Source of the DNA: Mya arenaria
Taxonomy: Eukaryota
Length of the DNA: 64,000 nucleotides
Direction of reading: 5' to 3'
NCBI RefSeq assembly: GCF_026914265.1
Contig: NC_069127.1
Coordinates: 1,681,682 to 1,745,681, forward strand
Shown: in pieces, positions 1-64,000 of the stretch
How the letters are laid out: each line of letters begins with the position of its first letter
How positions within the stretch are numbered: position 1 is the first letter of the stretch
Program-made: the position numbers and the translations under genes
Notes under the pieces: model-generated
Database searches by the model: none
What the model saw: only the letters and a program-made list of their open reading frames with translations
Told to the model about the DNA's origin: nothing

Positions 1-187
1 GCTTAGTGATATCTCAGGCTTTACTTTCGACTTTATCTGAAAACAAATATAAATAATAACACAAGAACCAAGGTACAAAATTTATAAAAAAAAGTTTGCT
101 TTACTAATAACTGTTTTATTTCTATTAAATTTAACAGTGTTCATTTTCTTAAGAAAAGAAATTGTTTCAAGTCAATAGTAATCTTAC

Positions 188-279
188 ATCTTTCCTAGGC
201 TTCAGTTTTGGGGAGGCCTTAGCATCTGAGCCCTTCTTCTTGTCCGTAGACTTCTTCAGGAAGCTTTTACTTTTGGAAG
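188..279 (-). CDS. possible internal coding exon of an unknown minus-strand gene (Lys-rich: SKSKSFLKKSTDKKKGSDAKASPKLKPRKD)
   Basis: Minus-strand acceptor ttttattttgtag and donor GAT|gtaagat bracket a 92-nt segment with one open frame. It lies downstream of the AATAAA of the 627..1587 gene, so it probably belongs to a different transcript that extends off the window. Confidence 0.2.
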
Positions 280-626
280 CTACAAAATAAAACCCCAGAT
301 TGGCTCTGTACAGTAGGAGTACTTCAGAAATAGCAAGACTCTTTATTGAAGTTCAACTTTACTGTGTCAAGTTACATCTCTGATATTAAATGAAATAAAA
401 AATCTACCATTGTTAAAAAGTCTTTGTTTTTCAGTGGGTAAAACCTTTAAAATCATCAATCAATGTTGCACAACTTTAAAGTAATTCAAGAAATTGAATA
501 ATCAAACAGGCAACCTAGTTTACAAAATGTTTTTAGGCATTATTTTTAAAGCAACAATCAATGTTCCATTTTAGTGAACTTTAAGAACTTAAAACAATGG
601 CTGTTATCAATAATCTGTAGAAGAGG

Positions 627-743
627 CTATCTACTGTTGTTGTCCTCGTCCTCTACATCCCACCAGGGCCTGGCTTCCTTCTTTGGTGGTGCCAAATACT
701 TGTTGATGTGGGCAGAGTTGATGGAGTCTTCTGATGACAGCGA
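627..743 (-). CDS. terminal exon of a small 61-aa protein (SLSSEDSINSAHINKYLAPPKKEARPWWDVEDEDNNSR*)
   Basis: Minus-strand acceptor ctattgtag at 744-745, phase 0, in frame with the exon at 1519..1587. Stop TAG at 627-629. AATAAA on the minus strand near 345. Product unknown. Confidence 0.3.
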   Translation of the reverse strand, partial: SLSSEDSINSAHINKYLAPPKKEARPWWDVEDEDNNSR

Positions 744-834
744 CTACAATAGACATTGTATCATAGGTAAACATTATATATTTTACAACGATTGTGAAGA
801 AAATTATGATAACTTGTACTAAGCCACTCTCGTT

Positions 835-1012
835 GTACGATGTTGCGCGAGAGTGTTGTCTTGTGTTGTGGTAAACCGGAGTACCCGGAGAAAACTCACT
901 TGTCCGGCTTGGTGACCACTAGCCAAACTCACATTCGCCCAGGCCAGGAACGGAACCCGGGTCGCCTTGGTGAGAAGCCAGTGTGCTTACCACTGCACTA
1001 GCAGGACAACAA
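835..1012 (-). mobile_element. tRNA-derived SINE-like element
   Basis: The minus-strand sequence carries an A-box-like TAGTGCAGTGG and a B-box-like GGGTTCCGTTCC, followed by a non-tRNA tail. A related tail fragment recurs at 54925..55040 (shared cttgtgtt..ggcttggtgaccac segment). Confidence 0.45.
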
Positions 1013-1518
1013 TCATAGGTATAAACTGAGAATTAACTGCCTATCCACTGGAACTAAACGGCTATAGACATGTATAAAGTATAACAGTAGTATACACAGG
1101 CGTTTTTAATGTCACCAGATGAAACCAATGAAAGAAAACTCATCATTGACTTTAGAATACTTTTATTTTTTAAATTAGTCTTTTTCTCTCATAAGGTACA
1201 ATGTAGTAACTGTTAAAATGAGCAATGCAAATGGCACATAATGGCAACGCAGATCAAATGCCATGTAGAATGATAACAAACAGAAAATTCCAACATTTTT
1301 TAGTATGAGGAATTGCAGCACAAAATGGGGGGAAGGGTTTAATAAGACCCCTCTTGAAATTGTCTCAAAGCCATTTATATCCATTTTAAGGTACTTCTTC
1401 ATGTTTTAAATGAACATAGACAGCAAAAAAAAACATACATGCAAGTAAGTCTCAAATTAAAAGCCCTCAATCCTGACTTCAAGATTTAACTGCCTGATTG
1501 TACAGGCAGACTACATAC

Positions 1519-1587
1519 CTCTTTCAGAAAAGCTTCAAACTGGTCATCAAAGTCCCGACTATAGGCTCCTTTCTTTTTACGGCTCAT
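1519..1587 (-). CDS. first coding exon of the small protein (MSRKKKGAYSRDFDDQFEAFLKE)
   Basis: ATG at 1587..1585 on the minus strand. The exon ends with GAG|GTATGTAG, a strong donor, and joins in phase 0 to the exon at 743..627. Confidence 0.3.
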
Positions 1588-3242
1588 TGTCAGTGTCAGT
1601 GTGTGCTTCAGTTAAATCTGCAAAAATGTTGATAAATCTAGCCTATTTCTACATACTCTGCTCAATCAAAATGAACTAGAGGAAATGTTCAGAAAGAGAA
1701 GTGAAGTGTGCACAAAACATTGTAAACACTAACACTTCTGGTCAAGTACCTAAATCCATGCCACCCAAAGAACTTCTAATATCCCTCTTGTACGATTGCT
1801 ATCATATGGAACATAAATGTGACTTACATACATGTGGCACATGTCACAAGGAGAAAAGAAAACCTCAGAAATCATCAGAATGCATTTCATTTTTAAAATG
1901 ACAAATGATATAAAATGTATTCATACTAGTTTTTGTTTCAGACGAGGTTTCTTCACTGGAAGAAACGGTATTTGTAGTTGTCTATGTCATATTTTGCAAC
2001 ATGACATTAATAAATACAGGTACCTAAAGGTAATTGCAGATTGGGTACCAAATATCTACCTATCCATGCCCTACTTACACAGTGGTCGAAATTAGCACAA
2101 GCCTGCAAGACCTGCACTGGTAAAATGTCTTCCGAGCTTCCTCAAATTCTGAAGTTTATATAGCAGGGCTTGTTCAAAAACATGATTCCATGCAATAGTA
2201 TAAGAATTCGTGCGTGTTTATCCGAAAGTCTAATTTCAATGACTGCTTACATATCCTGGTTTCTTATGCTTTCTAAATGCTGTGACACAATTTGTTGGAT
2301 AACAAGAAACCTGCCAAAGTGCAAACAATGCCCAAACAGAATAAGACATTAATCCCAATAGGTGCATGATGTAACACTATTTGTATGATGACTTGGACTG
2401 AGGTACGGCATTTGTATCAAAATTTGGGTTGACAAGGCAGTTGCATCTTGTCACTGACACTGGGTGACTTTCTATAAATGTCAAATATTGTTCATGTTTT
2501 CAAATACTACAATTATCAAACAAATACTATTAAGGCCATCTTAGAAACAATATATAGTGTTCGTTATTAATGCACAAACTGCATTTGAAATCAGATATTG
2601 GAAAAAATATGGGAAATATAGGTTTGTTTACATGTTTTTTCTTGTTTTCTGTTTGAAGTATCCGCCATAACGAACAAAGCAAAGCATTTCCGCATAAATA
2701 TTTCGGCTACACACAACTATTATTATCATGGTACTTGGTCAAAACGGCACAATGTTTGAACGGTCTGGACGTCCGTTAACGTGTTCACTGTATCCGGTAT
2801 ATATTATTGGGAAACAACAAAACAAAGTCTTAGATTATTTCATATTTTATTACTCTTAAAGACTAAAAAAAAATACAACCCGTTTGCTCTAATATACTAT
2901 GCTATGTACAATATATTATATTGAACGTCTTGGCCGATCCTTACTTGTGACCATTTAACAAATAACGAGGAACATATAAATCCGCCAACCAAATGCCGCG
3001 GAAATATTTGTTAACCAGATGAGGCAAATAATCAGAATTCATACAAAACTAATTACCTCAGGAAGTGATTGTAAACTTCTAAAGACATATTCGATGTGAA
3101 TAATAAGATATTTTATAGTTAACCTAAAACGATTGAGAATTGATTTGAGTGATAATGGTTGGGACCTGGCCCCTACTATTACAACAAATACTTAGGTCAA
3201 ATTTCAATCTCTATCTCTAATCATTTTACCACAAACTTTCAA

Positions 3243-3530
3243 AGGTTTTTATGCACCAATCAATTAAAACCACGCCCCCAGGTCCGGGAGTATACTGGGG
3301 ATAGCCTGGGAAATGGGCCGTGATTTTACCTTCCAGGTGGCCCCGCCGTGCCAGGTGAATGTGGTGCCTAAGTTTTCGCGCCAAATATAGAGGCGAATAG
3401 GCATACCTAGAGTCCCTGGGGTGCAGGGGCAGTTGGCGGGGGTATCACTAGCAGTTCGTCTGCGCAGGGCGGGGATTTTGCCCGGGCTTGGCTGGACCGA
3501 AAATCAAAGTCCCCGCTATTCCATTGAATC
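3243..3530. mobile_element. truncated copy of the GC-rich MITE family seen complete at 7817..8132, in opposite orientation
   Basis: Shares the terminal TTATGCACCA..AACCACGCCCCCAGGTCCGGG and most of the internal sequence (in reverse-complement) with the 7817..8132 element. It lacks the second TIR. Confidence 0.5.
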
Positions 3531-3884
3531 TGTTAATCAAAACGTTGGTGAAGATCTTAAATAGACATTTAATGCAATTGAGAACAACTCCAATGTGATT
3601 TGGCAAAAACTAAAGTATTATATCTGCTCTAGTATGATTTCTTTTTGAAATATTGACCAACGTGTTTTAATAAATACTTTCTAGGAGAAAATATTGGAGC
3701 CTTGACAATTTAATATATCTTTTTTGCTTACCATCTCTATGCTTTATTATTATTACGAGCTTAGTTCAAGAAGTTCACAGACTTTAAACTGAATGTATAT
3801 TTAGCGGAATTTAAATAAACCACCAATTTAATGAGACTTGTCAAGGAATCTGCTCTTAATCATCGTAAATATCCACGGCCGACC

Positions 3885-4250
3885 CATTCCATTCATTGCG
3901 TTACCGATCCATTCTGTTACTGACCCATTTCGTTACTGACCCATTCCGTTACTGACCCTTTCGTTACTGACTCATTCCGTTACAGACCCATCCCATTACT
4001 TACCCATTCCGTTACAGACCCATTCCATTGCTGACCCATTTCGTTACTGACCCATTCCGTTACCGACCCATTCCGTTACCGACCCATTCCGTTACTGACC
4101 CTTTCGTTACTGAATCATTTCGTTAGGGACCCATTCCATTACTTACCCATTCCGTTACAGACCCATTCCATGCCGACCCATTTCGTTATCGACCCACTCC
4201 GTTACTACACATTCCGTTACCGACCCATTCCGTTACTGACCAATTCACAT
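3885..4250. repeat. minisatellite with ~20-bp unit (GACCCATTCCGTTACTGACC)n, about 18 copies
   Basis: Direct tandem repetition visible in the sequence. Confidence 0.85.
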
Positions 4251-5240
4251 TACACTTGTTAGTACCATACATTTTCATAACATATTCAAGTTTATTACAT
4301 ATGGTTAACTTTACTTTATGGCACGTGAACGTTTTCTAAATTTATTTAAATTGACACTCTTACATGTTGATCTCTTTTGAGTGATGCACCTTTAGCTAAT
4401 CACTTACTGTTTACAAGATAGTAACTGTGTATTTTAAAACTCAAAAATATTAAATGATTGGTGAGTGCTAAAAGATTTACTGTGATCTACTTTAGTCTCT
4501 TTACCCCCCCCCCCCCCGTGTTTTCTGCACCTTTCTTTCAAATTCAAGTCGGTATCCTTCATAAGAACAATTGTTTTTGACATTTGTTAATCCTTTTTGG
4601 TATATCAAAACAATTGTATTAATTGTGGTAAATCTTATTTGGGAGTAAGAGTGTATCTTTAATATACATTCATTTTTATGTTGTATTTGAAAATAATATC
4701 TATTATGAACTATCACGGTTATTGTGTATTGGCGATGTACTTTGCACAAGTCGAAATAAATACTTCTGTCTGTCATGTATTGGTGTCTTCGATTCAACTA
4801 CCATAGAAACACTTGCGTCGCAAGAAAGAACGGAAAATGGACGTGGTTCACGTGACGCGTTAGCCAGTCATTGCTTAACCGTTCAATCCGAGGCAAATTG
4901 CAATGTAGACTTAGCAGGACTCCTTCACCCGATGTTGATTTTTAGTCTCCTTTCATAAGAATAATTTACACAAGATTCAGTTATAATATTTACAGGGTAA
5001 ACATTTGTAAACATCAACGCCTGCTGCATGGTATGTGTTAAATTATTCATTAGCCGATTCTGGTCCAGAATATTACAAGAAATAGCCTTTCATTAAGTTG
5101 AAAGTTTTTTTAAAGTCGAATCGATTCTCGCAAAACAAATAACAAAACTCGTTTGTTTAAATACTTAGAATAAAACACGAAGTCTTAAAACTGTCCAAGA
5201 TACCGTTAGTTAAACATTTAAGTGTTGAGCATATACGACA

Positions 5241-5399
5241 ATGTTGTACATGCTAGCAGTTCTGACCGTCCTCGGGTGGCCGGAGGGTGCGGCGGGTCAG
5301 GTGACCACGATGACCATCATCCCGCGCCAGTTCAAGTACGAGAAGGCATGCTTTGATATGTACTACGGGCAGCCGCAGTCCGGATGGGACTATTATGAG
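5241..5399 (+). CDS. exon 1 of a small secreted PAN/apple-domain protein (signal-peptide-like MLYMLAVLTVLGWPEGAAGQ)
   Basis: ATG followed by a hydrophobic N-terminus. GAG|gtttgc donor at 5400. Phase 0, joining exon 2 at 5999. Confidence 0.55.
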
Positions 5400-5998
5400 G
5401 TTTGCGTTTGCTCCATAATATCGTTTAAAATGTTTTTATCTAAGACTAGAAAAGTCGTGCTGAATTTCGATGTAATGATGGTAAATATGATTTTAAATAT
5501 TATATAAATGTGCGTGAATATGCCGAGAACGCGACCCAACGCTTCGGCGCCAAGTCTAGGACCAGTGTGTGTAAACCGAACTTTGATAAGATGATTAGTT
5601 TCATCAAACACTTCTATAAACCTGTTTCCAAAATAGTGTTTTGACAGTGCTCCGTCAGACGGCCGTATTGTGAAAAGGGTTGTCGAAGTGTTTTAAGAAA
5701 CTAAACCCTCAATCAAACTCTGGTAAAAGAGCGAAGGCGGGGCTCCGTAAGCGGCGTAGACTGTGCTATGTTTCATTTAAAATGGTGAAGAAATAGTGAA
5801 GTTATCTTTGTTTAAAGCCTTCAATAGCAGCAAAATATTGCCTTCCGACGTAGCATTTATGACGCAATTTATCACTTGGTATACACACACTGAGGAGTAA
5901 AGACTATGGCTATGTAAACCGGCATGGATTTCTTTTAAGCGGGGTATACATTGTTAACTTAAATAAATCTATACAATACTCTGACATTCTTTCTTTAG

Positions 5999-6187
5999 GT
6001 GCGAAGCAAAGCAGCGTGTCAGATGAAGTGTTTCCAGGCGGGACCAACTTGCCTGGCATTTTTCTATCGCCCCACCGCCTCCTGGTGTCGTCTGAACGAA
6101 ATCAAGCACGAGAATCGCACGGACGTTGGATGTTCTGGGAACGAACTCGTCGACTATGCCGAGGAAACTGTGAGCGATTTGTTTTAG
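5999..6187 (+). CDS. exon 2 of the PAN/apple-domain protein (..CQMKCFQAGPTCLAFFYRPTASWCRLNEIKHE..), stop TAG
   Basis: Acceptor tttctttag at 5997-98. The Cys spacing C-x3-C-x5-C-x-AFxY-x6-C-x-L is typical of PAN_1/apple domains. GC-rich coding composition in an AT-rich background. Confidence 0.55.
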   Translation: MRSKAACQMKCFQAGPTCLAFFYRPTASWCRLNEIKHENRTDVGCSGNELVDYAEETVSDLF

Positions 6188-7816
6188 ATACTCACTGAAT
6201 ACTTACAACATTCTTTTCAGTTTTATGAACATATGAGGTACGATGATTTATCGAGAGTGGTTTTGAATTCTGAGCGCTCAGCGTCGGCTATTGTGGTAGG
6301 TTGATTGTTCGTCGTCCGTCCGTCGCCCGTCCGGTTGATTGTTCGTCATCCGTCCGTCGCCCGTCCGTTTTGATTTTTTTCCTTCAAACAACTTCCTCTC
6401 TTTAACCACTGGGATAATTTCAACAACACTTCACAGGAATGTTTCTTGGCTGATCCTCTTCCAGATTCTTTCAATAAAAGTGGTCACATGCAGTACTCTA
6501 TTTGCCATGGCAACCGAAAGGAAACACTTTGAAATCTTCAATATAGAAACCACTGGCCCAATTTCAAAATAATTTCGCAGATATGTTCCTAAGGTGACCC
6601 TGTATGAAACGTCTTCACCCCATGTTGATTCGTAACAAACATGGCTATTAGAGGTCGGAGCTACTTTTTCACTATTTGTCTATGGACAACTTCATTTCAG
6701 AACTATTGGCCCTATTTCAAAACAATTTCACAGATCGATATGTTCCTAATGTGATACTCAGTCAAATTGATCCTTCTCTTCATGTTGATTTATATATATT
6801 TATTATTATTTTTTATAATAACTTTATTGTTTTACAATCATCTCTTTAGTTACAAGTTATGTAACTCCGACTTAAATATTATAACGGTTATGGCCCTTTG
6901 TAACATTTTAAACAAAAACATATTTTTCATGGTTTTATCATTCTCGTACACGAGAGCGAGGATGCTATGCGTACAACAGGCTAGATTTATCATTATCAAA
7001 CCAATGATAATGAGAATGATTTTTATACGCCCGTTTTAAAACGGGACGTATTCTAGTTTCAAATGTGGCGTTTAGGCGGGCAGGCGGTTGGCGTCCATTA
7101 TGTTGTCCGACCAATAACTTTAGAAGCCTTTGTCCAATCATGACCAAATTTGGTAAGAACGTGTATTGGCATAAAATATGGTACTAGTTTGATAAATAGC
7201 CTTATTTCTTTAGTCGCTCGAGCAAAATCACCCTTTAATTATAGAAATTACCTATTATAGGTATCGTCCGATCAACAACTTTAAGAGCGTTTGTTCAATC
7301 AGTTTTTTGGTCTATTTCACCGCATGTTTATGTAACACGTCAACAGCACTAACTTTGGAAATGATTAAGTATTACCATAACCATGTATACGTATATGTAT
7401 ATTTGGATAAAACAAAAATACAGTCGTTGAAACATTTGCCACTGTAGAAATTATTCTTGATTCATTTTTGCAGGAATCAATGTATAACAAGTATCGCATT
7501 GACTTGGATCATCTCCAAAATAAAGCTTTGTGGACGGCGAGCAAAACAGTACAGACCAATTAAGTAACAATGGATGCTCCCATTTGTCAAATTAAACCAA
7601 TTGTAATATTGTTGTACTCGTTTTATTTTAGGACGAACAGCCACTACGATTTGCTCCGATGCCTAGTAAGTTTTTGTTTGGTCTACTGGATGTTCAATAC
7701 CTTCTGTTAATATAAAATATATTTTTATTAAAAATTCCTACCTCTAAAGGTGCATTCTCTTGTGTATTCTGTTGATAAACATAATTATTGCTCACTATTC
7801 TTTAGACATTTTCTTA

Positions 7817-8132
7817 TGCACCAGTCAGTTGTAACCACGCCCCCAGGTCCGGGTAAAAGTGGGGACTTTGACTTTCGGTCCAGCCAAGCCCGGGTAAAGT
7901 CCCCGCCCTGCGGAAACGAACTGCTCGTGAGACCCCCGCCAAATGCCCCCGCACCCAAGGGACTCTAGGTAAGGCCCACTTCCCGCTATATTTGGCGGGG
8001 AAGACGAAAACACCGTATTCACGCGGCACTGCGGGGCCACATGGAAGGTAAAAACTCGGCCCATTTCCCCGGCTATCTCCGGTATAACCCCGGACCTGGG
8101 GGGAGGGGGCGTGGTTACAATTGACTGGTGCA
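7817..8132. mobile_element. MITE (~316 bp) with ~30-bp TIRs TGCACCAGTCAGTTGTAACCACGCCCCC and a TTA target-site duplication (PIF/Harbinger, Tourist-like)
   Basis: Left TIR at 7817 and its reverse-complement ending at 8132. TTA at 7814-16 and 8133-35. GC-rich interior. The ORFs at 7825..8196 (-) and 7750..7968 (+) in the track are composition artefacts. Confidence 0.6.
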
Positions 8133-8639
8133 TTATTCTAGAGTAAAAATTGTACTCGAGTACAACACAAACATAATAACTTGAGCGCAAGTACAATTTT
8201 GTTACTCTAGAATTTTTTTTATATAAAATATTGATTGAATGTTGTTTTTTTAAAAATGATCCGGGAAAAATGCCGTTTTAAAAAGGCAAGACATGTGCAA
8301 TTATGAATCTTACAGTGCGCTTATGTGGCACAACATGTTAATTCGAGAAATGACTTTTTAACTTTAAAGTATGGTTTCTTTTCAATAAGGTACATGGAAA
8401 TAACGTATTTTGAAAATTCTTCATTTGTTGTTTTTTAATTACATTTGACTGAACGGATACTGAAATTAGGAAAGTAACTTAAGTTTTATGAATACCAATT
8501 CTCGTAAGTTCTTAAGCGCAACAAGTTTACGTAGCTTATTTTATAAGCCAAACTTCTTATTTAATTTCCATTTCACCTTCATAAGGATAATTTCCCTTTC
8601 TGTCCGAAACTCATGCTTAAAACTATTATAAGGAATTTT

Positions 8640-9165
8640 TCGGGAAATGGAGGCCCTGGGCCATGATAACGAACAACCAAAAGTCCAAGTCTAGATTCAG
8701 AAAAACATTTTTATGAAGGAACAAAAAAATAAATATTTATCCCATTTTCTTTACAAAAATTATGTCAATAATAGTAAAACATTTATATAGTAATATATTT
8801 CAGCAAATTCCACCATCAATGCTTTGATAGAAGGAAAATCGCAATGAAATTTAGTTTTGCCATATTGAGTCTTGAATCTGAACTCAGACTTGAGAGTATT
8901 CGTATTCCCCTGGGGCCATGATTACAAACAGTCTCTAGTTCAAGTCTAGACTCAGATTTAAAAAAAAACAACACATTTTTATGAAGGAACAAAAAATCAT
9001 ATTTATCCCATTTCTTTTACAAAAAAATATGTGAATAATAGTAAAACATTCATAAAGTAATATATTTCAGCATCAATGCTTTGATAAAAGGAAACTCACA
9101 ATGAAATTTAGGTTTTGCCATATTGAGTCTTAAGTCTGAACTAAGACTTGAGATTGTTCGTAATC
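8640..9165. repeat. two tandem copies of a ~250-bp AT-rich unit
   Basis: Near-identical blocks 8640..8890 and 8890..9165 (ggccatgat..caagtctagactcag..tatgaaggaacaaaaa..). Confidence 0.7.
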
Positions 9166-9410
9166 ACTGCCCCTGTTACACTGTACAAACAACTCATGAT
9201 TATATCGGTACATGTCGACATGCCAACATTCAAATGTTTAAGGTTTACATAGAGCTTTTGACCTTTTGCCCTATAAGTCATACTGTTAACAAGAAGCGTC
9301 CTCGATGACTAATGTGATCAGTTATTTGTTTCTTTGTTCGTGGACGCTAGTATAACAGTGTGGCTTTAACACCATCAACCGAAAACTGACTGCATTGCTT
9401 TGCATTACTA

Positions 9411-9640
9411 GAGACGTACTGCACTGTCAATGAAAACTGCACAAACGCCGTGGATGTGGCTGACGGTGAGAGGTGGCGGCTGTGTGATGGTGATGGCCCT
9501 GGGAGCTGCAACCCCAGGAAGGGTCGGCTCGAGGTGGAGTACCAGGGCGTCTGGGGCACTGTGTGTGATGATTCGTTTTACGGAGCCATCGGTACCATCA
9601 ACATGAACATTGCTTGCAGAATGTTCGGCTACATGGGCGG
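9411..9640 (+). CDS. penultimate coding exon of an SRCR-domain gene (first half of the SRCR domain: RWRLCDGDGPGSCNPRKGRLEVEYQGVWGTVCDDSFYGAIGTINMNIACRMFGYMGG)
   Basis: SRCR consensus (GRVEV, WGTVCDD, ACRQLG-like). Donor GG|gtacgt at 9641, phase 2. The 5' boundary (acceptor tactag at 9409-10) is uncertain; the open frame extends back to 9390. Confidence 0.55.
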
Positions 9641-9987
9641 GTACGTGTACAGTTCAGCCAGTTTAATAGGTCTAGATATACGCTCTTCTAGATACTGATG
9701 CGTTTAAAGACAATACTATTATATATACTTTACTGAATACAAGCAAGGTCAACCTCCTTATATTAAGAATACTCAATTCAAGTCAATTGTGATTCATCTG
9801 CACGAAAGAGTAGACTTCCATGTATATTTTTTTCCAGTTAATATGACGCTTAAAACAATAAATTTCAGAGTCTAAATTTACAGTGTTATTTTGGTATTAT
9901 CATAATAGCAATCTTACTTAAGTGTAATATCAGAGTATAATTCCATCAGATATGTCAAAGCATCTTATACCCGGATTTTTTTCCCAG

Positions 9988-10165
9988 AGCCGACTCACTA
10001 GCAGACGATTACAACCGTGCCTATTTCGGCGAGGGTGTGGGGACGATCTGGCTGGACGAGGTGTATTGCACGGGTACAGAGACACTGCTGTCCAGTTGCC
10101 AGAACATGGGGTGGGGCAACAACGACTGCGGTCACTTAGAGGACCAGGGCATTGTGTGCAATTAA
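9988..10165 (+). CDS. last coding exon of the SRCR-domain gene (second half of the SRCR domain, ..[41 protein letters not shown])
   Basis: Acceptor ttttcccag at 9986-87. The phase-2 junction restores a GGA codon. Stop TAA at 10163-65. Together with the previous exon it gives a ~113-aa SRCR domain. Confidence 0.6.
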
Positions 10166-12149
10166 ACAGGTGTCCCAGACATGTAGTGTCAGGAGACAAG
10201 GACCCTGCAATCTACATGCGCATGACCTGTATCTGCACGATGTGTTTCTAACTGTACCCGATGTACAACTACGTGAATTCTGGATGTCTGATGACCCTAT
10301 GTTAGTTTGGTATAGTTAGAAAGGTTTTTGTATGTAAAGAAAAAAAACGTGCGAAAAGGGTACCGTAAAAAAATACAAACAAGCATTTTTGGTTCTGAAA
10401 ATATTGCGGAATAGGTCATTTCATGTCTGCTGTCAGAAGAATTACTGAACCACATAATAGACTCTGATGACGTTGTCTATATTGTTCTTCTGGTCATTTT
10501 TACATATAAGTAATTAGCAAGCTAAATACTGTCACATAATAGGGTCACCAGATTTCAAATGTTAACATTATCGCCAATGGCGCATGCAATGACGAGCTTA
10601 ATTGTACATCGGATACTCTGATTGAATTCGGACATCTGGGGTCGTGTCTATGAAGTATCTTTTACATTCTATACATGAACTTGAATAAACGAGCCTTTCT
10701 TAATCATTAAGATATTACTTAGAAAACAACCTCAATAGCTGACACATGTCAGGAGGCGGACCTTTACAAAACCCCGCTTAAGTTGAAATTCTTAATGACT
10801 GCCTTTCTGCAATTTCGTTTGCTGTAAATGTAGGTTGTATTCTAATGAACATTATAGTTTTAAACTTTTCATTAGTTGTTTAATATATCTAAACATTTAA
10901 CTAGATGTATCGCGAATACGACCCCAGAACTCCAATCGTTTTGTATGAACCAAGAAATCAGTTTATAAAAAATGCACTACATGTTATCACAGATGTATTC
11001 TTCACAAAAACTAACCAGACCTGACGTCAATGGAGTTTTAGACGCACGATGATTCTTAAGCACGGATATTCTTTTTAAATTTGTGGTATTCGTAGTCGCG
11101 CATACGATAGTGGAGCACGTGCATTTTTTGATTATTCCGAAAATCTCGCACGGACTATATAATTTGATAACAAAAGGTTTTGACCGTCAGACTCAAACAA
11201 ACCGAGATCAAACAAAGATAAGATTTTTTTTTGTAGCAACAAGGGCACCAGAACGGTTTCAAACTCTCGTCTGTTTTTCTGAGTTTGCCAAGGGGCATTA
11301 CTCAACATTTCAATTAGCCAGAGTTATCTGCATTGCGACTGTTATTGTTATTAGTAAATTTCATATGAGTAGGTTGAATGGCTTTAAGTTTGTACAATTT
11401 TACAGTGATTCTGACGTATGTTTGTGACTATTTTCTTGTTACATATTATGCATACACTTTTTGTTGTTGTTGTGGTTTGTTTGCTTAAAAATAAATGTCA
11501 AAGTTAGAAAGAATTGCACAATCCCATTGTTTATACAATTTGAGTTTTAATTTATCATTTAAAGTTGTAAACATCATTAATATTACTTTGATTGCATAAC
11601 ATTTCGTTCAAATGTTGACTAAAAAGGAATTTATTACTACAATCAACGATATAAAAACAATTCCACGTTAAACAAACTTTGTACATGTTTTTCTTATTTG
11701 TCAAGCGAGATCAATCGATTTATGGTTTCGAGAATGTTTCAATAGCACGTTTTCAAGTAAATTAGAGAAGCAAAACTAAAATATGATAAGAAGTACTGTG
11801 TTTTGATTCGAGTAAAATGGATGTTTGCAGATTCGGATTTCATGTGGCACCAGCCGAGTAAAATCAAAATCTGCTGAAATCCATGAGAGTCAAATACGAC
11901 ATTTCGAATTAAAACGCAGAACAAATAAAAAAATAAGTATAAAACTTATGGCTAAAATCCCCCAGACTAAGTGTTTAAAATATAATAATTGAAGGATAAA
12001 ACGAGGGAAAAGTTCACCTACGACATTCAATCCAATGGATGAACGAAAACATATCTCCGCGGGATTTATGTTGTTTCTTAAGTGTGCAAGACGGTTTGCA
12101 CGGCACGGTATTATAACATAAAAGAATTCCACCGACAGTGCAGAACTGC

Positions 12150-12460
12150 TTTTGCCCGATCGCTACATGGATTGTGTCGTATACCTGGGTGGGGTCGTAT
12201 TCCTGGGTGGGGGTCATATATCTGGGTGGGACTCGTATACCTGGGTCGGATCGTATACCAGGGTGGGGGTCGTATACCTGGGTGGGGTCGTATACCAGGG
12301 TGGGGTCGTATACCTGGAAGTGATCGTATTTAGGGGTTGGGTCGTATACCTGGGTGAGGTCGTATTGTTGGGTGGGGTCGTATACCTAGGTTTGGTCCTG
12401 CAACACATTGTGGTCGTATACCAGGGTGGGGTCGTATACCAGATGGGTTGGTATTCGACT
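12150..12460. repeat. minisatellite (GGGTGGGGTCGTATACCTG)n with ~21-bp unit, about 14 copies
   Basis: Direct tandem repeat. The overlapping ORFs on both strands (12082..12472) are artefacts of the repeat. Confidence 0.85.
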
Positions 12461-12999
12461 TTAAGTTATTAAAATTATGATTATACACAACGAGCAGCAA
12501 CAAGAGCGCTATATATTATTTCAATCACGAGGGTTTGCTGTAGTCCATGGGATACCGATAGTCTGCAGCCTCGACAAAGTTCAGAGGGTTTGTTGGTTCA
12601 ACAGAAGGTGGCGTTCACTTATTTATAAATTGTAAACCACATCACAGCATTTTGGAATATGGTGATATTAATTTATTTGAGATCGATTGTGAATGCTGGT
12701 TTAAGCTGATATAACTCACCATCGAGTACGGATATCCTTTATTTTAGACGCCATGAGCAAGTATCCAACTAACACCTCTTGGGTAAGAGTCGAACACCTA
12801 TACCATCAGACCACTTTCTACCCCGAAAATATTTCTTTGGCCTGTAGCCTGCCAACCGTGCTGTATGCATCGCCATCGAAACCGTAGCCACAGGGGCCTA
12901 TACCCTAATATCTTGGAAAGTTGCAAGTCAAGTCAAGTCAATATTGGTTTATTTTCGGATACCGTGTAACATTTAAAACATAAGCTATGTATAGCTTTT

Positions 13000-15900
13000 T
13001 ACCGACATGCGACTCCGCGGTTATAGGCTTATCGTTGCCGCGGCCTCAATATCTTGGGAAGATGCGGCTCCGCGGTTATAGGCTTATCGTTGCCGCGGCC
13101 CCAATATCTTGGAAAGTTGCGACTAGGGGGTTATAGGCTTATCGTTGCCGCGGCCTCAATATCTTGGAAAGTTGCGACTCCGGGGTTATAGGCTTATCGT
13201 AGCTGCGTTCTCACTATCTTGGAAAGTTGCGGCTAGGGGGTTATAGGCTTATCGTTGCCGCGGCCTCAATATCTTGAAAGTTGCGACTCCGGGGTTATAG
13301 GCTTATCGTAGCCGCGGCCTCAATATCTTGAAAGTTGCGACTCCGGGGTTATAGGCTTATCGTAGCTGCGGTCTCACCAATATTGAAAGTTGCGGCTAAG
13401 GGGTTATAGGCTTATCGTAGCCGCGGCCTCAATATCTTGGAAAGTTGCGACTCCGGGGTTATAGGCTTATCGTAGCTGCGGTCTCACCAATATTGAAAGT
13501 TGCGGCTAAGGGGTTATAGGCTTATCGTAGCTGCGTTCTCACTATCTTGGAAAGTTGCGACTCCGGGGTTATAGGCTTATCGTTGCCGCGGCCTCAATAT
13601 CTTGAAAGTTGCGACTCCGGGGTTATAGGCTTATCGTAGCTGCGGTCTCACCAATATTGAAATTTGCGGCTAAGGGGTTATAGGCTTATTGTAGCCGCGG
13701 CCTCAATATCTTGGAAAGTTGCGGCTCCGGGATTATAGGCGTATCGTAGCCGCGGCCTCCAAATCTTGGAAAGTTTCGGCTGCGGGGTTAAAGGCTTTCG
13801 GTGGCCGCAGTCTCAATATCTTGAAAAGGTGCGACTCCAGGGCTAAAGGCGTATTGTAGCCGCGGCCTCAATATCTTGGAAAGTTGCGACTCCGGGGTTA
13901 AAGACTTATCATAGCCGCAGTCTCAATATTATGAAAAGGTGCGACTCCAGGGTTTAAGGCTTTTTGTAGCCGCGGCCTTAATATCTTGGAAAGTTGCGGC
14001 CCCGGGGTTATATGCTTATCGTAGCCGCAGTCTCAATATCTTGGAAAGTTGCGGCTCCGGGGTTATAGGCTTATCGTAGCCGCAGTCTCAATATCTTGGA
14101 AAGTTTCGGCTCCGGAGTTATAGGCTTATCGTAGCCGCGGTCTCAATATCTTGGAAAGTTTCGGCTCCGGGGTTATAGGCTTATCGTAGCCGCGGTCTCA
14201 ATATCTTGGAAAGTTGCGGCTCCGGGGTTATAGGCTTATCGTAGCCGCAGTCTCAATATGTTGGAAAGTTTCGGCTCCGGAGTTATAGGCTTATCGTAGC
14301 CGCAGTCTCAATATCTTGGAAAGTTGCGGCTCCGGAGTTATAGGCTTATCGTAGCCGCGGTCTCAATATCTTGGAAAGTTGCGACTCCGGAGTTATAGGC
14401 TTATCGTAGCCGCGGTCTCAATATCTAGGAAAGTTGCGGCTCCGGAGTTATAGGCTTATCGTAGCCGCGGTCTCAATATCTTGAAAAGTTTCGGCTCCGG
14501 GGTTATAGGCTTATCGTAGCCGCGGTCTCAATATCTTGGAAAGTTGCGGCTCCGGAGTTATAGGCTTATCGTAGCCGCGGTCTCAATATGTTGGAAAGTT
14601 GCGGCTCCGGGGTTATAGGCTTATCGTAGCCGCGGTCTCAATATCTTGGAAAGTTGCGGCTCCGGAGTTATAGGCTTATCGTAGCCGCGGTCTCAATATC
14701 TTGGAAAGTTTCGGCTCCGGGGTTATAGGCTTATCGTAGCCGCGGTCTCAATATCTAGGAAAGTTGCGACTCCGGAGTTATAGGCTTATCGTAGCCGCGG
14801 TCTCAATATGTTGGAAAGTTGCGGCTCCGGGGTTATAGGCTTATCGTAGCCGCGGTCTCAATATCTTGGAAAGTTTCGGCTCCGGGGTTATAGGCTTATC
14901 GTAGCCGCGGTCTCAATATCTTGGAAAGTTTCGGCTCCGGAGTTATAGGCTTATCGTAGCCGCGGTCTCAATATCTAGGAAAGTTGCGGCTCCGGAGTTA
15001 TAGGCTTATCGTAGCCGCGGTCTCAATATCTTGGAAAGTTGCGGCTCCGGGGTTATAGGCTTATCGTAGCCGCGGTCTCAATATCTTGGAAAGTTGCGAC
15101 TCCGGAGTTATAGGCTTATCGTAGCCGCGGTCTCAATATCTAGGAAAGTTTCGGCTCCGGAGTTATAGGCTTATCGTAGCCGCAGTCTCAATATCTAGGA
15201 AAGTTGCGGCTCCGGAGTTATAGGCTTATCGTAGCCGCAGTCTCAATATCTTGGAAAGTTTCGGCTCCGGAGTTATAGGCTTATCGTAGCCGCAGTCTCA
15301 ATATCTTGGAAAGTTTCGGCTCCGGAGTTATAGGCTTATCGTAGCCGCGGTCTCAATATCTTGGAAAGTTGCGGCTCCGGGGTTATAGGCTTATCGTAGC
15401 CGCGGTCTCAATATCTTGGAAAGTTGCGGCTCCGGGGTTATAGGCTTATCGTAGCCGCGGTCTCAATATCTTGGAAAGTTTCGGCTCCGTGGTTATAGGC
15501 TTATCGTAGCCGCGGTCTCAATATCTTGGAAAGTTGCGGCTCCGGGGTTATAGGCTTATCGTAGCCGCAGTCTCAATATCTTGGAAAGTTTCGGCTCCGG
15601 AGTTATAGGCTTATCGTAGCCGCGGTCTCAATATCTTGGAAAGTTGCGGCTCCGGGGTTATAGGCTTATCGTAGCCGCGGTCTCAATATCTAGGAAAGTT
15701 GCGGCTCCGGAGTTATAGGCTTATCGTAGCCGCGGTCTCAATATCTTGGAAAGTTGCGGCTCCGGAGTTATAGGCTTATCGTAGCCGCGGTCTCAATATC
15801 TTGGAAAGTTGCGGCTCCGGAGTTATAGGCTTATCGTAGCCGCAGTCTCAATATCTAGGAAAGTTGCGGCTCCGGGGTTATAGGCTTATCGTAGCCGCGG

Positions 15901-16790
15901 TCTCAATATCTTGGAAAGTTTCGGCTCCGGGGTTATAGGCTTATCGTAGCCGCAGTCTCAATATCTTGGAAAGTTTCGGCTCCGGGGTTATAGGCTTATC
16001 GTAGCCGCGGTCTCAATATGTTGGAAAGTTTCGGCTCCGGGGTTATAGGCTTATCGTAGCCGCAGTCTCAATATCTAGGAAAGTTGCGGCTCCGGGGTTA
16101 TAGGCTTATCGTAGCCGCAGTCTCAATATGTTGGAAAGTTTCGGCTCCGGGGTTATAGGCTTATCGTAGCCGCGGTCTCAATATCTTGGAAAGTTTCGGC
16201 TCCAGGGTTATAGGCTTATCGTAGCCGCGGTCTCAATATCTTGGAAAGTTTCGGCTCCGGGGTTATAGGCTTATCGTAGCCGCGGTCTCAATATCTTGGA
16301 AAGTTTCGGCTCCGGGGTTATAGGCTTATCGTAGCCGCGGTCTCAATATGTTGGAAAGTTTCGGCTCCGGAGTTATAGGCTTATCGTAGCCGCAGTCTCA
16401 ATATCTAGGAAAGTTGCGGCTCCGGGGTTATAGGCTTATCGTAGCCGCAGTCTCAATATCTAGGAAAGTTTCGGCTCCGGGGTTATAGGCTTATCGTAGC
16501 CGCGGTCTCAATATGTTGGAAAGTTTCGGCTCCGGAGTTATAGGCTTATCGTAGCCGCAGTCTCAATATCTAGGAAAGTTGCGGCTCCGGGGTTATAGGC
16601 TTATCGTAGCCGCGGTCTCAATATGTTGGAAAGTTTCGGCTCCGGAGTTATAGGCTTATCGTAGCTGCGGCCTCAATATCTATGAATGTTGCGGCTCCGG
16701 GGTTATAGGCTTATCGTAGCTGCGGCCTCAATATCTATGAATGTTGCGACTCCGGGGTTAAAGGTTTATCGTAACCGCCGTCTAAATGGC
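13000..16790. repeat. satellite DNA with a 55-bp unit (GTTGCGGCTCCGGGGTTATAGGCTTATCGTAGCCGCGGTCTCAATATCTTGGAAA), about 65-70 highly homogeneous copies; more divergent ~60-bp variants at the 5' edge (13000..13700)
   Basis: I measured the period from successive occurrences of CGGCTCCGG (14052, 14107, 14162). The few variable positions are G/T at GTTGCGG vs GTTTCGG, G/A at CCGGGG vs CCGGAG, and CGG vs CAG. Confidence 0.95.
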
Positions 16791-18827
16791 GATGGGGTCG
16801 AGGTTTATTATACCAAGAAACTGTTACCGGCTGTGACACATGACATTACCTACATGTACCTAACAGATTCTCACATAATCCGATGTTTCTTAAGCAACAT
16901 TTTAGCAAAAGAAGTATTTTTCTTTACGTCTTTCTAAAAAGGAAACAACATCGTGATATTGAACCAGAGACGTTTTCTTTCCTGTACGATTTTTTATATT
17001 TCTCAAGACATTGTCATAATATTATAATTAAAGTTCAAATAGTTATATTGCATGAATGGCTCTGTAACACACGTTAATAAACTGGAAACGCATTTGGAAA
17101 ACAAATCGGTGACCAGTGCCATGGTCGTTGTGTATTTTTCTCTGCCAGACCTTTTTTAATAGTTGTAATTACATTGTTTTTTGGAAAGTTCATCCCAAAA
17201 TTTCCCTACAAAACAGGACAGTGCAAACTAGTACATTACAAATTATACATGTTTTTTTCATTAATCATTTCAATTCAGCAATCTTAATTCCTCTTCAAAT
17301 AAACATGTATTGTGTATGTCAATATATACTCAGTAGATGTCATACGAGGGATGAACGCAGTTAAAATAGTTTTTAATCTTCTATGACAGTATCACTGCAT
17401 GTTGTGCTTCTCCGTAGAATCGTTGTACGTCAATAGATGAAAAGGTAAAACCTAGCCTTACTTTTTATATCAATCTTTTTTATGACAGCACAGTATGAAA
17501 CTATAGGTAGTTCCATTAAGTATTAATGAAAGTTTATTGAATACTTCTCCAAATAACTTTAACGCTTATTCGAATGTTTGCCTTTAAAGAAATATCAATA
17601 CAAGATAAACATTTCATGCTGTCAGATAACTGTTCGCTGTTTTCTTTGAAATGTCTAATTGTACTGAAAATGCATTTCATCTAGTTTACTCATTGACTGC
17701 ATTATGGGAAGCAACTCGTACTAAATCGCAGAACAGTCCAGTCCTTTCGTACTGAATCAAGTCACGATCGCCTACGATCAACCTTTTCGATGTCTGACTA
17801 GTGGGGCGGCTAAGCATGAAACCGAGCACAAAGGGTTAAAAGCATGACACTTGGCACATATATAAACATCCCCATACTGATTATTTTAAGTCAGCAGCGC
17901 CCCCTAGTGAATGGCCGCCAAAATGGCCGACCATTTTTTTCAAATGCTTTTTCTTTGTAACTATATGTCATAACTCATGGTTTGGGTGTCTAAATATACA
18001 TATTTCAGGCCAAGAAAGCCACAACAAATGATTTATGGAGTATTTTTAATTCAAAAAATACTTTTGTATAATTTAATATGGCCATTTTTGGCAACATCAC
18101 CGACGGGTATTTAACGATCATGATCCTGCATGGTATCTAGGAAATACATAAAAGTTACCGGACCCAAAATTGTTTAATATATGGTCTTTCCCCAGTAAGC
18201 TTTCTTCCAACGTGGGACACAAGGCTGCAACGACATTCCCTCATCGGGTCGTGTTTGAACCCATCCCATGTGTTTGTTCTAAAAAACCCATAACTCTGCC
18301 ACCACTGTTCTTAGTTACGTTATGTAGTCCTTACCTCTCTTTTGCCATCCAAAAAGTGTCTGTCGCATGATCACACCAGATTATGTTGTTACTAATTAAA
18401 AAGACCGGTCAAGCCAGATAATCCTATTGCAGCAGTTGCACCATCAAAGGATAATGTCTGGTCCAGGAACAACTATGGGAACTGCTCAGTATATAGGAGC
18501 TGACCAAGGCTGACTGCATACCATGCTTCCTTACAGCAGGATGAAATAGCTCCTAGTACTGTTGAGGCCCTTAGCTCATGTTCCTTGAATTCGTACAGTC
18601 GGAAACCATGATAAAAACACTCGATAAAAATAGCTTAGGCTGCAATAGAATACCTCAACACTGGGCAATTTTCAGTGCTAGTAATGGATCAACCACTGTT
18701 TGCAATTGCAAAATCAATCCAGTGCAGTACATGGAGAAGAATATCTTATCATGGTTTGTGGACTAAACATTGAGATAACAGCATTCAAAGTCATTGACGA
18801 CTGCCATGTTGGAAGTGATTAGGCAAC

Positions 18828-19170
18828 TTCCATCTTTAATGCCGGGATTGCAACCAGTGAAGTCGATGACTCCCTGTTGAAAGCCATACGTTTAACCAGG
18901 ACAAGGCATGCATAACAGATAGCAGGTGCTGAAATCTGAATCCTGCAGCATGATGCCTAGGACAGATACAACCAAACTATGTTAGCGGAAGAGAACTTAC
19001 TTTAATGCCGGGATTGCAACGAGTGAAGTAGATGACTCCCCGTTGAAAGCCATACTTTTAACCAGGACAATTAAGGCATGCCTAACAGATAGCAGCTGCT
19101 AAAATATGAATCCTGCAGAATGATGCCTACGACAGATACAAACAAACTATGCTAGCGGAAGAGAACTTAC
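18828..19170. repeat. tandem duplication of a ~170-bp unit
   Basis: Blocks 18828..18998 and 18999..19170 share TTTAATGCCGGGATTGCAAC..GTTGAAAGCCATAC..CTGCAGNATGATGCCTA. Confidence 0.7.
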
Positions 19171-19999
19171 AGAGGTGCACAAACTGGTGTGGCAAGATGA
19201 CAGCAGAGCAACCACATTTTAAATATTAGTTCGTTATGCTTAAAATGGAAAATGTGTGTTTTAGATCATCGAAACAATCAGGACAGCAAATTTCTGAGCT
19301 ACCAAGACTGCGTGCAAAGTTCATCCCATGGGAATTCAGTTTTGACCATATCAATTATGCTATAGATCGGTGCATATCAGAGACATATACTCTCTGTCAG
19401 AAATGCACCCTGCCATCTACGAAGAGCTTGTTGCAGGAAAGTTAATTGCACACAAAACAAACTGTCCATTCACGGCCAAAGAGCACTTGATGAAGCACAG
19501 GCAAATGCCAATGTGAAAGCTGATGGTTAGGATGTAGGCTTGACAGACAATCCACTTGCGCTACAACGCTGGATGGTTGTAGGCCCCGAAATATTAAAAA
19601 TGGTGGCAGAATTTAAAGATGACACCATTCATGGTTCAACTGAACACTTTGAACTACAGCTGTTCAAACCTCATTTTCCAAGGAAGTGAAGGCTATCGTT
19701 GAGGTCTTTGAAGAAACGTGAAATCTTTTTAAAGAGAACAGTGGTGACCTGCTTACACTGGACACAAAGCTCATTATGGACTCTGAGGTTCATACAATTA
19801 TAGAAAAGGCGTACAAAGTGGGCCAGGAGCACTATGACCTTTACGTCAAAGAAAGGTCTGTTGATCAAACAAAGTCAGTCAATGACCGAATAATGAAAAA
19901 TAAACTTCCAGGTTCGGTTCCATCAATGAAGGAAAAATGTTTCCTGTTTTCCAGATTGTATATTGAATGCCAATCCAGGGAAGGAAATTTTAAAGACTT

Positions 20000-21780
20000 T
20001 TGCAAAGACAAAAAACAGTCATAGCCTCCAACACTCTTGGAAGGTGGACACTAAGATCTGGGAACAAGACATACTTATTTGTAGAGCTCTGGCTTGACCA
20101 TTACTATTCACCAGGATCCCCACTTCTCTTTTGGTTCTCCAGGATCACTTACTACTCGCCACAATTCACCAGGATCACTCAACACTCGCCACTATTCGCC
20201 AGGATCACTCAACACTCATTACTATTCACCAGGATCCCCACTTCTCTTTTGGTTCTCCAGGATCACTTACTACTCGCCACAATTCACCAGGATCACTCAA
20301 CATTCGCCACTATTCACCAGGATCACTCAACACTCGCCACTATTCGCCAGGATCACTCAACACTCATTACTATTCACCAGGATCCCCACTTCTCTTAATG
20401 GTTCTCCAGGATCACTTACTACTCGCCACAATTCACCAGGATCACTCAACATTCGCCACTATTCACCAGGATCACTCAACACTCGCCACTATTCGCCAGG
20501 ATCACTCAACACTCATTACTATTCACCAGGATCCCCACTTCTCTTAATGGTTCTCCAGGATCACTTGCTACTCGCCACAATTCACCAGGATCACTCAACA
20601 CTCGCCACTACTCACCAGGATCACCCACTACTCGCAATTGTTCTTAAGGATCACCAACTACTCGCCACAATTCGCCAGGATCACTCAACACTCGCCACTA
20701 TTCACCAGGATCACCCACTACTCGCCTTGATTCTCAAGGATCACCAACTACTCGCCACAATTCGCCAGGATCACTCAACACTCGCCAATATTCGCCAGGA
20801 TCACCCACTTCTCGACGCTTTTCACCATTTACTCCCAGCACGATTAACCATTACCACCCATTTCTCGCCACGATTCACCACAATCACCTAAAACTCGCCA
20901 CAACTCACCAGGACCACAAAATACTCGCCACGATTCGCCAGGATCACTCAACACTCGCCACTACTCACCAGGATCACCCACTACTCGCCATGGTTCGTAA
21001 GGATCACCAACTACTCGCCACGATTCGCCTGGATCATTCAACACTCGCCACTATTTACCAGGATCACCCACTACTCGCCTTGGTTCTCAAGGATCACCAA
21101 CTACTCGCCCCAGTTCGTCATGATCACTCAACACTCGCCACTTTTCATCAGGATCACCTACTATTCGCCTTGATTCTCAAGGATCACCAACTACTCGCCA
21201 CAATTCGCCAGAATCAATCAACACTCGCCAATATTCGCCAGGATCACCAACTTCTCAACGCTTTTCACCATTTACTCTCAGCACGTGTCACGATTAATCA
21301 TTATCACCCATTTCTCGGCACGATTCACCAGGATAATCTTATACTGGCCACTAATATCACCAGGACCACACAAAATTCGCCACGATTCGCCAGGATCACT
21401 CAACACTCGCCACTACTCACCAGGATCACCCACTACTCGCCATGGTTCTTACGGATCACCAACTACTCGCCACGATTCGCCAGGATCACTCAACACTCGC
21501 CACTACTCACCAGGATTACCCACTACTCGCCTTTATTCTTAAGGATCACCAACTACTCGCCCCGATTCGCCAGGATCACTCAACACTCGCCACTTTTCGC
21601 CAGGATCCCCACTTCTCGCCTTGGTTCTCAAGGATCACCAACTACTCGCCCCAACTCGCCAGGATCACTCAACACTCGCCACTATTCACCAGGATCACCC
21701 ACTTCTCGCCATGGTTTTCCAGGATCACCAACTACTCGCCACAATTCACCAGGATCACTCGACACTCCATTTTAAGTCCT
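20000..21780. repeat. minisatellite with a 30-bp unit (CCAGGATCACTCAACACTCGCCACTATTCG and variants), about 55-60 copies
   Basis: The long ORFs at 20094..20891 and 20990..21775 translate as 10-aa repeats (HQDHSTLATI) and are artefacts of the repeat. Confidence 0.9.
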
Positions 21781-23771
21781 ACAATGCATTATCATATCTT
21801 GGGTCAAGCAAATTGATGTTTCGTTCGACAGATTGTTCGCACTTGTTTTTCCAAAATTGCAAAAAAGGTACAATGATGTATTATTAGTATTAAAACGTTG
21901 GGGTGGGGTGGGGGCGGGGTGGCGGGTAATTGTACAACAGTCATTTATTATGCGTTCCAATTACAGTATTACTAGCAGCAGTTTCAGTAGCAGTTGTAGA
22001 AGTAGCACCAGTATAAAGGTAAATTGCCCATGTAGGATATAAGTGTAAATAAAAGTGTTTCACAATACAGTAATATTTATCGCAAGCATCCTTCTTTTTT
22101 GGGTCCTTAATTGTATTTCTTTCTCTTGTTTAAAGAATATTTTTTAAAAACAACAACAAGAAATGACTTTTGTATTGATACTTGATCGTTCCTTTGATAT
22201 TAATTGGATTTCCATTTTTTTGTAATAAGTATATAGGCTATTTATTTTTACTTGTATGTATTGTGTGATTGACTATTTCATGATTAAGTTGAGAACCGTG
22301 ACCGTGTGTTGCTAATCTTTGAATAAAATAAACGTGTTTGGACATTTTAATTGTAATATGCCATCACTCATTCCACATGATTATTGGTCGCACAATGGTT
22401 GATCTTTCCGCGAAATTTTAACAGATACAATATGTTTTCTAATTACTCGTATATAACTATACCACTTTTAAAAATCACTGTGGGAAAACCCGCCTTTATT
22501 TTCTCTACCGATGAAGTGATGTTTAGTATTATATTTATATCTGATTCGGCAACTTTAAAATACAAAGTATAAAACGTAAAATTACAAAAAAAAAATGTCT
22601 GTAGTTCTTGTATTTTGTGTTGTCTGCCGCATACCATACAATTGGCCGATTGTAATTACAATTTTAATGTACAAAACTGTTGTCTGTCACTTTAAAAAAC
22701 AACAAACAACACTGTTGTCTGTTTCGAGCGATATACGGAAGTAATGAAAAATAACTAAAATTAGATAAAGAAGTAATAGAAAATCGTCATTCTCCTGTGA
22801 CATTCAATGTCCATTGTCAATTTCCAACCGATTTTAAAGAAGCTCAAGAAAAATATCAGGTAAACATTGAATGCAATAATAATTTTGTAGGGAGTCGAGC
22901 CTTTTTCTGCTCATCTCATAGGTCAGAATGACCAATTCCCAATGCCAAATAAGTATATTTTCCCAATTTCAAGAAAACCCTCCCAATGAGATGAAACTGC
23001 TGTCATGAGAAGCCTGGCTCACCCCCACCCTTATTGCAGGCGTGAGATACACTAATACGGACAGCGGGAGCAAATGATTTGGAAATTTGTTCATCCATAA
23101 TCAGTACTTTTCAGTGACATTCATGGTTAAATATACTAATTTCACAGATTTATGTTGCCAAAAATGATGGTTTTGTTGATTTTTTTTATTCTCAATATCG
23201 GCACTTATTACCGAAATATCTCAATTTATGCAGGTACTTGATCCTAAATTTAAAAAACAAAAGGCTTGAAATTTCTTCCCAAATTTGTAGATTTTACGAC
23301 GCAAATTTTCCAAATGGTCAAGTGTATTTTTTCCAAAATGGACAGAAAATGCCCTGTAAGTTGACAGTTGTCAAATCTTAGCAAATCATACTCCGGTCTG
23401 CAGGTCAAAAGTAAACCTGAGGGGAAAAGTGTACCCTGTGTTGATATTGAATCAATTTCAAACTTTAAATAATGATCATATTTCCGACTAAGGTCTGAAT
23501 GGCATTGCATGGAGAAAGTAGGACACATTGCAGCTTAATGCCAGATGCTAAAGGGTTCATACTCAACTAAAAATTTTCCAAATATATAAATGAATACTGG
23601 GTAGTTACAAATGGTGCGAAATACATGTGTACAAGAAGTTGGATAAAGGTCATAATGTTATTTAAAGTGGCTGCAGGAATTATACTTGGCCAAGGATTAC
23701 TTAACTGGTGTTCGAAGAAAGCAACATGAGTGCTAGGATGTGCCTAGAAGCTTAATGGAGGGAGGATGGTA

Positions 23772-23937
23772 CAGTCGAACCCCATTGGCTCAAACTCACT
23801 TGGCTCGAATTCCCCATTAGCTTGAACTAGATATTATTTCTTAATACTGAGGGTAAACAATCCGCTAGGCTCAAATTTTTCGAGGCTCGAGGTATTTTCG
23901 CCAGTCCCTGGGATTTCGAGCCAATGGGGTTTGACTG
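23772..23937. mobile_element. MITE (~166 bp), Tc1/mariner (Stowaway-like): TIR CAGTCGAACCCCATTGGCTC, flanked by TA
   Basis: Inverted termini at 23772 and 23937. TA at 23770-71 and 23938-39. Same family as the longer copy at 27720..28455. Confidence 0.6.
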
Positions 23938-24284
23938 TATAAGGTGTGGTTAGGAACCAACTGCCCAGTTAGTTCAGTTGGTGCTCAGTCAAATAAAGCA
24001 TGTGCTATTGCCACAACTGTACACTTTTCCTCTCAGGTTTTCTTTAATCATATTGGTTGTCATTAAGCCAAAAAAATATCTGATATCAATATAGGTACAT
24101 ACTAAATAAATATTTTTTTACTGAATGGATAATTACAGCTGTGGGATATACTTTCTTTGATGATTGTTTTAGATTCCAACATGTGAGTACTAGTTATATG
24201 TTGCTTTGAAAATTGTTAATACATCCTGAAAGAACGAATGATTATATGTTACTGTTATTCAATGTTTTGCTCTAACTTTTAGAC

Positions 24285-24407
24285 ATGTTTAATGGGTGTC
24301 AAATTGTGCTGGACCTGACCACTGCTGTCAAGTTCAAAGAGAAGACAAAACTGAGAAAGGACATCACTTCCAATGGAGGAATTGTTTCCTTCATTGTCAC
24401 TAAGAAG
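24285..24407 (+). CDS. PARP4: PARP4 exon 1 (start codon; BRCT N-terminus MFNGCQIVLDLTTAVKFKEKTKLRKDITSNGGIVSFIVTKK)
   Basis: ATG at 24285 immediately after an acceptor (ttttag), which implies an upstream non-coding 5' exon. Donor AAG|gtaaac at 24408. Confidence 0.75.
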
Positions 24408-24676
24408 GTAAACCATCTCTTGTTCTGTTGTCAGTTATGCTTGTTTAACAGGCTGTATGCTGCCATTATAGGGCATCAAACCCAGGAACCTTGCTTTTCC
24501 AATTAATCTAGCCCTGGTAACTCAGATACTCTCTCATCTATGTAATACCATATTGTAACAATTGTATTGGCTGTACATGTTTGTAGTTCTTTTATCTGAT
24601 GTGAGTTCTGACCTCACATGTTTTTAAGACTTAGATGATTTTAAAAACTTTAAATGATTTTAAAACATGTATATGT

Positions 24677-24868
24677 ATTTTAGAGTACCCATGTGGTATG
24701 CACCGACTCATGTATTTCAGAGTACTCATGTGGTATGCAATGACTTATGTATTTCAGAGTACTCATGTGGTATGCAATGACTCATGTATTTCAGAGTACT
24801 CATGTGGTATGCAATGACTCATGTATTTCAGAGTACCCATGTGGTATGCAATGACTCATGTATTTCAG
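24677..24868. repeat. tandem repeat with a 37-bp unit (AGTACTCATGTGGTATGCAATGACTCATGTATTTCAG) x5 in PARP4 intron 1; each unit contains a copy of the exon-2 acceptor plus the first ~29 nt of exon 2
   Basis: Direct repeats end exactly at the exon 2 boundary. Copies of TATTTCAG|AGTACTCATGTGGTATGCAATGAC match the real acceptor and the exon start. Confidence 0.85.
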
Positions 24869-25067
24869 AGTACTCATGTGGTATGCAATGACTCAGGCAA
24901 GGCTACAGACTCGTACAAGTGTCGTATGGGTGTGAAGTATGGGATCCCTGTTGTGTCCCCCCAGTGGGTGCATGCATGTCTAGAGGCAGGCAAGCTACAG
25001 AACACTGACAACTTTCTCATGTTAGGCGAGTCAAAGGCTGATGGCCTTAAAGAAGGAAAGATATCAG
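24869..25067 (+). CDS. PARP4: PARP4 exon 2 (rest of BRCT: STHVVCNDSGKATDSYKCRMGVKYGIPVVSPQWVHACLEAGKL..)
   Basis: The acceptor tatttcag at 24867-68 is the last copy of a tandemly repeated acceptor. Donor CAG|gtaggt at 25068, phase 1 out. Confidence 0.7.
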
Positions 25068-26176
25068 GTAGGTTTGTGCATAGTTTTGTGTATACCTTAT
25101 CTTGTGGTTATTTAGGGGACAGTATACAGTTATTTCATGGTTATTTGGGTAACAGTCGAAACTGTTGTCCCCAGGTGGAGGGCATGACATATGAATATAT
25201 GCCCAATGCCAGTTCATAATACCATCATGACACCAAGGGATAACAGTTTTGACTATTGCCAAAAATAACTGTTTTATTACTTGATCAAAATTTAAAAAAA
25301 TCAAATAAGCATTAATTATATGCATTCTAAAAAATAAAGTTTGGAAATTCCAATGATGTCATAGTGCGTGAGGGAAACATTTCAAATATCACCGCTTTGA
25401 TACCTGTTTGTGATGCTTTACAAACTATTGAAGTCAATTTTGCACCTTATTTAATTCATTATAATCTGTCTACACTGTATGTTATAGATAAGTCAACCCT
25501 TTAGTTAAGGTATGTCAGTGTTTAAGCTTATAGTTTTTAAAGATGCTTTTAGGGTTGGTTAGAGTTGAGATGTAGGATGGTACAAGTCAGTGTAAGCCTG
25601 ACCGGTTTAAATAAAAATAAATATGCTCTTGGTGGGCCTCAAAATACCCCTTTTAGGCATACCCTGGGACTATCTCAAAACTGCTGTGTTACAGAGAGGA
25701 TTAGATATGTTAGATGGGACATGTCAGTGTGAGTCTGGCTGGTTTAAATCTCCAGTGAGTTCTTATTTAAGTTTCCACTGACTGTGTCAAGGTGGTCAAA
25801 ACGATATTATGTGTTTATCATTATGTGACATTTGGTGTCCCTTGTTTTGGTCTTGAACCTTATCTTGGCAATATTTTAGGCTGCTGGGCTTGTTGGTACT
25901 TGGGTAGTTTTAAATGATAAAATGTCAGGGTTTGTTTTTACGCATTACTGGCAAGTACTTTTTATTTATATCCATATTTTGGTGTGAGACTAAAACAGTT
26001 ATATTAATGAAAGTATAGTAAACAACATTCAATATTACATTAAACAACTAAAACTGTAATAATTGAAAGTATAGTAAATAACATTTAATATTACATTATA
26101 CAAATTTTTTTGCCAAAATCTATCTGACATATTTCGATTTGTTTTACTACATCATCCATGTGTTAACGTTTTCCAG

Positions 26177-26325
26177 CTACAAGATATCAGAAGAAGGAGA
26201 AGAAGAAGGAGTTTAAGTCAGTTGTCAACGTTCACGGGATCAAGGCCTGGAGGGTTGAGGATAAGAACACGCCCTCGTATACAGATGACTATCAAGTGGC
26301 CAAGTTTGCCATGTTCAAAGGAGAG
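26177..26325 (+). CDS. PARP4: PARP4 exon 3 (..YQVAKFAMFKGE)
   Basis: Acceptor ttttccag at 26175-76, phase 1 in. Donor GAG|gtaaca at 26326. YQVAKF aligns with human FEVAKY. Confidence 0.7.
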
Positions 26326-26552
26326 GTAACAAAATATGGCAGCAGGCCCTGAAAAGTATTATTATATATTCTTGTCACATCCATTTGTAAAATAATGTAT
26401 ACCGGTATAAAAGATGTGACATTGGCTGAATGGAATAATTCTCAGAAACAAGTTGAATGTGAAAGCAACCATTTTAGAAATGAGATACATTGGCAGAGAT
26501 GTTGTGTTGTCAAGGCTTTTGTGAAAACTTGAGTTTCTCTCTCCTTCAACAG

Positions 26553-26690
26553 AAGACAGTTAAGAGTAAGATGCAGGCAACGTTTGCTGTCCTGGAGGTT
26601 CATGTTGATGAGGGTTTCCTGGCAGGTAACTCTACACACGAGTACAAGTACAGAGTATTCTCCCATAGCGGCCTGGTGCACACAGTCGAG
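26553..26690 (+). CDS. PARP4: PARP4 exon 4 (KTVKSKMQATFAVLEVHVDEGFLAGN..LVHTVE)
   Basis: Acceptor caacag at 26551-52. Donor GAG|gtagga at 26691. Confidence 0.7.
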
Positions 26691-27154
26691 GTAGGACTTG
26701 CTTTAAACTAATTTCTATAAGATTATTCTGATGATAGCTTACAGCTAATACAATTATTGTTGAATCTGTTCTTGGATAATCATCAGTTTTGGTCCTAATT
26801 TATAATCTCAAGTCCCCTTAACAGGCTTAAGCTAAGATCACTACAGTATTTTTGTATAGTATAAACTGTGTCATTTTCTTGCTTTAAAGTATTTTGATAT
26901 TTTTTAAGGAAATATTTTCATTAATTTAAGGGTTTTCCTGATCGACTGTGTTAAATTTCTTAAATGTTTTTAAGCAAGAGAGAATTAATAAAATATGATA
27001 CTTGATCATTACGTAAAATTATTTCGAGATATTGGGTCCATTTTGAGTGACATAAATAATTATGCTCCTGGTGAAACTCAAAACACCCGTTTTAGGCATA
27101 CCCTGGGACTACCTTACCTTTCTAAGCTTATATCTCAGAACTGCTGTGTTACAG

Positions 27155-27310
27155 AGAGGAGGTACAGGAGAGATGGAGGCCCGGTATTGTGGCAGTGTGG
27201 AGCAGGCCCTGGCAGTGTACAGTCACCTTTACGAGGAACAAGAGCGGGGCCTCATGGTACACACATACCAACCACCCACAAGCAACGCTGGATCCATGAA
27301 GTTCAGACAT
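27155..27310 (+). CDS. PARP4: PARP4 exon 5 (RGGTGEMEARYCGSVEQALAVYSHLYEEQERGLMVHTYQPPTSNAGSMKFRH)
   Basis: Acceptor gttacag at 27153-54, which lies inside a repeat-family copy. Donor CAT|gtaagt at 27311. Confidence 0.7.
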
Positions 27311-27719
27311 GTAAGTACATTTACTTGTCAACACCTTCATGTGTATTTGGTGACCACTTCATTTTATTATTAAAAATAGATATCAGTCCATACATAAAGC
27401 TTCTTGACATTGTAAAATTAAATTGTTCAGTTAAATACATTGTCCACTGAAATACTGTCTTAAATACATTCTGGATTTTTTTTATCCAGATCAGTCTTAT
27501 AATCACCAAGTCTGCACTAGTAGGTTATGTATATGGAACCATCCAAACGTTACCAGTTCATCATTTGTGGCATAACAACGCAGGATTGTTTTTTCATTTT
27601 TGAGTTGATTTTTAACATAAATTGAAATGATTATGGCAATGATATACTTATTAACATGTCAATTAAATTTTTTGTGGCCTTTAACAATAACAAGATAAGC
27701 AATTTTCAATTTTCAAGTA

Positions 27720-28455
27720 CAGTCGAAACTTGATGGCTCGATATTCTAGGGAACGGCCAAAATACTTCGAGCCTCGAGAATATCGAGCCAAACGGGATTG
27801 CTTAAACAATGTTATTTTTTTGTATTCGTTACAAAAAGTCTGGTTTACCTTGTTTGTTATTGGCTACACTATCTCCACAAGAGAAGAGTATTTATTGGAC
27901 ATAGTGCAGTTCGTAACATAACTTATTCGATATTTTGAAAATATCATTTGATTTTTTTTTATTATCATTAAAATACATTAATGCACAAAAAACACAATTT
28001 TTTTTTTTAAACATTGAGTAACACAAACATAGCTTATAAGTTATACCAAAGAGCATTGACATTTTTACATGGATAATAATTAGAGACAGAACTTAAAGTG
28101 ATGGCCTGTTTATTCAAACAGTTCAGTTAAACCATTTAAGTTTGATAATAATTATATTAAAATCCAGCAATTTTTATCGGTTAGCGCCTTGTGCTAAATG
28201 AAGCCAAGCAAACAATTCAAGGTGTGAGATTCTTACCTGAACCCGGGAAAATGACATCGACCCAAGCAAAGTGTGAAATTCTTACTCAGGACCGCGAAAA
28301 TGACATCGAGCGTGGAGAAATATCGACCCTCAAGATATCGAGCCATCTGATCGAATTTTCTATAAACAGAGTAATAAAAAATTGCTCTGTTTAAACTGGT
28401 TCGAGCCAACGAGGATAATCGAGCCATAAGATATCGAGCCAACGAGTTTCGACTG
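27720..28455. mobile_element. MITE (~736 bp), Tc1/mariner-like, TIR CAGTCGAAACTTGATGGCTCGATA.., TA flanks; in PARP4 intron 5
   Basis: Inverted termini at 27720 and 28455. TA at 27718-19 and 28456-57. Internal GGCTCGA motifs. Same TIR family as 23772..23937. Confidence 0.6.
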
Positions 28456-28923
28456 TATATCATTCGCAATCCAAACATTTCGGAAGATGTTGTGTTCATA
28501 AGATGATAATCAATATTGCCAAGGAAGGCTGTTCATTTAAGGAATGGAATTTTGCAGGGTGTAAATAATTTACTATAAGGCCACTTATATCACTGGAAAG
28601 TCAATAATGGAGACTCCCATTACCTTGAGTTGGTAAATCTATTTAAATATTTCAAAAGACCCATAAAATTGAAATATTTGTAAAAAAAATTTAATGAAAT
28701 ATAACAGGATTTTCATTTCCAACCTTGATACAGGGGAATGGCTTGTATGCCCAGACATCACTTTTATTGTTGGTAATTGCTTAAGATGTACTTGCGGCTC
28801 ATTGGGTATAATCTTACCGTTTGCAGCACACTTCAGTGAAAAGGATTGAAAAATGAATAAAAGGCACTCTTATAATATTGTGATTGTTTTTCAAACCTGT
28901 TTGAACCTCTTGTTTCCCCGTAG

Positions 28924-29061
28924 ATGATGGGAGAACTGGGGCTGGAAGGTGGAGAGATGTCAGAGAAGGTGGGGCAGCTGGTGGAACATGTTTGGCTCGA
29001 GGCACTTGGCAAATTGCAAGATATCCTCCTTACTGACATTGAAAACATCAAACTTGAACAG
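28924..29061 (+). CDS. PARP4: PARP4 exon 6 (PARP helical regulatory region: MMGELGLEGGEMSEKVGQLVEHVWLEALGKLQDILL..)
   Basis: Acceptor ccccgtag at 28922-23. Donor CAG|gttagt at 29062. Aligns to human SDLVEMIWAEALGHLEHMLL. Confidence 0.8.
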
Positions 29062-29618
29062 GTTAGTATGTTGGTATGTAAGTTTATGAGCTTGTCTGTT
29101 TTTCATTGAAAAAGGTAAGATTTTGTTTTAGCCTTGGTCTCATTGGCAACATCCTTGTACAAAAGCTTTAACCGTCGCCATAACTCAAAGAACGTTCAAG
29201 ATAAAGCATGGAAGAGAGACAATATTATAAGTTATGGGGCTAGTGGGTGACCCACTATGGGATAAACAGGGCAAAGGAAACTATATCGGGTGAAAGCGAG
29301 GCGCCGTTTTGGTATAATATAAATTTGGTGACCCAATATGGAAAAATATGGGGTCACCACGTGACCAGTCCTTGACCAATGGCATTGCGTGATTTATGTT
29401 GGAGGCATCAATCTGGTTTTAACAATGATCATGAATGCCTCTTATTCATTTGAAAAAAAGATAAGAACAGACAAGCATTGGAGTCTGCTCCAGTGTGGCC
29501 AAGCAGACGGCATGTGACAAGTTTAAAAATGAATAGACAGGGTTTTACAATGGAATCATTCTCTCAATTAATTCCAATAGATATTAAGCAATTTGAATGA
29601 TTGCATGGATGTTTGCAG

Positions 29619-29792
29619 GTAGAGAAAGCAGAAGCTGTGTTGAAGCAGGTACGGTCAGCCTTGGATACGGGGGATCAGGAGAAGGCGGTGAAACTGGCCC
29701 AGACATTCTACAGCACCATCCCCATTTTTAATGGCTTCAGCAAGGATGAGTGTAACAAGGCTTGGCTCTCCAAGCAACAAGATCTTTGCCAG
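29619..29792 (+). CDS. PARP4: PARP4 exon 7 (VEKAEAVLKQVRSALDTGDQEKAVKLAQTFYSTIPIFNGF..KQQDLCQ)
   Basis: Acceptor gtttgcag. Donor CAG|gttagt at 29793. Aligns to human ..AEQLQKMMTEFYRLIPHKG..KKADLCQ. Confidence 0.8.
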
Positions 29793-29879
29793 GTTAGTAA
29801 CACAAGTTTGGTCAAGGTCACAGCTGTAAGTTTCAAAGTGTAAGAGGTATTTCTAACTGGGCTATAAGGTTGTAAAATG

Positions 29880-30420
29880 TTATGCCGTATAGAAATTGAA
29901 TATATGAAAATCACATACAAAAAATAGTAACATTTAGCTGTTTTGATATGAAAAGAATAGTAACATTCAGCTGTTGAGATATGAAAAGAATAGAAACATC
30001 TAGCTGTTGAGATGTAAAAAGAATAGAAAAATTTAGCTGTTGAGATATGAAAAGAATAGAAACATTAAGCTGTTGAGATATGAAAAGAATAGAAACATTC
30101 AGCTGTTTTGATATGAAAAGAATAGAAACATTTAGCTGTTGAGATTTAGCTCTTGAGATAAGTAAAGAATAGAAACATTTAGCTGTTGAGATATGAAAAG
30201 AATAGAAACATTTAGCTGTTGAGATATAAAAAGAATTGAAACATTTAGCTGTTGAGATATGAAAAGAATAGAAACATTTAGCTGTTGAGATAAGGAAAGA
30301 ATAGAAACAATCTGACAGCTGTTTTGATATGAAAATAATATAAACATTTGGCTGTTGAGATATTAATGAATATAAATATTAGGCTGTTGAGATTTAGCTC
30401 TTGAGATAAGTAAAGAATAG
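29880..30420. repeat. minisatellite with a ~33-bp unit (GAAAAGAATAGAAACATTTAGCTGTTGAGATAT)n, about 15 copies, in PARP4 intron 7
   Basis: Direct tandem repeat. Minus-strand ORF 30132..30347 is a repeat artefact. Confidence 0.85.
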
Positions 30421-30601
30421 GAACACTCAGCTTTTGAAAAGTTGTGTGGTATCAAATCTACATTACATGCACATACTCAAGGATTTACTGTTTTTTTATG
30501 GAGTTGAGTCCGACCTGGTCCCAGTATCATTTGAAAAATATATCATTGGTCACTACTCTAGTGCCAACAACAACAATAACAACGACTACTTATAATTTTA
30601 G

Positions 30602-30762
30602 CTGATCAAGGACATGTTGTCAGTGAGTGAGGCGACAGACTGGTCAACCCAGTCAAGCACACAGTCTAAGTACCGTGCACTCAGGTGCCAGGTTACTAGT
30701 CTACCAGAGGATGGGACAGAGTATGAAACTGTCAGGGAAAACTTCTATGATTCAATGATTGG
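30602..30762 (+). CDS. PARP4: PARP4 exon 8 (start of PARP catalytic domain: LIKDMLSVSE..KYRALRCQVTSL..)
   Basis: Acceptor aattttag at 30600-01. Donor TGG|gtatgt at 30763, phase 2 out. Aligns to human LIRDMVNVCE..KYRALRCKIEHV. Confidence 0.8.
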
Positions 30763-31431
30763 GTATGTATGTTTTATAATGCTTGCAGTCATATTACATG
30801 TAGTTTTGATGTTCACTTATGGCAGTTATTTCTTCAGGTGTTGTTAAGACTTACTTAACATGACAAGAGTGTCTTGAGTTTGTTTTAACCATAGTATATG
30901 GTATGTGTCAGTATGCCTACCCCTGCGGCATGACGTGTCTCAATTCCTACTCAACACCACAAAAGAGTCTGAGTTTGTTTCAAACCATAATATATTGTAT
31001 GTGTCAGTATGCCTCTCACTGTGCCATGAAATGTCTCAATTTCTAGTCCTACACTGCTGCTGATAATGATGAAGGATACAAAATTGGTGTTACTTCCTTA
31101 TACATTAGAATAACACCAGATATGTTTTTCTGGCATAATTTGTGATCATGTCATATTTCTAGTTCTGAAAAATACTCTGTTAAATATTGATAGTTCAGGT
31201 TTGTACTGGTACGTAACTTACTTGATATTTTGCTCCCCAGTACACTGGTCAAACAGCCTTAAGCACTGTATAGCCACTGTAGCCGCCAGCCTGTATATCA
31301 TTTTGTAAGATATGGGGGAAAATATAATAATTTAACAGTTTTCACAAGACACCGCTAGCTAGACAGAGCTGCATGGCCCTGGGTGAGCTGGTTTATTGTG
31401 TTACACATAAAAACAAAACAAATGTTGTTAG

Positions 31432-31575
31432 TTTCAGTGCAAGCGACGTCGAGATCCAGGCGATATATACAGTAAACAGACCAGTTGAGACCGCAAATTT
31501 TGCAAACAGCCTGAGTAACCCTCAATTACTGTACCACGCTACCAAGGCCAACAATATGGTTGGGATTTTGTCCAG
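31432..31575 (+). CDS. PARP4: PARP4 exon 9 (..VEIQAIYTVNRPVETANF..LLYHATKANNMVGILSR); in-frame alternative acceptor 6 nt downstream (31438)
   Basis: Two acceptors, gttag| and tttcag|, separated by 6 nt and both in frame. Donor CAG|gtagga at 31576. His of the H-Y-E motif is present (YHAT). Confidence 0.7.
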
Positions 31576-31769
31576 GTAGGAAGAAATAATAATACTGTAA
31601 AATACATTGTATTTAGCTTGATGCTTCAAATCCCAGCACTGATTTCTATTGGAATTAATAGATCAATTGCTTGCTTGTCAATAGGGGTATGCAATATGTC
31701 CTGTCTTGAGCACATATATACATGAATTCTGTTTTTAGTATGATAACAATGACCTACATTGATTTCCAG

Positions 31770-31868
31770 AGGTCTGATGATGCCACGTGTAGTAGTTGAT
31801 GACCACGGAGGTAAAAGGTCAGATCCAGGCATGCTCGGGTCAGGCATCTATTTCGCCAGTGCTGCAAG
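31770..31868 (+). CDS. PARP4: PARP4 exon 10 (RGLMMPRVVVDDHGGKRSDPGMLGSGIYFASAA)
   Basis: Acceptor atttccag at 31768-69. Donor AAG|gtggga at 31869. GSGIYFA is the PARP signature, Tyr present. Confidence 0.8.
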
Positions 31869-33347
31869 GTGGGAATACTTTTGAATACATTTCTATAATT
31901 TTCGATTCGACTCTCAACAAATGAAAGTTCATATAGGAAAACAGAGTCGCAAGTAAAAGATTTTAGATATATGGTTAGTTACATTTGAAGATCAAATCTT
32001 TGTTACCAGCTGCCATAAGTATAAAACTGGATAAGTTATACACAGTTTTTTGGCTAGTTTGCTCATAATACCTATTTGATTGGTCAACAGTAAGTATTGG
32101 ATAGGTTTTGACCAATCAATAAACATTTTGGCTAATTTTAACCAATCCAACGAATTAACCAGTTTTATACCATTGGTTACTGGTTAAAACAAGATAAAAA
32201 GAGTTCTTTTTTGCAAATTTTACATACTAAATTTCTGCTTAATATACAATATTTGGAATTTTTAGATGGGATCTCAAAATGTGATTTGGGATCTCACAGC
32301 TGACACTGTAAGAGTTTTAGACATAAAATAACAAATTCTTGCAAAAAGGGCTTCTCTCATAAAAAAATCAACACAAAGTTTTTAAGAACACAATATCTTT
32401 TTATGAAGTATCCTGAAAACAGTCTTTCAGCCTAGTAAAGTATTTATTTCATTTTTATTATTATGGAAAACTCCCATTTCCTTTTCAATTCAAGTTCATT
32501 CTTAAAATAATGGGTTTTAACTGCAAATGTTTTGCCATTTAAAGGATAATCAAGTTTGCCACATTTCAGCCAATTTTGATAACATTTGATTGAAAAACAA
32601 CAATTAATTATCACTAAAAAACTCACCTCTATAGTAGGTTTAGTACATTTTCAATACTGATCTTCTTACATAGTAAATGATTTTAATACAGCAAAAGCAT
32701 TCAAGCTGTTATATTATGTTCCATGTTAAAATACCATATTAATCTGTCAATTTAAATAACATGGTGCAATAAACAACTTGTCAAAAAACTTCATACTTCG
32801 GCCGACATCATTGCCTAGTTACAAGTATGCTACAAAAGACCACCAACTTATTAAAGACATTATAAAACTGTCAAAACAATAAAGAAAACAGCATTTCCAA
32901 GGTGTTATTAATTATCTACAGTGTATAAAATTTAACAACATTTTGGCAGGAAAATTGACATATACAGTTCTGCAGTCATCTGCACTTACACTCCGACCTG
33001 TTAGGGCAGTCTGATTTGATTTATTAAGCAGCTCTTCTGAATATAAACTTATTTTTACAAGTCAGAGGAAATATTCCTTCTGTTTCTCAATCAAAATCAC
33101 TGACATTTGACAATCTCCACCATGACGTATTTTTTATGAGTATTTTCTGAAAATCTAAAAATAGTAACAAATATCAAGTTTTTGTTTACATTGTTTCCAT
33201 CATTGTTTTTGATTGAAAATTAAAGGGATTAGAAATTCTTCCACTTTTGAACCCAAACTACCGCTTTTGAGAGCTAAATCTACCTCCTTGTCATTGCGAA
33301 AGGTTCACATGTGCCCTCAGTCATATCACCATCTATTGCAATTTCAG

Positions 33348-33531
33348 CACAAGCGTCAAGTACTCCTCTCCTAGCAACAGCAAGGGTACTCGGTTCATGT
33401 TAGTGAATGAGGTCGCCCTGGGCAACTGTAAGGAAATGTACAACCGTGACCTGACCTTGACCCAACCCCCAGAAGGCTATGACAGCATACATGGTGTGAT
33501 GAAGTCATGTGATGTTCAGTCAGAGTTTCAG
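33348..33531 (+). CDS. PARP4: PARP4 exon 11 (STSVKYSSPSNSKGTRFMLVNEVALGNCKEMYNRDLTLTQPPEGYDSIHGV..)
   Basis: Acceptor aatttcag at 33346-47. Donor CAG|gtgaaa at 33532. Near-identical to human STSIKYSHPGETDGTRLLLICDVALGKCMDLHEKDFSLTEAPPGYDSVHGV. Confidence 0.85.
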
Positions 33532-33934
33532 GTGAAAGCAACTTTTGTATTTGACTTGGAAAAAAACATGAACAAACTTGTAATCTGTAAACTTTATAAC
33601 CTTGAAAAATATTTTTGCTTTGATACAATTTCTATCATTGATTATATATGTCATCAGGACTTTTTACTCATTCTATGGAATCCTGTAGTTATGAAAGTAA
33701 GCTTTCATTTTGTGTCTCACCAGCTTATTATATCTCCATGAGCACAAAAACTTTCAATAGAATAATGATTAAGTATACTTAAACAATAATTTCAGGAAAC
33801 CATTACAAATTTTTTTCCATTGTTTTTAGTCATACTGTGTAATATTATGACTGTTATGGCCAATGGCTCAGTTGTGTCTTCACTGATCTAAGTTTATACT
33901 AGTTTAATGGTAAAAGAACAATTGGTTTAAGCCT

Positions 33935-34250
33935 TGTTAATCCTGTAAACTCATCTCAGGAAAGTTGAGCACGCCACAATAAATGTGTAATCCTGTAAAC
34001 TCATCTCAGGAAAGTTGAGAACACCAAAATAAATGTGTAATCCTGTAAACTCATCTCAGGAAAGTTGAGCACACCACAATAAATTTGTAATCCTGTTAAC
34101 TCAGTTTAGGAAAGTTGAGCACACCACAATAAATGTGAAATCTTGTAAACTCATCGTAGGAAAGTTAAGCACACCACAATGAATGTGTAATTCTGTAAAC
34201 TCATCTTAGGAAAGTTGAGCACATGGCCATTAATATGTAACTTTCCTGCA
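33935..34250. repeat. tandem repeat with a ~60-bp unit (TAATCCTGTAAACTCATCTCAGGAAAGTTGAGCACACCACAATAAATGTG)n, about 5-6 copies, ending at the exon 12 acceptor
   Basis: Direct tandem repeat in intron 11. Confidence 0.8.
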
Positions 34251-34251
34251 G

Positions 34252-34402
34252 GATGATGAGTTTGTGGTATACAGTGTTCGCCAGCAGAGGATTCGCTACC
34301 TAGTTGAGTTTACGACAACCAAGGACACTGTCTACCCATTTAAACTACCGGTCAGTCTGACTGAACAAGCCATGGACCAGGATGACCAGCCTGGACAGAT
34401 CA
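34252..34402 (+). CDS. PARP4: PARP4 exon 12 (DDEFVVYSVRQQRIRYLVEF.., catalytic Glu present)
   Basis: Acceptor ttcctgcag at 34250-51. I chose donor ATCA|GTGAGC at 34403 because its phase 1 matches the next exon. An alternative donor CCG|gtcagt at 34351 does not. Confidence 0.7.
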
Positions 34403-34559
34403 GTGAGCATCATTTTGTTCTTTATTGGAAAATGTTGAACATATCCCTACTTAAAGAACACTGTTAACTGTTATTTCATTTCCTTTAAAGTGAAGCAATA
34501 TGAACAGTTGTTGGTTGCAATTCCTTTACGAATGAACAACTTCTTTTGTCTTTTATTGT

Positions 34560-34960
34560 ATTTTGCTGACAATAACCTCTGAAAATATCCTTTTACAATG
34601 TACTCTGACAATATCCTCTGACAATATCTTTTGACAATATTCTCTGACAATATACTCTGACAATATATTCTGACAATATATTTTGACAATACCCTCTGAC
34701 AATATACTCTGACAATATCCTCTGACAATACCCTCTGACAATACACTTACAATATCCTTTGACAATATGCTCTGACAATATGCTCTGACAATATCCTCTG
34801 ACAATATCCTCTGACAATAAATTCTGACAATATCCTTTGACAATATGCTCGGACAATATCCTCTGACAATATCCTCTGACAATAAATTCTGACAATATCC
34901 TCTGACAATAAATTCTGACAATATCATCTGACAATATACTCTGGCGTAATTGGAGCAAGC
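34560..34960. repeat. microsatellite-like array with a 15-bp unit (CTCTGACAATATCCT)n, about 25 copies, in PARP4 intron 12
   Basis: The long minus-strand ORFs at 34471..34976 (ILSEDIVRGYCQ repeats) are repeat artefacts. Confidence 0.85.
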
Positions 34961-35044
34961 CCCAACAAACACTCATGTTTTATGAATGATTGAAGTTCAC
35001 CAGACCTGTAATCTCAGTAATCATGCTTTCCTGTAATTTCCCAG

Positions 35045-35175
35045 GTCTATCTGATGTGAAGGACATTATAGACCCTATGTCCAAGGTCAAGGCTGGGCTC
35101 GTCTCCATAGATGATGCCCCTGTGAACTTGAAGGCTGTCCATATCAGGGCAAACCTGATGGACCTAGCATCGGAG
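35045..35175 (+). CDS. PARP4: PARP4 exon 13 (start of VIT region: LSDVKDIIDPMSKVKAGLVSIDDAPVNLKAVHIRANLMDLASE)
   Basis: Acceptor tttcccag at 35043-44. Donor GAG|gtatgt at 35176. Confidence 0.75.
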
Positions 35176-35894
35176 GTATGTTGAGTTTTGCTTTGAATAG
35201 TTTAAGCTAAATTATGTAAGAAAATACAAAAAGAATTGTAATGACTATTTCTTTTTATAAAATACTTCAAGTTCATGCACAACAAGCTTGATCATCATAA
35301 AAAAAATTCAACACCATCATTCTGCAAAAAACATTTCTCAAATGTACCGTAACATGGTCCATTCAGATAGCATTTATATTTTTGTGATATTTAGTGGTCA
35401 TGGATCAATTGTCTTAGATAGGTGGTGGTTTTCCATTGGTATGAGAACTCAATAAAGGGGGAACAAGGTCCATGCAGTAGAATCTCCTTAATACTTGTCT
35501 CCCTTGTTATATTAAGGCATTCAATACACAATAATTTGAATTTGGATGTCTGGTGACTTCATACCATTTGGCATTTGGAAGGGTTTTATTTGCTAAGCAT
35601 TTATATGTATGTTAAATATATGCGAAAAAATAATATTACAAATTTGTTTTGCAGTGAAATATTGCAATTTGTGATTACATGTTCGATTTCAGTTGAAATG
35701 AAACAAAAATACAAACTGCTATAATTGTTAACTATAATATGCATTTAATCATTTATTTTTGATGATTATGATCAGCAAGTAAAACCCTTTTAAATATCGG
35801 TAACACCAAATTTATATGGAGTCAACAGGCATCAAAGTTCACATTATCAGCGATGGCATTATAAAATGACAAGCTGTTATGTGGATCAGGTTCC

Positions 35895-36262
35895 TTTAAA
35901 GCTGCACTCTCACAGATTTACTGTTTTTACAACTTCATAAAAAAAATATCATAGAATGAGCAATTTTTTGTGTAAATATCTGCATACCAGTGATACAAGA
36001 CTGCTGACAAAAGATCAGATTGCAGGTATTCATATTTCAGTTTGAATTAATGTGTTATGGCTTAAAGCGTTACTAATGGTTTAAGAAATCGCATAAAACA
36101 TCATTTTTTTAACTTATTATTAAATAAAAATCTGCGATCTAATTTTTTGTCAGCAGTCTTATATGACTGGTTTCCATGCATTTTCATATAAATTGGCTAG
36201 TTCCAAGACAAAAAATATTTTTTTTATCAAAACAGCCAATCTGTTAGAGTGCAGCTTTAAGG
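35895..36262. mobile_element. MITE (~370 bp) with ~28-bp TIRs (TTTAAAGCTGCACTCTCACAGATT) and a second internal inverted pair (GACTGCTGACAAAAGATCAGATTGCAG)
   Basis: Terminal inverted repeats at 35895-35925 and 36235-36262, immediately upstream of the exon 14 acceptor. Confidence 0.55.
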
Positions 36263-36288
36263 CAAATAATACAAATATGTCCTTGTAG

Positions 36289-36513
36289 GTGGTGGTTCTG
36301 CAGCAGTATGAGAACACCAGTAAGGTCCAGGTGGAGGCAAAGTATGTGTTCCCGCTGGGAGAAATGGCTGCCGTGTGTGGCTTTGAGGCATTCATCAATG
36401 GCAAACACATCATAGGAGAGGTGAAGGAGAAGGAGACAGCCCACAGGGAATACAAGAAGGCTGTCAGTGAGGGACATGGGGCATACCTTATGGACCAGGA
36501 TGAGGAAACACCG
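36289..36513 (+). CDS. PARP4: PARP4 exon 14 (VIT domain: ..EAKYVFPLGEMAAVCGFEAFINGKHIIGEVKEKETAHREYKKAVSEGHGAYLMDQDEETP)
   Basis: Acceptor ccttgtag. Donor CCG|gtatat at 36514. Long identical stretches to human PARP4 (AAVCGFEAFINGKHI, GHGAYLM). Confidence 0.9.
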
Positions 36514-36718
36514 GTATATGGGCGCTGGGGGTTAATATTAGAATTTGTGTTGCTTTAGGGCATTACAAACACTGGTATTTTGGCAGTATGTGTTAACATT
36601 AGGATAAGTGTTGCTGTAAATATCTGACTGTAAAACTGGGATAATTTAAAAGAACACTGCTGTAGGAATTTACGAACACCCTATAGTGGTGATGTGACAG
36701 TCCATCAAAGGGTAGGAC

Positions 36719-37221
36719 TTTAAAGGGACTATACACCAGATTGGCACCAATTTTTTTTTTTTCTGTAACAAATCTCAGGACAATTATTTAATAAAATGTT
36801 TTACTCTTTGATATCATAATTGTAAAAAAAATCCCAAAAATGTAAAAAAACATCGAATCGGAGACCAGGTTTGAACCGGTGTCGGCAAAATTGCAGTCCA
36901 GTGTTGTATCCACTGTGCTACGAAGGTTTACCCTAATCACTTGGAATATTTAAGCTATATACCTAACTTGGTAATATTACGTGATAACATCAACTAGCTT
37001 ATCATGCATAAGAATGAATTCTACTAGGTATACATACCTAGTAATCTATTTTAATGGAAAATACGTAAAAACTGCGAAAAATAAATTAATTGTAAACTAT
37101 GCGGTACTTCAATTAGTTAGTTTCAATGCAATGCACACATTGATATCAAGTTTATGTCAGTTTTCGACAATTTTTTTTTTTTTTTTGCAAATTCATTATA
37201 CAGTGTATAGCCCCTTTAAGG
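36719..37221. mobile_element. MITE (~500 bp) with TIR CTTTAAAGGGACTATACAC; contains a tRNA-like (Cys-GCA-like) segment on the minus strand at 36851..36930
   Basis: Inverted termini at 36719 and 37203-37221. The internal segment has A-box TAGCACAGTGG and B-box-like GGTTCAAACC, but the acceptor stem does not pair. I read this as a tRNA-derived repeat, not a tRNA gene. Confidence 0.5.
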
Positions 37222-37551
37222 GTTAAGAATTAAGAATACTTATTAGGTTTATTGTTACAGAGTCTTGTCAGTAATTGCAGTAAATGTCCATAGTTACCAG
37301 TTGTACATGTACTCTCTATAGTGCAATGTTGAAATGAGCAGACATAACTGCAAATATCTGTGAAAATAAATTAGAATGTAAAGTAATGCCTTTTTATAAC
37401 ATACATGTACTTTTTCAAATTATGCTAAAGATAATGATAATTAAGCATTTTACCATTAATACATTTTAATCATATATCTTGTGTCATGCTGTATTTTAAC
37501 TTAGAATGATGGTTTCTGTGTTCTAACATGTATTCCCCCTGTGCCTTCCAG

Positions 37552-37713
37552 GATGTGTTTACAGTGAGTGTTGGTAATTTGCCGGCAGGAGCAACTGTGC
37601 TTATTAAGATCACCTATGTCGCCGAGCTGCAGGTTGAGGGCGAGCTCATCAGCTTCCGCCTCCCGGGCTCCGTCGCCCCCTGGAAGAAAGACTCCCTCAA
37701 GGAAGTAACTCAG
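37552..37713 (+). CDS. PARP4: PARP4 exon 15 (VIT: DVFTVSVGNLPAGATVLIKITYVAEL..)
   Basis: Acceptor ccttccag at 37550-51. Donor CAG|gtacag at 37714. Human DVFTVSVGNLPPKAKVLIKITYITEL. Confidence 0.9.
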
Positions 37714-38170
37714 GTACAGAAATAAACTTGATACGATCTGCCAAGGTGTTTTATACTTTGTATTGTAAAATTATTGCAGAAGAATGCAAAACTGATGACA
37801 AAAGTACAATGGTAGGGGTGGTCTATCTGATGTGAAAGCTTGTTTCAAAAACCATTAAACACATTCAAATGAAACTAGTTACACATGTTGCCAGAGACAA
37901 TATGCTCATATACAGCAAGGCCCTTTGTCTGATTAATAATTGTAAAGTGATGCCCTTTTTTAGTTTAAAAAAGGTAAAAAACTTTAACTTAGCTATAAGA
38001 TATTAACTAGAAAGTTTTTTCAAATGTTACTTGGTACAAAATGAGCATGAACAGCAAAGTCCATTGATCTGGTTTTTATATTTTATCGTCAATTTGTGCT
38101 ACTTGACAGATTGAAAGTAAAATTAAATACCGAACAAGAAACTGATTTTAAGGATTGGATTTTTTTGCAG

Positions 38171-38284
38171 GAGCAGACTGGTACTTTTGAAGTACTGCAG
38201 GGTGAGACAAGTGTACAGATATCCGTGGATATGCCATTTGACATCCGGTCATTAGAGTGCCCCTCACACAATGTCAAAATGAAG
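38171..38284 (+). CDS. PARP4: PARP4 exon 16 (EQTGTFEVLQGETSVQISVDMPFDIRSLECPSHNVKMK)
   Basis: Acceptor tttttgcag at 38169-70. Donor AAG|gtaatt at 38285. Confidence 0.75.
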
Positions 38285-38519
38285 GTAATTTATTCACCAA
38301 TACTGGATGTCTCATAACATAAAGAAAGTATGGGTAGATCTTCCAATATTTATAATGGTAACTGATGTATCTGTTGATTCATTTATCCATTGATATGTAG
38401 GTATTAAAAAAAACAACAACACAAAATAAATACTGATAAATTGTTTCCTTGCCGTAAAAAAGACTTGAAATGTTTATGTTTCAAAACCATGGAAACCTTT
38501 TGTGTTCCTCTTGTTCTAG

Positions 38520-38657
38520 CGTACGTTGACTAAGGCGACGGTGGAGATGTTACCTGAGCAGTCTATAGCAGACGGGTTTCAGCTGCTTATTGGGCTGGCA
38601 GAGATACATGTGCCCAGAATGTGGGTAGAGAGAAAGACAGGAGACACAAACCATCAG
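38520..38657 (+). CDS. PARP4: PARP4 exon 17 (RTLTKATVEMLPEQSIADGFQLLIGLAEIHVPRMWVERKTGDTNHQ)
   Basis: Acceptor ttgttctag. Donor CAG|gtactt at 38658. Human ..GLSAAYLPRMWVEKHPE. Confidence 0.8.
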
Positions 38658-38923
38658 GTACTTAGTCGGTCATAGCGAGGGACAGATAGTATCTAGGTTA
38701 CTTTGCCTGTCCATAGTCTAAGGATGGGTTTCATCTGCTAATAATGTTAGAAGTTTATAGCAGTTTACTAAGAATCCCTTCCTTCTTACAAATTATAAAA
38801 CTAATGATTGTAACAGGATTGCCTGAAACCGACAGAGACAAAATGGAACAATGAAATTATTTTGTTGACTTTTTATTTCTCAGAAATGTTATGTTATACT
38901 TATTCATCTTGTTTAACTTGCAG

Positions 38924-39110
38924 GCATGCATGCTGACATTCTACCCACAGTTTGAGGCTTGTGAGTCTGAGACCTCTTGTGTTACTTTTCTACTTGACCT
39001 GTCCAACTCCATGAAGGGTGACACACTGAGTAATGCCAAGAAAGTTCTCCTCCTATCCCTCCAGCTTTTGCCTGCAGCCTGGACATTCAACATTGTTGTG
39101 TTCGGAACTG
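38924..39110 (+). CDS. PARP4: PARP4 exon 18 (start of vWA: ACMLTFYPQFE..VTFLLDLSNSMKGDTLSNAKKVLLLSLQLL..NIVVFGT)
   Basis: Acceptor aacttgcag at 38922-23. Donor CTG|gtcagt at 39111, phase 1 out. Human ACMLVFQPDL..IICLDCSSSMEG..NIIQFGTG. Confidence 0.85.
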
Positions 39111-39457
39111 GTCAGTATTACCACTGTTGTCGATGGACCTTAAAATGAAGGTCTTTTATGGTATCATTATAATTTCCAATTTTAACAAAATGTACCCTGC
39201 TCCATCTGCTATTCTTTGCTTCCCCTTTATGTGGATTTGGCTGAACCACAACAAACTGGCTTAAGAAAGATTCAAGAGCCCAAATGTTCTTTTGACAATA
39301 GCATTCTCATTCTGAATTCTGAAAGTTTTGTGATGTGTTAAAACCTGAGATATTTGTAAAGAACTTTACTATTTGTTTCTTATGTATTCAGTCTCATTCA
39401 TGGCTTGTTTAGTTAGTGTTAATTATGGAAATCTTTACTTTGTATATCTGATTTCAG

Positions 39458-39531
39458 CATTTAAAGAGCTGTACCCTGTGTGTATGCCTAAGACCACAGC
39501 ACGTGTGAAACAGGCTTCAAACTTTATCATG
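39458..39531 (+). CDS. PARP4: PARP4 exon 19 (AFKELYPVCMPKTTARVKQASNFIM)
   Basis: Acceptor gatttcag at 39456-57. Donor ATG|gtatga at 39532. Confidence 0.7.
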
Positions 39532-39806
39532 GTATGAATGACACATGCACGTGTATCTGTATTAAGTTTTGATGTACTTTATTTTTGATAAAACTATTGG
39601 TTAAAGATCTTGAAATATTCTTTAATGGTTGGTACTATAGTTAGCACATTAATTTGATGTCATTTCACACCTAGTAAACTGTCTGTCTATATATATTCAG
39701 TACAGTTTAATATTCTTACATTTGACTGGTTTGTTGTCTAACGTTAAAGGGTCATCAGATTTAGGGTATTCCTGTTTTTGCATTTTGAACTATTTTGTTT
39801 GTGCAG

Positions 39807-39994
39807 GGCTTGACAGCAACCCTTGGCAACACGGAAGTTATCCGACCCATGCACACATTCTACCTGCTGAAGCCTGAGTCATCCATGCAGAACGTCTTCC
39901 TCATCTCTGATGGACACGTGAACAACACGGACGTAATATTGGAGGCAGCCAGGCGGAATGCAGAACATACAAGGATTTTTACCATGGGTGTCAG
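39807..39994 (+). CDS. PARP4: PARP4 exon 20 (vWA: GLTATLGNTEVIRPMHTFYLL..VFLISDGHVNNTDVILEAARRNAEHTRIFTMGV)
   Basis: Acceptor tttgtgcag at 39805-06. Donor CAG|gtgatt at 39995, phase 2 out. Human MGNTDF..ILLVSDGHLQDES..RPHTRLFACGIG. Confidence 0.85.
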
Positions 39995-40454
39995 GTGATT
40001 ATAGTTTGTGCTTTTAAACACAATCTACATTAAATAAAAAAAATGTCTTTGTCCTCCTGTGTGAAAAGTTCTAAATGTTTGTGATTGTGATCTTAAGTGT
40101 TTATATTTTCAACCTATCTCCTTGCTCTTGTAATGGCTGCCATGTGAAACTTCATACAAGTTGCATTGTGAGCACTGTTTATCAATTTTGGGTGTAAGAT
40201 TTTCAGAGGTGTCCATTTAAGAAAAAGAAGACCATTTTCATGTTCATCAATTTATCTGAATAGAATTATCGTCATAAACAGAATGATGATACTAGTAGAC
40301 CTTATACAACGACAACAGCAACATCAACAACAAACTATTTGAACTGAGGTTAAACTATGCCACTAGGATTCTACAAAAAAAACTGTATTTAAGAATTCAA
40401 TACATATATTTGAAATCACACAATTGTAACTACATGCAAACAATGTATTACCAG

Positions 40455-40554
40455 CTCGACAGCAGACACCCACATGTTGAGATCCCTGGCCAGGGTTGGA
40501 GCAGGGGCCTATGAGTTCTTCGATCCCAAAGTCAAGTCCAAGTGGGAGGGAAAG
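40455..40554 (+). CDS. PARP4: PARP4 exon 21 (SSTADTHMLRSLARVGAGAYEFFDPKVKSKWEGK)
   Basis: Acceptor ttaccag at 40453-54. Donor AAG|gtaaga at 40555. Human STANRHVLRILSQCGAGVFEYFNAKSKHSWRKQ. Confidence 0.85.
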
Positions 40555-40955
40555 GTAAGATGGGATTTATGCTGAGCTATTTTCATTCATTTTGCATTCA
40601 ATTTTTATCATGATCTCATCTGTTTGTGATCAAGTTTTAAAAATATATTTGTATCAATTAAAATCTGAAATGTCAGCTGTTATTTTAAACCATTTAGGAT
40701 ATTTTAATGACTCTTGGCACACATGTTCATAATGACATAACCCACATATTATTATAATTATAATCAGGGGTGAGAATCTTGCATGGATTGAGTTTTTTGT
40801 CTTCTAAGCAAATATCTTTAAATGCAATCTTTAAGGCTTGTAAAATACTCCAAACCCAAGTTTTGAGAGGTCTTCACCCCCTGTGTCCCCTACCAAGGTC
40901 GTACCCTGGACCACTAGCGTAAAGTTCAGGGATTTTTCTATTCAGTCATTCTAAC

Positions 40956-42007
40956 TAGGGATGCAAACGAATATTCGAATATTCGAATATTCGATCAAAC
41001 GTTTGGTATTCGAATGGCAAAATCGGTATTCGAATATTCGAAAAAAATGTTGAATAAATAAAATAAAAAAACCTTTGACCTACAAGGCTGCAATTGTGTA
41101 TTTAGTTCTTTTGTCATGTTTTTACAATGATTGGCCCCTAATGCCAGAGGTGTGAATGTGATGACAATACACTAAACACGCGTCATATGTCATTTAGGGA
41201 CATATCGCCTGGTACTATAAAAAGTCCCCGTAATTTTACAACTTGCTATTGGACAAGTGACACCAATGCCTTTGCCAATTAAGGATTTAAGGAAACGGCC
41301 TTCACACTAATGTGCTGTCTTGGTTCACACTGATGTGCTATCTTGGTTCACACTAATGTGCTGTCTTGGTTGCAGATTAAGCTATGCAACATTGCTCAAA
41401 TTGCCGTGATACTATGTATGGCATTTGCTACAATAATGCAGATACATGTATGTGCTGTTAACTGTTTTCCATGTTTCGTTGCACTGTTCTTGCTTTGAAA
41501 TGTTACTGTATAGTATAGCGTTTTAGGATATATTGCCTCTATTGATGTAGAAGAATCAAATTGATATATGTTTCGTTTTATCATTTTACAAGTTCCCGAG
41601 TTGGTTTGGTATATAAGGTAGAGGTCTATCCCAGAACGAGACTGCTCGTCCTACGGAAAGACCCTCCGTTGGCTCATTACGCCATATGATTAGGAATCCA
41701 TCTAATTTCACATTGTTTCACAATATGAAGGCAGCGGAATTATTCGATTTTGATTTTTGATTGTTCATAATGAATTACCGTTTTCTATATAAAAATGGGG
41801 AATTTCAGAGACTCATATGGGGAAATAAGGGTCCGCTGCGCGTAGTTGCTACAACAAAGAAGGATCAAAATGAATTGGCTATTACTTAAGCGAATGATAA
41901 TAATAGTTTAATACAACTTTGAAAAGATGTATTTTGGTTATCGAATATTCGATTGAAAGAATTACCGAATATTCAAATATCAATTTTGCCATTTGTTTGC
42001 ATCTCTA
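40956..42007. mobile_element. non-autonomous hAT-like element (1052 bp) with Ac-like TIRs TAGGGATGCAAAC / rc TAGAGATGCAAAC and a perfect 8-bp TSD ATTCTAAC; in PARP4 intron 21
   Basis: TSD at 40948-55 and 42008-15. The TIR resembles the Ac/Ds terminus TAGGGATGAAA. Subterminal GAATATTCGAATATTCG repeats at both ends. Confidence 0.65.
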
Positions 42008-42094
42008 ATTCTAACCCCTGCTTTGTGATAAATCTCATCATTTGATTATGACTTGCCATGATCTAATACTGACAACCATATCTACATATGGCAG

Positions 42095-42265
42095 GTGAAA
42101 AGCCAGCTAGGGAGGGCATCCCAGCCAGGGCTGACGTCTGTGCATGTGAACTGGGAGCAATATGGGGCTGATGTCCCGTCCCCTGTGCAGGCCCCTCGAC
42201 AGATCACAGCAGTCTTCAGTGGATCCAGACAAGTCATATATGGATATGTCCAGAACTGTACGATG
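42095..42265 (+). CDS. PARP4: PARP4 exon 22 (VKSQLGRASQPGLTSVHVNWEQYGADVPSPVQAPRQITAVFSGSRQVIYGYVQNCTM)
   Basis: Acceptor atatggcag at 42093-94. The donor ATG|gtgcga at 42266 is weak and is supported only by frame continuity into the next exon. Confidence 0.65.
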
Positions 42266-42599
42266 GTGCGAAAACAGTTATATACAACCCTTAAATGCAT
42301 TTAATATCTTGGTTTGCAACTTGTACATTTTAATGATTATTTTATAATGATATTATTATTATTAAGTTCTTTTGGACACAGCGGTGCTCAGAGAAATGTT
42401 ATACACAATTGGATTAAATGCTTTCTTAAATCTCTATCTCAGGAGTGTCATGTGATCATTCTAAATATAACAATCATGATTCTCTGAAATTAAAAGCTGC
42501 AGTTGCATTTTTCCAGTAATTTTTATTCTTTTGATTTTAAATATTGTTTCATTTGAAAATAAGCATAATGTAAGACAGTTACTCTAAGGTGTAAATAAG

Positions 42600-43050
42600 T
42601 ATTGGTTATTGAATTTAATCAAGTATGGTTATTGAATTAAATTAAGTATTGGTTATTGAATTAAATTAAGTATTGGTTATTGAATTAAATTAAGTATTGG
42701 TTATTGAATTTAATTAAGTATTGGTTGTTGAATTTAATTAAGTATTGGTTATTGAATTTAATTAAGTATTGGTTATTGAATTAAATTAAGAATTGGTTAT
42801 TGAATTAAATAAAGTATTGGTTATTGAATTTAATTAAGTATTGGTTGTTGAATTTAATTAAGTGGTGGTTATTGAATTTTATTAAGTATTGGTTATTGAA
42901 TTTAATTAAGTATTGGTTATTGAATTAAATTAAGTATTGGTTATTGAATTTAATTAAGTATTGGTCATTGAATTTAATTAAGTATTGGTTATTGAATTTA
43001 ATTAAGTATTGGTCATTGAATTTAATTAAGAATTGGTTAGTGAATTGATT
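42600..43050. repeat. minisatellite with a ~30-bp unit (GTTATTGAATTTAATTAAGTATTG)n, about 14 copies, in PARP4 intron 22
   Basis: Direct tandem repeat. Confidence 0.85.
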
Positions 43051-43149
43051 TGGCCACCTCTAAATTGTTTTATTTCCTGAAGCCTGTGATTTTCTAATGT
43101 ATTATAGCTGCCTCAGTGTAAGTACATGTTACACTCAATGTGTCTTCAG

Positions 43150-43230
43150 GCAACATTACGAGCCCAGATAGCAGGTGATGAGGTCTCCACCATGGTCTCC
43201 ACCTCTGACCTCAGCATTACAGAAGGCAAG
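43150..43230 (+). CDS. PARP4: PARP4 exon 23 (ATLRAQIAGDEVSTMVSTSDLSITEGK)
   Basis: Acceptor gtcttcag. Donor AAG|gtatgg at 43231. Human QATLCALIQEKEFRTMVSTTELQKTTG. Confidence 0.8.
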
Positions 43231-43534
43231 GTATGGTGTTGAAATAAGACAAGCATTTTCAAGTGAATGTCTTCTCAACAGACAATTCTTAAAGACACAC
43301 ATATGAAGGACAAAACCTTTTTTTTATTTGAAATATATTTCATGCATTTTGTAGATAATACCAATGAAATTGACACAATGTTTAAACTTTTTTTCCAAAA
43401 GTATTTTCAAGTAAAATGGAATCTTGTATCTTCTGAAATATCTTATATGATAAGTCGGTGAAAAATGGATATTGCCATGTTTATGGCTTAATTCAAATGA
43501 CTGTGTCATCTCATGTTGAAACTGTTTTCTACAG

Positions 43535-43615
43535 CTCCTGCACCGTTTAACAGCAAGGGCAGTAATTCGGGACTGGGAGGATGGAATGCTCTCCCCTGAC
43601 AGGACAGACCATGAG
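43535..43615 (+). CDS. PARP4: PARP4 exon 24 (LLHRLTARAVIRDWEDGMLSPDRTDHE)
   Basis: Acceptor ttttctacag. Donor GAG|gtgggc at 43616. Human MIHKLAARALIRDYEDGILHENETSHE. Confidence 0.85.
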
Positions 43616-43639
43616 GTGGGCTTATTGTATGAAGATTGA

Positions 43640-44200
43640 AATCTAGGACCAGGATTAAATGATGAACATGGAAATAAGTGATATGGTTTACTTGATGAAC
43701 ATAATATGGGATCTGGCTTAGGTTATGACCATAAAAATGCAGGATCTGACTGAGGTCACTGATGTGTAAACGTACATGTAGGCTCTGGCTTTTGTCATGG
43801 CCATTAAAATGTAGGATTTGGCTTAGTCCATGACTACATATATAAATGAACTGGCATATTCTTTGATATTGGAAATGCAGAATCTAGCTTAGTCTATAAT
43901 TTTTAAATGCAGAATCTGGCTTAATTTATGCTGTGGAAATGAAGAATCTGGGAAAAACAGTATATGGCTTAGGCTATGACCACGGAAATGTAGGATCTGG
44001 CTTAGTCAATGACCATGGAAATGTTGGATCTGGCTTAGTCAATGACCATGGAAATGTAGGATCTGGCTTAGTCTATGACCATGGAAATGTTGGACCTGGC
44101 TTAGTCAATGACCATGGAAATGTAGGACCTGGCTTAGTCAATGAACACAGAAATATAGGCTTAGGCTTGGCCTATGACAACAGAAATGTAGGATCTGGGA
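43640..44200. repeat. minisatellite with a ~33-bp unit (ATGACCATGGAAATGTAGGATCTGGCTTAGTCA)n in PARP4 intron 24
   Basis: Direct tandem repeat. Track ORF 43933..44322 (DHGNVGSGLVN repeats) is an artefact. Confidence 0.85.
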
Positions 44201-44287
44201 AAGAAGGTATCTGGCTATGTGTATGGACAGGAAATAGTAAGATCTTCCTCATACACATGAAAATGCATATTATTTTGTTGATTTCAG

Positions 44288-44389
44288 ATCATGAAGATGA
44301 ACACAAAGGACTTTATAATTGAGCTGAGCAAGGAGTATTCAATTGTGACACAGTTTACCAGCTTTGTTGCCATAGAGAAGAGAGACAAG
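44288..44389 (+). CDS. PARP4: PARP4 exon 25 (IMKMNTKDFIIELSKEYSIVTQFTSFVAIEKRDK)
   Basis: Acceptor gatttcag at 44286-87. Donor AAG|gtgggt at 44390. Human SLIIKLSKENSLITQFTSFVAVEKRDE. Confidence 0.85.
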
Positions 44390-44938
44390 GTGGGTAAGAA
44401 TGGTTGAGAAACACATGTTTATATTGCCCATGGTTTCTATACATCCTCTAACAAAGTTTAAAGGGGGTATATTTAAGTTTCAATTTGGTTGGTTGGTTAG
44501 GTGGACAGTCTTACGGCAGCCAACTTATTTCTTAGTTTACGAGGGAATGTTCCTAAGCTTAGAACCACAATGAAGTGTTCTTCTGCATAACAGATTGTTA
44601 TCAGTCAGCAATGTGGCTCAAGAATTACATGCTGCTGCACTTGAACTTAGATGCAATGCATATAGGCTATGACAGGAGTTTGTGAAGCCACCACTTCCAA
44701 CACAGTGTCTTTATCAGAACAAAACTTTTCACATAAAATTGTCACTGATAGATGTTACAGTAGTAAAATTAGAGGGATGTCAGCAACATAATTTAAATGT
44801 TTGCTTAAATCATAGACAAAGAATAGTTCTGTTTCTATTAATTTTATTAAAAGATATATGGTATACAGAAAAAGGTGAAAGATGTTTCTTGAAACTGTGA
44901 TTCCTTTTAAGCTGTCATGTCCATTTTTGTATGTTCAG

Positions 44939-45031
44939 GATGAGGAGAAGAGGTCAGTGGATGCGCCGGCGATGTCAGAGCTCGTGGAGAGGGAGGATGT
45001 GGACAAACTGCAGTACATGGGATATGAGGAG
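44939..45031 (+). CDS. PARP4: PARP4 exon 26 (DEEKRSVDAPAMSELVEREDVDKLQYMGYEE)
   Basis: Acceptor atgttcag at 44937-38. Donor GAG|gtatgg at 45032. This donor is duplicated about 12 times in the following intronic minisatellite. Confidence 0.75.
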
Positions 45032-45039
45032 GTATGGCT

Positions 45040-45730
45040 TGGCTGGGTTCAATGATATGAGGAGGGGGGCCTGGTGGGTTGAATCTAGGTTTTTTTTTCA
45101 ATCATATAAGGAGGTATGGCCTAATTGCTGGAATTTAGGGGCGTTTAATGATCTAAGGAGGTACGGCTTGGTGGCTGGAATCTAGGGGATGTTCAATGAT
45201 ATGAAGAAGTTTGGCCTGGTTGGGTGGAGATTAGAAGGTGTTCAATGATATGAGGGGTATGGCCTGGTTGGGTGGAGTTTAAAAGGTGTTCAATGATATG
45301 AAGAGGTATGGCCTGGTTGGGTGGAGTTTAGAAGGTGTTCAATGATATGAGGAGGTATGGCCTGGTTGGGTGGTATTTAGGGTTGTTCAATGATATGAAG
45401 AGGTATGGCCTGGTTAGGTGGAATTAGGGGCAGCTCAACGATATAAGGAGGTATGGCCTGGTAGGAAGGAACCTAGGGGGTGTTCAATGATATGAGAAGG
45501 TATGGCCTGATTGGGTGGAATCTATGGGGTGTTCAATGATATGAGGGGGTTTGGCCTGGTTAGTAGGAGTTTAGAAGGTGTTCAATGATATGAAGAAGTA
45601 TGGCCTAGTTGGGTTGAGTTCAGACGGTGTTCAATGATATTAGGGGGTATGGCCTGGTGGGCAGAATCTAGGGGATGTGCAATCATATCAGAAGGTATGG
45701 CCTGGAGGGTGGAATCCAGGGAGTGTTATG
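45040..45730. repeat. minisatellite with a ~57-60-bp unit (..TGATATGAGGAGGTATGGCCTGGTTGGGTGGAGTTTAGAAGGTGTTCAA..)n, about 12 copies, starting at the exon 26 donor; each unit carries a copy of the exon-26 3' end plus the GAG|GTATGG donor
   Basis: The repeat begins inside exon 26 (TATGAGGAG|GTATGGC) and propagates that sequence through intron 26. Confidence 0.85.
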
Positions 45731-45946
45731 TTTTGAAGTTGAATGTATTAGTTGATCTGTTTTCAAACTACGAGATGTCACAAATTTGGATTGTTTGTCT
45801 TCAGGGTTGTAGGTATAATTGTTATGAATGAAAAATTACATTTTGGACAAACTTATGCAATTGGTCAAAATTTTATAAATCAGTTCAGTTATTTCCTTAC
45901 AATTCTTGGTTTTATAATCCTGTAACCGTATGACAATATATACCAG

Positions 45947-46123
45947 GAGATGAAGCCTGATCTGGACTATGATAAGGAGATTGCTGCTGTGCTGACCAAC
46001 GTGAGACTTAACTTCATGTCACAGCAGAAACAGGTTGAGTTTCTCAAACATGGGTTCCAACTTCTTGAAGATGGTTCGTTCAGGGATAATGATTACGAGG
46101 CATGGCTACAGAAGAATAAAGAG
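45947..46123 (+). CDS. PARP4: PARP4 exon 27 (EMKPDLDYDKEIAAVLTNVRLNFMSQQKQVEFLKHGFQLLEDGSFRDNDYEAWLQKNKE)
   Basis: Acceptor tataccag at 45945-46. Donor GAG|gtttgg at 46124 (weak). Open frame of 59 codons. Confidence 0.65.
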
Positions 46124-46559
46124 GTTTGGTTTTTGTTTAAACATAGTTATCTGATTCACATATCTTAATGTGTACACTTGTATGTTCAGTAAAGAAAATG
46201 AATGTGTAAACATGCAGTTGATAATGTTTTTGTATATATATGCTTATGTATATTTCAAACACTTATTTGGTGCATTACGAAAACATACTCATAATCATTG
46301 TCTCTATATTGATACACTCTGGCCAACCTAGAATTCAATGTAATACTGTACATGTGACGTTTGAGGTTTAATTATCGTAATTTTTATATTTCTTACATAT
46401 TCGTTGACAAACACTTGACATGGAGCGGGTCTTTAAGAAAACTTGACGTAACTGAGAAATATGTCCTCATTAAAGTCTCATGTGATAAAAGTAAGAATGG
46501 TGATGCCCATGCTGTAACATACTTTAGCGCTTGTGGTTTTACATGTTTTTTTCCGTAGT

Positions 46560-46830
46560 GTAAAATGTTTAGGCTTTCATGGTGTAACATGTTTAGGCGT
46601 CCATGGTGTAGCATGTTGTGGAGCCCATGGTGTAGCATGTTTTGGGCCCATGGTGTAGCATGTTTTGGGCCCCATGGGATAACATGTTTTGGTGCCCATG
46701 GTGTTACATGCTTTGGAGCCCATTGTGTACCATGTATGGAGCCCATGATGTTGCATGTTTTGGTGCCCATGGTTAAACTTGTTTTGGGGTATACCATGTC
46801 TTGGGGCCAATGGTGTAACATGTTTTGATA
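46560..46830. repeat. minisatellite with a ~30-bp unit (GTGTAACATGTTTTGGAGCCCATG)n, about 9 copies, in PARP4 intron 27
   Basis: Direct tandem repeat. ORFs on both strands (46393..46930) are artefacts. Confidence 0.85.
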
Positions 46831-46981
46831 TCATGTTAATGTACATAATCCTTTTATGGTAGTTCACTACCATGGTATTTTTGATGAATAATATACCTGA
46901 TAGGATGCCAAGAAGTTGTGTTTTCATCAAATTACAAATTAATATGACAGAGTAAGAATGTAATGTTTGGCTTTCTTTCAG

Positions 46982-47057
46982 CTTGAGGAGGTTTATGATG
47001 ATTGGGACTTAGATGAAGACTTCAACTTTGAATCGACTTTCATGAGAAAAAGAATGA
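46982..47057 (+). CDS. PARP4: PARP4 exon 28 (LEEVYDDWDLDEDFNFESTFMRKRM)
   Basis: Acceptor ctttctttcag at 46980-81. Donor ATGA|GTGAGT at 47058, phase 1 out. Confidence 0.65.
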
Positions 47058-47089
47058 GTGAGTTTTTATCATCATCATCATCATAGATC

Positions 47090-47420
47090 AATAGGTCAAA
47101 GGTCAAGGTCAGAGTCAATAGTTAAGAAAGACTGCTGAATTACCATTGGATGTTTTGAACTAGGTCCATAAATCTTCATCAGTAAATTACTCTTCACCAG
47201 TAGAGGACATCTATTTTGTAGTTTTAAAGGTCAAGGTCATAGTCAATTGTCTTAGGAAAACTTTGTTGGCACAATAACTAGAGAACAGTTTGACCTTGGC
47301 AAAAGAAACTTCAGTGATTGGTTGCCCTTGACTATGTGATGACCCCTATTTGTGATTGGGCATCAGTTGATCCAAGGTCATATTCACAATTAACAGTCTT
47401 ATAAAGACTTCGACTGCAGT
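47090..47420. repeat. copy of a dispersed ~150-bp repeat family rich in GGTCAAAGGTCAAGGTCA / TGACCCCTAT motifs
   Basis: Shares its motifs with the four tandem copies at 51400..51960. Confidence 0.5.
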
Positions 47421-47583
47421 GCAAAGTTTAAAATGTTCATCTTCAAGTTCATAAAATACTTGATGCAACCGACATTAACCACTGCATTTGTCTTAAAACA
47501 CCTTTATTCAATTGTCCACACCTTTTTGAAAAAGTGTCACTTTAAGGACATAATGGTTGATAAACATCTATTGTTTTTTTAAG

Positions 47584-47687
47584 GTCAGCCAAAGAAGCAG
47601 CCACTGATAAATGTGAATGTTAGAACTTTAACTGGGAAAACAGTGAGTGTTGATGCCTCCCCTCACTCTTCTGTGGAGGAGTTAAAG
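47584..47687 (+). CDS. PARP4: PARP4 exon 29: first half of the ubiquitin-like domain (SQPKKQPLINVNVRTLTGKTVSVDASPHSSVEELK)
   Basis: Acceptor ttgtttttttaag at 47582-83, phase 1 in, which matches exon 28. Donor AAG|gtaagt at 47688. NVRTLTGKTVSVD parallels ubiquitin IFVKTLTGKTITLE. Confidence 0.7.
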
Positions 47688-47689
47688 GT

Positions 47690-48900
47690 AAGTGTTGATG
47701 CCTTCCTCTGTCTACTGTGGAGGACCTAAGGGTGAGTGTTGATACTTCCCCACTTTCTACAGTGGAGGGCTTGAATTTGGGTTTTGATGTTTACCCTCTC
47801 ACTATAGAGGGCTTGAAGGTGGGTGTGTGCACCTCCCATCTCTCTACTTTAGAGGACTTTAATGGTGGTGTTGATGCCTCCCCTCTTTTTACTGTGGAGA
47901 GATTAAATGTGGATGTAGATGACTCCCCTGTCTCTAATCCCCTTTCTACTGTGGAGAGCTTGAAGGTGGGTGTTTGCGCCTCCCATCTCCCTTATCTATT
48001 GCCTTTACTCCCCTCTCTCTACTGTGGAGGGCTTGAAAGTGGGTGTTGATGCCTCTGCTCTCTCTATTGTGGAGGGTTGAATGTGGGTGTTGATGCCTCT
48101 GCTCTCTCTATTGTGGAGGGCTTGAAAGTGGGTGTTGATGCCTCTGCTCTCCCTATTGTGGAGGGTTGAAAGTGGGTGATGATGCTTCCTCTCTCTACTG
48201 TGGAGGGCTTGAATGTGGATGATGATGCCTCCACTCTCTATTGTGGAGGGTTGAAAGTGGGTGTTGATGCCTCCCATCTCTCTATTGTTGAGGGTTGAAA
48301 GTGGTTGTTGATGCCTCCTGTCTTTCTATTGTTTTGGGTTGAAAGTGGGTGTTGATGCCTCCCATCTCTCTACTGTTGAGTGTTGAAAGTGGGTGTTAAT
48401 GCCTCTCCTTTCCCTACTGTTAATGGTTGAAAGTGGGTGTTAATGCCTCCTGTCTCTCTACTGTTAAGGGTTGAAAGTGGGTGTTAATGCCTCCTCTCTC
48501 TATTGTTGTGGGTTGAAAGTGGGTGTTAATGCCTCCTCTCTCTATTGTTGTGGGTTGAAAGTGGGTGTTAATGCCTCCTCTCTCTATTGTTGTGGGTTGA
48601 AAGTGGGTGTTGATGCCTCCTGTCTCTACTGTTGAGGGTTGAAAGTGTGTGTTAATGCCTCCTGTCTCTATTGTTGTGGGTTGAAAGTGGGTGTTAATGC
48701 CTCCTGTCTCTACTGTTGAGTATTGAAAGTGTGTGTTGATGCTTCCCTCTCACTACTTTTGAGTATTGAAAGTGTGTGTTGATGCCTCCCCTCTCTCTAC
48801 TGCTGAGGGCTTAAACATGGGTGTTGATGCCTCCCCTGTCTCTACGCCACTCCTCTCTTTACTTTGGAGGGCATGAGGATGGTTGTTGATGCTTTCCCTC
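47690..48900. repeat. minisatellite with a ~57-63-bp unit (GTGGGTGTTGATGCCTCCCCTCTCTCTACTGTGGAGGGCTTGAAA)n, about 20 copies, in PARP4 intron 29; derived from the exon-29 3' end (GTTGATGCCTCCCCTCACTCTTCTGTGGAGGAGTTAAAG|GTAAGT)
   Basis: The array starts at the exon 29 donor and its unit is recognisably homologous to the last 40 nt of exon 29 plus the donor. Track ORFs 47717..48049 (+) and 48005..48277 (-) are artefacts. Confidence 0.85.
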
Positions 48901-49250
48901 TCTCTACTGTGGAGAGCTTGAACGTATGGGTCAATGGTTCAATATCTTCTCATGATGTTATCAAAGTTACTTTGAAATCACTGTTTGAAACAGGAAAATC
49001 ATATTAAGCTGTTTTTGTTTAAAAAAAATCAAGCATTGTGTTTGAATTTCTAAGAAAAATTGTGTGTTCCAATAGGCATGTCAGCATCAATTTATTTATT
49101 GGTTTAATGCTGGCCAGGCAGAAACTTGATAATCATGATACTATTATTCTGCATAAACATGACATTTCTTTTCTTGTAAAAGATAACTCCGTAATTGAAA
49201 TTTCTTTTAAAATAAATTGCAGACAAATTAAACACTATGTTTTTTTACAG

Positions 49251-49427
49251 GCGTTGATCCAGGATCGCGAGGGGATTCCTCCTGATCAACAGCGACTCAT
49301 ATACGCAGGCCGACAGCTAGAGAATGGACAGACCCTTGAGGACTTCAATATACAGAAGGAGGCAACATTTCACCTTGTACTGAGTCTACGTGGAGGACCT
49401 GATAATGCTCGAGGCACTGATTTGTGA
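49251..49427 (+). CDS. PARP4: PARP4 exon 30: second half of the ubiquitin-like domain ([58 protein letters not shown]); a possible alternative 3' end at 49423 via the GTGAGT donor that overlaps the stop
   Basis: Acceptor ttttttacag at 49249-50. Compare ubiquitin [48 protein letters not shown]. Stop TGA at 49425-27 sits inside GTGAGT (49424-29). The N-terminal part of track ORF 49038..49427 is intronic. Confidence 0.75.
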
Positions 49428-50519
49428 GTATTGGCTGTAAAGTGAGATTGTGCATTTTCGTCTTTGGTTCAATATATGTTGCATCACATGATTCTTGGCC
49501 TTAAAGTTTGGTGCCTTTATATAAAAATTGAAGTAGGGGATACACTTTGAATGAGTTTAACTACAAAAATAACCTAATGATATCTAATTTTTGCCCAAAT
49601 AATTGATTTTGAGCCAAAAATCATGTGTTGCAACAGACTCTGGTTGTGTGACTAGAGCTGAAAAAAACACTTGTTTAGCTCCGTCCTCATGGAAGATGAG
49701 CAGAACAGCGTGCAAATATAAGCTGTTCCAAAAATAATTATAATTATGCAATTAATATTATGATATTTTAAAAAAGCAAAATCACATAAAATAATTGTTT
49801 GATTTAAATAAAATTTCATTTTTTTTTCAAACTCTGTTTAAAAGGAGATATTTGTACCGGTAAGATCTTTTTGAAACCAACTGTGACTTTAAATAATTGT
49901 ACGGCATCGCAACATTAAACAATGATACTGTGAGCTGTTTTGTTAAATCGACTAAAACATGATTTTAATTTCAACTTTTATACAATTTAGAAAAGGTTTG
50001 CCAGAAAAATGATCAATTATGTTTTTCTGCTATGGAAACAATCTGCCCCTCAGGCATGGTGTATAGCTGGTAACTTGGTAAGCGGCATATTCTGCTTTTG
50101 CTAGTGCTCTTAGGTCGGATTTGCGATCTGAAATGTTAACAAAAGTATGTTAAAGATAGGACACATGTGTAGACCCGGTAAATGATTTTATTTCATCTGT
50201 GAAAGGTTGAAAACCTGCCAGTCCAGTTTGCATTATGTTTGAGTAATTAAAATGATATTTTAGTTTAAACCTTTAATCCAACAACCATTCTAAAATAGAT
50301 GGTAACATTTTAGTTTTACTACATGACAACTGAGAAAAAATATATGAACTTATGTGCTTGCTTGGATAGACATTGCTTGCTACAGGCTGTGTTGGCAAAA
50401 ATAAAAATGCCAAAATAAATAATAAGTAATTATTATTTAATGTGTGTGAGATGTCCTCTTTAGTTATAAAATATATACATTATAGATGCAGCATATCTGA
50501 CAACACTTTTCGTAAGCAG

Positions 50520-51400
50520 AGAAGGTAAGCATGTCCTGAAATCTTTTTCACCAGAAACGCTCGAGAAAACTACCCTCACACTATTTTCACCAGAAACCCT
50601 CTAGGACACTGCCTTCATCCTTTATTTACCAAAACCCCTCTAGGACACCATCACCCAATTTTCACTAGTAACCCACTAGAACACTGCCTTCACCCTAATT
50701 CCATCAAGGACACCACCTTCATCTTTTTTTCGCCAGAAACCCTCCAGGACACCTCCTATTCACTATTTTCACCTGGAACGCTCTAGATCACTGCCTTCAA
50801 CCTATTTTCACCAGAATCCCTCTAGAACACTCATCCTTATATCACCAGAAACCCCCAAGGACACTGCCTTCACCCTAATTTCACCAGAAACCCATCTAAG
50901 ATACCACCTTCACCCTATTTTCACCAGAAACCCTCTAGAACACTGCCTTCGCCCTATTTTCACAAGAATCCCTCAAGGACACCTCCTTCACCCTGTTTTC
51001 ACCAAAACCCCTTTAGAACAATGCCTTCACCCTGTTTTCACGAGAAACCCTCTAGAACACCGCCTTCACATTGTTTTAACCAGAACCTCTCTGGAATACA
51101 ACCTTCACCCTATTTTCACAAGAAACCTACTAGAACACAATCTTCACTCTATTTTCACCAGAAACCCTAGAGAACACTGCCTTCACCCTATTTTCACAAG
51201 AAACCTACTAGAACACAACCTTAACCCTATTTTCACAAGAAACCTCTTAGAACACAACCTTCACTCTATTTTCACCAGAAACTCTCTAGAACACTGCCTT
51301 CACCCTATTTTCACCAGAATCCCTCTAGAACACTGCCTTCACCCTATTTTCATCAGAAACTTTCTAGAACACCGCCTTCACCATAATTTAATAGTGAAAG
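50520..51400. repeat. minisatellite with a ~45-bp unit (ACCCTATTTTCACCAGAAACCCTCTAGAACACTGCCTTC)n, about 19 copies
   Basis: Direct tandem repeat downstream of the UBL exon. Confidence 0.85.
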
Positions 51401-51960
51401 AATTTTTGCGCCCAGGAACTACTTGGTTTGCCAATTGGTCATGACTTGTAGTTGACCCCTATTGATTCTTGGTTCAGTTGGTCAAAGGTCAAGGTAACAG
51501 TGACCTTCAGGGGAAAAACAGTTTCCAGTTATGACAAAAAAACACTTGTACTCAGGAATGTTATACTTGGTATGCCAGTCAGTCATGATTAGTTGATTGC
51601 CCCTACAGATTTTCAGGCCAATTGGTCAAAGGTCAAGGTGACCTTGAGGTAAATTAACAGTTTCCGCTGAATAATTAAAGAATGATTGGGCCCAGGAACT
51701 TCATACTTCCTGTTCTAGTTGGTCTTGAGAAGTAGATGACCCCTATTGATTTTGAGGTCAGTAGGTGAAGGTAACAGTAACCTTCAGGTGAAAAAACAAC
51801 AACAATTTGTTGGTCACCAGTCCATACCTTACACTTCTTTCTGCTCAATAACTAAAGAGCGTTTGGACCCAGGAACTTCATACTTGGATCATGAACATTC
51901 GTACTTGTTATGCAGGTTGGTCATGACCAGTAAATGACCCCTATGTTTGTGTGTCTCCAG
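51400..51960. repeat. four tandem copies of a ~150-bp unit (..CCCAGGAACTTCATACTTGG..GACCCCTATTGATT..GGTCAAAGGTCAAGGT..)
   Basis: Direct repeats, related to 47090..47420. Confidence 0.75.
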
Positions 51961-52290
51961 TCCAAAAGTACAAATTTAATGTACGACCACACAAAGGGGG
52001 AGACAAATGCTTTTTCAAAAAAGCAATCTGTAGTTAACGCAAGTGTGTTATCTACAGTAAATTTTTGTATATCAGTGTTATGAGTGCATATTTTTTTTAT
52101 ACATGTCAAATTCAATCTTTCTCTCTTAATTGTAGGGTTTTGGTGATACAAAATATTACTGACAAGTTCTGTTTGAACAGAACATGGCCTTGGACTTTCA
52201 TATTAGTAAGGTTTGAATGAGAAAATTTATATTGTTGATTTCTGATTATATTTATTTAACTGTATATCAAAAGTTTTATATGGGTTACAG

Positions 52291-52353
52291 TGAAGTGAAC
52301 CAAGAGAGGGGTCTTTTTTCATCGCGGAAAAAGGCAAAGAGGAAGAAGAAAAG
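52291..52353 (+). CDS. candidate exon A downstream of the UBL exon: (F)EVNQERGLFSSRKKAKRKKK, a basic NLS-like patch
   Basis: Acceptor gggttacag at 52289-90. Donor AAG|gtttga at 52354. Only phase 2 in is open, which matches the GAT TT|GTGAGT donor at 49424. Phase 2 out matches the next candidate exon. Confidence 0.4.
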
Positions 52354-52599
52354 GTTTGAACATTTGTAAATGTACTTTCTTTAAAATTAAAATTAGTTTA
52401 AAGAGATAAGTAATAAGCTTGCAGAACATAAGCCATATTTCGAGAAAAAAATGGGAAATTGACATTTTAGAAACTAGAAATATAATGGCTATGTCTTGTA
52501 GGCAAACTGTGTAAACATAACGTGTGTAGGATAGAAACTGATGTCACAGCCGATGTGTTTTAAAAACACCTTCATTTTAAACATTTATCTATTATGTGT

Positions 52600-53190
52600 T
52601 TTAATGGAAAGTAGACATTTTATAGACAAGTGAAAGTAGTCCCATCAAATTCTGACTTACCTGGTATCATTAGTTTACACATCCAGCATCATTAATTCAC
52701 ACGGCAGATATAATTAGTTCACACAGAAGCTATCAGTAGTTGACAAATCAGATATCAGTAGTTAACAGACCCAGTATCAGAATTTCACACACCTGATATA
52801 AAAAGTTCACATGGCAGATATCATAAGTTCATGCACCTGATATCTTTAGTTCACACAGCAGATATCAGTAGTCCACACAGTGGATATCAGTAGTCCATAC
52901 ATCAGGTATCAGAAGTTTACACAGCAGATATCAGTATTCCACACTACAGATATCAGTAGTTCACACAATGGATATAAGTAGTTAACACAGCAGATAACAG
53001 TAGTTCACACAACAGATATCAGTAGTTCCCACAATGGATATAAGTAGTTCACACAGCAGATATCAGTAGTTCACACAACAGATATCAGTAGTTCACACAA
53101 TGGATATAAGTAGTTAACACAGCAGATATCAGTAGTTCACACAACAGATATCAGTAGTTCACACAGCAGATATCAGTAGTTCACACATCA
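52600..53190. repeat. minisatellite with a ~21-bp unit (CAGATATCAGTAGTTCACACA)n, about 28 copies
   Basis: Direct tandem repeat between candidate exons A and A'. Confidence 0.85.
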
Positions 53191-53319
53191 GAATGATTTA
53201 AAATGATTTTTGATGCCTGTGAATAATAGTAAAATTGAAGGGAATAAGTTTTGTGTATGTAATGTCTCCAAATGAAGTAACTGTCAGTTTAAATGGTCAT
53301 TCCTATTTCTTCATGCCAG

Positions 53320-53408
53320 TGTTGGAACAGCGCTGTCCATGGAAGAACATTATTCAACATTGGATTATTCAAGATGTGGTTATGCATCCTTGGCTGAGCT
53401 AAGAAATG
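53320..53408 (+). CDS. candidate exon A': (S)VGTALSMEEHYSTLDYSRCGYASLAELRN
   Basis: Acceptor catgccag at 53318-19. Donor ATG|gtattg at 53409. Phase 2 in and phase 1 out chain A to B. It contains an in-frame ATG, so it could also be the first coding exon of a separate downstream gene. Confidence 0.4.
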
Positions 53409-53764
53409 GTATTGTACCTTAAGACCAATTTATAGTGATTGTTTGTTTTGCTGTCCCGGATTGTTTTAAGTAGGGGGACTTCTTTATTTTAGCATTAAAC
53501 AAGACAACAACATGCTCGCTATATAGGTCTTGTTTACTCAAGTGTGAAAGCTGTTTTGATGGGTTGGAAAAGACACTGCAAACAACTGATTTTTGGAAAT
53601 TCATTTTAAGTTAAGGTTTGCAAAATATCACCTTTGTCTTAATATCTTCTTCTTTTATCAAGCTAGAGTTTTAAGCTGTTTAATAGGTTGATACAATGAT
53701 TTGCATATGCCTATATACTAACCAGTATTTGCAATGAATATCCGTTAATTTCTACATTTTTCAG

Positions 53765-53814
53765 ATTCAATGGAACAAAAGATGGATCCAGATGAACAAG
53801 AAACCTGGTCAGCG
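53765..53814 (+). CDS. candidate exon B: (D)SMEQKMDPDEQETWSA
   Basis: Acceptor tttttcag at 53763-64. Donor GCG|GTGAGT at 53815. Phase 1 in, phase 0 out. Confidence 0.5.
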
Positions 53815-54457
53815 GTGAGTTTTGTTTCAGTCTGTATTGAGGCTCTGACAGTAGTGTTTTAACTAAGGAACTTTGGTCAGAAAAAATCATCTCAAAATAA
53901 GAGCTATATAACAAGTGGCCAGGGATTGAACCTCTCCCCATCTAATATCAAAGTAGATCTTTTAATCGCTGGGCTCTCATTATGCAAGTAAACTGTGTAT
54001 CACTACCTTCATACATAGGTCTTTTTATTCATCTATCTATATTGTCAAAGAAACAAGCTTTTTACACCAAAGTTATATAATGACTGCATTGCAGCTCTGA
54101 TATGGTCTCTTCTCTATGAAAGAAAGTAGATAGCTGATATCTTGAAATGTCTGCATGAATGCAGGGATGTCTTGAATTTGACTTTGTGGCTGAATTTTAG
54201 TCCTTTTCCACACATTTTTTTTTTATATATTTCACCATTTTGAGATTTAAAAAATCTCCAAACTGCCCTTTCAGGGAGAGAAAGATTTGACAATGTTATA
54301 CTGCATTTCTTCCCTTTTCTGACAAATTACCGCTGTGGAATGGCCTTCACCTCATTCCCTTTCAACTGAAAAACCTAGACTGCATATATCCATTATGTAG
54401 TGCCTTTAGTTGAGGGAGGTTCAAAGGTGCTTATTGCTGTCACATATTGCTTTTCAG

Positions 54458-54547
54458 TGCGAGAAACTACAGGAGGAAGTCTATGAAGAACTGTCTCCTG
54501 AAAGGTGTTTTGCTGAGCCGATTCGATATGATGAACAAGAAAGGATG
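54458..54547 (+). CDS. candidate exon C: CEKLQEEVYEELSPERCFAEPIRYDEQERM
   Basis: Acceptor cttttcag at 54456-57. Donor ATG|GTAAGG at 54548. Phase 0 to 0. Confidence 0.55.
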
Positions 54548-54924
54548 GTAAGGATTGGATGCAAATGGTCGAGTTAGAAGGCATATAGACTAAAGAGCTA
54601 AGATGTTTGTTAATCCAACTCCATAAGCTTGTTCTCTGATAGCTCCATTTATGTTAAATAAATGCCTTGTGACCCCATATAATTTTGATATCATTTAAAA
54701 GGCATTCAAAAAATACTGACTTGTTTATTCATTTGTGATGGAAACATCGTTATCGGTTGCATTAGATAGGTCAAGGCCTGGGTTTGGTTTCTAGGTGAAT
54801 GATTCTAGGGCTCGGTGGACCTTCTTGTGATGAAAAAATAATTCAACAGCAAAATTCTTCATGCATTAGTTTAAACTTGTATATTTTACAACATTATATT
54901 AATCACTCTCATTTGCATGATATT

Positions 54925-55040
54925 ACGTGAGAGTATGGTCTTGTGTTTTGGGGGAAACGGGAGTATCTGGAGGAAACCCACTTATCTGGCTTGGTGACCA
55001 CAAACCAAAAGCTTCATGCATTGAGCTGCCATAGGACCTG
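54925..55040 (+). mobile_element. fragment of the SINE family seen at 835..1012
   Basis: Shared segment cttgtgtt..gg.aaac.ggagta.c.ggag.aaac.cacttatctggcttggtgaccac. Confidence 0.4.
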
Positions 55041-55118
55041 TTATGATTCAATGATGATGAAACAGGTACTGTAAGGAGGTACATTGAGTTAAACACTTAA
55101 AATGCCCCTCTTTCATAG

Positions 55119-55337
55119 TTAGTGGCTTCAGATGAAGATTTGGATGAAGATTTGGATGAATGTATGTATGAGGAGGTCTATGATGATGTCAGATACATGG
55201 CAGCAAGCCCCAACTACTCGCCCACAAATCCTGCCTACTCACTGACAAGTCCTGCCTACTCACTGACAAGTCCTGCCTACTCACTGACAAGTCCTGCCTA
55301 CTCACCAGCAACTCCTGCCTACCAACAAAAGCCAAAG
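55119..55337 (+). CDS. candidate exon D: acidic stretch plus CTD-like heptads ([73 protein letters not shown])
   Basis: Acceptor tttcatag at 55117-18. Donor AAG|GTAATG at 55338, phase 0. Five tandem heptads Y-S-[PL]-[TA]-[NST]-P-A resemble the RNA Pol II CTD consensus YSPTSPS. The next exon would lie beyond the transposon-like block or off the window. Confidence 0.55.
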
Positions 55338-55577
55338 GTAATGACCCTGTTCTTGTCCATTTTATTGACAATATGTAAATGTATCACAATAATCACATAA
55401 TATATGTTGTGCCTCCTGTTTGGGAGACAAGCTCAGTTTTCTTTGGCTGTCTGTCCCTGTTTGGTTATTTTGTTGAATATTTTCACTTAGTTGAGCCGCT
55501 ATGTGAATACACGCCCTGTTACCTTTCTAATAAGCTTATTATCAGCCCTGCATCACGATAAAGGGGTGCGGGGTGAT

Positions 55578-56410
55578 ACAGGAATCCAGTGGATTTCACG
55601 TGAAATCCACTCAAAACGTGAAATCCACTCAGAACTCAGTTATTTTAATTAATAATTTAATTTTTTTATATACATATTAGAAAGTGTCTCATGAAGGGTT
55701 TATATTTCAAATTTTATTGAAATTGGTCAAAAAAATAAAGAAGTTAGAGCAATTTTTCATTTTTTTCCAAAATAGATCGGAAATCGAGGTGAAATCCAGA
55801 TTCCGATAGTGAAATCCACTCATAACTCATTAATTTTAATAAATAATTTCTGTTTTTGTATATTTATTAGAAAGTGCCTCATAAAGGGTTTATATTTCAA
55901 ATTTTATTGAAATTGGTCAAAAAATAAAGAAGTTAGAGCAATTTTTCATTTTTTTTTTCCAAAAATAGATCGGAAATCGAGGTGAAATCCAGTTTTTGAG
56001 AAGTGAAATCCACTCATAACTCATTAATTTTAATAAATAATTTTCTGTTTTTTGTATATTTATTAGAAAGTGCCTCATGAAGGGTTTATATTTCAAATTT
56101 TATTGAAATTGGTCAAAAAATGAAGACGTTAGAGCAGTTTTTCGAAAATAGATCGGAAATCGAGGTGAAATCCAGTTTTCGAGAGGTGAAATCCACTCTT
56201 AACTCAGTTTTATTAATTATTAATTTTTATTTTTTGTATACATTTTGGAAAATGCCTCATGAAGGGTATATTTTTCAAATTTTATTGAAATATATCAAGA
56301 AATGAAGAAGTTAGAGCAATTTTTCGGAAATCGAGGTGAAATCCATATTTTGACAAGTGAAATCCACTTTTTTCAGACGTGAAATCCACTCACAACTCAT
56401 TTATTTTTAT
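55578..56410 (+). repeat. left subterminal tandem array: ~185-190-bp unit x about 4.5, rich in GTGAAATCCACTCA / palindromic GTGGATTTCACGTGAAATCCAC
   Basis: Unit anchored by AGATCGGAAATCGAGGTGAAATCCAG at 55778, 55969, 56149 and about 56320. The reverse-complement of this unit forms the array at 63130..64000. Confidence 0.85.
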
Positions 56411-57197
56411 GCCAGACATTTATTTATGGTTATTTATACATGTACATTGGTTGATATACGTGATCATAAAAAAAAATAAAAAAAGAAACAAACAAATACA
56501 ACAGAACAAAGTTACACCAAGTGAAATCATATGTTTAACTTGGTTTACAATAATGAGAGATAATGAAAAGGTATGTTCACAACAGTGAAGGAAAATAATT
56601 ACACAAAATAAACAATAGCAAAATATGAAAAAAATATACACAGGTAAACAGAAAGGGAAAACTTCAAAGACAAATTTCTAAGCAAAAAAAGTTTCAACGC
56701 ACAGAGAAAACGCATCAATAATCTTGTTCGAAAAAGTGTACAATGCATTGAAATGAAGGACATAAGATTTCATAAGGACTATCACAGTGACATGGTGCAC
56801 TACAACAACAAAGGACACATTAAATACTTTCACGCCATCAGGAAACATATTACGTAATTTCACAGATTAATACGAGCTAAAAGCAATTATTGTGATGTTA
56901 GTTATAAATATGCTTATTGTTGTAGTAATAGTAGTAGTAGTTCGCAAATGTGCTTATAAAAACACGTACTTATTAATTTATTGTTGTTATATAGTTGTTA
57001 TTTATGTTTTCAAATGTGCTTCATTCATTCATTCATTTAAAGATGTAGTAATATCCATTCATGATTGTTGATGTACTTTTAAACTTATTATGAAATATAT
57101 TTTTGAAATGAATAAATATTGCATTAACTCATATAAAACGTCTCCGTTTTCAATAATAAGCATATTATAAAATATGCTAAGTATATATTACACTTAC

Positions 57198-57403
57198 CGA
57201 TTCAGTGCTGCTGTGTAGTTGTACTCATCCCCGACACAAGCACACTTTATACACGCAAACTTGAGATGACGTTGGTCCCAAGACTTAAGCTCAAGCTTGC
57301 CCATTTGACAACATGTACGATGGCACCACAACTTACAATTATCACAATAAATTGAGTCAAGTGCACATGCCTCAAGGCATACACTACACGGAAAAGTTCC
57401 CAT
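57198..57403 (-). CDS. first coding exon of a PHD-type zinc-finger protein (MGTFPCSVCLEACALDSIYCDNCKLWCHRTCCQMGKLELKSWDQRHLKFACIKCACVGDEYNYTAALN)
   Basis: ATG at 57403..57401 with context aaaATGG. C4HC3-like spacing (CxxC..CxxC..HxxC..CxxC). The exon ends at a perfect donor CG|GTAAGTG (57197-96). Downstream exons are not resolved. Confidence 0.5.
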
Positions 57404-58195
57404 TTTATGAACAAATACAGCAGAAATATACAGAAACAATTAATTATCCTTTTAAATATCCAAATATAATAAAACAAAATACACAGAAACAATTAATTAT
57501 CCGTTTAAATATCAAATAATACGTATATCCAACACTACATGTTCATAGCATAAAAAATAAAACCATAGCAATGACAATTGCCTTTTCTGATACATTTTAT
57601 ACTTACCATCGGCTAAAACACGGTATTTGTCCACCTAAGTGTCTCACCAAGGTGGAAAAATGAACTTCCATGCAGGGCCATGAAATTTTGTCCATTTTTA
57701 GTTTAAAGTTTCAGTCATTGGAAATGATATTTGTTTTCCTACAGTCGCTTTTATAAATTTATTTTTTTGGCGACTTTTACATACAGGTCAGTGTAAGGTT
57801 ACAGACACTACAACAGGTATGTAACAACAAAGATTTTAATGGAAACAAGTCTGTATTATTCAGGTTAACACAGAAAACTAACAATTAGAATGTTAACAAA
57901 CAAATGCATAAAATCTCTGCTTGAGATAAGCATAAAAAAACATATTTCATCCCAGTTGCGATGAACTCTAAAAATTAACAAAAATGATCACACAACTTTA
58001 ACTGTAACTTTTAAAGTTTGTAGAACCAAGTGCCCCAAGCACATTGTTTTTCTAAAATAAACACTTTTCCTATCAAGTATAGTCAGTTTCTGCTGTTTAT
58101 ATCAATAGAACATATTTTTTGTATGAGATAGAAATAGACTGCACTACGGTTACGGACTCTACACATTGTAAGAACCAACACATGCTCAACATTTT

Positions 58196-61086
58196 CTATT
58201 TGAAATACACATGTTTGTGTATTTTCAACAGATTAACTTTAACTTTGCTGAGTTCCTGTGTATTGAATTTAAAATGACCTCTTTCATTGACAAGTTCAGG
58301 AGCTTCTAGCTTTGAAATGATATGTTCTGTTGGCTCCTGAGAAACGTCTGACTTCTCAGGCCACACATATGCGTTTCCAGCTTTCTTCATATATTTAAGC
58401 CCATATTCTGTTTCAGATTTACTTGTAATTTCAGCAACGTAAACACTTATGGGTCCTTTTCTCGGTTTGAGCCCAACGGTAACAAAATCACCAGGTTGAA
58501 AGGCTGTATCTTGTTGGGATGTTGTTGCTGCTGTCTCTTCTATTTTTCTCCTCTTGGCTTTTGGTTGCTTGGTCTCCGATTTTCTTTTCAAAGTTATTTG
58601 TTTCTGTCCTTTTGTTTGTTCTTTGCAGGTTGCTTTAGGCTGCTCCTTGTTAGATGGTTGTTTCTTCTTTACATTTAGTTTTTCTTGGACTTTACTAATA
58701 ACATCAAGGTTTCTTTTTCCCCACTTATTAACTATGTCTACATTCTCACATTTTGATGTTACACCATTCACACAAGCATCACAGTAACAACTAAGTTTCC
58801 TTGAGTTCAGCTCATAGTCTTTACCAACAGACTTAACAGAGTGCAGCTTCCGTGTTCCAGTTAATGTTTGTGAATTTGTTTCTGGTCGGTTTCTATTCAC
58901 ATTTTCAACAAATACAAATTCTCTTCTCGACAGAGTGCTTTTTACAGTGTCCACTACTTCCATATTCAGAGTTTCTTGACAAAATTGGTAAACGTCTTCA
59001 GCATTACCAAGAACTTTCCTGTTACTTATTACAGCACGATAACAAGCATTCTTTACAGTTGCACCCAACCCATCACAGACATTCTTTCCATGAGACGTTT
59101 CAAAGTAGTTTCGAGTCATTTTGGGCTGCTTTCTGAGACTGATATCAGCAAACGCCTTTTTCCCCTTGTACTGGGCTGCACACCCATCAGTCCACTCGTG
59201 GAGTTCACCAATCTTCACCCCTCTGCTTTCTAGTAATTTAATGGCTTGATTCTCGAAGACAATTGCTAAATCCGCATCATGTTTGGTTTCTTCACTTACT
59301 CCAATGATGGCATGTTTTACTGTAACATCTTTGTCATCAAGACTTTCTTTATAGTAGCACATCATTGGATGTACAGTTGCCTGGTTTCTATCAAAGAACC
59401 CTGACTGCACTTCACTTTGGAAGACACATGCATAGTTCTCACTGAAATCCATTACCATGGCTACAGATCCCTTTGTTAATTTCTCTACACATACACCCAT
59501 TTGTTTCTGTTGCCAGGATGCTCTAAATGCATGCTCTGGGTACACCATCATGTCTTTCTCTAAAGCTGTCAAAAACACTTTGAAATCAGCTTCTTTGGGC
59601 ACACAAGAAACGCAGCGCTTTACTTTGTCATATTTCTTTATTTCAATGCTTTCCCATTGATACCATGACACCATCCCATCTCTGTTCATTTCTTCCATAG
59701 TCGCCAAATACTTTTGAAGGCCTTGTACTCCACATTTTTCACAATTTCTTGACACACATTTTAAAGATGGCTCTTGTTCATAGCTGCAGAATGTTGCATC
59801 ACTCAGACTCTTCTTATCAATCTTAATGTCTTCTGTCATGTCAGTCTCTTTTACAACTCGTTTCAATGTTGTAAGTGCTTCTACTTTCAGGGCTACATTA
59901 CAACAAGTCTGGCACAGGCATGACCGTCTGCTTGTCTCGGACACTTTCTTTACATTAACTGGTTTTAGTTTGCTGAATGATGTAAGTCCTATTTTATGAT
60001 TGGGGTTTCTTGTTTTGTATAACTTGTGTGTTTCTTCTAGTGTCATTGTCATCACATGTTTCTGTAGTGTTTCTTTCATACCAGTCTGAGTTTTGATTCT
60101 AACAACATCGCGTTTGGATGGCACCTCTCTACTAATTTCAGCACTCAGGTAGAACTCTTTCACTGATTGTTTCACATGATCACTTATCACATCACATCTT
60201 GTTTTTCTCTGTTTCTTTTTCCACCATTCATTTCTCATCTTCATTGTCTTGTAAGACACATTGAAATATTTACTAACTGTGATTTTTTGTATTTCCTTAG
60301 TACTGATTCACGTATTACATCATATGCATGTTTCTTTTCTCTGTCTTTTCGAACACCAATGTTTACTTCGGAAATACTTTCTTTCAAGGAATTCACTATA
60401 GCATCTGCTACTTCAAGTTTCTTCTTACAAGCTGGTGTCATTGTTACTCCTTGGTCAGAAAGTACTTTGGATGTTGAAGGTGACTCAATAAGCTTCTTTA
60501 AAATGGCGGCTTTCTTCTTTGGTGTCCTAGGCAGAATGCCTTTCACCATTTGCGCTCATCTGTATATTGTTGCACGGGATAAGTTACTTTTGTTCTGTCT
60601 GCTTTCTCCATGACTGTCATTTTCATCAACTGTGTTAACAATTGGAATTGTAGGAGACTTAAGTTTAATTCGCATTCTCCAGGCTTGTGTTCGCTTCACA
60701 GCTTTTTTCTTTTTTTTCTTCCAGAGCCGGTTTCTTACTCTTTTTAACACCAGGATCTTCAGAAGAACATGTTGTTTTCATCTTTTTTCTCTGTCTGTAT
60801 CTTTTCATTTCTTCAGCTTTTTTCTTTCTTAAGGAGGGTTTTAATTCAGGATCTGAATTGGCCATGAGTTTCACTTTCATTCGAGCTTCCTTCTTTCTTT
60901 CTGTGTCTTTCTTTTTGATTTCAGAATATTTTGTGGAGTTTTCTGTTTTCTGACGCATTCTCCATGCCTTGACTTTCAGCCTGTTTTTCTCCTTTTGCTT
61001 CTTTTCTATGTCTTCATTCTTTTCAGCATTCATTTCAGCATTTTTTTCAAGTTTCCGGGATCGCAGTGATGATTTTCGGCTCTCTT
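58196..61086 (-). pseudogene. transposase-like TE gene, main ORF 687 aa (58196..60259) preceded by Lys/Glu-rich N-terminal region; interrupted by two +1/-1 frameshifts (about 60700 in an A8/A6 run; about 60260) and one in-frame TGA (60556-58)
   Basis: Motifs: Cys clusters (CLCQTCC, CVSRNCEKC); MVMDFSENY; HEWTDGCAAQYKGKKAF; SHGKNVCDGLGATVKN. These would be compatible with an RNase-H-fold DD(E/D) catalytic core if the first, second and third acidic residues sit there, but the family is not recognised. The KAWRMRQK / QAWRMRIK motif repeats across the first frameshift. Confidence 0.5.
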
Positions 61087-61722
61087 CTGTAAAAAGACAT
61101 TCTGAATATTAATTAACCTTAAACGGTTGGGTTCAATGTATACCTTAGAATATTAATATATATGGTATATAAATCTTCATATAAAGACAGGTTTTGTGAA
61201 AAGAAAAACCTCAAAAGGTATAAATGTCCCTATATGGTTCAATTGTATTGTTTCTGTTCATAAAAATGTTTTTGAACATACTTACAGTAGACTTAGAAAC
61301 AAGTGGCCGTATTTTGTAGAGTCTGTAACCTGAGTACAAGTACAAATCAAATATTACTTAAGCTTCAATTCTGTACATTTAACAAGTATCCACTGTGTCT
61401 GTGATCTGTATATTATAACACTGATTGTATTCATTGGCATACACGCCAATCTTTATGTAAAAATATTTCATCTCGGCTCCGTAATAGGCTCCACAAAATG
61501 AAATTGTGTGTCATACTGTCATAGGATTTCCATTAAACAACCTGTTAAGACCATTTTAGTTTGTTATATGTTGGGCATGGCAATTTCAACAAATTAGCAT
61601 CACAACATGTGCATTTCATGTGGACAATTGCATTAATTCAGGGCATCATGTACAGACATATGGTTTTGGTTACGGACCCTACGTAACATAGCATGGAATG
61701 TTTAGATAAGGATAATACATAC

Positions 61723-61762
61723 CTAGAGCATCACTGGAACCAACACCTTTAGTGTTTTCCAT
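61723..61762 (-). CDS. exon 1 of the TE gene (MENTKGVGSSDAL)
   Basis: ATG at 61762..61760. Donor G|GTATGT at 61722-21. A 636-bp intron with acceptor ctttttacag places the next exon at 61086 in phase 1, exactly in frame with ORF 60665..61033. Confidence 0.5.
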
Positions 61763-63129
61763 TTGAAAGGACTTCTTGCTGGAATCTGACCGACTATTAC
61801 CCAAAATAAGCCATTTTCTTAGCTGATTCCATCATTACAGCTGGACTGTTGTATTTCTTAGAAAGGCGGTTTTTTGGATGATGCAATAATTCATCACAAA
61901 TATTGTTGCATCAGCCGTTTTATTGGTATTTTCCAATAGTTAAAAGATGATGCAATATTGCACAATAAAAAAATTGCTTTTACCATTAAAAAATATAAGG
62001 AAATATGCTATTGAAAACAATGGAAATTTCAAATCAAAATTTGAAGGCAGATTTTGTAGTGTCCGTAACATTAAATATGTAAAAAAATGCAACTTAAAAT
62101 CAAAATATTCCAAAAATATTTCAGCCATTAAACATACTCATACAGAGGTTTTTATTTGTGGAATGCCACATTTCTGTCATTAATACATATGTAGATACAA
62201 ACCCATGGTTACGGACCCTGCAGATTTTTTAACCCTGAAAATCTTACAGGTGAACCTCCTTCTTTTTAAGAATGTGAATCATGAATGCCCAAAGCAACAA
62301 AAAATTGGAAGTTTGATTAATAATCAGTCTTACAAAACAGTTATCACTTGTAAATGGGTGAATTTTCAATGTTTTTCATGCATATAACAAGGGATACTTA
62401 TTGTGATTTTGAAAAATTGGCAAAAGCACCACTTTATGTTAATAAGTCATATTTCTGTAATAATTTGTCTATTTTCTTGATTTACCCACCAAAATTTAGC
62501 ACTTGAAATTTTCTATAAGCTGAGGTAATGCATTTTTTCCAAATCATCATGCAAAGTAGATATATAACAGTTTGAATATATAAAAAAATCAAATGAGACA
62601 GCATAACGCTTGAAAATGGCCATTTTTGGGATATGTTTTTTGCTGTTACTCGAATACAAATTGATATTTTCACTTGAAATTTGGAGGCCAGCAGGAGTGG
62701 ACTAGGTTACATGCTTTGGCTGCAAAGAATTAAGTTTGAAATTACACACTTTCCTTCAATCTATGTATAACAACCAAAAAATATAAAATGGACAAATATG
62801 TCAACTTTCTCGGATATGTGATGTATCACCTTAACCGCTAAATGCGAAAGTAACGGCACGTGAGAGTTGTGATCTTCGTCTTTGATAGATATAGATCAAA
62901 GACAAGAGTAATTATTAAACGATATTATAGAACTAATATATTGGATAGTGGTTACTTACAGTAAAAAACACACCAGTATATTGCATCTCAACTGATTCAG
63001 ATATTAGATCTAATGTTATATAAGAGATCTCGACTAAAACGGATTAAATGATACTAATGCAAGTAAATAAAACATAAAAACGTTAAAATAGAATCATCGG
63101 ACACAAGCAACTACTGTATTAATATTAAG

Positions 63130-64000
63130 ATACTTGATTGAATTTATTTCTTTACACTTTTTTTCCCAAATACTGGATTTCACTTGTCAAAATGTGGATT
63201 TCACTTCGCTTTCAGATCTATTTTCAATATATTTATCTAACTTCTTCATTTTTTAACCAATTCCATTTAAATTTTTAAATATAAACCGATGATAATGCCT
63301 TTTCAATTATTTGTTCAACATTTTTTTTTTCAAAATAAATGAGTTATGAGTGGATTTCACGTCTGGAAAAGTGGATTTCACTTGTCAAAATGTGGATTTA
63401 TCTACGCTTTCAGATCAATTTTAAATATATTTATCAAACTTCTTCATTTTTGGACCAATTCCATTTAAATTTTAAATATAAACCGATAATAATGCCTTTT
63501 CAATTATTTGTTCAACAAAAAAATAATTTGTTAAAAATAAATGAGTTATGAGTGGATTTCACGTCTGAAAAAGTGGATTTCACTTGTAAAAATGTGGATT
63601 TCACTTCGATTTCCGATCTTTTTTCAAAATAGGTCTACAACTTTCTTATTTTTGGATCAATTTGGATAAAATTTGAAATATAAACCCATTATGAAGCCCT
63701 TTCAATTATTTGTTCTATAGAAAAAATAATTTGTTAAAAATAAATGAGTTATGAGTGGATTTCACGTCTGAAAAAGTGGATTTCACTTGTCAAAATGTGG
63801 ATTTCACCTCGATTTCCGAAAAATTGCTCTAACTTCTTCATTTCTTGATATATTTCAATAAAATTTTAAATATAAACCCTTCATTAGGCACTTCCCAAAA
63901 TGTATACAAAAATAAAAATTACTAATTAATAAAACCGAGTTAAGAGTGGATTTCACTTCTCGAAAACTGGATTTCACCTCGATTTCCGATCTATTTTCGA
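63130..64000 (-). repeat. right subterminal tandem array (same ~190-200-bp unit in inverted orientation; truncated by the window end)
   Basis: AATGAGTTATGAGTGGATTTCAC recurs at about 63340, 63550, 63750 and 63940. It is the reverse-complement of the left array unit. Confidence 0.85.

Follow-up and report, generated by a model that had tools for sequence, protein, structure and literature searches.

Minisatellites that overlap exon-intron junctions and reiterate splice signals are known in amphioxus as 'mirages', reportedly from the work of Canestro et al. (2002) onwards. They occur in Adh3, the globins BflGb6 and BflGb9, TnC and PGBD5 (Ebner et al. 2010, PMC3087553; Pavelitz et al. 2013, PMC3902484). 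Several mirages may be present in one gene, at donors as well as at acceptors, with units of 10–160 bp; copies at the array edges escape homogenisation, copy number varies between haplotypes, and splicing is undisturbed according to RT-PCR (PMC3087553, PMC3902484). In human F7, IVS7 carries a 37-bp VNTR with 5–9 copies, whose first unit spans the boundary; splicing uses the most upstream donor alone, and both the splice-site usage and the copy-number polymorphism have been demonstrated experimentally (PMC1557585). Similar human cases are IFI6/6-16 intron 2 with 25 pseudo-sites, CBS IVS13, LMNB2 and PDGF intron 4 (Borensztajn et al. 2006, PMC1557585). In the published precedents the pseudo-sites are mostly silent (PMC1557585, PMC3087553, PMC3902484). 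In a more general model, introns are gained when an exon segment that contains AGGT is duplicated in tandem (PMC3087553).

Here we analyse a 64,000-nucleotide stretch of Mya arenaria DNA (the window), for which a preliminary description had reported repeat arrays at three places of a PARP4 gene. All three were recovered, each overlapping an exon boundary of a frame-consistent gene model.

Gene model and PARP4 identity

Our own gene model was assembled from frame-consistent joins and comprises 28 coding exons encoding 1318 aa with no stops; some exons may be missing. The intron numbers given initially (1, 26 and 29) were approximate: in our model the arrays lie at exons 1/2, 25 and 27. The exons relevant here are as follows.

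24285..24407, + strand, coding exon 1, N-terminal half of BRCT; donor AAGAAG/GTAAAC, phase 0 (frame-consistent join)
24869..25067, + strand, exon 2 (STHVVCNDSGK...), second half of BRCT; the BRCT profile is contiguous only with the acceptor at 24869
44939..45031, + strand, exon 25 (formerly exon 26), ending ...VDKLQYMGYEE; donor GAGGAG/GTATGG (frame-consistent join)
45947..46123, + strand, exon following array (b); acceptor position uncertain, own donor weak (best frame-consistent join)
47589..47687, + strand, exon with the N-terminal third of the ubiquitin-like domain (...TLTGKTVSVDASPHSSVEELK); donor TTAAAG/GTAAGT (frame-consistent join)
49251..49424, + strand, exon with the remainder of the ubiquitin-like domain (...LRGG) followed by the stop codon (frame-consistent join, Pfam)

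The model protein is stop-free and has the domain order BRCT-PARP-VIT-vWA-ubiquitin. Pfam matches are BRCT at 2–79, PARP at 351–526, VIT at 584–696 and VWA_3 at 819–970; thus, the order BRCT, PARP catalytic, VIT and vWA by which a PARP4 member is recognised was found, and the best named matches in protein collections are PARP4. No same-species sequence was found in these collections. The C-terminal MVP-interaction domain, PARP4_MVP-ID (PF26156), is absent among the Pfam matches of this possibly exon-incomplete model. The C-terminus of the model protein is instead a ubiquitin-like domain (UBL). To our knowledge, canonical PARP4 has no UBL, and the assignment of the ubiquitin-like exons to the PARP4 gene is a modelling assumption. 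At the join leading to them a canonical acceptor is paired with a weak upstream donor. No UBL was found in comparison locus L001, and no orthologue joining ubiquitin-like exons to PARP4 was recovered. What is known of PARP4 itself is unchanged by the arrays.

The Pfam BRCT match continues through the exon 1/2 junction, and positions 1–72 of the ubiquitin profile are contiguous over the 47687/49251 junction; in both cases contiguity holds only with the exon-adjacent sites. The last exon has its acceptor, TTTTTTTACAG/GCG, in unique sequence outside the repeats.

Structure of the three arrays

All three arrays lie in introns as head-to-tail units within the 10–160 bp range (TRF), have a terminal unit that contains exon sequence and the authentic junction, and repeat the splice signal in other units. 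Copy numbers refer to a single haplotype.

24673..24895, + strand, array (a), 37 bp x 6, intron 1 acceptor side (TRF: period 37, 6.0 copies, 95% matches)
45021..45713, + strand, array (b), 49 bp, ~15 units, exon 25 donor side (TRF for 45097–45713: period 49, 12.8 copies, 79%; start set by hand)
47643..48925, + strand, array (c), 42–45 bp, ~28 units, ubiquitin-like exon donor side (TRF: 47643–47936, 6.6 copies at 70%; 48012–48841, 19.2 copies at 87%)

The unit of array (a), ATGTATTTCAG/AGTACTCATGTGGTATGCAATGACTC, combines 11 nt of the intron end with 26 nt of the exon 2 start, and the first 26–27 nt of exon 2 fall within the array. The 37-bp unit and the termination at the true acceptor agree with the preliminary description, which had given 29 nt for the exon part (26 here) and five copies (6.0 by TRF). 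The acceptor AGs end at 24683, 24720, 24757, 24794, 24831 and 24868, the last being authentic and the other five extra; their scores (positions −20 to +3) are 3.5, 6.4, 6.1, 4.8, 4.8 and 4.8, respectively. Compared with the authentic copy, the units are identical at 33–37 of 37 positions (two inner copies at all 37), the exon part matches the unit at 26/26 positions, and three of the six acceptors are identical from −37 to +26. Each unit contains a branch-point-like TACTCAT, seen by eye ~30 nt before the next AG. Given this motif in every unit and an authentic acceptor that scores no better than its copies, mis-splicing at array (a) seems quite possible.

Array (b) starts inside the exon, as had been noted, with a period of 49 bp by TRF instead of ~60 bp. 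Its consensus unit is GATATGAAGAG/GTATGGCCTGGTTGGGTGGAGTTTAGAAGGTGTTCAAT. The first unit, of only 33 nt, straddles the donor after 45031 (GATATGAGGAG/GTATGGCTTGG), and the exon side is short, consisting of the last 11–13 nt of exon 25. The computed match between the exon end and the unit consensus is 10/13; by eye, the 28-nt junction is identical at 26/28 positions to the unit copies with GATATGAGGAG. GAG/GTATGG had been ascribed to every copy, but GTATGG is kept in only 10 of the ~14 intronic copies. Seven of these ten score 8.0–8.2, the authentic donor scoring 8.2.

For array (c), the proposed homology to the exon end and donor was borne out, while the ~60-bp unit is replaced by one of 42–45 bp (period 45, then 42 in TRF) and ~20 copies by ~28. 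The first unit is formed by the last 45 nt of the ubiquitin-like exon, 47643–47687, beginning with GTGAGT; it matches the consensus at 41/45 positions, and no equal match exists elsewhere in the window. Proximal units are 44–46 bp long and diverged (70%), with greater uniformity (87%) in the distal block of 42–44 bp units. Divergence of the edge copies around uniform inner blocks, as seen in the arrays, is typical of minisatellite turnover. Donor-like sites include the authentic one at 47688 (9.4), 47732 (6.0), 47819 and 47966 (8.9) and 13 copies of GAAA/GTGGGT (5.1), making ~20 donor-like copies overall. The exon GTGAGT precedes the authentic GTAAGT by exactly 45 nt, which gives a 5/6 direct repeat at one-unit spacing.

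Altogether, the units of (a) and (c) resemble the exon ends far more closely than chance would allow, and those of (b) do so to an adequate degree, in line with the earlier view that the arrays derive from exon ends and present many copies of splice signals. These copies often score like the authentic site.

Origin of the arrays and competing explanations

The exon parts of the arrays encode conserved BRCT residues in (a) and ubiquitin-fold residues in (c), and the motif in (b) is common to Tegillarca, where exon 25 has a homologous exon (...VDFLSYMQYEDE...). These observations identify the exon as the source and the array as the copy, the exon ends being ancestral. A search of the rest of the window and of the Tegillarca locus gave no further copies of the three units; the arrays are thus local duplications of these ends.

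In the Tegillarca PARP4 orthologue a 95-bp unit, repeated 5.2 times, spans the junction ATGAAG/GTAAGT of an exon non-homologous to the array-bearing ones of the window. It is the only one of many arrays at this locus that spans a junction. The window has no array at the exon matching this Tegillarca exon, and no array follows the Tegillarca exon homologous to that of (b). In the Solemya locus, which is repeat-poor (4.8% arrays), no junction-spanning array was found. Junction-spanning arrays are not position-specific. The phenomenon tracks minisatellite load: arrays constitute 21–30% of the two loci having it and 5% of the one without it. In the window, arrays cover 21.6% of the total sequence and 21.5% of the intron DNA of the PARP4-like gene; there are 29 arrays, none wholly within an exon.

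We give a probability of roughly three in four to the reading that these are minisatellites of the 'mirage' type, that is, junction-overlapping local duplications which expanded on the intron side and are tolerated, with their copies acting as pseudo-sites. A segment of 37–49 bp across, or ending at, the exon-intron junction would have been duplicated in tandem in an exceptionally minisatellite-rich host genome, and the array would then have expanded on the intron side via slippage or unequal exchange. A duplication of this kind would leave one exon-adjacent splice site yielding normal mRNA, and for that reason would be tolerated; arrays inside exons would not be. The functional message would arise from the exon-adjacent site; at arrays (b) and (c) this is the first donor, at array (a) the last acceptor. 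The reiterated copies would be ignored or would produce early-stop transcripts that nonsense-mediated decay (NMD) should remove. From the sequence we infer use of the authentic sites and silence of the copies, the indirect evidence being that the domains continue over the junctions and that all other choices lead to premature stops; likewise, the arrays are presumed to be neutral and to have grown by slippage.

The number of such arrays in one gene leaves room for another reading. Three junction-spanning arrays were observed versus 0.32–0.77 expected under uniform seeding, an excess not predicted by a purely neutral by-product model. In this genome minisatellites might arise preferentially at exon-intron junctions, so that their recurrence in one gene would mark a true hotspot and not just the toleration of chance events, possibly via slippage between short direct repeats resembling the splice consensus or via a process coupled to transcription or splicing. 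The excess has P(≥3) = 0.003–0.037 (up to about 0.04), but this value is nominal: the window was picked because of the feature, the P-value is not corrected for such post-hoc selection, and with ~0.5 expected, chance alone would give three arrays in ~1% of large genes. Hence, the earlier suggestion that a special mechanism nucleates arrays at exon ends is weakly supported. The 5/6 direct repeat in (c) is a plausible slippage substrate, but (a) and (b) show no visible microhomology of this kind, and a near-copy of the own donor hexamer within the last 60 nt is found in 6 of 27 exons, with an array at only one of the six. The Tegillarca orthologue supplies a fourth case and the amphioxus literature many, against which stands the single junction-spanning array among many at the Tegillarca locus. 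On balance we consider a hotspot rather unlikely. It is somewhat more doubtful still that junctions in minisatellite-rich bivalve genomes are hotspots of minisatellite birth whose copy banks serve as heritable, copy-number-tunable brakes via unproductive splicing or as material for intron sliding. A functional role in itself, with the arrays as banks of decoy splice sites that turn a tunable share of transcripts into frameshifted, NMD-targeted products (regulated unproductive splicing) or as U1/U2AF platforms that set the efficiency of splicing, and copy number as a heritable dial, is improbable in our estimate. Many copies match the authentic sites in strength and all would lead to premature stops, and human IFI6 and CBS make constitutive use of their first one or two pseudo-sites; however, the copies are silent in F7, LMNB2, PDGF and the amphioxus mirages, array positions are not conserved between the window species and Tegillarca, and the clam copies show no sign of selection and are decaying, with donor loss in (b) and weak GAAA/GTGGGT sites and indels in (c).

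Two further explanations have very low probability. False expansion or mis-joining of repeats at exon edges in the assembly has nothing specific in its favour beyond the error-prone nature of tandem repeats, through which the copy number of (c) may be mis-estimated; graded substitutions and indels among copies, the mere 223 bp of array (a), the 29 arrays in the whole window and a like structure in the independent assembly of another species make it most improbable. Least credible is a coding role, in which exon extensions or repeated mini-exons add peptide repeats. The proximal part of (c) does contain an open frame of 116 codons (47699–48046) with repeating V(D)ASPLSTVE(G)LK-like peptides, but the 44-nt length of the first intronic unit puts it out of frame with the exon. 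The exon frame meets TAA 42 nt past the donor, distal units carry TGA or TAA, and an unbroken ubiquitin fold requires array (c) to be spliced out in full; thus, the in-frame VDASPLSTVEGLK-like additions envisaged for (c) are not supported. The units also have no acceptors. In array (a), where 37 nt equals 3n+1 and the predicted frameshift holds, any upstream acceptor would give STHVVCNDSCISEYSCGMQ followed by a stop, or a one-residue variant, the stop falling within 19 codons; read-through of (b) would meet one 24 nt past the donor, within 8 codons. Every non-authentic site thus leads to a stop, and the coding interpretation was rejected.

Comparison with described systems

Such arrays are traps for genome annotation, since a predictor may choose one of the repeated sites and its gene model may then be frameshifted or truncated. 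Array (a), with six acceptors 37 nt apart, is a natural test of 3' splice-site choice, and arrays (b) and (c) offer a chance to test the 5'-to-3' donor-scanning rule of F7 outside mammals.

Creation of introns by tandem duplication was considered and rejected, as was the notion of mirages creating new introns here: the far end of each of the three clam introns is unique sequence. Array (c) resembles the tandem-duplication model in that its segment begins with GTGAGT after AAG and each copy offers a donor. It differs in that neither the acceptor at 49250 nor the ~325 nt preceding it come from the repeat, which suggests that the intron holding (c) pre-existed or has another origin.

Arrays (b), (c) and the Tegillarca array are alike in following the human F7 type, the first unit spanning the exon-intron boundary with the donor reiterated, and GTGGGT-type pseudo-donors are common to F7 and the clam arrays. 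In contrast to F7, the clam case concerns another phylum and another gene, with three arrays per gene, one of them acceptor-side; (c) has a whole unit inside the exon, the clam copies are more decayed, and the evidence consists of sequence. Array (a) fits the BflGb6 type of amphioxus mirages, which comprises the intron 3' end and the 5' part of the exon; the host is a mollusc, not a cephalochordate, and here too the clam arrays are known at the DNA level. The arrays belong to the known class represented by human F7 and the amphioxus mirages and extend it to a new phylum, molluscs.

The PARP4-like gene and its repeat load

The window is eukaryotic DNA with a very high minisatellite content: 29 separate tandem arrays delimited by TRF occupy 21.6% of its 64 kb. 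The PARP4-like gene lies on the + strand from ~24.3 to 49.4 kb, where BRCT, PARP catalytic, VIT, vWA and ubiquitin profiles match open stretches. Its closest named relatives are bivalve PARP4 fragments (Crassostrea, Tegillarca, Solemya) and vertebrate PARP4; no protein of the same species was found in the protein collections searched, the best matches being 60–85% identical. Homologues were placed by tblastn, and 28 coding cores were then joined via frame-consistent GT/AG sites. The resulting model (3957 nt, 1318 aa) is open, without stops, and contains the Pfam domains BRCT (residues 2–79), PARP (351–526), VIT (584–696), VWA (819–970) and ubiquitin (1237–1308). Longer introns may hide exons absent from the model, so the exon numbers of the preliminary description are approximate. 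Pfam found no PARP4 MVP-interaction domain in the model protein, which may miss exons.

The gene model is closed by two exons (47589–47687 and 49251–49424) encoding a ubiquitin-like domain (UBL), 59–66% identical to ubiquitin, with LRGG at its end. To our knowledge, canonical PARP4 has no such domain. In the model, the UBL exons are joined to PARP4 only through a canonical acceptor and frame continuity, and they may be either a lineage-specific fusion or part of another transcript. No C-terminal PARP4 orthologue of the UBL was recovered in the search, where polyubiquitins dominated the matches, and the UBL was not found in the Tegillarca granosa PARP4 locus.

Arrays make up 21.5% of the intron DNA of the gene (13 arrays against 54 internal boundaries). 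None lies wholly inside an exon, as selection would predict. Several short introns are mostly filled by arrays. Further intronic arrays, at 33938–34223, 42592–43046 and 43870–44198, stop 29–90 nt short of an exon and carry no exon sequence. Dispersed repeat copies at 25553–25729 and 26992–27200, within PARP4 introns, have the common translated motif NT.FRHTLGL...QNCCVTER; another dispersed pair, inverted and 82% identical, is found at 3251–3520 and 7855–8133. These dispersed copies probably represent an interspersed element unrelated to the arrays.

Outside the gene, a very large minisatellite (13008–16787) has 69 copies of a 55-bp unit (3.8 kb, 92% matches) and a GC content of ~50% against a background of 35–38%. 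A 30/90-bp array at 20135–21767 has a strong C-over-G skew; all three of its + frames are open (up to 375 codons), with no Pfam match. Exon-like segments at 9390–9695 and 9941–10162 (+ strand) match the SRCR (scavenger receptor cysteine-rich) domain (E 4e-8 and 4e-11) and mark a separate gene upstream of PARP4. Another exon-like open frame, 55119–55397 (+ strand), contains a 21-bp coding repeat yielding four to five SPAYSLT heptads, preceded by an acidic stretch; the frame weakly matches the C-terminal repeat of RNA polymerase II Rpb1 (Pfam E 2e-6). Two inverted tandem arrays (55594–56409 and 63168–64000, the latter extending beyond the window) have ~200-bp units with 70–95% mutual identity. 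The uninterrupted 703-aa ORF between them (58199–60307, − strand) has no Pfam match, and the whole resembles a mobile element bounded by long inverted arrays at its termini.

Arrays spanning exon boundaries

Three arrays of the PARP4-like gene overlap exon boundaries.

24673–24895, + strand: array (a), acceptor side of exon 2, six 37-bp units, 95% identity (TRF and sequence)
45021–45713, + strand: array (b), donor side, ~15 units of 49 bp
47643 to ~48925, + strand: array (c), donor side inside the UBL, ~28 units of 45 bp and then 42 bp

Splice sites were scored with donor and acceptor position weight matrices built from the gene's own introns, the three array-associated sites being left out. 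Genuine sites of the gene score 8.0 ± 2.1 (donors) and 9.1 ± 2.4 (acceptors).

The unit of array (a) consists of ATGTATTTCAG and 26 nt from the start of exon 2, which begins at 24869. The preliminary description was right about the unit length and about the array ending at the true acceptor, which is the sixth unit; the exonic part, given there as 29 nt, is shorter. Two inner copies are identical to the authentic unit, and the outermost is the most diverged (33/37). There are five extra acceptors; the scores in order are 3.5, 6.4, 6.1, 4.8, 4.8 and, for the authentic site, 4.8. Nothing in its own sequence sets the authentic acceptor apart. Inspection by eye shows TACTCAT, a plausible candidate branch point, in each unit, with the next AG ~30 nt downstream.

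Array (b) begins with a short unit of only 33 nt, which takes in the exon's final 11 nt together with the donor GAG|GTATGG after 45031. GTATGG is retained in 10 of ~14 intronic copies, not in every copy as had been stated, and seven copies score 8.0–8.2, the same as the authentic donor. Array (c) opens with a unit made up entirely of exon sequence, the final 45 nt, which code for VSVDASPHSSVEELK in the ubiquitin fold. At the intron start stands GTAAGTGTTGATGCC, whose homologue GTGAGTGTTGATGCC is found in the exon 45 nt upstream. Against 9.4 for the authentic donor, the copies score 6.0, 8.9 and 8.9, and then 5.1 in 13 further copies. Unit lengths of ~60 bp had been reported for both donor-side arrays; TRF does not bear them out.

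Every non-authentic splice choice in the three arrays is predicted, from sequence alone, to lead to an early stop. The frameshift expected from the 37-nt unit of array (a) holds, any upstream acceptor giving STHVVCNDSCISEYSCGMQ* or a one-residue variant. Non-authentic donors lead to TGA 24 nt beyond the donor in (b) and to TAA 42 nt beyond it in (c). The suggested in-frame additions to the UBL from array (c) are contradicted by this TAA and by the first intronic unit, which is 44 nt long and thus puts the downstream open VDASPLSTVE-like frame out of register with the exon.

Origin of the arrays

Alignment of units to exon ends, proposed earlier as a check, gave identities of 26/26 in (a) and 41/45 in (c), a level seen nowhere else in the window; in (b), the unit consensus agrees with the exon end at 10/13 positions, and over the 28-nt junction a comparison by eye with unit copies carrying GATATGAGGAG gives 26/28. 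BRCT and ubiquitin profile matches run unbroken across the junctions, and the exon end at (b), ...VDKLQYMGYEE, has ...VDFLSYMQYEDE as its counterpart in Tegillarca. The exon parts are ancestral sequence, and this continuity together with the Tegillarca counterpart indicates that the exon ends were the source of the arrays, as the preliminary description had it.

The best-supported account has three steps. Slippage or unequal exchange would duplicate short segments across, or ending at, the junction; the duplications would be tolerated, one exon-adjacent site still yielding normal mRNA; the arrays would then expand and later decay inside the intron. Array (a) would be young (95% identity) and (b) older (79%), and (c) would combine an old proximal part (70%) with a younger 42-bp block (87%). 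An origin from a dispersed element is rejected, since blastn with dimers of the units, run on both the window and the Tegillarca locus, matched only the arrays themselves, which makes them local duplications. Frames, stops and domain continuity rule out coding repeats, and intron gain by duplication is ruled out by the unique sequence at the far intron ends; an assembly artefact is unlikely. Microhomology to the donor hexamer as the trigger of (c) is non-specific, a near-copy within 60 nt occurring in 6 of 27 exons.

A junction-specific hotspot of minisatellite birth is a weak alternative to this duplication, tolerance and expansion. With units of observed lengths seeded uniformly along the gene, 0.32–0.77 boundary-spanning arrays are expected versus three observed (P = 0.003–0.037, depending on the overlap demanded), P being only nominal, since these arrays were what drew attention to the window. 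At this expectation, chance alone would give three in roughly 1% of large genes, and special nucleation at exon ends, as claimed earlier, is not established. A regulatory decoy role of the splice-site copies is likewise a weak reading. The original observation was real, with details inaccurate and the interpretation partly right.

Related loci and known systems

Introns were compared with the locus of the Tegillarca PARP4 orthologue (CM056596.1) and the Solemya velum locus; two other loci, from intron-poor organisms, were unusable. The Tegillarca locus stops short of the BRCT exons, and among the arrays only (b) is comparable there. Tandem arrays constitute 30% of it, including a 95-bp × 5.2 array (11946–12438, 94% matches) whose unit combines the 3' part of exon ...MPFDIREIECTSHKIRMK, the donor ATGAAG|GTAAGT and ~21 nt of intron; 3 nt of the exon copy are missing from the repeated copies alike. 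This exon differs from those at (a)–(c), and its homologue in the window (38201–38284) has no array, nor does an array follow the Tegillarca exon homologous to that at (b). No boundary-spanning array was found in the Solemya locus (4.8% arrays). On this distribution over three loci, the phenomenon is lineage-specific, is not tied to position and tracks repeat load. A called gene of 855 aa (1–9477, − strand), directly upstream of the PARP4 fragment in Solemya and oriented oppositely to it, matches PARP4_MVP-ID, which points either to another PARP4-related gene arranged head-to-head or to an annotation split in error.

Within the literature searched, no bivalve report on minisatellites at splice sites turned up. 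In human F7, the first unit of a polymorphic 37-bp VNTR in intron 7 spans the exon 7 boundary, creating 4–8 identical 5' pseudo-sites; the most upstream donor alone is used, via 5'-to-3' scanning (PMC1557585). IFI6 has 25 pseudo-sites, the first two being used, and CBS, LMNB2 and PDGF are listed alongside (PMC1557585). By the F7 rule, the first, authentic donors of (b) and (c) would be used. For acceptors, earlier duplication experiments, as cited in PMC1557585, gave conflicting results, and an acceptor-type "mirage" of amphioxus, as such boundary-spanning minisatellites are called there, splices normally (PMC3087553). Mirages are described for Adh3, globins, TnC and PGBD5; splicing is undisturbed by RT-PCR, copy number varies among haplotypes and edge copies escape homogenisation (PMC3087553, PMC3902484). 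On all sequence-level criteria arrays (a)–(c) agree with this already documented class, to which they add new members from a mollusc.

Follow-up and report, generated by a model that had tools for sequence, protein, structure and literature searches.

The locus analyzed here raises the question of whether a ubiquitin-like domain (UBL) encoded beside a PARP4 gene of Mya arenaria belongs to that gene, where in the protein it would lie, and whether it would stay there. The window is the whole stretch of 64,000 nucleotides that was analyzed (assembly GCF_026914265.1, contig NC_069127.1, positions 1,681,682 to 1,745,681). Positions below are counted within the window, and all features lie on its forward strand.

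PARP4 gene body and UBL exons

The window gene is PARP4 (vault PARP, clade 5), as judged from its predicted domain content. Exons encoding the BRCT, mid-protein PARP, VIT, and VWA domains were mapped in the window by tblastn with Pfam-annotated homologues. The best PDB match of the catalytic domain is human PARP4 (residues 409 to 565; E=5e-43), and the catalytic H-Y-E residues listed in the earlier note are all present in the alignment of the window translation with the human protein (LLYHATK/LLHGSP, GSGIYFA/GSGIYFS, and DDEFVVY/DDEFVVY), from which enzyme activity is predicted. The window also aligns to human PARP4 residues 1123 to 1251 (E=3e-25). The alignment starts at residue 1123 with the exon at 43535..43615 (LLHRLTARAVIRDWEDGMLSPDRTDHE), which encodes the conserved post-VWA block and was identified by a tblastn match with P0146, a PARP4-like protein of Pan. 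Exon A (44288..44389; IMKMNTKDFIIELSKEYSIVTQFTSFVAIEKRDK) is conserved from human through molluscs and shows 85 to 88% identity in the related genomes L001 to L005, and exon B (44939..45031; DEEKRSVDAPAMSELVEREDVDKLQYMGYEE) aligns to human VSELIAKEDVDFLPYM and to relatives. Exon C (45947..46123; EMKPDLDYDKEIAAV...WLQKNKE), an open frame with canonical splice sites that runs from phase 0 to phase 0, sits where orthologues have a helical, 14-3-3-like linker. Exon D (46982..47057; LEEVYDDWDLDEDFNFESTFMRKRM plus 1 nt), recognized by translation, has a phase 1 donor (TGA|GTGAGT), and its EEVYDD motif recurs in the tail exons X2 and X3, with similar motifs in orthologue tails. For exons C and D, neither the protein matches, which are fragments of at most 611 residues that do not span C/D, nor the loci of the relatives yielded a clear homologue. 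A "FKRM" similarity between exon D and protein P0259 was rejected as intron read-through in L006.

The UBL is encoded by two exons, both defined by translation and by profile and BLASTP matches. Exon E (47584..47687) translates as (S)QPKKQPLINVNVRTLTGKTVSVDASPHSSVEELK and contains the linker SQPKKQPL followed by ubiquitin residues 1 to 27 (INVNVRTLTGKTVSVDASPHSSVEELK); it is entered in phase 1 through the acceptor ttttttaag|GT and left in phase 0. Its N-terminal flank (PKKQ..NVNVRTLTG) resembles the Plakobranchus sequence PKQGFGNVNIRTLTG. Exon F (49251..49423), with the acceptor tttttacag|GC, encodes ubiquitin residues 28 to 76 and then PDNARGTD (57 residues), and the UBLs of orthologues match here. 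From exon D through E to F, every splice site is canonical GT-AG and the frame is unbroken, with exon D supplying the phase 1 donor, in agreement with the earlier claim that the domain is spliced in phase 1 to the PARP4 exons. The intron within the UBL is rich in minisatellites (47643..48841; TRF and sequence), with 45-bp units at 47643 to 47936 and 19 42-bp units at 48012 to 48841. The first unit is the final 45 nt of exon E, and a decoy donor is present in every unit.

The domain is a member of the ubiquitin family (PF00240, beta-grasp). In the Pfam profile search that had been suggested as a check, PF00240 matches it over the full profile (1 to 72 of 72) with an E value of 5.4e-26 and 90.6 bits against a cutoff of 25.4. 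BLASTP aligns it to ubiquitin with 48 of 76 residues identical (63%; first estimated at about 60%), 86% positives, and zero gaps (E=8e-39). The TLTGKT motif, the inner block, LRGG, and the proline after GG, which had been read from the DNA, are all found in the translation. From its sequence, the domain is predicted to adopt the beta-grasp fold.

A homologue search with the UBL in the query returned polyubiquitins only. The exons might be suspected to belong to a ubiquitin-like gene of their own, or to a ubiquitin pseudogene in decay, within a PARP4 intron, with a phase that fits exon D by coincidence. Splicing of exon D to the tail exon X1 would indeed leave exons E and F inside a 6.7-kb intron, and the three closest genomes compared have no UBL within 10 kb. 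However, there is no in-frame ATG in exon E or F and an in-frame TAA (47580 to 47582) lies immediately 5' of exon E, so translation of the UBL requires an upstream exon, which argues against a nested gene. Moreover, the domain has diverged from ubiquitin at 37% of its residues yet retains an intact frame, conservative substitutions (86% positives), and canonical splice sites, and in PARP4 open reading frames (ORFs) of other species, a UBL with the same GGP lies at the corresponding position. Such a coincidental neighbor is therefore extremely improbable.

Distribution of the UBL among PARP4 proteins

A UBL was found in 8 of the 166 PARP4 representatives scanned, 70 to 130 residues after the FTSFVAIEKR...DVDxLPYM block. 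The eight carriers are Mytilus coruscus, Sinanodonta woodiana, Biomphalaria glabrata, Plakobranchus ocellatus, and four others; the mollusc records are CAC5400317-19 (Mytilus coruscus), KAL3858028.1 (Sinanodonta), A0A2C9KRG3 (Biomphalaria), and GFO43316.1 (Plakobranchus). In UniProt, the M. coruscus product is named "Ubiquitin-like domain-containing protein." Full-length orthologues have the Pfam domain order BRCT-PARP-VIT-VWA-ubiquitin. In genomic contig L009, the PARP, VIT, VWA, UBL, and tail regions share one uninterrupted ORF of 4,311 nt, and in P0390, encoded on a contig of 1.6 kb, the conserved block and the UBL share one ORF. The recurrence of the UBL at the same place in eight orthologues and the single ORF of L009 bear out the earlier proposal that the domain belongs to PARP4 and not to a neighboring ubiquitin gene. 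These predicted proteins show the UBL architecture to be conserved in bivalves, gastropods, and some compact-genome organisms.

The mollusc UBL-PARP4 records resemble the window gene in architecture, in the position of the UBL, in the LRGGP or LRGG ending, and in an acidic Ser/Pro-rich tail with heptads like those of the RNA polymerase II C-terminal domain (CTD). They differ from it in that exons C and D are not recognizably conserved and in the placement of the introns in the UBL; the intron lies after residue 27 in the window and near residue 60 in Mytilus, and there is none in Plakobranchus. The window UBL is 42 to 57% identical to the orthologue UBLs, which fits one ancient capture of ubiquitin or several.

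The earlier note had asked whether the fusion is found in the PARP4 of other invertebrates. Bivalves and gastropods carry it, but it is not universal, since L001 to L005 show none within 10 kb downstream and L006 to L008 have an actin fragment in its place. In the same stretch of L001 to L005, where exons A and B are fused, no counterpart of exons C to F or of the tail exons X1 to X3 was found either, although the long introns of these genomes could place such exons farther away. The UBL is also absent from the vertebrate PARP4 proteins examined (human and Pan); for human PARP4, this agrees with the published domain map, which has no UBL (PMC10450202), as the earlier note had stated. Human PARP4 (PDB 9bw6, 9bw7, and 8swy) shares with the window gene the BRCT domain, the ART domain with H-Y-E, VIT, vWA, the post-vWA block, and a long linker after the ITIH-like region formed by VIT and vWA. 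The human linker, however, is free of a UBL, whereas in the window gene the UBL starts about 95 residues past the conserved block, reached via the linker.

Accessory domains of clade 5 PARPs were described in 2014, including actin, 14-3-3, and, in Acanthamoeba, ubiquitin-related domains, according to the available part of that work (Perina et al., PMC4245714). As far as that part goes, the proteins share with the window gene the principle that an extra module is added to a PARP4-like core after VIT-vWA, and it contains no mention of a ubiquitin-family domain in animal PARP4, of a GG-Pro junction, or of where the add-on lies with respect to the vault-docking domain. The actin fragment and 14-3-3-like helices of clade 5 PARPs were seen again among the PARP4 sequences compared here. 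The fragments found in the tether besides the UBL are an N-terminal fragment of actin, heptads resembling those of the RNA polymerase II CTD, and 14-3-3-like helices. The novelty of the window gene is lessened by these accessory domains, known since 2014 (PMC4245714), and by the UBL-PARP4 proteins that, though undescribed, can already be found among public mollusc records; a literature search found no paper that studies or describes the latter.

The apparent stop codon and the tail exons

The reading frame of exon F meets a stop codon shortly after the UBL, and the earlier note had placed the domain at the C terminus of the protein. The orthologues do not support this placement: seven of the eight run on for 100 to 900 residues beyond the UBL, and the eighth, that of Plakobranchus, is an incomplete model. 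Its UBL exon ends at a splice donor that borders an assembly gap; the gene model that follows on that strand has a weak annotation of PF26156, the PARP4 MVP-interaction domain. In Mytilus, the end of the UBL and the tail share one exon. In the window, the TGA at 49425 to 49427 overlaps a GTGAGT donor (49424 to 49429) that follows exon F in phase 2; the end previously given for the feature, 49429, falls within this hexamer and needs to be corrected. A phase 2 GTGAGT donor always reads xxG TGA, so a stop is expected from read-through. Because the UBL is internal in the orthologues, the apparent stop in the window most likely reflects read-through into an intron, and the window protein probably goes on past the UBL into downstream tail exons.

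Three tail exons with PARP4-tail motifs were recognized 4 to 6 kb downstream of the UBL (53765 to 55337). X1 (53765..53814; SMEQKMDPDEQETWSA) has a phase 1 acceptor and chains in phase 0 to X2 (54458..54547; CEKLQEEVYEELSPERCFAEPIRYDEQERM), which contains an EEVYEE motif, and to X3 (55119..55337). X3 encodes an acidic run, EEVYDDV, and four SPAYSLT heptads like those of the RNA polymerase II CTD (Pfam PF05001; E=4e-5), which are further supported by matches to the RPB1 CTD in PDB and by a 21-bp repeat; Plakobranchus, Sinanodonta, and Sycon have equivalent heptads in their PARP4 tails. A direct join of F to X1 is impossible, since F exits in phase 2 and X1 accepts in phase 1. In a systematic scan of splice sites and phases for an exon that links F to X1 (phase 1) or X2 (phase 0), only weak candidates were found. 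One of them, at 53320..53375 ((F)VGTALSMEEHYSTLDYSR; phase 2 in, phase 1 out), would align the frames of F and X1; its acceptor is strong, its donor (GTGGTT) is weak, and it is without homology support, so it is regarded as an unproven candidate for a bridging exon. A 39-bp repeat at 50545 to 51389 is open in several frames, but the frame switches between units, and the repeat was therefore rejected as coding and taken as intronic.

The difficulty of continuing from exon F gives some weight to the view that coding ends with exon F at a real TGA, either constitutively or in an alternative last exon that removes the tail with its vault-docking part. The stop lies in frame nine codons past GG, an AATAAA is found at 49807, 380 nt beyond the TGA, and the window scan yielded no convincing phase 2 continuation exon. 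In addition, exon D can be spliced in frame either to E or straight to X1, the layout expected of alternative 3' ends; exon E has a weaker acceptor (AAG) than X1; and Nematostella and Hydra have many annotated PARP4 isoforms. On the other hand, the chance of a genuine stop falling inside GTGAGT is estimated at about 1 in 64, whereas read-through predicts exactly such a stop. The UBL and the tail also form one polypeptide in seven of the eight orthologues, with L009 and Mytilus intronless at that point, and in Plakobranchus, the only case in which the UBL seems C-terminal, the model is truncated. A terminal exon F is thus rather doubtful. An additional UBL-terminated isoform could exist, and, as a more remote idea, the optional inclusion of exons E and F might switch between a tailless, UBL-terminated form and a tethered form in Mya arenaria.

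The gene probably runs beyond base 64000, as the Sinanodonta orthologue spans 162 kb. In tblastn with an approximate human probe, no MVP-interaction domain was found in the window or in related loci, and the Pfam search reported no PF26156 in orthologue tails. The end of the Sinanodonta orthologue looks helical and, by eye only, resembles the human MVP-interaction domain, for which Pfam is silent.

The Gly-Gly-Pro junction and a possible docking module

Taken with its probable continuation into the tail, the window gene likely encodes a PARP4 with an integral, in-line UBL that is internal, between the VIT-VWA body with its linker and the tail. Built-in, unconjugated ubiquitin folds serve as binding surfaces in Rad23, ubiquilin/Dsk2, parkin, OASL, and SF3A1, and such integral UBLs are usually 20 to 35% identical to ubiquitin and mostly without LRGG. 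Unlike the UBLs of the Rad23 type, the window UBL, with its 63% identity to ubiquitin and its retained LRGG, has the look of a captured ubiquitin. It differs from ubiquitin at 28 of 76 residues, including K6R, K29L, K33R, K48R, and R72S. The Leu8/Ile44/His68/Val70 recognition patch is kept, and the hydrophobic patch is conserved in PARP4 UBLs. Among the nine aligned sequences (eight orthologues and the window), K29 is replaced by a nonlysine, mostly hydrophobic residue in seven, and LRGGP is found in six, namely, the window and five of the eight orthologues. In contrast to ubiquitin proper, the domain is embedded at both ends, its GG is followed by proline, and its K48 is replaced.

Ubiquitin-Pro fusions are not cut by deubiquitinases, and their degradation needs K29 and K48 of ubiquitin (reviewed in PMC9703124). 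The recurrence of GGP in five of the eight orthologues, together with this resistance (PMC9703124), favors the earlier suggestion of a stable built-in UBL, which is the preferred reading because ubiquitin-Pro fusions remain uncleaved. The intact LRGG of the window and most orthologues might instead point to a processed precursor like UBA52, RPS27A, or polyubiquitin, in which deubiquitinases cut after GG and free the tail, but proline follows GG in six of the nine sequences, a known exception to cleavage, and P0373 keeps the domain despite having RGS in place of RGG. Release of free ubiquitin could not occur either, since the UBL is without a free N terminus. Such processing is very unlikely. 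Rather, the conserved GG-Pro and the known resistance of ubiquitin-Pro bonds give indirect support to a UBL that remains within the mature polypeptide, and the junction in the window would likewise be resistant to cleavage. The Gly76-Pro joint is shared with the substrates of ubiquitin fusion degradation (UFD), such as ubiquitin-Pro-beta-gal. In those substrates, however, ubiquitin is N-terminal and K29 and K48 are needed, whereas the window UBL is internal and has Leu for K29 and Arg for K48; a role as a UFD-type degron is therefore unlikely.

These features suggest a mechanism for which the case is nearly, but not quite, even. The UBL would come after the ITIH-like VIT-VWA body, from which a linker of about 95 residues separates it, and before the acidic Ser/Pro-rich tail. 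The Gly-Gly-Pro junction would shield it from removal by deubiquitinases, and the loss of Lys29 and Lys48 would deprive it of the lysines that turn a nonremovable ubiquitin into a degradation signal. Proteins with ubiquitin-binding domains may then find in it a permanent docking site that resembles mono-ubiquitin and sits on PARP4's flexible tether. In the human protein, a long disordered linker separates the ITIH-like region from the MVP-interaction domain (PMC10450202). A binding function of the UBL is conjectural, as are any link with the vault or with ADP-ribosylation and the earlier suggestion that the enzyme could be coupled to proteasome or UBL-receptor pathways.

A broader and unlikely idea is that the UBL is one of several hub-protein fragments that invertebrate PARP4 has incorporated in its disordered tether, where they would act as baits. 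As integrated decoys, they could sense effectors with which pathogens target ubiquitin, actin, or the CTD; alternatively, they could be handles that draw natural partners into the vault lumen beside the ADP-ribosyltransferase.

The function of PARP4 and of the vault is still unclear, and a conserved, apparently noncleavable captured ubiquitin on a tether offers a concrete handle on it. The domain opens the questions of whether ubiquitin-binding proteins are recruited, whether the UBL undergoes ADP-ribosylation in cis, and whether it gets into the vault lumen, and it adds an animal case to the growing connections between ADP-ribosylation and ubiquitin.

The PARP4 gene and its ubiquitin-like domain

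The window sequence is eukaryotic, rich in introns, and about 36% G+C. Exon mapping with homologues placed a gene for PARP4 (vault PARP, vPARP) on the plus strand, starting near 24 kb and reaching 55 kb or beyond, with exons for BRCT-like (24.3-25.1 kb), helical and catalytic (28.9-34.4 kb), VIT (35-37.7 kb), and VWA (38.9-40.6 kb) regions and a conserved post-VWA block (42.1-45.0 kb) that matches human residues 1123-1251 (E=3e-25). The best PDB match of the catalytic segment is human PARP4 (residues 409-565, E=5e-43), and its His, Tyr, and Glu triad aligns with that of the human enzyme, in keeping with the earlier note, which had listed all three residues as present. The PARP4 exon D (46982-47057, plus strand) meets exon E (47584-47687) in phase 1, and exon E meets exon F (from 49251) in phase 0; exons E and F lie on the plus strand, have canonical splice sites, and encode SQPKKQPL followed by a 76-residue domain. 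This ubiquitin-like domain (UBL) spans the whole Pfam ubiquitin profile (E=5.4e-26) and shows 63% gap-free identity to ubiquitin; both the domain call and the in-phase junction proposed from the sequence hold. Met codons are absent from both exons, and immediately 5' of exon E there is an in-frame stop, indicating that the UBL is not expressible alone from these exons.

The fusion was checked by its recurrence elsewhere, using a full HMMER scan of 1.84 billion representative proteins with only the PARP4-specific part as the query and the UBL left out, which yielded PARP4s of up to 2500 residues. These representatives and earlier homologue matches (166 proteins searched with the window UBL and later 180 with a UBL profile) revealed a ubiquitin domain in eight PARP4 clusters, in every case 70 to 130 residues past the FTSFVAIEKR...DVDxLPYM block. 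Four clusters are named, those of Mytilus coruscus, Sinanodonta woodiana, Biomphalaria glabrata, and Plakobranchus ocellatus, and the full-length members read BRCT-PARP-VIT-VWA-ubiquitin in Pfam. The case that decides the matter is the 25-kb genomic contig L009, in which PARP, VIT, VWA, UBL, and tail form a single unbroken 4311-nt ORF, which makes inference from splicing unnecessary; in a 1.6-kb contig, too, one ORF covers the conserved block and the UBL. A neighbouring ubiquitin gene is excluded by these ORFs and by the shared position in the eight clusters.

Position of the UBL and its junction

The placement of the UBL at the C terminus, as first proposed, is not supported by comparison with the orthologues, seven of eight of which continue for 100 to 900 residues beyond it. 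In Sinanodonta, the part after BRCT-PARP-VIT-VWA-UBL is first acidic, then carries YSPTSPSYSPLSP heptads, then becomes rich in Arg and Ser, and closes with an apparently helical C-terminal region; by eye this last region resembles the human MVP-interaction domain, although Pfam did not detect that domain. In Mytilus, a single exon encodes the UBL end together with over 100 tail residues. Only the Plakobranchus UBL is apparently C terminal; its model stops at a GTAAAA donor four codons past GGG, beside an assembly gap, and the model that follows in the same orientation contains SPAYAPTSPAYAPTSPVYSPTSP heptads along with a precomputed PARP4_MVP-ID annotation. Any phase-2 intron whose first bases are GTGAGT gives a stop codon straight after the exon when read through, and the window TGA (49425-27) lies inside GTGAGT (49424-29). 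Downstream on the plus strand, exons X1 (53765-53814), X2 (54458-54547), and X3 (55119-55337) have strong splice sites and chain together in phase 0; the set repeats the EEVYDD motif of exon D, and X3 encodes four SPAYSLT heptads like those of the RNA polymerase II CTD. The human counterpart segment is a long disordered linker from the ITIH-like region to the MVP-interaction domain (PMC10450202). From the orthologue tails, the TGA within GTGAGT, and these motifs, X1 to X3 are taken as putative exons of the PARP4 tail, and the UBL as a module within the tether.

Alternatively, exon F could be a UBL-terminated last exon, since an AATAAA lies downstream at 49807 and exon F exits in phase 2 whereas X1 accepts phase 1, which prevents their direct joining. 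However, the embedded TGA is what phase-2 intron read-through would give, and the orthologue tails, with the one exception ending at a donor beside a gap, make this reading unlikely. For the internal reading, a scan gave one plausible candidate for a bridging exon, 53320-53375, whose acceptor is strong and whose GTGGTT donor is weak. Direct splicing of exon D to X1 is also in frame, so the UBL exons may be skipped, or exon F may serve as an alternative last exon.

The window UBL ends in LRGGP, as do those of five of the eight orthologue clusters (Mytilus, Sinanodonta, P0378, P0381, and P0390); Biomphalaria has GGL, Plakobranchus GGG, and P0373 RGS. Proline after Gly76 is the sole residue that blocks ubiquitin removal from linear fusions, and ubiquitin that cannot be removed becomes a degradation signal via its own K29 and K48 (review PMC9703124). 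In the window UBL, K29 is replaced by Leu and K48 by Arg; position 29 is non-lysine, mostly hydrophobic, in seven of nine aligned PARP4 UBLs (window counted), and positions Leu8, Ile44, His68, and Val70 are kept as hydrophobic or His. GGP and the lysine losses favor the earlier idea of a stable built-in UBL: judged by its residues, the window UBL is probably integral and non-cleavable and would offer a permanent ubiquitin-like surface, not one read as a fusion degron.

Other tail modules, repeats, and neighboring ORFs

In many invertebrate PARP4s, the tail after the conserved block includes an N-terminal piece of actin (about residues 5-72), as in Nematostella, Hydra, Crassostrea gigas, Mytilus edulis, and Macrostomum. 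The fragment was seen in genomic loci L006 (11249-12701), L007 (12018-12457), and L008 (1337-1793) and in proteins P0264, P0273, P0284, P0291, and P0397; the window has none. CTD-like heptads, encoded in X3 by a 21-bp repeat (55224-55322, plus strand), occur in PARP4 tails from the sponge Sycon (P0269/P0418) to molluscs, and were also seen in P0329, P0348, P0356, P0285, and Plakobranchus locus L013 (about 48.3 kb). The pattern suggests conserved mimicry of the CTD by a cytoplasmic vault protein, of which no description was found in the literature. The pre-UBL linker of some orthologues (P0373, 1002-1044; P0390, about 195-245; P0244) matches 14-3-3 C-terminal helices (AFDSSIAELDCLSEESY; Pfam 14-3-3, E=1.7e-4), and the linkers of molluscs look like the first helices of 14-3-3; possibly, the UBL joined the protein behind a 14-3-3 domain that has since degenerated. 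The EEVY(D/E)(D/E) motif occurs in exon D, X2, and X3, and around it exon D and X3 are identical at 20 of 23 nt by eye, which suggests exon duplication within the tail.

The intra-UBL intron contains minisatellites (47643-48841) whose first 45-bp unit is the last 45 nt of exon E, and a 49/97-bp array (45047-45713) after PARP4 exon B (44939..45031) repeats GATATGAGGAG followed by GTATGG; each copy of both arrays has a decoy donor. The seed of each of these intronic arrays is the 3' end of the exon before it together with that exon's donor. At its start, the M. coruscus model (L012 2001-2471) has an exon-plus-intron-start unit four times in tandem, apparently through the same process. Between the UBL and tail exons lie two large minisatellites: 22 copies of a 39-bp unit (50545-51389), open in several frames with the frame shifting from unit to unit, and 24 of a 22-bp unit (52665-53192). 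On the minus strand, a 703-residue ORF (58199-60307) and an adjoining Lys/Glu-rich ORF (60668-61108), both without a Pfam match, are probably a transposable element within a PARP4 intron. SRCR-like ORFs (GRLEVEYQGVWGTVCDD; 9390-10250, plus strand) point to a distinct gene of the scavenger-receptor cysteine-rich type upstream of PARP4.

Distribution of the UBL among PARP4s

The published domain map of human PARP4 shows no UBL (PMC10450202), as the earlier note had stated, and the Branchiostoma, crinoid, and sea urchin sequences yielded none. Three genomes whose exon A (44288..44389 in the window) is 85-88% identical show no UBL within 10 kb, where introns are long enough to hide one. The fusion extends to other invertebrate PARP4s, bivalves and gastropods among the named clusters, but is not universal. 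Mytilus species appear to have both UBL-type and actin-type PARP4s, as paralogues. Pairwise UBL identities are star-like about ubiquitin, and a single origin would be argued from common position and GGP rather than from a tree. PARP4 is annotated as two adjacent models in M. coruscus (L012 1-941 and 2001-37212) and Plakobranchus (L013 10001-39623 and 47411 onward), so that the UBL falls in a protein whose only name is "ubiquitin-like domain-containing" or else marks an artificial C terminus.

Perina et al. 2014 (PMC4245714) report actin and 14-3-3 domains appended to clade-5 PARPs and, in Acanthamoeba, ubiquitin-related domains; Citarelli et al. 2010 list the vPARP clade without a ubiquitin domain. 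Literature searches found no description of such a domain in animal PARP4; UniProt already labels the Mytilus product a ubiquitin-like domain-containing protein. What stands of the original proposal is an integral, in-frame UBL, now read as probably internal and present in other species' genomes. Human PARP4 has the matching BRCT-PARP-VIT-VWA core and a disordered linker without a UBL, whereas the window gene has a UBL in what is read as that tether. The UBL-bearing PARP4 is an undescribed form of a known enzyme family, of which the window gene is one further member and not a unique case.

Follow-up and report, generated by a model that had tools for sequence, protein, structure and literature searches.

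We favor a reading of this Mya arenaria locus in which an exon encoding part of a ubiquitin-like domain (UBL) lies internally in a PARP4 orthologue, so that the donor at its end is used and the reading frame continues through a tail of further exons. As far as can be judged from the DNA, the TGA that follows the UBL exon most likely belongs to the very start of an ordinary intron, which would leave the UBL internal to the protein; the TGA is a stop only under intron retention. The window analyzed is a 64,000-nt stretch of contig NC_069127.1 (assembly GCF_026914265.1, positions 1,681,682 to 1,745,681), and all features described below lie on its forward strand.

By its sequence, the host gene is an orthologue of PARP4 (vault PARP), with the domain order PARP, VIT, VWA. 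PARP4 homologues (P0129, P0131, P0148 and others) match it exon by exon in tblastn comparisons, and the upstream exons at 29616..44389 encode the regulatory helical region, the PARP catalytic domain, VIT and VWA. The joined exons match the Pfam models PARP (1.4e-33), VIT (8.6e-34) and VWA_3 (4.6e-12), and a single exon 5' of the PARP exons, at ~24.8-25.1 kb, gives a weak BRCT_2 match (20.5 bits, below the cutoff of 27.3). The gene resembles PARP4 (clade 5) in the order of its domains (the weakly matching BRCT-like exon, then the PARP regulatory and catalytic parts, VIT and VWA), in its long and poorly conserved C-terminal region, and in the presence of exons with the conserved ...IIELSKEYSIVTQFTSFVAIEKR... 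and ...VD.L.YMGW... sequences. It differs in that its C-terminal region contains a ubiquitin fold and a probable tail with acidic-Tyr motifs, a basic patch, and heptads resembling the C-terminal domain (CTD) of RPB1. For the vertebrate-type MVP-interaction domain (PF26156), tblastn using the C-terminal parts of P0132 and P0123 gave no match in the window; the domain may be missing from this lineage or lie outside the window. No 3' end of the gene was located within the window either. The initial annotation of this DNA did not identify the host gene as PARP4.

Three exons are delineated between the VWA region and the UBL. The first (44939..45031, DEEKRSVDAPAMSELVEREDVDKLQYMGYEE), in phase 0 at both ends, aligns with P0188, a PARP4-like protein of the sponge Dysidea avara (E = 1.4e-4). 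The next is a helical linker (45947..46123) that has no homology support, with AG/GT borders, phase 0/0 and an in-frame codon score of 0.30 bits per codon. The third is a phase-consistent acidic exon (46982..47057, LEEVYDDWDLDEDFNFESTFMRKRM) that aligns to an acidic block in Lingula and contains an 18-mer, GAGGAGGTTTATGATGAT, found again only in exon D of the tail.

The UBL itself is encoded by two exons. UBL exon 1 (47584..47687, SQPKKQPLINVNVRTLTGKTVSVDASPHSSVEELK) encodes the first (N-terminal) half of the fold and aligns to ubiquitin residues 3-27, and UBL exon 2 (49251..49423) also aligns to ubiquitin and leaves in phase 2 (+2 nt). Together they match the Pfam ubiquitin family PF00240 over profile positions 1-72 (5e-25; 87.5 bits, cutoff 25.4) and ubiquitin in the PDB at ~5e-30, and 48 of 76 residues (63%) are identical to ubiquitin. 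Residues L8, I44, H68, V70 and the LRGG motif are retained, K6, K33 and K48 are replaced by R and K29 by L, and a Pro directly follows LRGG. The domain is similar to ubiquitin and to the UBLs of RAD23, ubiquilin and parkin in its beta-grasp fold and intact L8/I44/V70 patch, and unlike them in having R at K48, a Pro after the GG, and a position near the C-terminus. Ubiquitin-Pro bonds are poorly cleaved, and by analogy with ubiquitin-Pro fusions the Pro after the GG would make both deubiquitinase cleavage and conjugation of this UBL unlikely. The two-exon UBL probably sits inside the C-terminal region of PARP4, which is predicted to be disordered. An inserted domain of this kind is mildly unusual in PARP4, and the remainder is mostly ordinary gene structure.

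The TGA at 49425-27 does lie within a GTGAGT donor (49424..49429), as the initial annotation had stated, and read-through of this donor meets the stop after one codon. The borders given there needed adjustment, as the UBL exon spans 49251-49423 and exon D ends at 55337 (AAG/GTAATG, phase 0) rather than at 55340. Stops in phase-2 GT[AG]AGT donors are generic and truncate intron-retaining transcripts. A phase-2 intron that starts with GTRAGT reads NNG-TRA, so a stop is always present in the donor, and the arrangement here, NN/G TGA GT, is identical to this stop-in-5'-splice-site consensus. Because nothing distinguishes it from other phase-2 donors of the type, the overlap of stop and donor is an ordinary observation. 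Each of the 11 delineated donors, if read through, meets a stop within 1-20 codons. The UBL donor is poor on its exonic side (TTT/GT), and its overall score of 0.8 is similar to those of the accepted donors of the exons starting at 45947 (0.3) and 46982 (1.3). The first AATAAA after the TGA, at 49807..49812, is a candidate poly(A) signal for a hypothetical short isoform, but it has no discriminating value since it is one of six AATAAA/ATTAAA motifs in the 2.9-kb AT-rich intron that follows.

Five downstream exons form the proposed tail, and each has AG before it and GT after it. Their phases chain in the order 2>2>1>0>0, as previously claimed, and the only open frame of exon A indeed needs phase 2 at its start. 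Exon A (52291..52353, EVNQERGLFSSRKKAKRKKK) is a 63-nt cassette; as this length is a multiple of 3, the exon can be skipped in frame and its phase match is not an independent event. It encodes the basic pattern RKKAKRKKK, a candidate nuclear localization signal (NLS) by sequence pattern, and its K-rich patch aligns with KVRKKKKKTG in Lingula. Exon A' (53320..53408, VGTALSMEEHYSTLDYSRCGYASLAELRN), whose start also aligns with Lingula, shows the highest acceptor score among these exons (4.7). The links through these two exons are weak, given the donor scores of A (-0.9, with an acceptor of 1.2) and A' (-2.5). Exon B (53765..53814, SMEQKMDPDEQETWSA; acceptor 4.1, donor 7.0) and exon C (54458..54547, CEKLQEEVYEELSPERCFAEPIRYDEQERM; acceptor 3.6, donor 5.2) have stronger donors; exon C encodes another copy of an EEVY[DE][DE] motif. 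A', B and C have codon scores close to zero. The translation of exon D (55119..55337) contains an acidic block, EEVYDD and roughly six SPxYSxT heptads. The basic, acidic and heptad elements reported for the tail are all present in the translated exons. A donor, GTAATG, follows at 55338, with a read-through stop at the TAA at 55398-400.

The heptads correspond to a 21-nt tandem repeat (55224-55322, 4.7 copies by TRF). They match RNA_pol_Rpb1_R (PF05001) in two stretches with a score of 21.7 bits, just above the cutoff of 20.3, which is a match at the level of the repeat in a protein that is not RPB1. Like the YSPTSPS repeats of the RPB1 CTD, they are tandem 7-residue units (Y-S-P/L-T-S/N-P-A), but there are only about six of them and their consensus is SPAYSLT.

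The chain of compatible phases had been put forward as improbable by chance, at (1/3)^5. This argument is invalid because the exon borders were picked from many AG/GT candidates. A crude null search, an exon-chain dynamic programme run on 6-kb windows, gave the tail 28 bits, compared with 3-47 for apparently non-genic windows and 110-240 for windows of confirmed PARP4 exons. Many of the control windows contain 3-5 phase-compatible exon-like open reading frames (ORFs), and several contain five-exon chains. Of the tail exons, the programme picked out B, C and D; in place of A and A' it chose a different, repeat-derived linker. Exon D alone stands out: at 25.1 bits it falls in the range of confirmed PARP4 exons and exceeds all antisense candidates in the 13-64 kb interval, and it is the only acidic-aromatic ORF window in all six frames.

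The content of the tail suggests that it is real and part of the PARP4 gene. The 18-mer encoding EEVYDD in the acidic exon at 46982 recurs in exon D with one synonymous mismatch (0.01 such matches expected by chance), and motif alignment places a third copy in exon C. With the UBL deleted, the predicted protein is collinear with the C-terminal region of Lingula PARP4 from exon 46982 through A to A' (Smith-Waterman score 49, shuffle p = 0.013), in a comparison chosen post hoc with p only ~0.01. The Lingula region also carries an acidic-Tyr exon, RKKR and SPAYSPTSPSFYQ, with an exact YSPTSPS (SPAYSPTSPS) at the equivalent place. The annotated C-terminus of a Tegillarca PARP4-like protein has acidic-Tyr blocks across long introns, but BLASTP of the tail against it was not significant, so this resemblance is compositional only. 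The tail had no homologues among 1.84 billion representative proteins, collections from which the species and its close relatives are absent, and a word-indexed search with it returned only RPB1 CTD matches. A UBL was not found within ~10 kb downstream in Tegillarca, Candidula, Lingula or Acropora. PARP4-like proteins with C-terminal ubiquitin-related or actin domains have been described (Perina et al. 2014, PMC4245714). In the sponge protein P0188 the UBL is, as proposed here, internal and C-terminal to the VWA region; its exon ends in a donor after which the protein continues, and a read-through stop lies two codons on. The sponge UBL no longer has the GG and precedes an actin-like segment, whereas in M. 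arenaria LRGG is retained and a putatively disordered tail comes next.

We hypothesize that the region following VIT and VWA is disordered and composed of short motifs (acidic-aromatic EEVYDD/DLDEDF blocks, basic patches and CTD-like SPxYSPT heptads), which may function in nuclear import and partner docking. A near-canonical two-exon ubiquitin fold would have been inserted into this stretch in the present lineage. The GTGAGT at 49424 would then serve as 5' splice site for a phase-2 intron of 2.9 to 3.9 kb, the TGA would be spliced out, and the frame would run on through A', B, C and D, with cassette A either included or skipped. The gene probably extends past D, as D itself ends in a donor, and the protein carrying the UBL is likely well over 1000 aa. 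An internal UBL with LRGG-Pro should resist deubiquitinase cleavage.

The initial annotation had proposed either a gene with a short and a long isoform or an independent downstream gene. Its long form, with the donor used and the UBL internal, is the better supported part, through exon D, the shared 18-mer, Lingula and the sponge protein, and what falls away is the probability argument. It is unlikely that the gene is a regulated two-isoform gene in which splicing at 49424 competes with intron retention or intronic polyadenylation, and in which a short PARP4 and a long form with the NLS-like, acidic and heptad tail are both made in substantial amounts. The TGA directly after the donor and the AATAAA 380 nt downstream could indicate such regulation, but in this AT-rich gene stops occur within 20 codons in every intron and the one surveyed intron holds six poly(A)-like motifs; these features are therefore expected by chance. 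The low donor score with its poor exonic side, and the frame-neutral cassette with a basic patch, are also in keeping with two isoforms. LRGG followed by a brief extension is reminiscent of precursor forms of ubiquitin-like modifiers, an analogy against which the Pro after GG speaks, from the behavior of ubiquitin-Pro. The TGA that would end a hypothetical short form in ...GTDL is what retention of any phase-2 GTGAGT intron would produce. Very improbable is a stronger version in which the donor is a switch between a short PARP4 ending in ubiquitin-LRGG plus a 9-residue propeptide and a spliced form with a buried ubiquitin, the NLS-like patch and CTD-mimicking heptads. If true, the short form might be trimmed to a bare GG and attached to targets, or read as a built-in ubiquitin signal, and the spliced form would shift the enzyme out of cytoplasmic vaults and into the nucleus.

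Somewhat less probable than two isoforms is a separate downstream gene, in which PARP4 ends at the TGA at 49425 and A'-D (or B-D) encode a small acidic heptad protein. This is consistent with the in-frame ATG in A' (MEEHYSTL...), with the weak donors of A and A' and the weak acceptor of A, and with the Lingula annotation, which splits the region into two genes and assigns the equivalent part to a separate gene of 751 aa. The start of that second Lingula gene, however, lies within a polypyrimidine tract, with an AG 35 nt further on, and the region joins the PARP4-like model in frame. The separate gene is disfavored by the very strong A' acceptor, unexpected in a first exon, and by the motifs shared across the locus: the EEVYDD 18-mer is common to D and a pre-UBL exon, and the collinear Lingula alignment spans the position of the UBL. 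The ATG is also preceded by T at -3, and no protein under 1000 aa with the A'-D sequence was found in the collections searched, from which the species and its close relatives are absent. Quite improbable, finally, is a non-coding tail, made of chance ORFs and an open 21-nt minisatellite or of decayed pseudo-exons. The chain score within the null range, the codon scores of about zero for A', B and C, the lack of homologues in those same collections and the many minisatellites with open frames in the window would all fit it. Against it stand the score of exon D, as high as those of confirmed exons, its uniqueness as an acidic-aromatic ORF, the 18-mer that differs from its upstream copy by a synonymous change only, the strong splice sites on both sides of B and C, and the match to Lingula in motif content and order.

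For annotation, an ORF that ends in a GTRAGT-embedded stop should be read as the start of a phase-2 intron, and phase-consistent exon chains should be weighed against a proper null before being taken as evidence. A lophotrochozoan PARP4 with a C-terminal near-canonical ubiquitin domain, an intact I44 patch, LRGG-Pro, repeated EEVYDD and CTD-like heptads is of modest interest. If confirmed, it would add a further link between clade-5 PARPs and ubiquitin-related modules, and would supply testable short motifs for partner finding by invertebrate PARP4.

The gene that carries the ubiquitin-like domain (UBL) is identified by homology as an orthologue of PARP4 (vault PARP, clade 5), because the UBL exons share a reading frame with exons further 5' that match PARP4 homologues and Pfam domains. 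The exons directly upstream and in frame are 44288-44389, 44939-45031, 45947-46123 and 46982-47057, and those from 29.6 to 44.4 kb of this long + strand gene match PARP4 homologues exon by exon, with Pfam matches to PARP (1.4e-33), VIT (8.6e-34) and VWA_3 (4.6e-12) and a weak match to BRCT. In a collection whose proteins appear to stop at about 1000 aa, the closest identities are ~73% to an oyster fragment, in the VIT domain, and ~48% to a snail model that covers most of the query. An actin domain was sought in the window and not found, and nothing equivalent to the MVP-interaction domain of vertebrate PARP4 (PF26156) was detected by tblastn in 44.4-64 kb; either the gene extends past the window or this domain may be missing from the lineage.

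The ubiquitin fold is encoded by two exons, 47584-47687 (encoding ...INVNVRTLTGKTVSVDASPHSSVEELK) and 49251-49423. It matches ubiquitin in Pfam at 5e-25 and in the PDB at about 5e-30, with 48 of 76 residues identical. L8, I44, H68, V70 and LRGG are retained, R occurs at K6, K33 and K48, and L at K29. The initial annotation had drawn attention to a TGA at 49425-49427 within the donor GTGAGT (49424-49429), and its position is as reported. A stop within a donor is a generic feature and not remarkable: wherever an exon ends in phase 2 and the intron opens with GTRAGT, read-through gives NNG-TRA, a stop by construction. Read-through reaches a stop after 1-20 codons at all 11 delineated donors, and the UBL exon differs from the others solely in being the phase-2 GTGAGT case. 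Its donor scores 0.8 by a rough consensus matrix, lowered by the exonic TTT, and scores are similar at adjacent donors whose use is required (exon 45947, 0.3; exon 46982, 1.3).

Downstream, candidate exons A (52291-52353, 63 nt), A' (53320-53408), B (53765-53814) and C (54458-54547) are each preceded by AG and followed by GT on the + strand, and D, also preceded by AG, ends at 55337 (AAG/GTAATG, phase 0 out). The coordinates first assigned were mostly correct, with the UBL exon now set at 49251-49423 and the end of D at 55337. The phases are compatible, as had been claimed (2 to 2 to 1 to 0 to 0), and yield a single open frame whose translation ends in QQKPK. This frame is open at the end of D, where read-through adds extra residues before a stop at 55398; nothing convincing as a terminal exon was found between D and 64 kb.

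The initial annotation had put the chance of such a chain at about (1/3)^5, an argument that proves unsound. Skipping A, at 63 nt, is frame-neutral, so the five phase matches are not five independent events. We also built an exon-chain programme that takes every AG...GT open segment, combines splice-site scores with codon log-odds from 830 homology-confirmed PARP4 codons, and reports the best phase-compatible chain for each 6-kb window on both strands of this animal DNA, which is rich in AT and minisatellites. Chains reach 110-240 bits where a 6-kb window covers confirmed PARP4 exons. Apparently non-genic or antisense windows serve as the null and give 3-47 bits, often with 3-5 exons totalling 260-700 nt. 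The tail windows, at ~28 bits, fall inside this null range and control windows give comparable chains; the phase-consistent chain is not by itself beyond chance. Started in phase 2 at 49424, the programme recovered B, C and D, with a repeat-derived segment in place of A and A'. In-frame codon scores are 0.25 bits per codon for A, -0.06 for A', -0.04 for B, 0.03 for C and 0.28 for D, compared with 0.09-0.67 for confirmed exons (leave-one-out) and a mean of -0.19 for null ORFs, a measure with little power on low-complexity exons, given that it assigns just 0.00 to acidic exon 46982, which is accepted.

Other observations link the tail to PARP4. The 18-mer GAGGAGGTTTATGATGAT in exon 46982, encoding EEVYDD, has one further copy in the 64 kb (0.01 expected by chance), which lies in exon D and differs by one synonymous change, GTT to GTC; EEVYEE in exon C is a third copy of the motif. 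A recent segmental duplication of the pre-UBL region into the tail was considered and rejected. Similarity at the DNA level is confined to a 19-nt motif and intronic SINE-like fragments, so the EEVYDD likeness is motif-level. Across all six frames of the 64 kb, exon D also provides the sole 20-residue window in which D/E number 10 or more and an aromatic residue is present. In Lingula anatina and Tegillarca, + strand ORFs of this type are confined to the PARP4-like gene or the stretch directly after it, save for an ER dipeptide repeat in Lingula. The PARP4-like exons for VWA and LPYIGW in Lingula are closely followed by exons that encode SSDEEEYGEDLF, RKKR and SPAYSPTSPSFYQ, then LESSSDMEDLDMQLFDFDTDSVKMGARM...KVRKKKKKTG, and the UBL-deleted window protein is collinear with this segment, starting in exon 46982, passing through A and reaching the first part of A'. 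Its Smith-Waterman score of 49 compares with 31 +/- 6 when composition-preserving shuffles are aligned (p = 0.013). Since this comparison was picked after inspection, the collinearity is supportive and not decisive for a tail that would be part of PARP4.

Homology searches of the tail were largely negative. When 1.84 billion representative proteins were scanned in full by HMMER, using the tail without its heptads as query, there were zero matches. Exons C and D gave none in metagenome contigs either, and the tail showed no significant BLASTP similarity to the Tegillarca C-terminus. A word-indexed search that combined the pre-UBL region and the tail yielded solely RPB1 CTD matches and two distant PARP4 fragments. 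When the UBL was retained, polyubiquitins dominated and nothing useful emerged.

We lean, with modest confidence and on sequence evidence, towards a UBL that is internal and a donor that is used. The initial annotation had allowed for an internal UBL and was probably right in this, on grounds other than its probability argument and its stop-in-donor headline. GTGAGT at 49424 would be an ordinary 5' splice site, with the TGA removed before the mature mRNA, and the UBL would be an internal domain inserted in a presumably disordered C-terminal region of PARP4 that is rich in motifs and may run on via A' (A being optional), B, C and D and past D. Ubiquitin-Pro fusions are poorly cleaved, and because Pro directly follows LRGG, cleavage by a deubiquitinase appears unlikely; the UBL probably offers a ubiquitin-like surface for interactions as an integral part of the protein. 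Candidate short linear motifs comprise the copies of EEVY[DE][DE], the SPxYSxT heptads and the basic patch.

The initial annotation had proposed either two isoforms or a separate downstream gene. A genuine two-isoform locus seems unlikely. A truncated product ending ...GTDL is conceivable via intron retention or intronic polyadenylation, the same as for any intron, and we see no sign of regulation; AATAAA occurs at 49807, 380 nt downstream of the TGA, and there are six such hexamers across the 2.9-kb intron. That the tail is an independent gene is slightly less probable still. The hypothetical independent protein has no exact match in the protein collection. A non-coding tail is improbable: exons B and C have good splice sites on both sides, yet total scores inside the null range, and exon D alone reaches 25.1 bits, level with confirmed PARP4 exons and above all antisense candidates from 13 to 64 kb.

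Among other animals, the roughly 10 kb that follow the PARP4 loci of Tegillarca, Candidula, Lingula and Acropora showed no UBL. The PARP4-like protein P0188 of the sponge Dysidea avara is ordered VWA, linker, UBL, acidic stretch and actin-like segment, with its UBL at the place C-terminal to VWA equivalent to that of the near-canonical UBL in the window (47584-49423). The exon of the sponge UBL (locus L002, UBL at 21823-22057) likewise ends at a donor, with a read-through stop two codons on. The UBL thus sampled appears patchily distributed in animal PARP4, and may have one origin or several. Ubiquitin-related or actin domains have already been described in PARP4-like proteins (PMC4245714). 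Novelty is confined to the domain architecture, in which PARP4 has CTD-like heptads and an inserted, near-canonical ubiquitin; others of the kind have been noted before.

At the Lingula locus (L004, 13506-17303), the 'PARP4-like' model is 422 aa long and terminates by intron read-through. The exons 3' of it that are discussed above are annotated as a separate gene of 751 aa, whose ATG lies in a polypyrimidine tract, 35 nt ahead of an AG. The two models can be joined in frame and are probably one gene. In the combined C-terminal region there are FG-like repeats, long proline runs and one YSPTSPS heptad that is exact.

Two minisatellites accompany the PARP4 exons. One (47643-48841; 42-45-nt unit, about 26 units) tandemly expands the final 45 nt of UBL exon 1 (VSVDASPHSSVEELK); it begins within the coding exon, crosses the real donor (47688) and continues in the intron. 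Each unit opens with a GTGAGT/GTAAGT-like hexamer, which creates a row of decoy donors after the real 5' splice site; the first GTGAGT (47643-47648) is itself coding (Val-Ser). The other (45047-45713; 49-nt unit, about 13 copies) duplicates the 3' end and donor of exon 44939-45031 (ATATGAGGAG/GTATGGCC), so that each of two consecutive PARP4 introns starts with a tandem array of its own exon-intron junction. A SINE/MITE-like element (...GGTCAAAGGTCAAGGT...) has copies at 47088-47109, 51474-51495 and 51619-51639, in the introns flanking the UBL exons, and one copy is the source of a spurious linker exon (51478-51569) that the programme favoured over A plus A'.

Elsewhere in the window, a 687-aa ORF on the - strand (58196-60259) has no exact match in the protein collection. 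The same strand carries a PHD-like Cys-rich ORF (57197-57439) and lysine-rich ORFs (60241-61033), and the whole region (57197-61033) looks like a transposon-type insertion. Two exon-sized + strand ORFs at 9390-10162 read as scavenger-receptor cysteine-rich (SRCR)-like and would be part of an unrelated gene upstream of PARP4. Large satellites occupy 13008-16787 and 20135-21767; one has a 55-nt unit in 69 copies (92% identity, about 50% GC), and the other a 30/90-nt unit with strong negative GC skew, its long open frames being repeat artefacts.

Follow-up and report, generated by a model that had tools for sequence, protein, structure and literature searches.

The locus described here raises the question of what heptads of the kind that form RNA polymerase II's C-terminal domain (CTD) are doing in a stretch of Mya arenaria DNA in which no RPB1 domain was found among the scanned ORF pieces. 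The whole stretch that was analysed, 64,000 nucleotides, is referred to as the window. The peptide described earlier is present exactly, in frame 1 of 55119-55337 on the forward strand; only this frame is open, with stops in each of frames 2 and 3. The interval is preceded by an AG acceptor at 55117-55118 (...ctttcatAG/TTAGTG at 55118/55119) and followed by a donor (CCAAAG/GTAATG at 55337/55338), and the exon-like unit has the same coordinates as the interval first marked out. We call it exon D, and its parts are as follows.

55119..55337, + strand: exon D, 219 nt, 73 codons, phase 0 to 0.
55128..55193, + strand: acidic Tyr/Cys block of 22 residues (translation, frame 1).
55131-55160, + strand: 12-nt repeat GATGAAGATTTG, 2.5 copies, inside the acidic block (Tandem Repeats Finder, TRF).
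55194..55214, + strand: degenerate leading heptad YMAASPN (codon table).
55215..55319, + strand: five CTD-like heptads (codon table, Pfam PF05001, PDB search).
55215, + strand: start of heptad YSPTNPA (codon table).
55236..55298, + strand: three identical 21-nt YSLTSPA units, TACTCACTGACAAGTCCTGCC (codon table, TRF).
55299, + strand: start of heptad YSPATPA (codon table).
55320..55337, + strand: trailing YQQKPK, to be compared with ...SPSFYQP in Lingula (codon table, comparison).

The heptads claimed in the earlier note are real, and they are in register: the codon table gives seven tyrosines at an exact spacing of seven residues. The YSLTSPA units start at 55236, 55257 and 55278 and all read TAC TCA CTG ACA AGT CCT GCC, and of the 21-mer reported before (CTACTCACTGACAAGTCCTGC) there are exactly three copies, at 55235, 55256 and 55277. 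TRF describes the heptad region, 55224-55322, as 4.7 copies of a period of 21 with 93% matches. The three units are identical in DNA, which shows that the tandem expansion is recent, as had been proposed. Where the flanking heptads depart from this core, the codons are synonymous (TCG or TCA for Ser, CCC or CCA for Pro) or the residues conservatively replaced, and the peptide pattern is kept. In all, exon D holds seven Ser/Thr-Pro sites along with its regularly spaced tyrosines, and the acidic patch adjoins them.

A 21-nt unit of this kind keeps a stop-free frame open, so that the open frame by itself is weak proof of coding. Exon D could instead be an intronic or 3'-flanking 21-nt minisatellite that is not expressed and whose frame and AG/GT boundaries are fortuitous. 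The window is eukaryotic DNA of about 36% G+C with numerous introns and satellites. In favour of such an explanation, it is extremely rich in tandem arrays, several of which (20-22 kb and 50.5-51.4 kb) yield long spurious ORFs; any period divisible by three holds frames open, and two of the three forward frames of this unit are open. Period-21 arrays number only about five, and a search of all six frames of the window found no second run of two or more Y....P. heptads. Several observations speak against a fortuitous frame. The ORF spans the non-repetitive acidic block and runs exactly from acceptor to donor, and the diverged flanking copies retain the heptad through synonymous changes. When log-odds of codon usage were trained on the mapped PARP4 exons (see below), frame 1 of exon D scored +18.7 and frames 2 and 3 scored -19.8 and -28.7, while the maximum among 2000 intronic windows of equal length was -4.2. 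Among random 21-mers of the same base composition, a fraction of 5.2e-4 encode a unit at least 5/7 identical to rotated YSPTSPS, counting any open frame, both strands and any rotation. Finally, a counterpart is found in a RefSeq model from Lingula. We consider an unexpressed minisatellite unlikely.

The resemblance to the CTD that the earlier note had pointed out was borne out by searches of Pfam and of PDB sequences. Exon D scored 29.7 bits against Pfam PF05001 (RNA_pol_Rpb1_R; cut-off 20.3), and phmmer against the PDB returned RPB1 chains and CTD peptides down to an E of about 0.3, the best at 8e-43. The matches other than RPB1, CDK7 and two RalF entries, were non-significant (E 0.22-1.2), and human PARP4, present at full length in the searched set, was absent from the matches up to E 10. 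Tyr1, Ser2, Thr4, Ser5 and Pro6 stand in exact 7-residue register; the three expanded units and YSPTNPA are identical to YSPTSPS at 5/7 positions and YSPATPA at 4/7. YSLTSPA is itself the last human RPB1 heptad (PDB alignment: ...YSPTSPTYSLTSPAISPD), and YSPTSPA-type units are present in genuine CTDs.

Nevertheless, the differences from an RPB1 CTD are considerable. Tandem consensus heptads are there, but the RPB1 core is not, and the array lies inside a linker rather than at a C-terminus that follows the Pol II core. It consists of five units, compared with about 26-52, and does not amount to a long array of tens of repeats most of which have both Ser2-Pro3 and Ser5-Pro6. Its acidic block is N-terminal to the heptads, not C-terminal. 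Position 7 is Ala instead of Ser in all units, and position 3 is Leu instead of Pro in the three expanded ones; lacking Pro3 and Ser7, YSLTSPA loses the Ser2-Pro3 site and the S2-P3-T4-S5 turn, and Ser5-Pro6 alone is left. The S2-P3-T4-S5 turn is the one used by CID-type readers. Given its location and the features of its array, exon D falls outside the RPB1 CTD family. Nor does it seem to be a captured or retroposed piece of the sequence that codes for the RPB1 CTD in Mya arenaria itself, an origin for which the high identity it shows with heptads of RPB1 CTDs, SPNYSPT and YSLTSPA among them, might be adduced. The array has five heptads only, with Ala at position 7 throughout, RPB1 core sequence is not nearby, and the lone heptad at the same place in the PARP4 of Lingula points to local origin and amplification; we regard such a capture as very improbable.

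Heptads of this type had also been held to be rare outside RPB1. As far as rarity goes, this agrees with our searches, in which HMMER with exon D retrieved 391 of 1.84 billion cluster representatives at E<=1e-3, all of them driven by the heptads. They are not unique to RPB1, however: among the best 150 of the 391 matches, roughly half had RPB1-core similarity and at least 24 carried at least 150 residues of non-RPB1 sequence ahead of the heptads. Several of these non-RPB1 matches contain SPAYSPTSPAY arrays, some with YSLTSPA itself. Those with YSPTSP[AS] units (for example P0149, P0141, P0168, P0216 and P0276) resemble exon D in having SPAYSPT/YSLTSPA tandems after an unrelated N-terminus, but differ from it in length, mostly having 8-20 units; they come from environmental (ENA, Logan) contigs, and P0280 is a marine-protist transcriptome entry. 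No PARP4-like protein was found among the non-RPB1 YSPTSP[AS] array proteins examined. The few alignments that reached the acidic block (P0232, P0175, P0149, P0141) turned out to be to unrelated proteins and were set aside. An orthologous linker was recovered neither by HMMER in the 1.84 billion representatives nor by word-indexed searches, which gave no match with exon D alone and only environmental YSPTSPA proteins with the composite linker exons.

What, then, is the protein to which these heptads belong? The DNA that precedes exon D on the same strand encodes a PARP4-like protein, mapped exon by exon by tblastn with PARP4-like proteins of Tegillarca, Lingula, Ridgeia and Bulinus up to 49397.

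24276..25110, + strand: BRCT domain exons, the first exons of the gene that were seen (Pfam BRCT_2 44 bits, BRCT 41.8 bits).
29601..34464, + strand: PARP regulatory and catalytic domain exons (Pfam PARP 67.6 bits).
34990..37722, + strand: VIT domain exons (Pfam VIT 125.8 bits, tblastn).
38921..44389, + strand: VWA domain and post-VWA exons (Pfam VWA_3 75 bits, tblastn).
44939..45033, + strand: conserved post-VWA exon, ...ELVEREDVDKLQYMGYEE / ...EDVDKLQYMGYEE, phase 0 to 0 (tblastn, splice sites).
45947-46123, + strand: exon for a helical-looking segment, phase 0 to 0 (splice sites read by hand).
46982..47057, + strand: small acidic exon, LEEVYDDWDLDEDFNFESTFMRKRM / LEEVYDDWDLDEDFNFE..., phase 0 to 1 (ctttcAG/ and A/GTGAGT).
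47584..47688, + strand: ubiquitin-like domain, exon 1, phase 1 to 0 (Pfam, splice sites).
49251..49421, + strand: ubiquitin-like domain, exon 2, phase 0 to 2 (donor TT/GTGAGT).
54458..54547, + strand: probable preceding exon CEKLQEEVYEELSPERCFAEPIRYDEQERM, 30 codons, phase 0 to 0 (splice-site/ORF scan).

The order expected of PARP4 is present, with BRCT followed by the PARP catalytic domain and then VIT plus VWA; PARP_reg scored 19.7 bits, which is below its Pfam cut-off. A homologue search with the VIT-VWA region returned proteins named PARP4 or PARP4-like from Tegillarca, Lingula, Crassostrea, Bulinus, Solemya, fishes and tunicates, with 59% identity to Lingula P0274 over 456 aligned positions and 54% to Tegillarca. 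The exon at 44939..45033 is the equivalent of human PARP4 at about 1192-1221, the two being linked through Lingula. The ubiquitin-like domain scored 79.8 bits against Pfam ubiquitin and matched the Bulinus PARP4 model P0108, which likewise carries such a domain. The small acidic exon and exon D have in common an 18-nt stretch, GAGGAGGTYTATGATGAT (EEVYDD); both it and the exon at 54458 (acceptor cttttcAG/TGC, donor ATG/GTAAGG), a putative exon without a homologue match, share the acidic/Tyr composition of exon D, and both start in phase 0. Judged by its sequence context, exon D is probably part of this PARP4-like gene, in which every domain looked for was found with the exception of MINT.

The assignment has to bridge a gap of ~5 kb without a recognised exon, between the second ubiquitin-like exon and the exon at 54458. 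Direct joining of the ubiquitin-like exon, which has a phase-2 donor, was tried and rejected in each case: the acceptors at 55119, 55123 and 55132 of exon D all produce stops, and so does joining to the exon at 54458. A scan of splice sites and ORFs gave no convincing bridging exon between the ubiquitin-like exon and exon D. Likewise rejected as a linker exon was an array of 39-bp units at 50.5-51.4 kb, one frame of which reads PSPYFHQKPSRT..., because a related satellite occurs at 20.1-21.8 kb, upstream of the BRCT exon at ~24.3 kb. Since a phase-2 donor cannot be reconciled with phase-0 exons, there would have to be at least one further exon in the gap, or the ubiquitin-like exons would belong to one isoform and exon D to an alternative one.

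These features could also mean that PARP4 ends at 49424 with its ubiquitin-like domain and that the exon at 54458 and exon D make up a unit of their own downstream of it, an unannotated gene or isoform. The mismatched phases and the 5-kb gap would then be expected, an in-frame TGA immediately follows the ubiquitin-like exon, and the Bulinus model ends there too. But this TGA sits within the GTGAGT donor, and the equivalent Bulinus stop sits within GTAAGT. As both stops lie inside consensus donors, the ubiquitin-like exons are probably internal and the gene most likely goes on. PARP4, moreover, requires a C-terminal MINT domain, which is absent up to 49.4 kb; neither a start exon nor another domain was found from 49.4 to 54.4 kb; and the same motif is present within the PARP4 of Lingula. 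A separate unit is, in our opinion, rather unlikely. Downstream of exon D, tblastn with the MINT region of Lingula found no MINT-like exon at 55.4-64 kb, and the large linker exon and MINT domain of Lingula together gave low-complexity noise only against the window. Pfam found no match in the ORF pieces downstream of exon D or in a minus-strand ORF of 703 aa, nor did Rfam in 44-64 kb. Probably the MINT exon and the end of the gene lie beyond the end of the window, or MINT has diverged too far to be detected.

A further argument for placing exon D in PARP4 comes from Lingula, where an acidic Tyr/Cys block and, after it, one heptad (SPAYSPTSPSFYQP) are found in PARP4 past the VWA region and before MINT. 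In the Lingula contig, the acidic block SSDEEEYGEDLFLCDDGADYG lies ~1 kb downstream of a PARP4-like exon ending EDVDILPYIGW, and the exon after it encodes HEVSPAYSPTSPSFYQPVAE. An annotated model of 751 residues was rebuilt from its coordinates, and one of its two solutions is exactly XP_013399834.1, whose cluster mates are XP_013399094.1 (P0272, 962 aa) and a model of 1627 aa, P0274. In P0272, EDVDILPYIGW is followed by the acidic block and the heptad, then by a long stretch rich in FG/Pro and a helical domain at the C-terminus. The N-terminus of P0272 aligns with human PARP4 1192-1221, and its C-terminus aligns with MINT residues 1571-1705 of human PARP4 (E 2e-7). P0274 unites these parts in a single protein, from VIT-VWA through ... 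EEEYGEDLFLCDDGADYG ... HEVSPAYSPTSPSFYQP ... to MINT. From the layout of these two models, the acidic block and heptad occupy a position equivalent to that of exon D.

The correspondence is closest in the heptad itself. Pairwise BLASTP of the Lingula heptad with those of the window gave an E of 8e-4, and between phyla the linker is otherwise unalignable. The homology of the acidic block with Tegillarca and Lingula was not significant after composition correction, and the similarity of this block is claimed as positional and compositional only. The exon structure also differs, the acidic block and heptad of Lingula being in two exons and the heptad exon having phase 1-1, compared with 0-0 in exon D. 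No heptads were found in the PARP4 loci of Tegillarca, Bulinus and Ridgeia within the stretches examined. Acidic stretches are present at these three loci.

We therefore have to ask what a linker of this kind might do. In one study (PMC10450202), the human PARP4 linker between ITIHL and MVPID is described as intrinsically disordered and fast-evolving, with a patch under positive selection in primates, and its rapid evolution in primates is also reported in another (PMC4038475). Cryo-EM of the vault shows that MINT alone is ordered in full-length PARP4, which is mainly a protein of the vault lumen (PMC12280208). Exon D resembles the VWA-to-MINT linker in following the conserved EDVD-x-L-x-YMxW motif in the same gene family and in being low-complexity, S/P-rich and acidic; it differs in that human PARP4 gives no CTD-like match. 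The earlier note had conceded that a place in a low-complexity region of a known, unrelated protein would tell against its interpretation, and the PARP4 linker is such a region. Its suggestion of a regulatory tail did not hold, as exon D ends in a splice donor and the Lingula heptad is internal, with about 850 residues, including the MINT domain, coming after it. The suggestion of intrinsic disorder fared better, inasmuch as the segment falls in the region called disordered in the human protein (PMC10450202), and exon D itself is likely to be disordered by extension.

Exon D is thus probably a coding exon in the disordered linker of a PARP4-like protein, carrying an old motif that was lately amplified. 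Such a linker would tether the MINT/MVPID domain, which lies at the C-terminus and binds vaults, to the BRCT-PARP-VIT-VWA body, with a ubiquitin-like domain apparently inserted in addition in Mya arenaria. The ancestral motif may have resembled that of Lingula, with an acidic Tyr/Cys stretch and, after it, a single SP-x-Y-S-P-T-S-P heptad or two. Replication slippage or unequal exchange of the 21-nt unit could then have amplified the heptad in this lineage, the last three copies being recent enough to be identical in DNA; slippage is plausible because tandem arrays fill the window. The seven Ser/Thr-Pro sites and seven tyrosines, with an acidic patch beside them, make it likely that the segment is phosphorylated in a proline-directed manner (and possibly on tyrosine). 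Exon D would then be a flexible, phosphorylatable spacer or docking segment on whose seven Ser/Thr-Pro sites proline-directed kinases could act, and any CTD-like behaviour would be confined to readers of Tyr1/pSer5-Pro6.

It is tempting to go further and to imagine that the acidic patch and heptads work as a CTD mimic or decoy, binding CTD readers, kinases and phosphatases (CID, WW/Pin1, capping enzyme, SSU72/SCP or CDK7/9) so as to bring them to PARP4 and vaults or to titrate them off Pol II; in a variant, the phosphorylated heptads would be bound in cis by the BRCT domain of PARP4 itself. The PF05001 score, the restriction of significant PDB matches to the RPB1 CTD, the identity of YSLTSPA with the last human CTD heptad, the conservation of one heptad in the PARP4 of Lingula and the presence of a BRCT domain within the same protein are all compatible with mimicry. 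A precedent exists in the NIM of yeast Trf4, a proven mimic in which an acidic stretch is followed by a Tyr/Pro turn, which binds the Nrd1 CID about 100-fold tighter than the Ser5P-CTD does, and whose authors expected the same arrangement in other proteins (PMC4186968). The NIMs of Trf4 and Sen1, in which a disordered region imitates the phosphorylated CTD with an acidic stretch and then a Tyr/Pro turn (PMC4186968; PMC7110113), resemble exon D in this layout. They are, however, single motifs of 9-11 residues with the acidic residues directly against the Tyr, whereas the motif of exon D is repeated, its acidic block is several residues off, and neither a CID partner nor a nuclear role is indicated. 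In exon D, RYMAA (about five residues) and SPN come between the acidic stretch and the first canonical YSP heptad, and an equivalent of the Y-N-P-Y turn (Tyr-x-Pro-Tyr) that abuts the acidic stretch in a NIM is absent. The small number of heptads also argues against mimicry, as do the Leu3 and Ala7 of the expanded unit, which remove the Ser2-Pro3 site and the turn, the missing human PARP4 among the PDB matches, and the residence of PARP4 chiefly in the vault lumen, away from Pol II (PMC12280208). Functional mimicry is, on balance, unlikely; rather than a mimic of the polymerase tail, the heptad run is more probably a low-complexity segment that evolves fast.

A bolder proposal, which we put forward as speculation and think improbable, is that the segment is a conserved docking module of lophotrochozoan PARP4, a phospho-regulated mini-CTD in which phosphorylation at the Ser5 equivalent recruits CTD-type readers or enzymes. 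With equally little confidence, the recruits might be named as Pin1/WW, SSU72/SCP-type phosphatases, and capping-enzyme-like or BRCT domains, possibly that of PARP4 itself. If this were true, ADP-ribosylation and vaults would be linked to the CTD-code machinery, with copy number as a tunable, polymorphic valency.

On the preferred reading of a disordered linker exon, the locus still has a bearing beyond this gene. If exon D is expressed, the PARP4 encoded here would be among the few non-RPB1 animal proteins to have CTD-type heptads in an array scoring above the Pfam cut-off. The tether in which it would lie is the one evolving fast in primates, and host-virus conflict or modification has been proposed to take place there. 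It may also provide a natural test case for whether a handful of non-Pol II heptads attracts CTD kinases or readers, and for whether repeat number varies among individuals. In addition, PARP4 genes of the mollusc type have an embedded ubiquitin-like domain; we found no published account in the literature of either this insertion or a heptad array in PARP4. As a minor observation on annotation, the Lingula models named "SEC31-like" and "serine/arginine repetitive matrix protein 1" are mis-split or mis-terminated fragments of PARP4, and the Bulinus PARP4 model is a fragment of the same sort.

The PARP4-like gene of the window carries a ubiquitin-like domain embedded within it, encoded by two exons:

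47584-47688 and 49251-49421, + strand: ubiquitin-like domain, two exons, matched by Pfam ubiquitin at 79.8 bits

The LRGG motif is retained (…LVLSLRGG), and the PARP4 model of Bulinus truncatus also contains a ubiquitin-like domain, with …LVHRLRGG at the corresponding motif. The domain was not seen in the Lingula PARP4 protein sequences read (the P0272/P0274 cluster of protein models), and none of the papers searched describes PARP4 as carrying a ubiquitin-like domain.

The first of these exons has also given rise to repetitive DNA:

47643-48841, + strand: 42-45-bp minisatellite, amplified from ubiquitin-like exon 1

The source of the minisatellite is the 3' half of the exon plus its donor (…GTGAGTGTTGATGCCTCCCCTC…GGAGGAGTTAAAG|GT), and approximately 25 copies occupy the intron that follows. 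Since the unit includes the exon end together with the donor, every copy carries exon-end/donor-like sequence.

The public PARP4 model of Bulinus (P0108) ends in RGGGGK* (19240-19262 of its locus, L001). A perfect donor, G|GTAAGTAA, contains this stop, and read-through into an intron has probably cut the model short. In Lingula anatina (contig L003, 10001-17303; models P0271-P0274), XP_013399834.1 is named “protein transport protein SEC31-like, partial” in RefSeq, and XP_013399094.1/XP_013399165.1 are named “serine/arginine repetitive matrix protein 1”. All three are in reality the C-terminal half of PARP4, comprising the linker and MINT, the vault-binding domain; the match to human MINT has an E of 2e-7. 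The neighbouring 422-aa Lingula “PARP4-like” model is the remaining half of the split gene.

Exon D, the exon of the acidic block and CTD-like heptads, is flanked by repeats on both sides:

54904-55009 and 825-927: 106-bp dispersed repeat, SINE-like, two copies with 79% identity to each other
55618-56331 and 63174-63816: two tandem arrays, unit length ~196-202 bp (TRF)

The 54904-55009 copy lies ~110 bp upstream of the exon D acceptor, and the array at 55618-56331 begins 280 bp downstream of its donor. In the TRF consensus units, this array has the motif GTGAAATCCACT in forward orientation and the array at 63174-63816 has its reverse complement, AGTGGATTTCAC.

Satellites occur elsewhere in the window:

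20135-21767 and 50545-51389, + strand: related pair of C-rich satellites
13008-16787: 55-bp satellite, 68.8 copies, 92% identity

The C-rich pair (units of 30/90 bp and 39 bp, with TTCACCAG.A.C.CTC common to both) leaves two frames open over long distances, with spurious ORFs of as much as 375 aa, whose peptide repeats (e.g. YSPGSP… and PSPYFHQKPSRT…) could be mistaken for coding repeats. The 55-bp satellite, with a G+C of ~50%, is conspicuous in the composition profile.

Further open frames lie downstream of exon D and upstream of the PARP4-like gene:

58199-60307, - strand: 703-aa open frame downstream of exon D
60668-61108, - strand: 147-aa open frame, Lys/Glu-rich, adjoining the 703-aa frame
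9390-9695 and 9941-10162, + strand: two open pieces, SRCR-like by eye

The minus-strand frames, neither of which had a match in Pfam, are probably a transposable element or an orphan gene in the region downstream of exon D. The plus-strand pieces resemble, on a by-eye reading, exons of scavenger-receptor cysteine-rich domains (…GRLEVEYQGVWGTVCDDSF… plus a 38-letter stretch), and this likeness suggests a different gene upstream of the PARP4-like gene.
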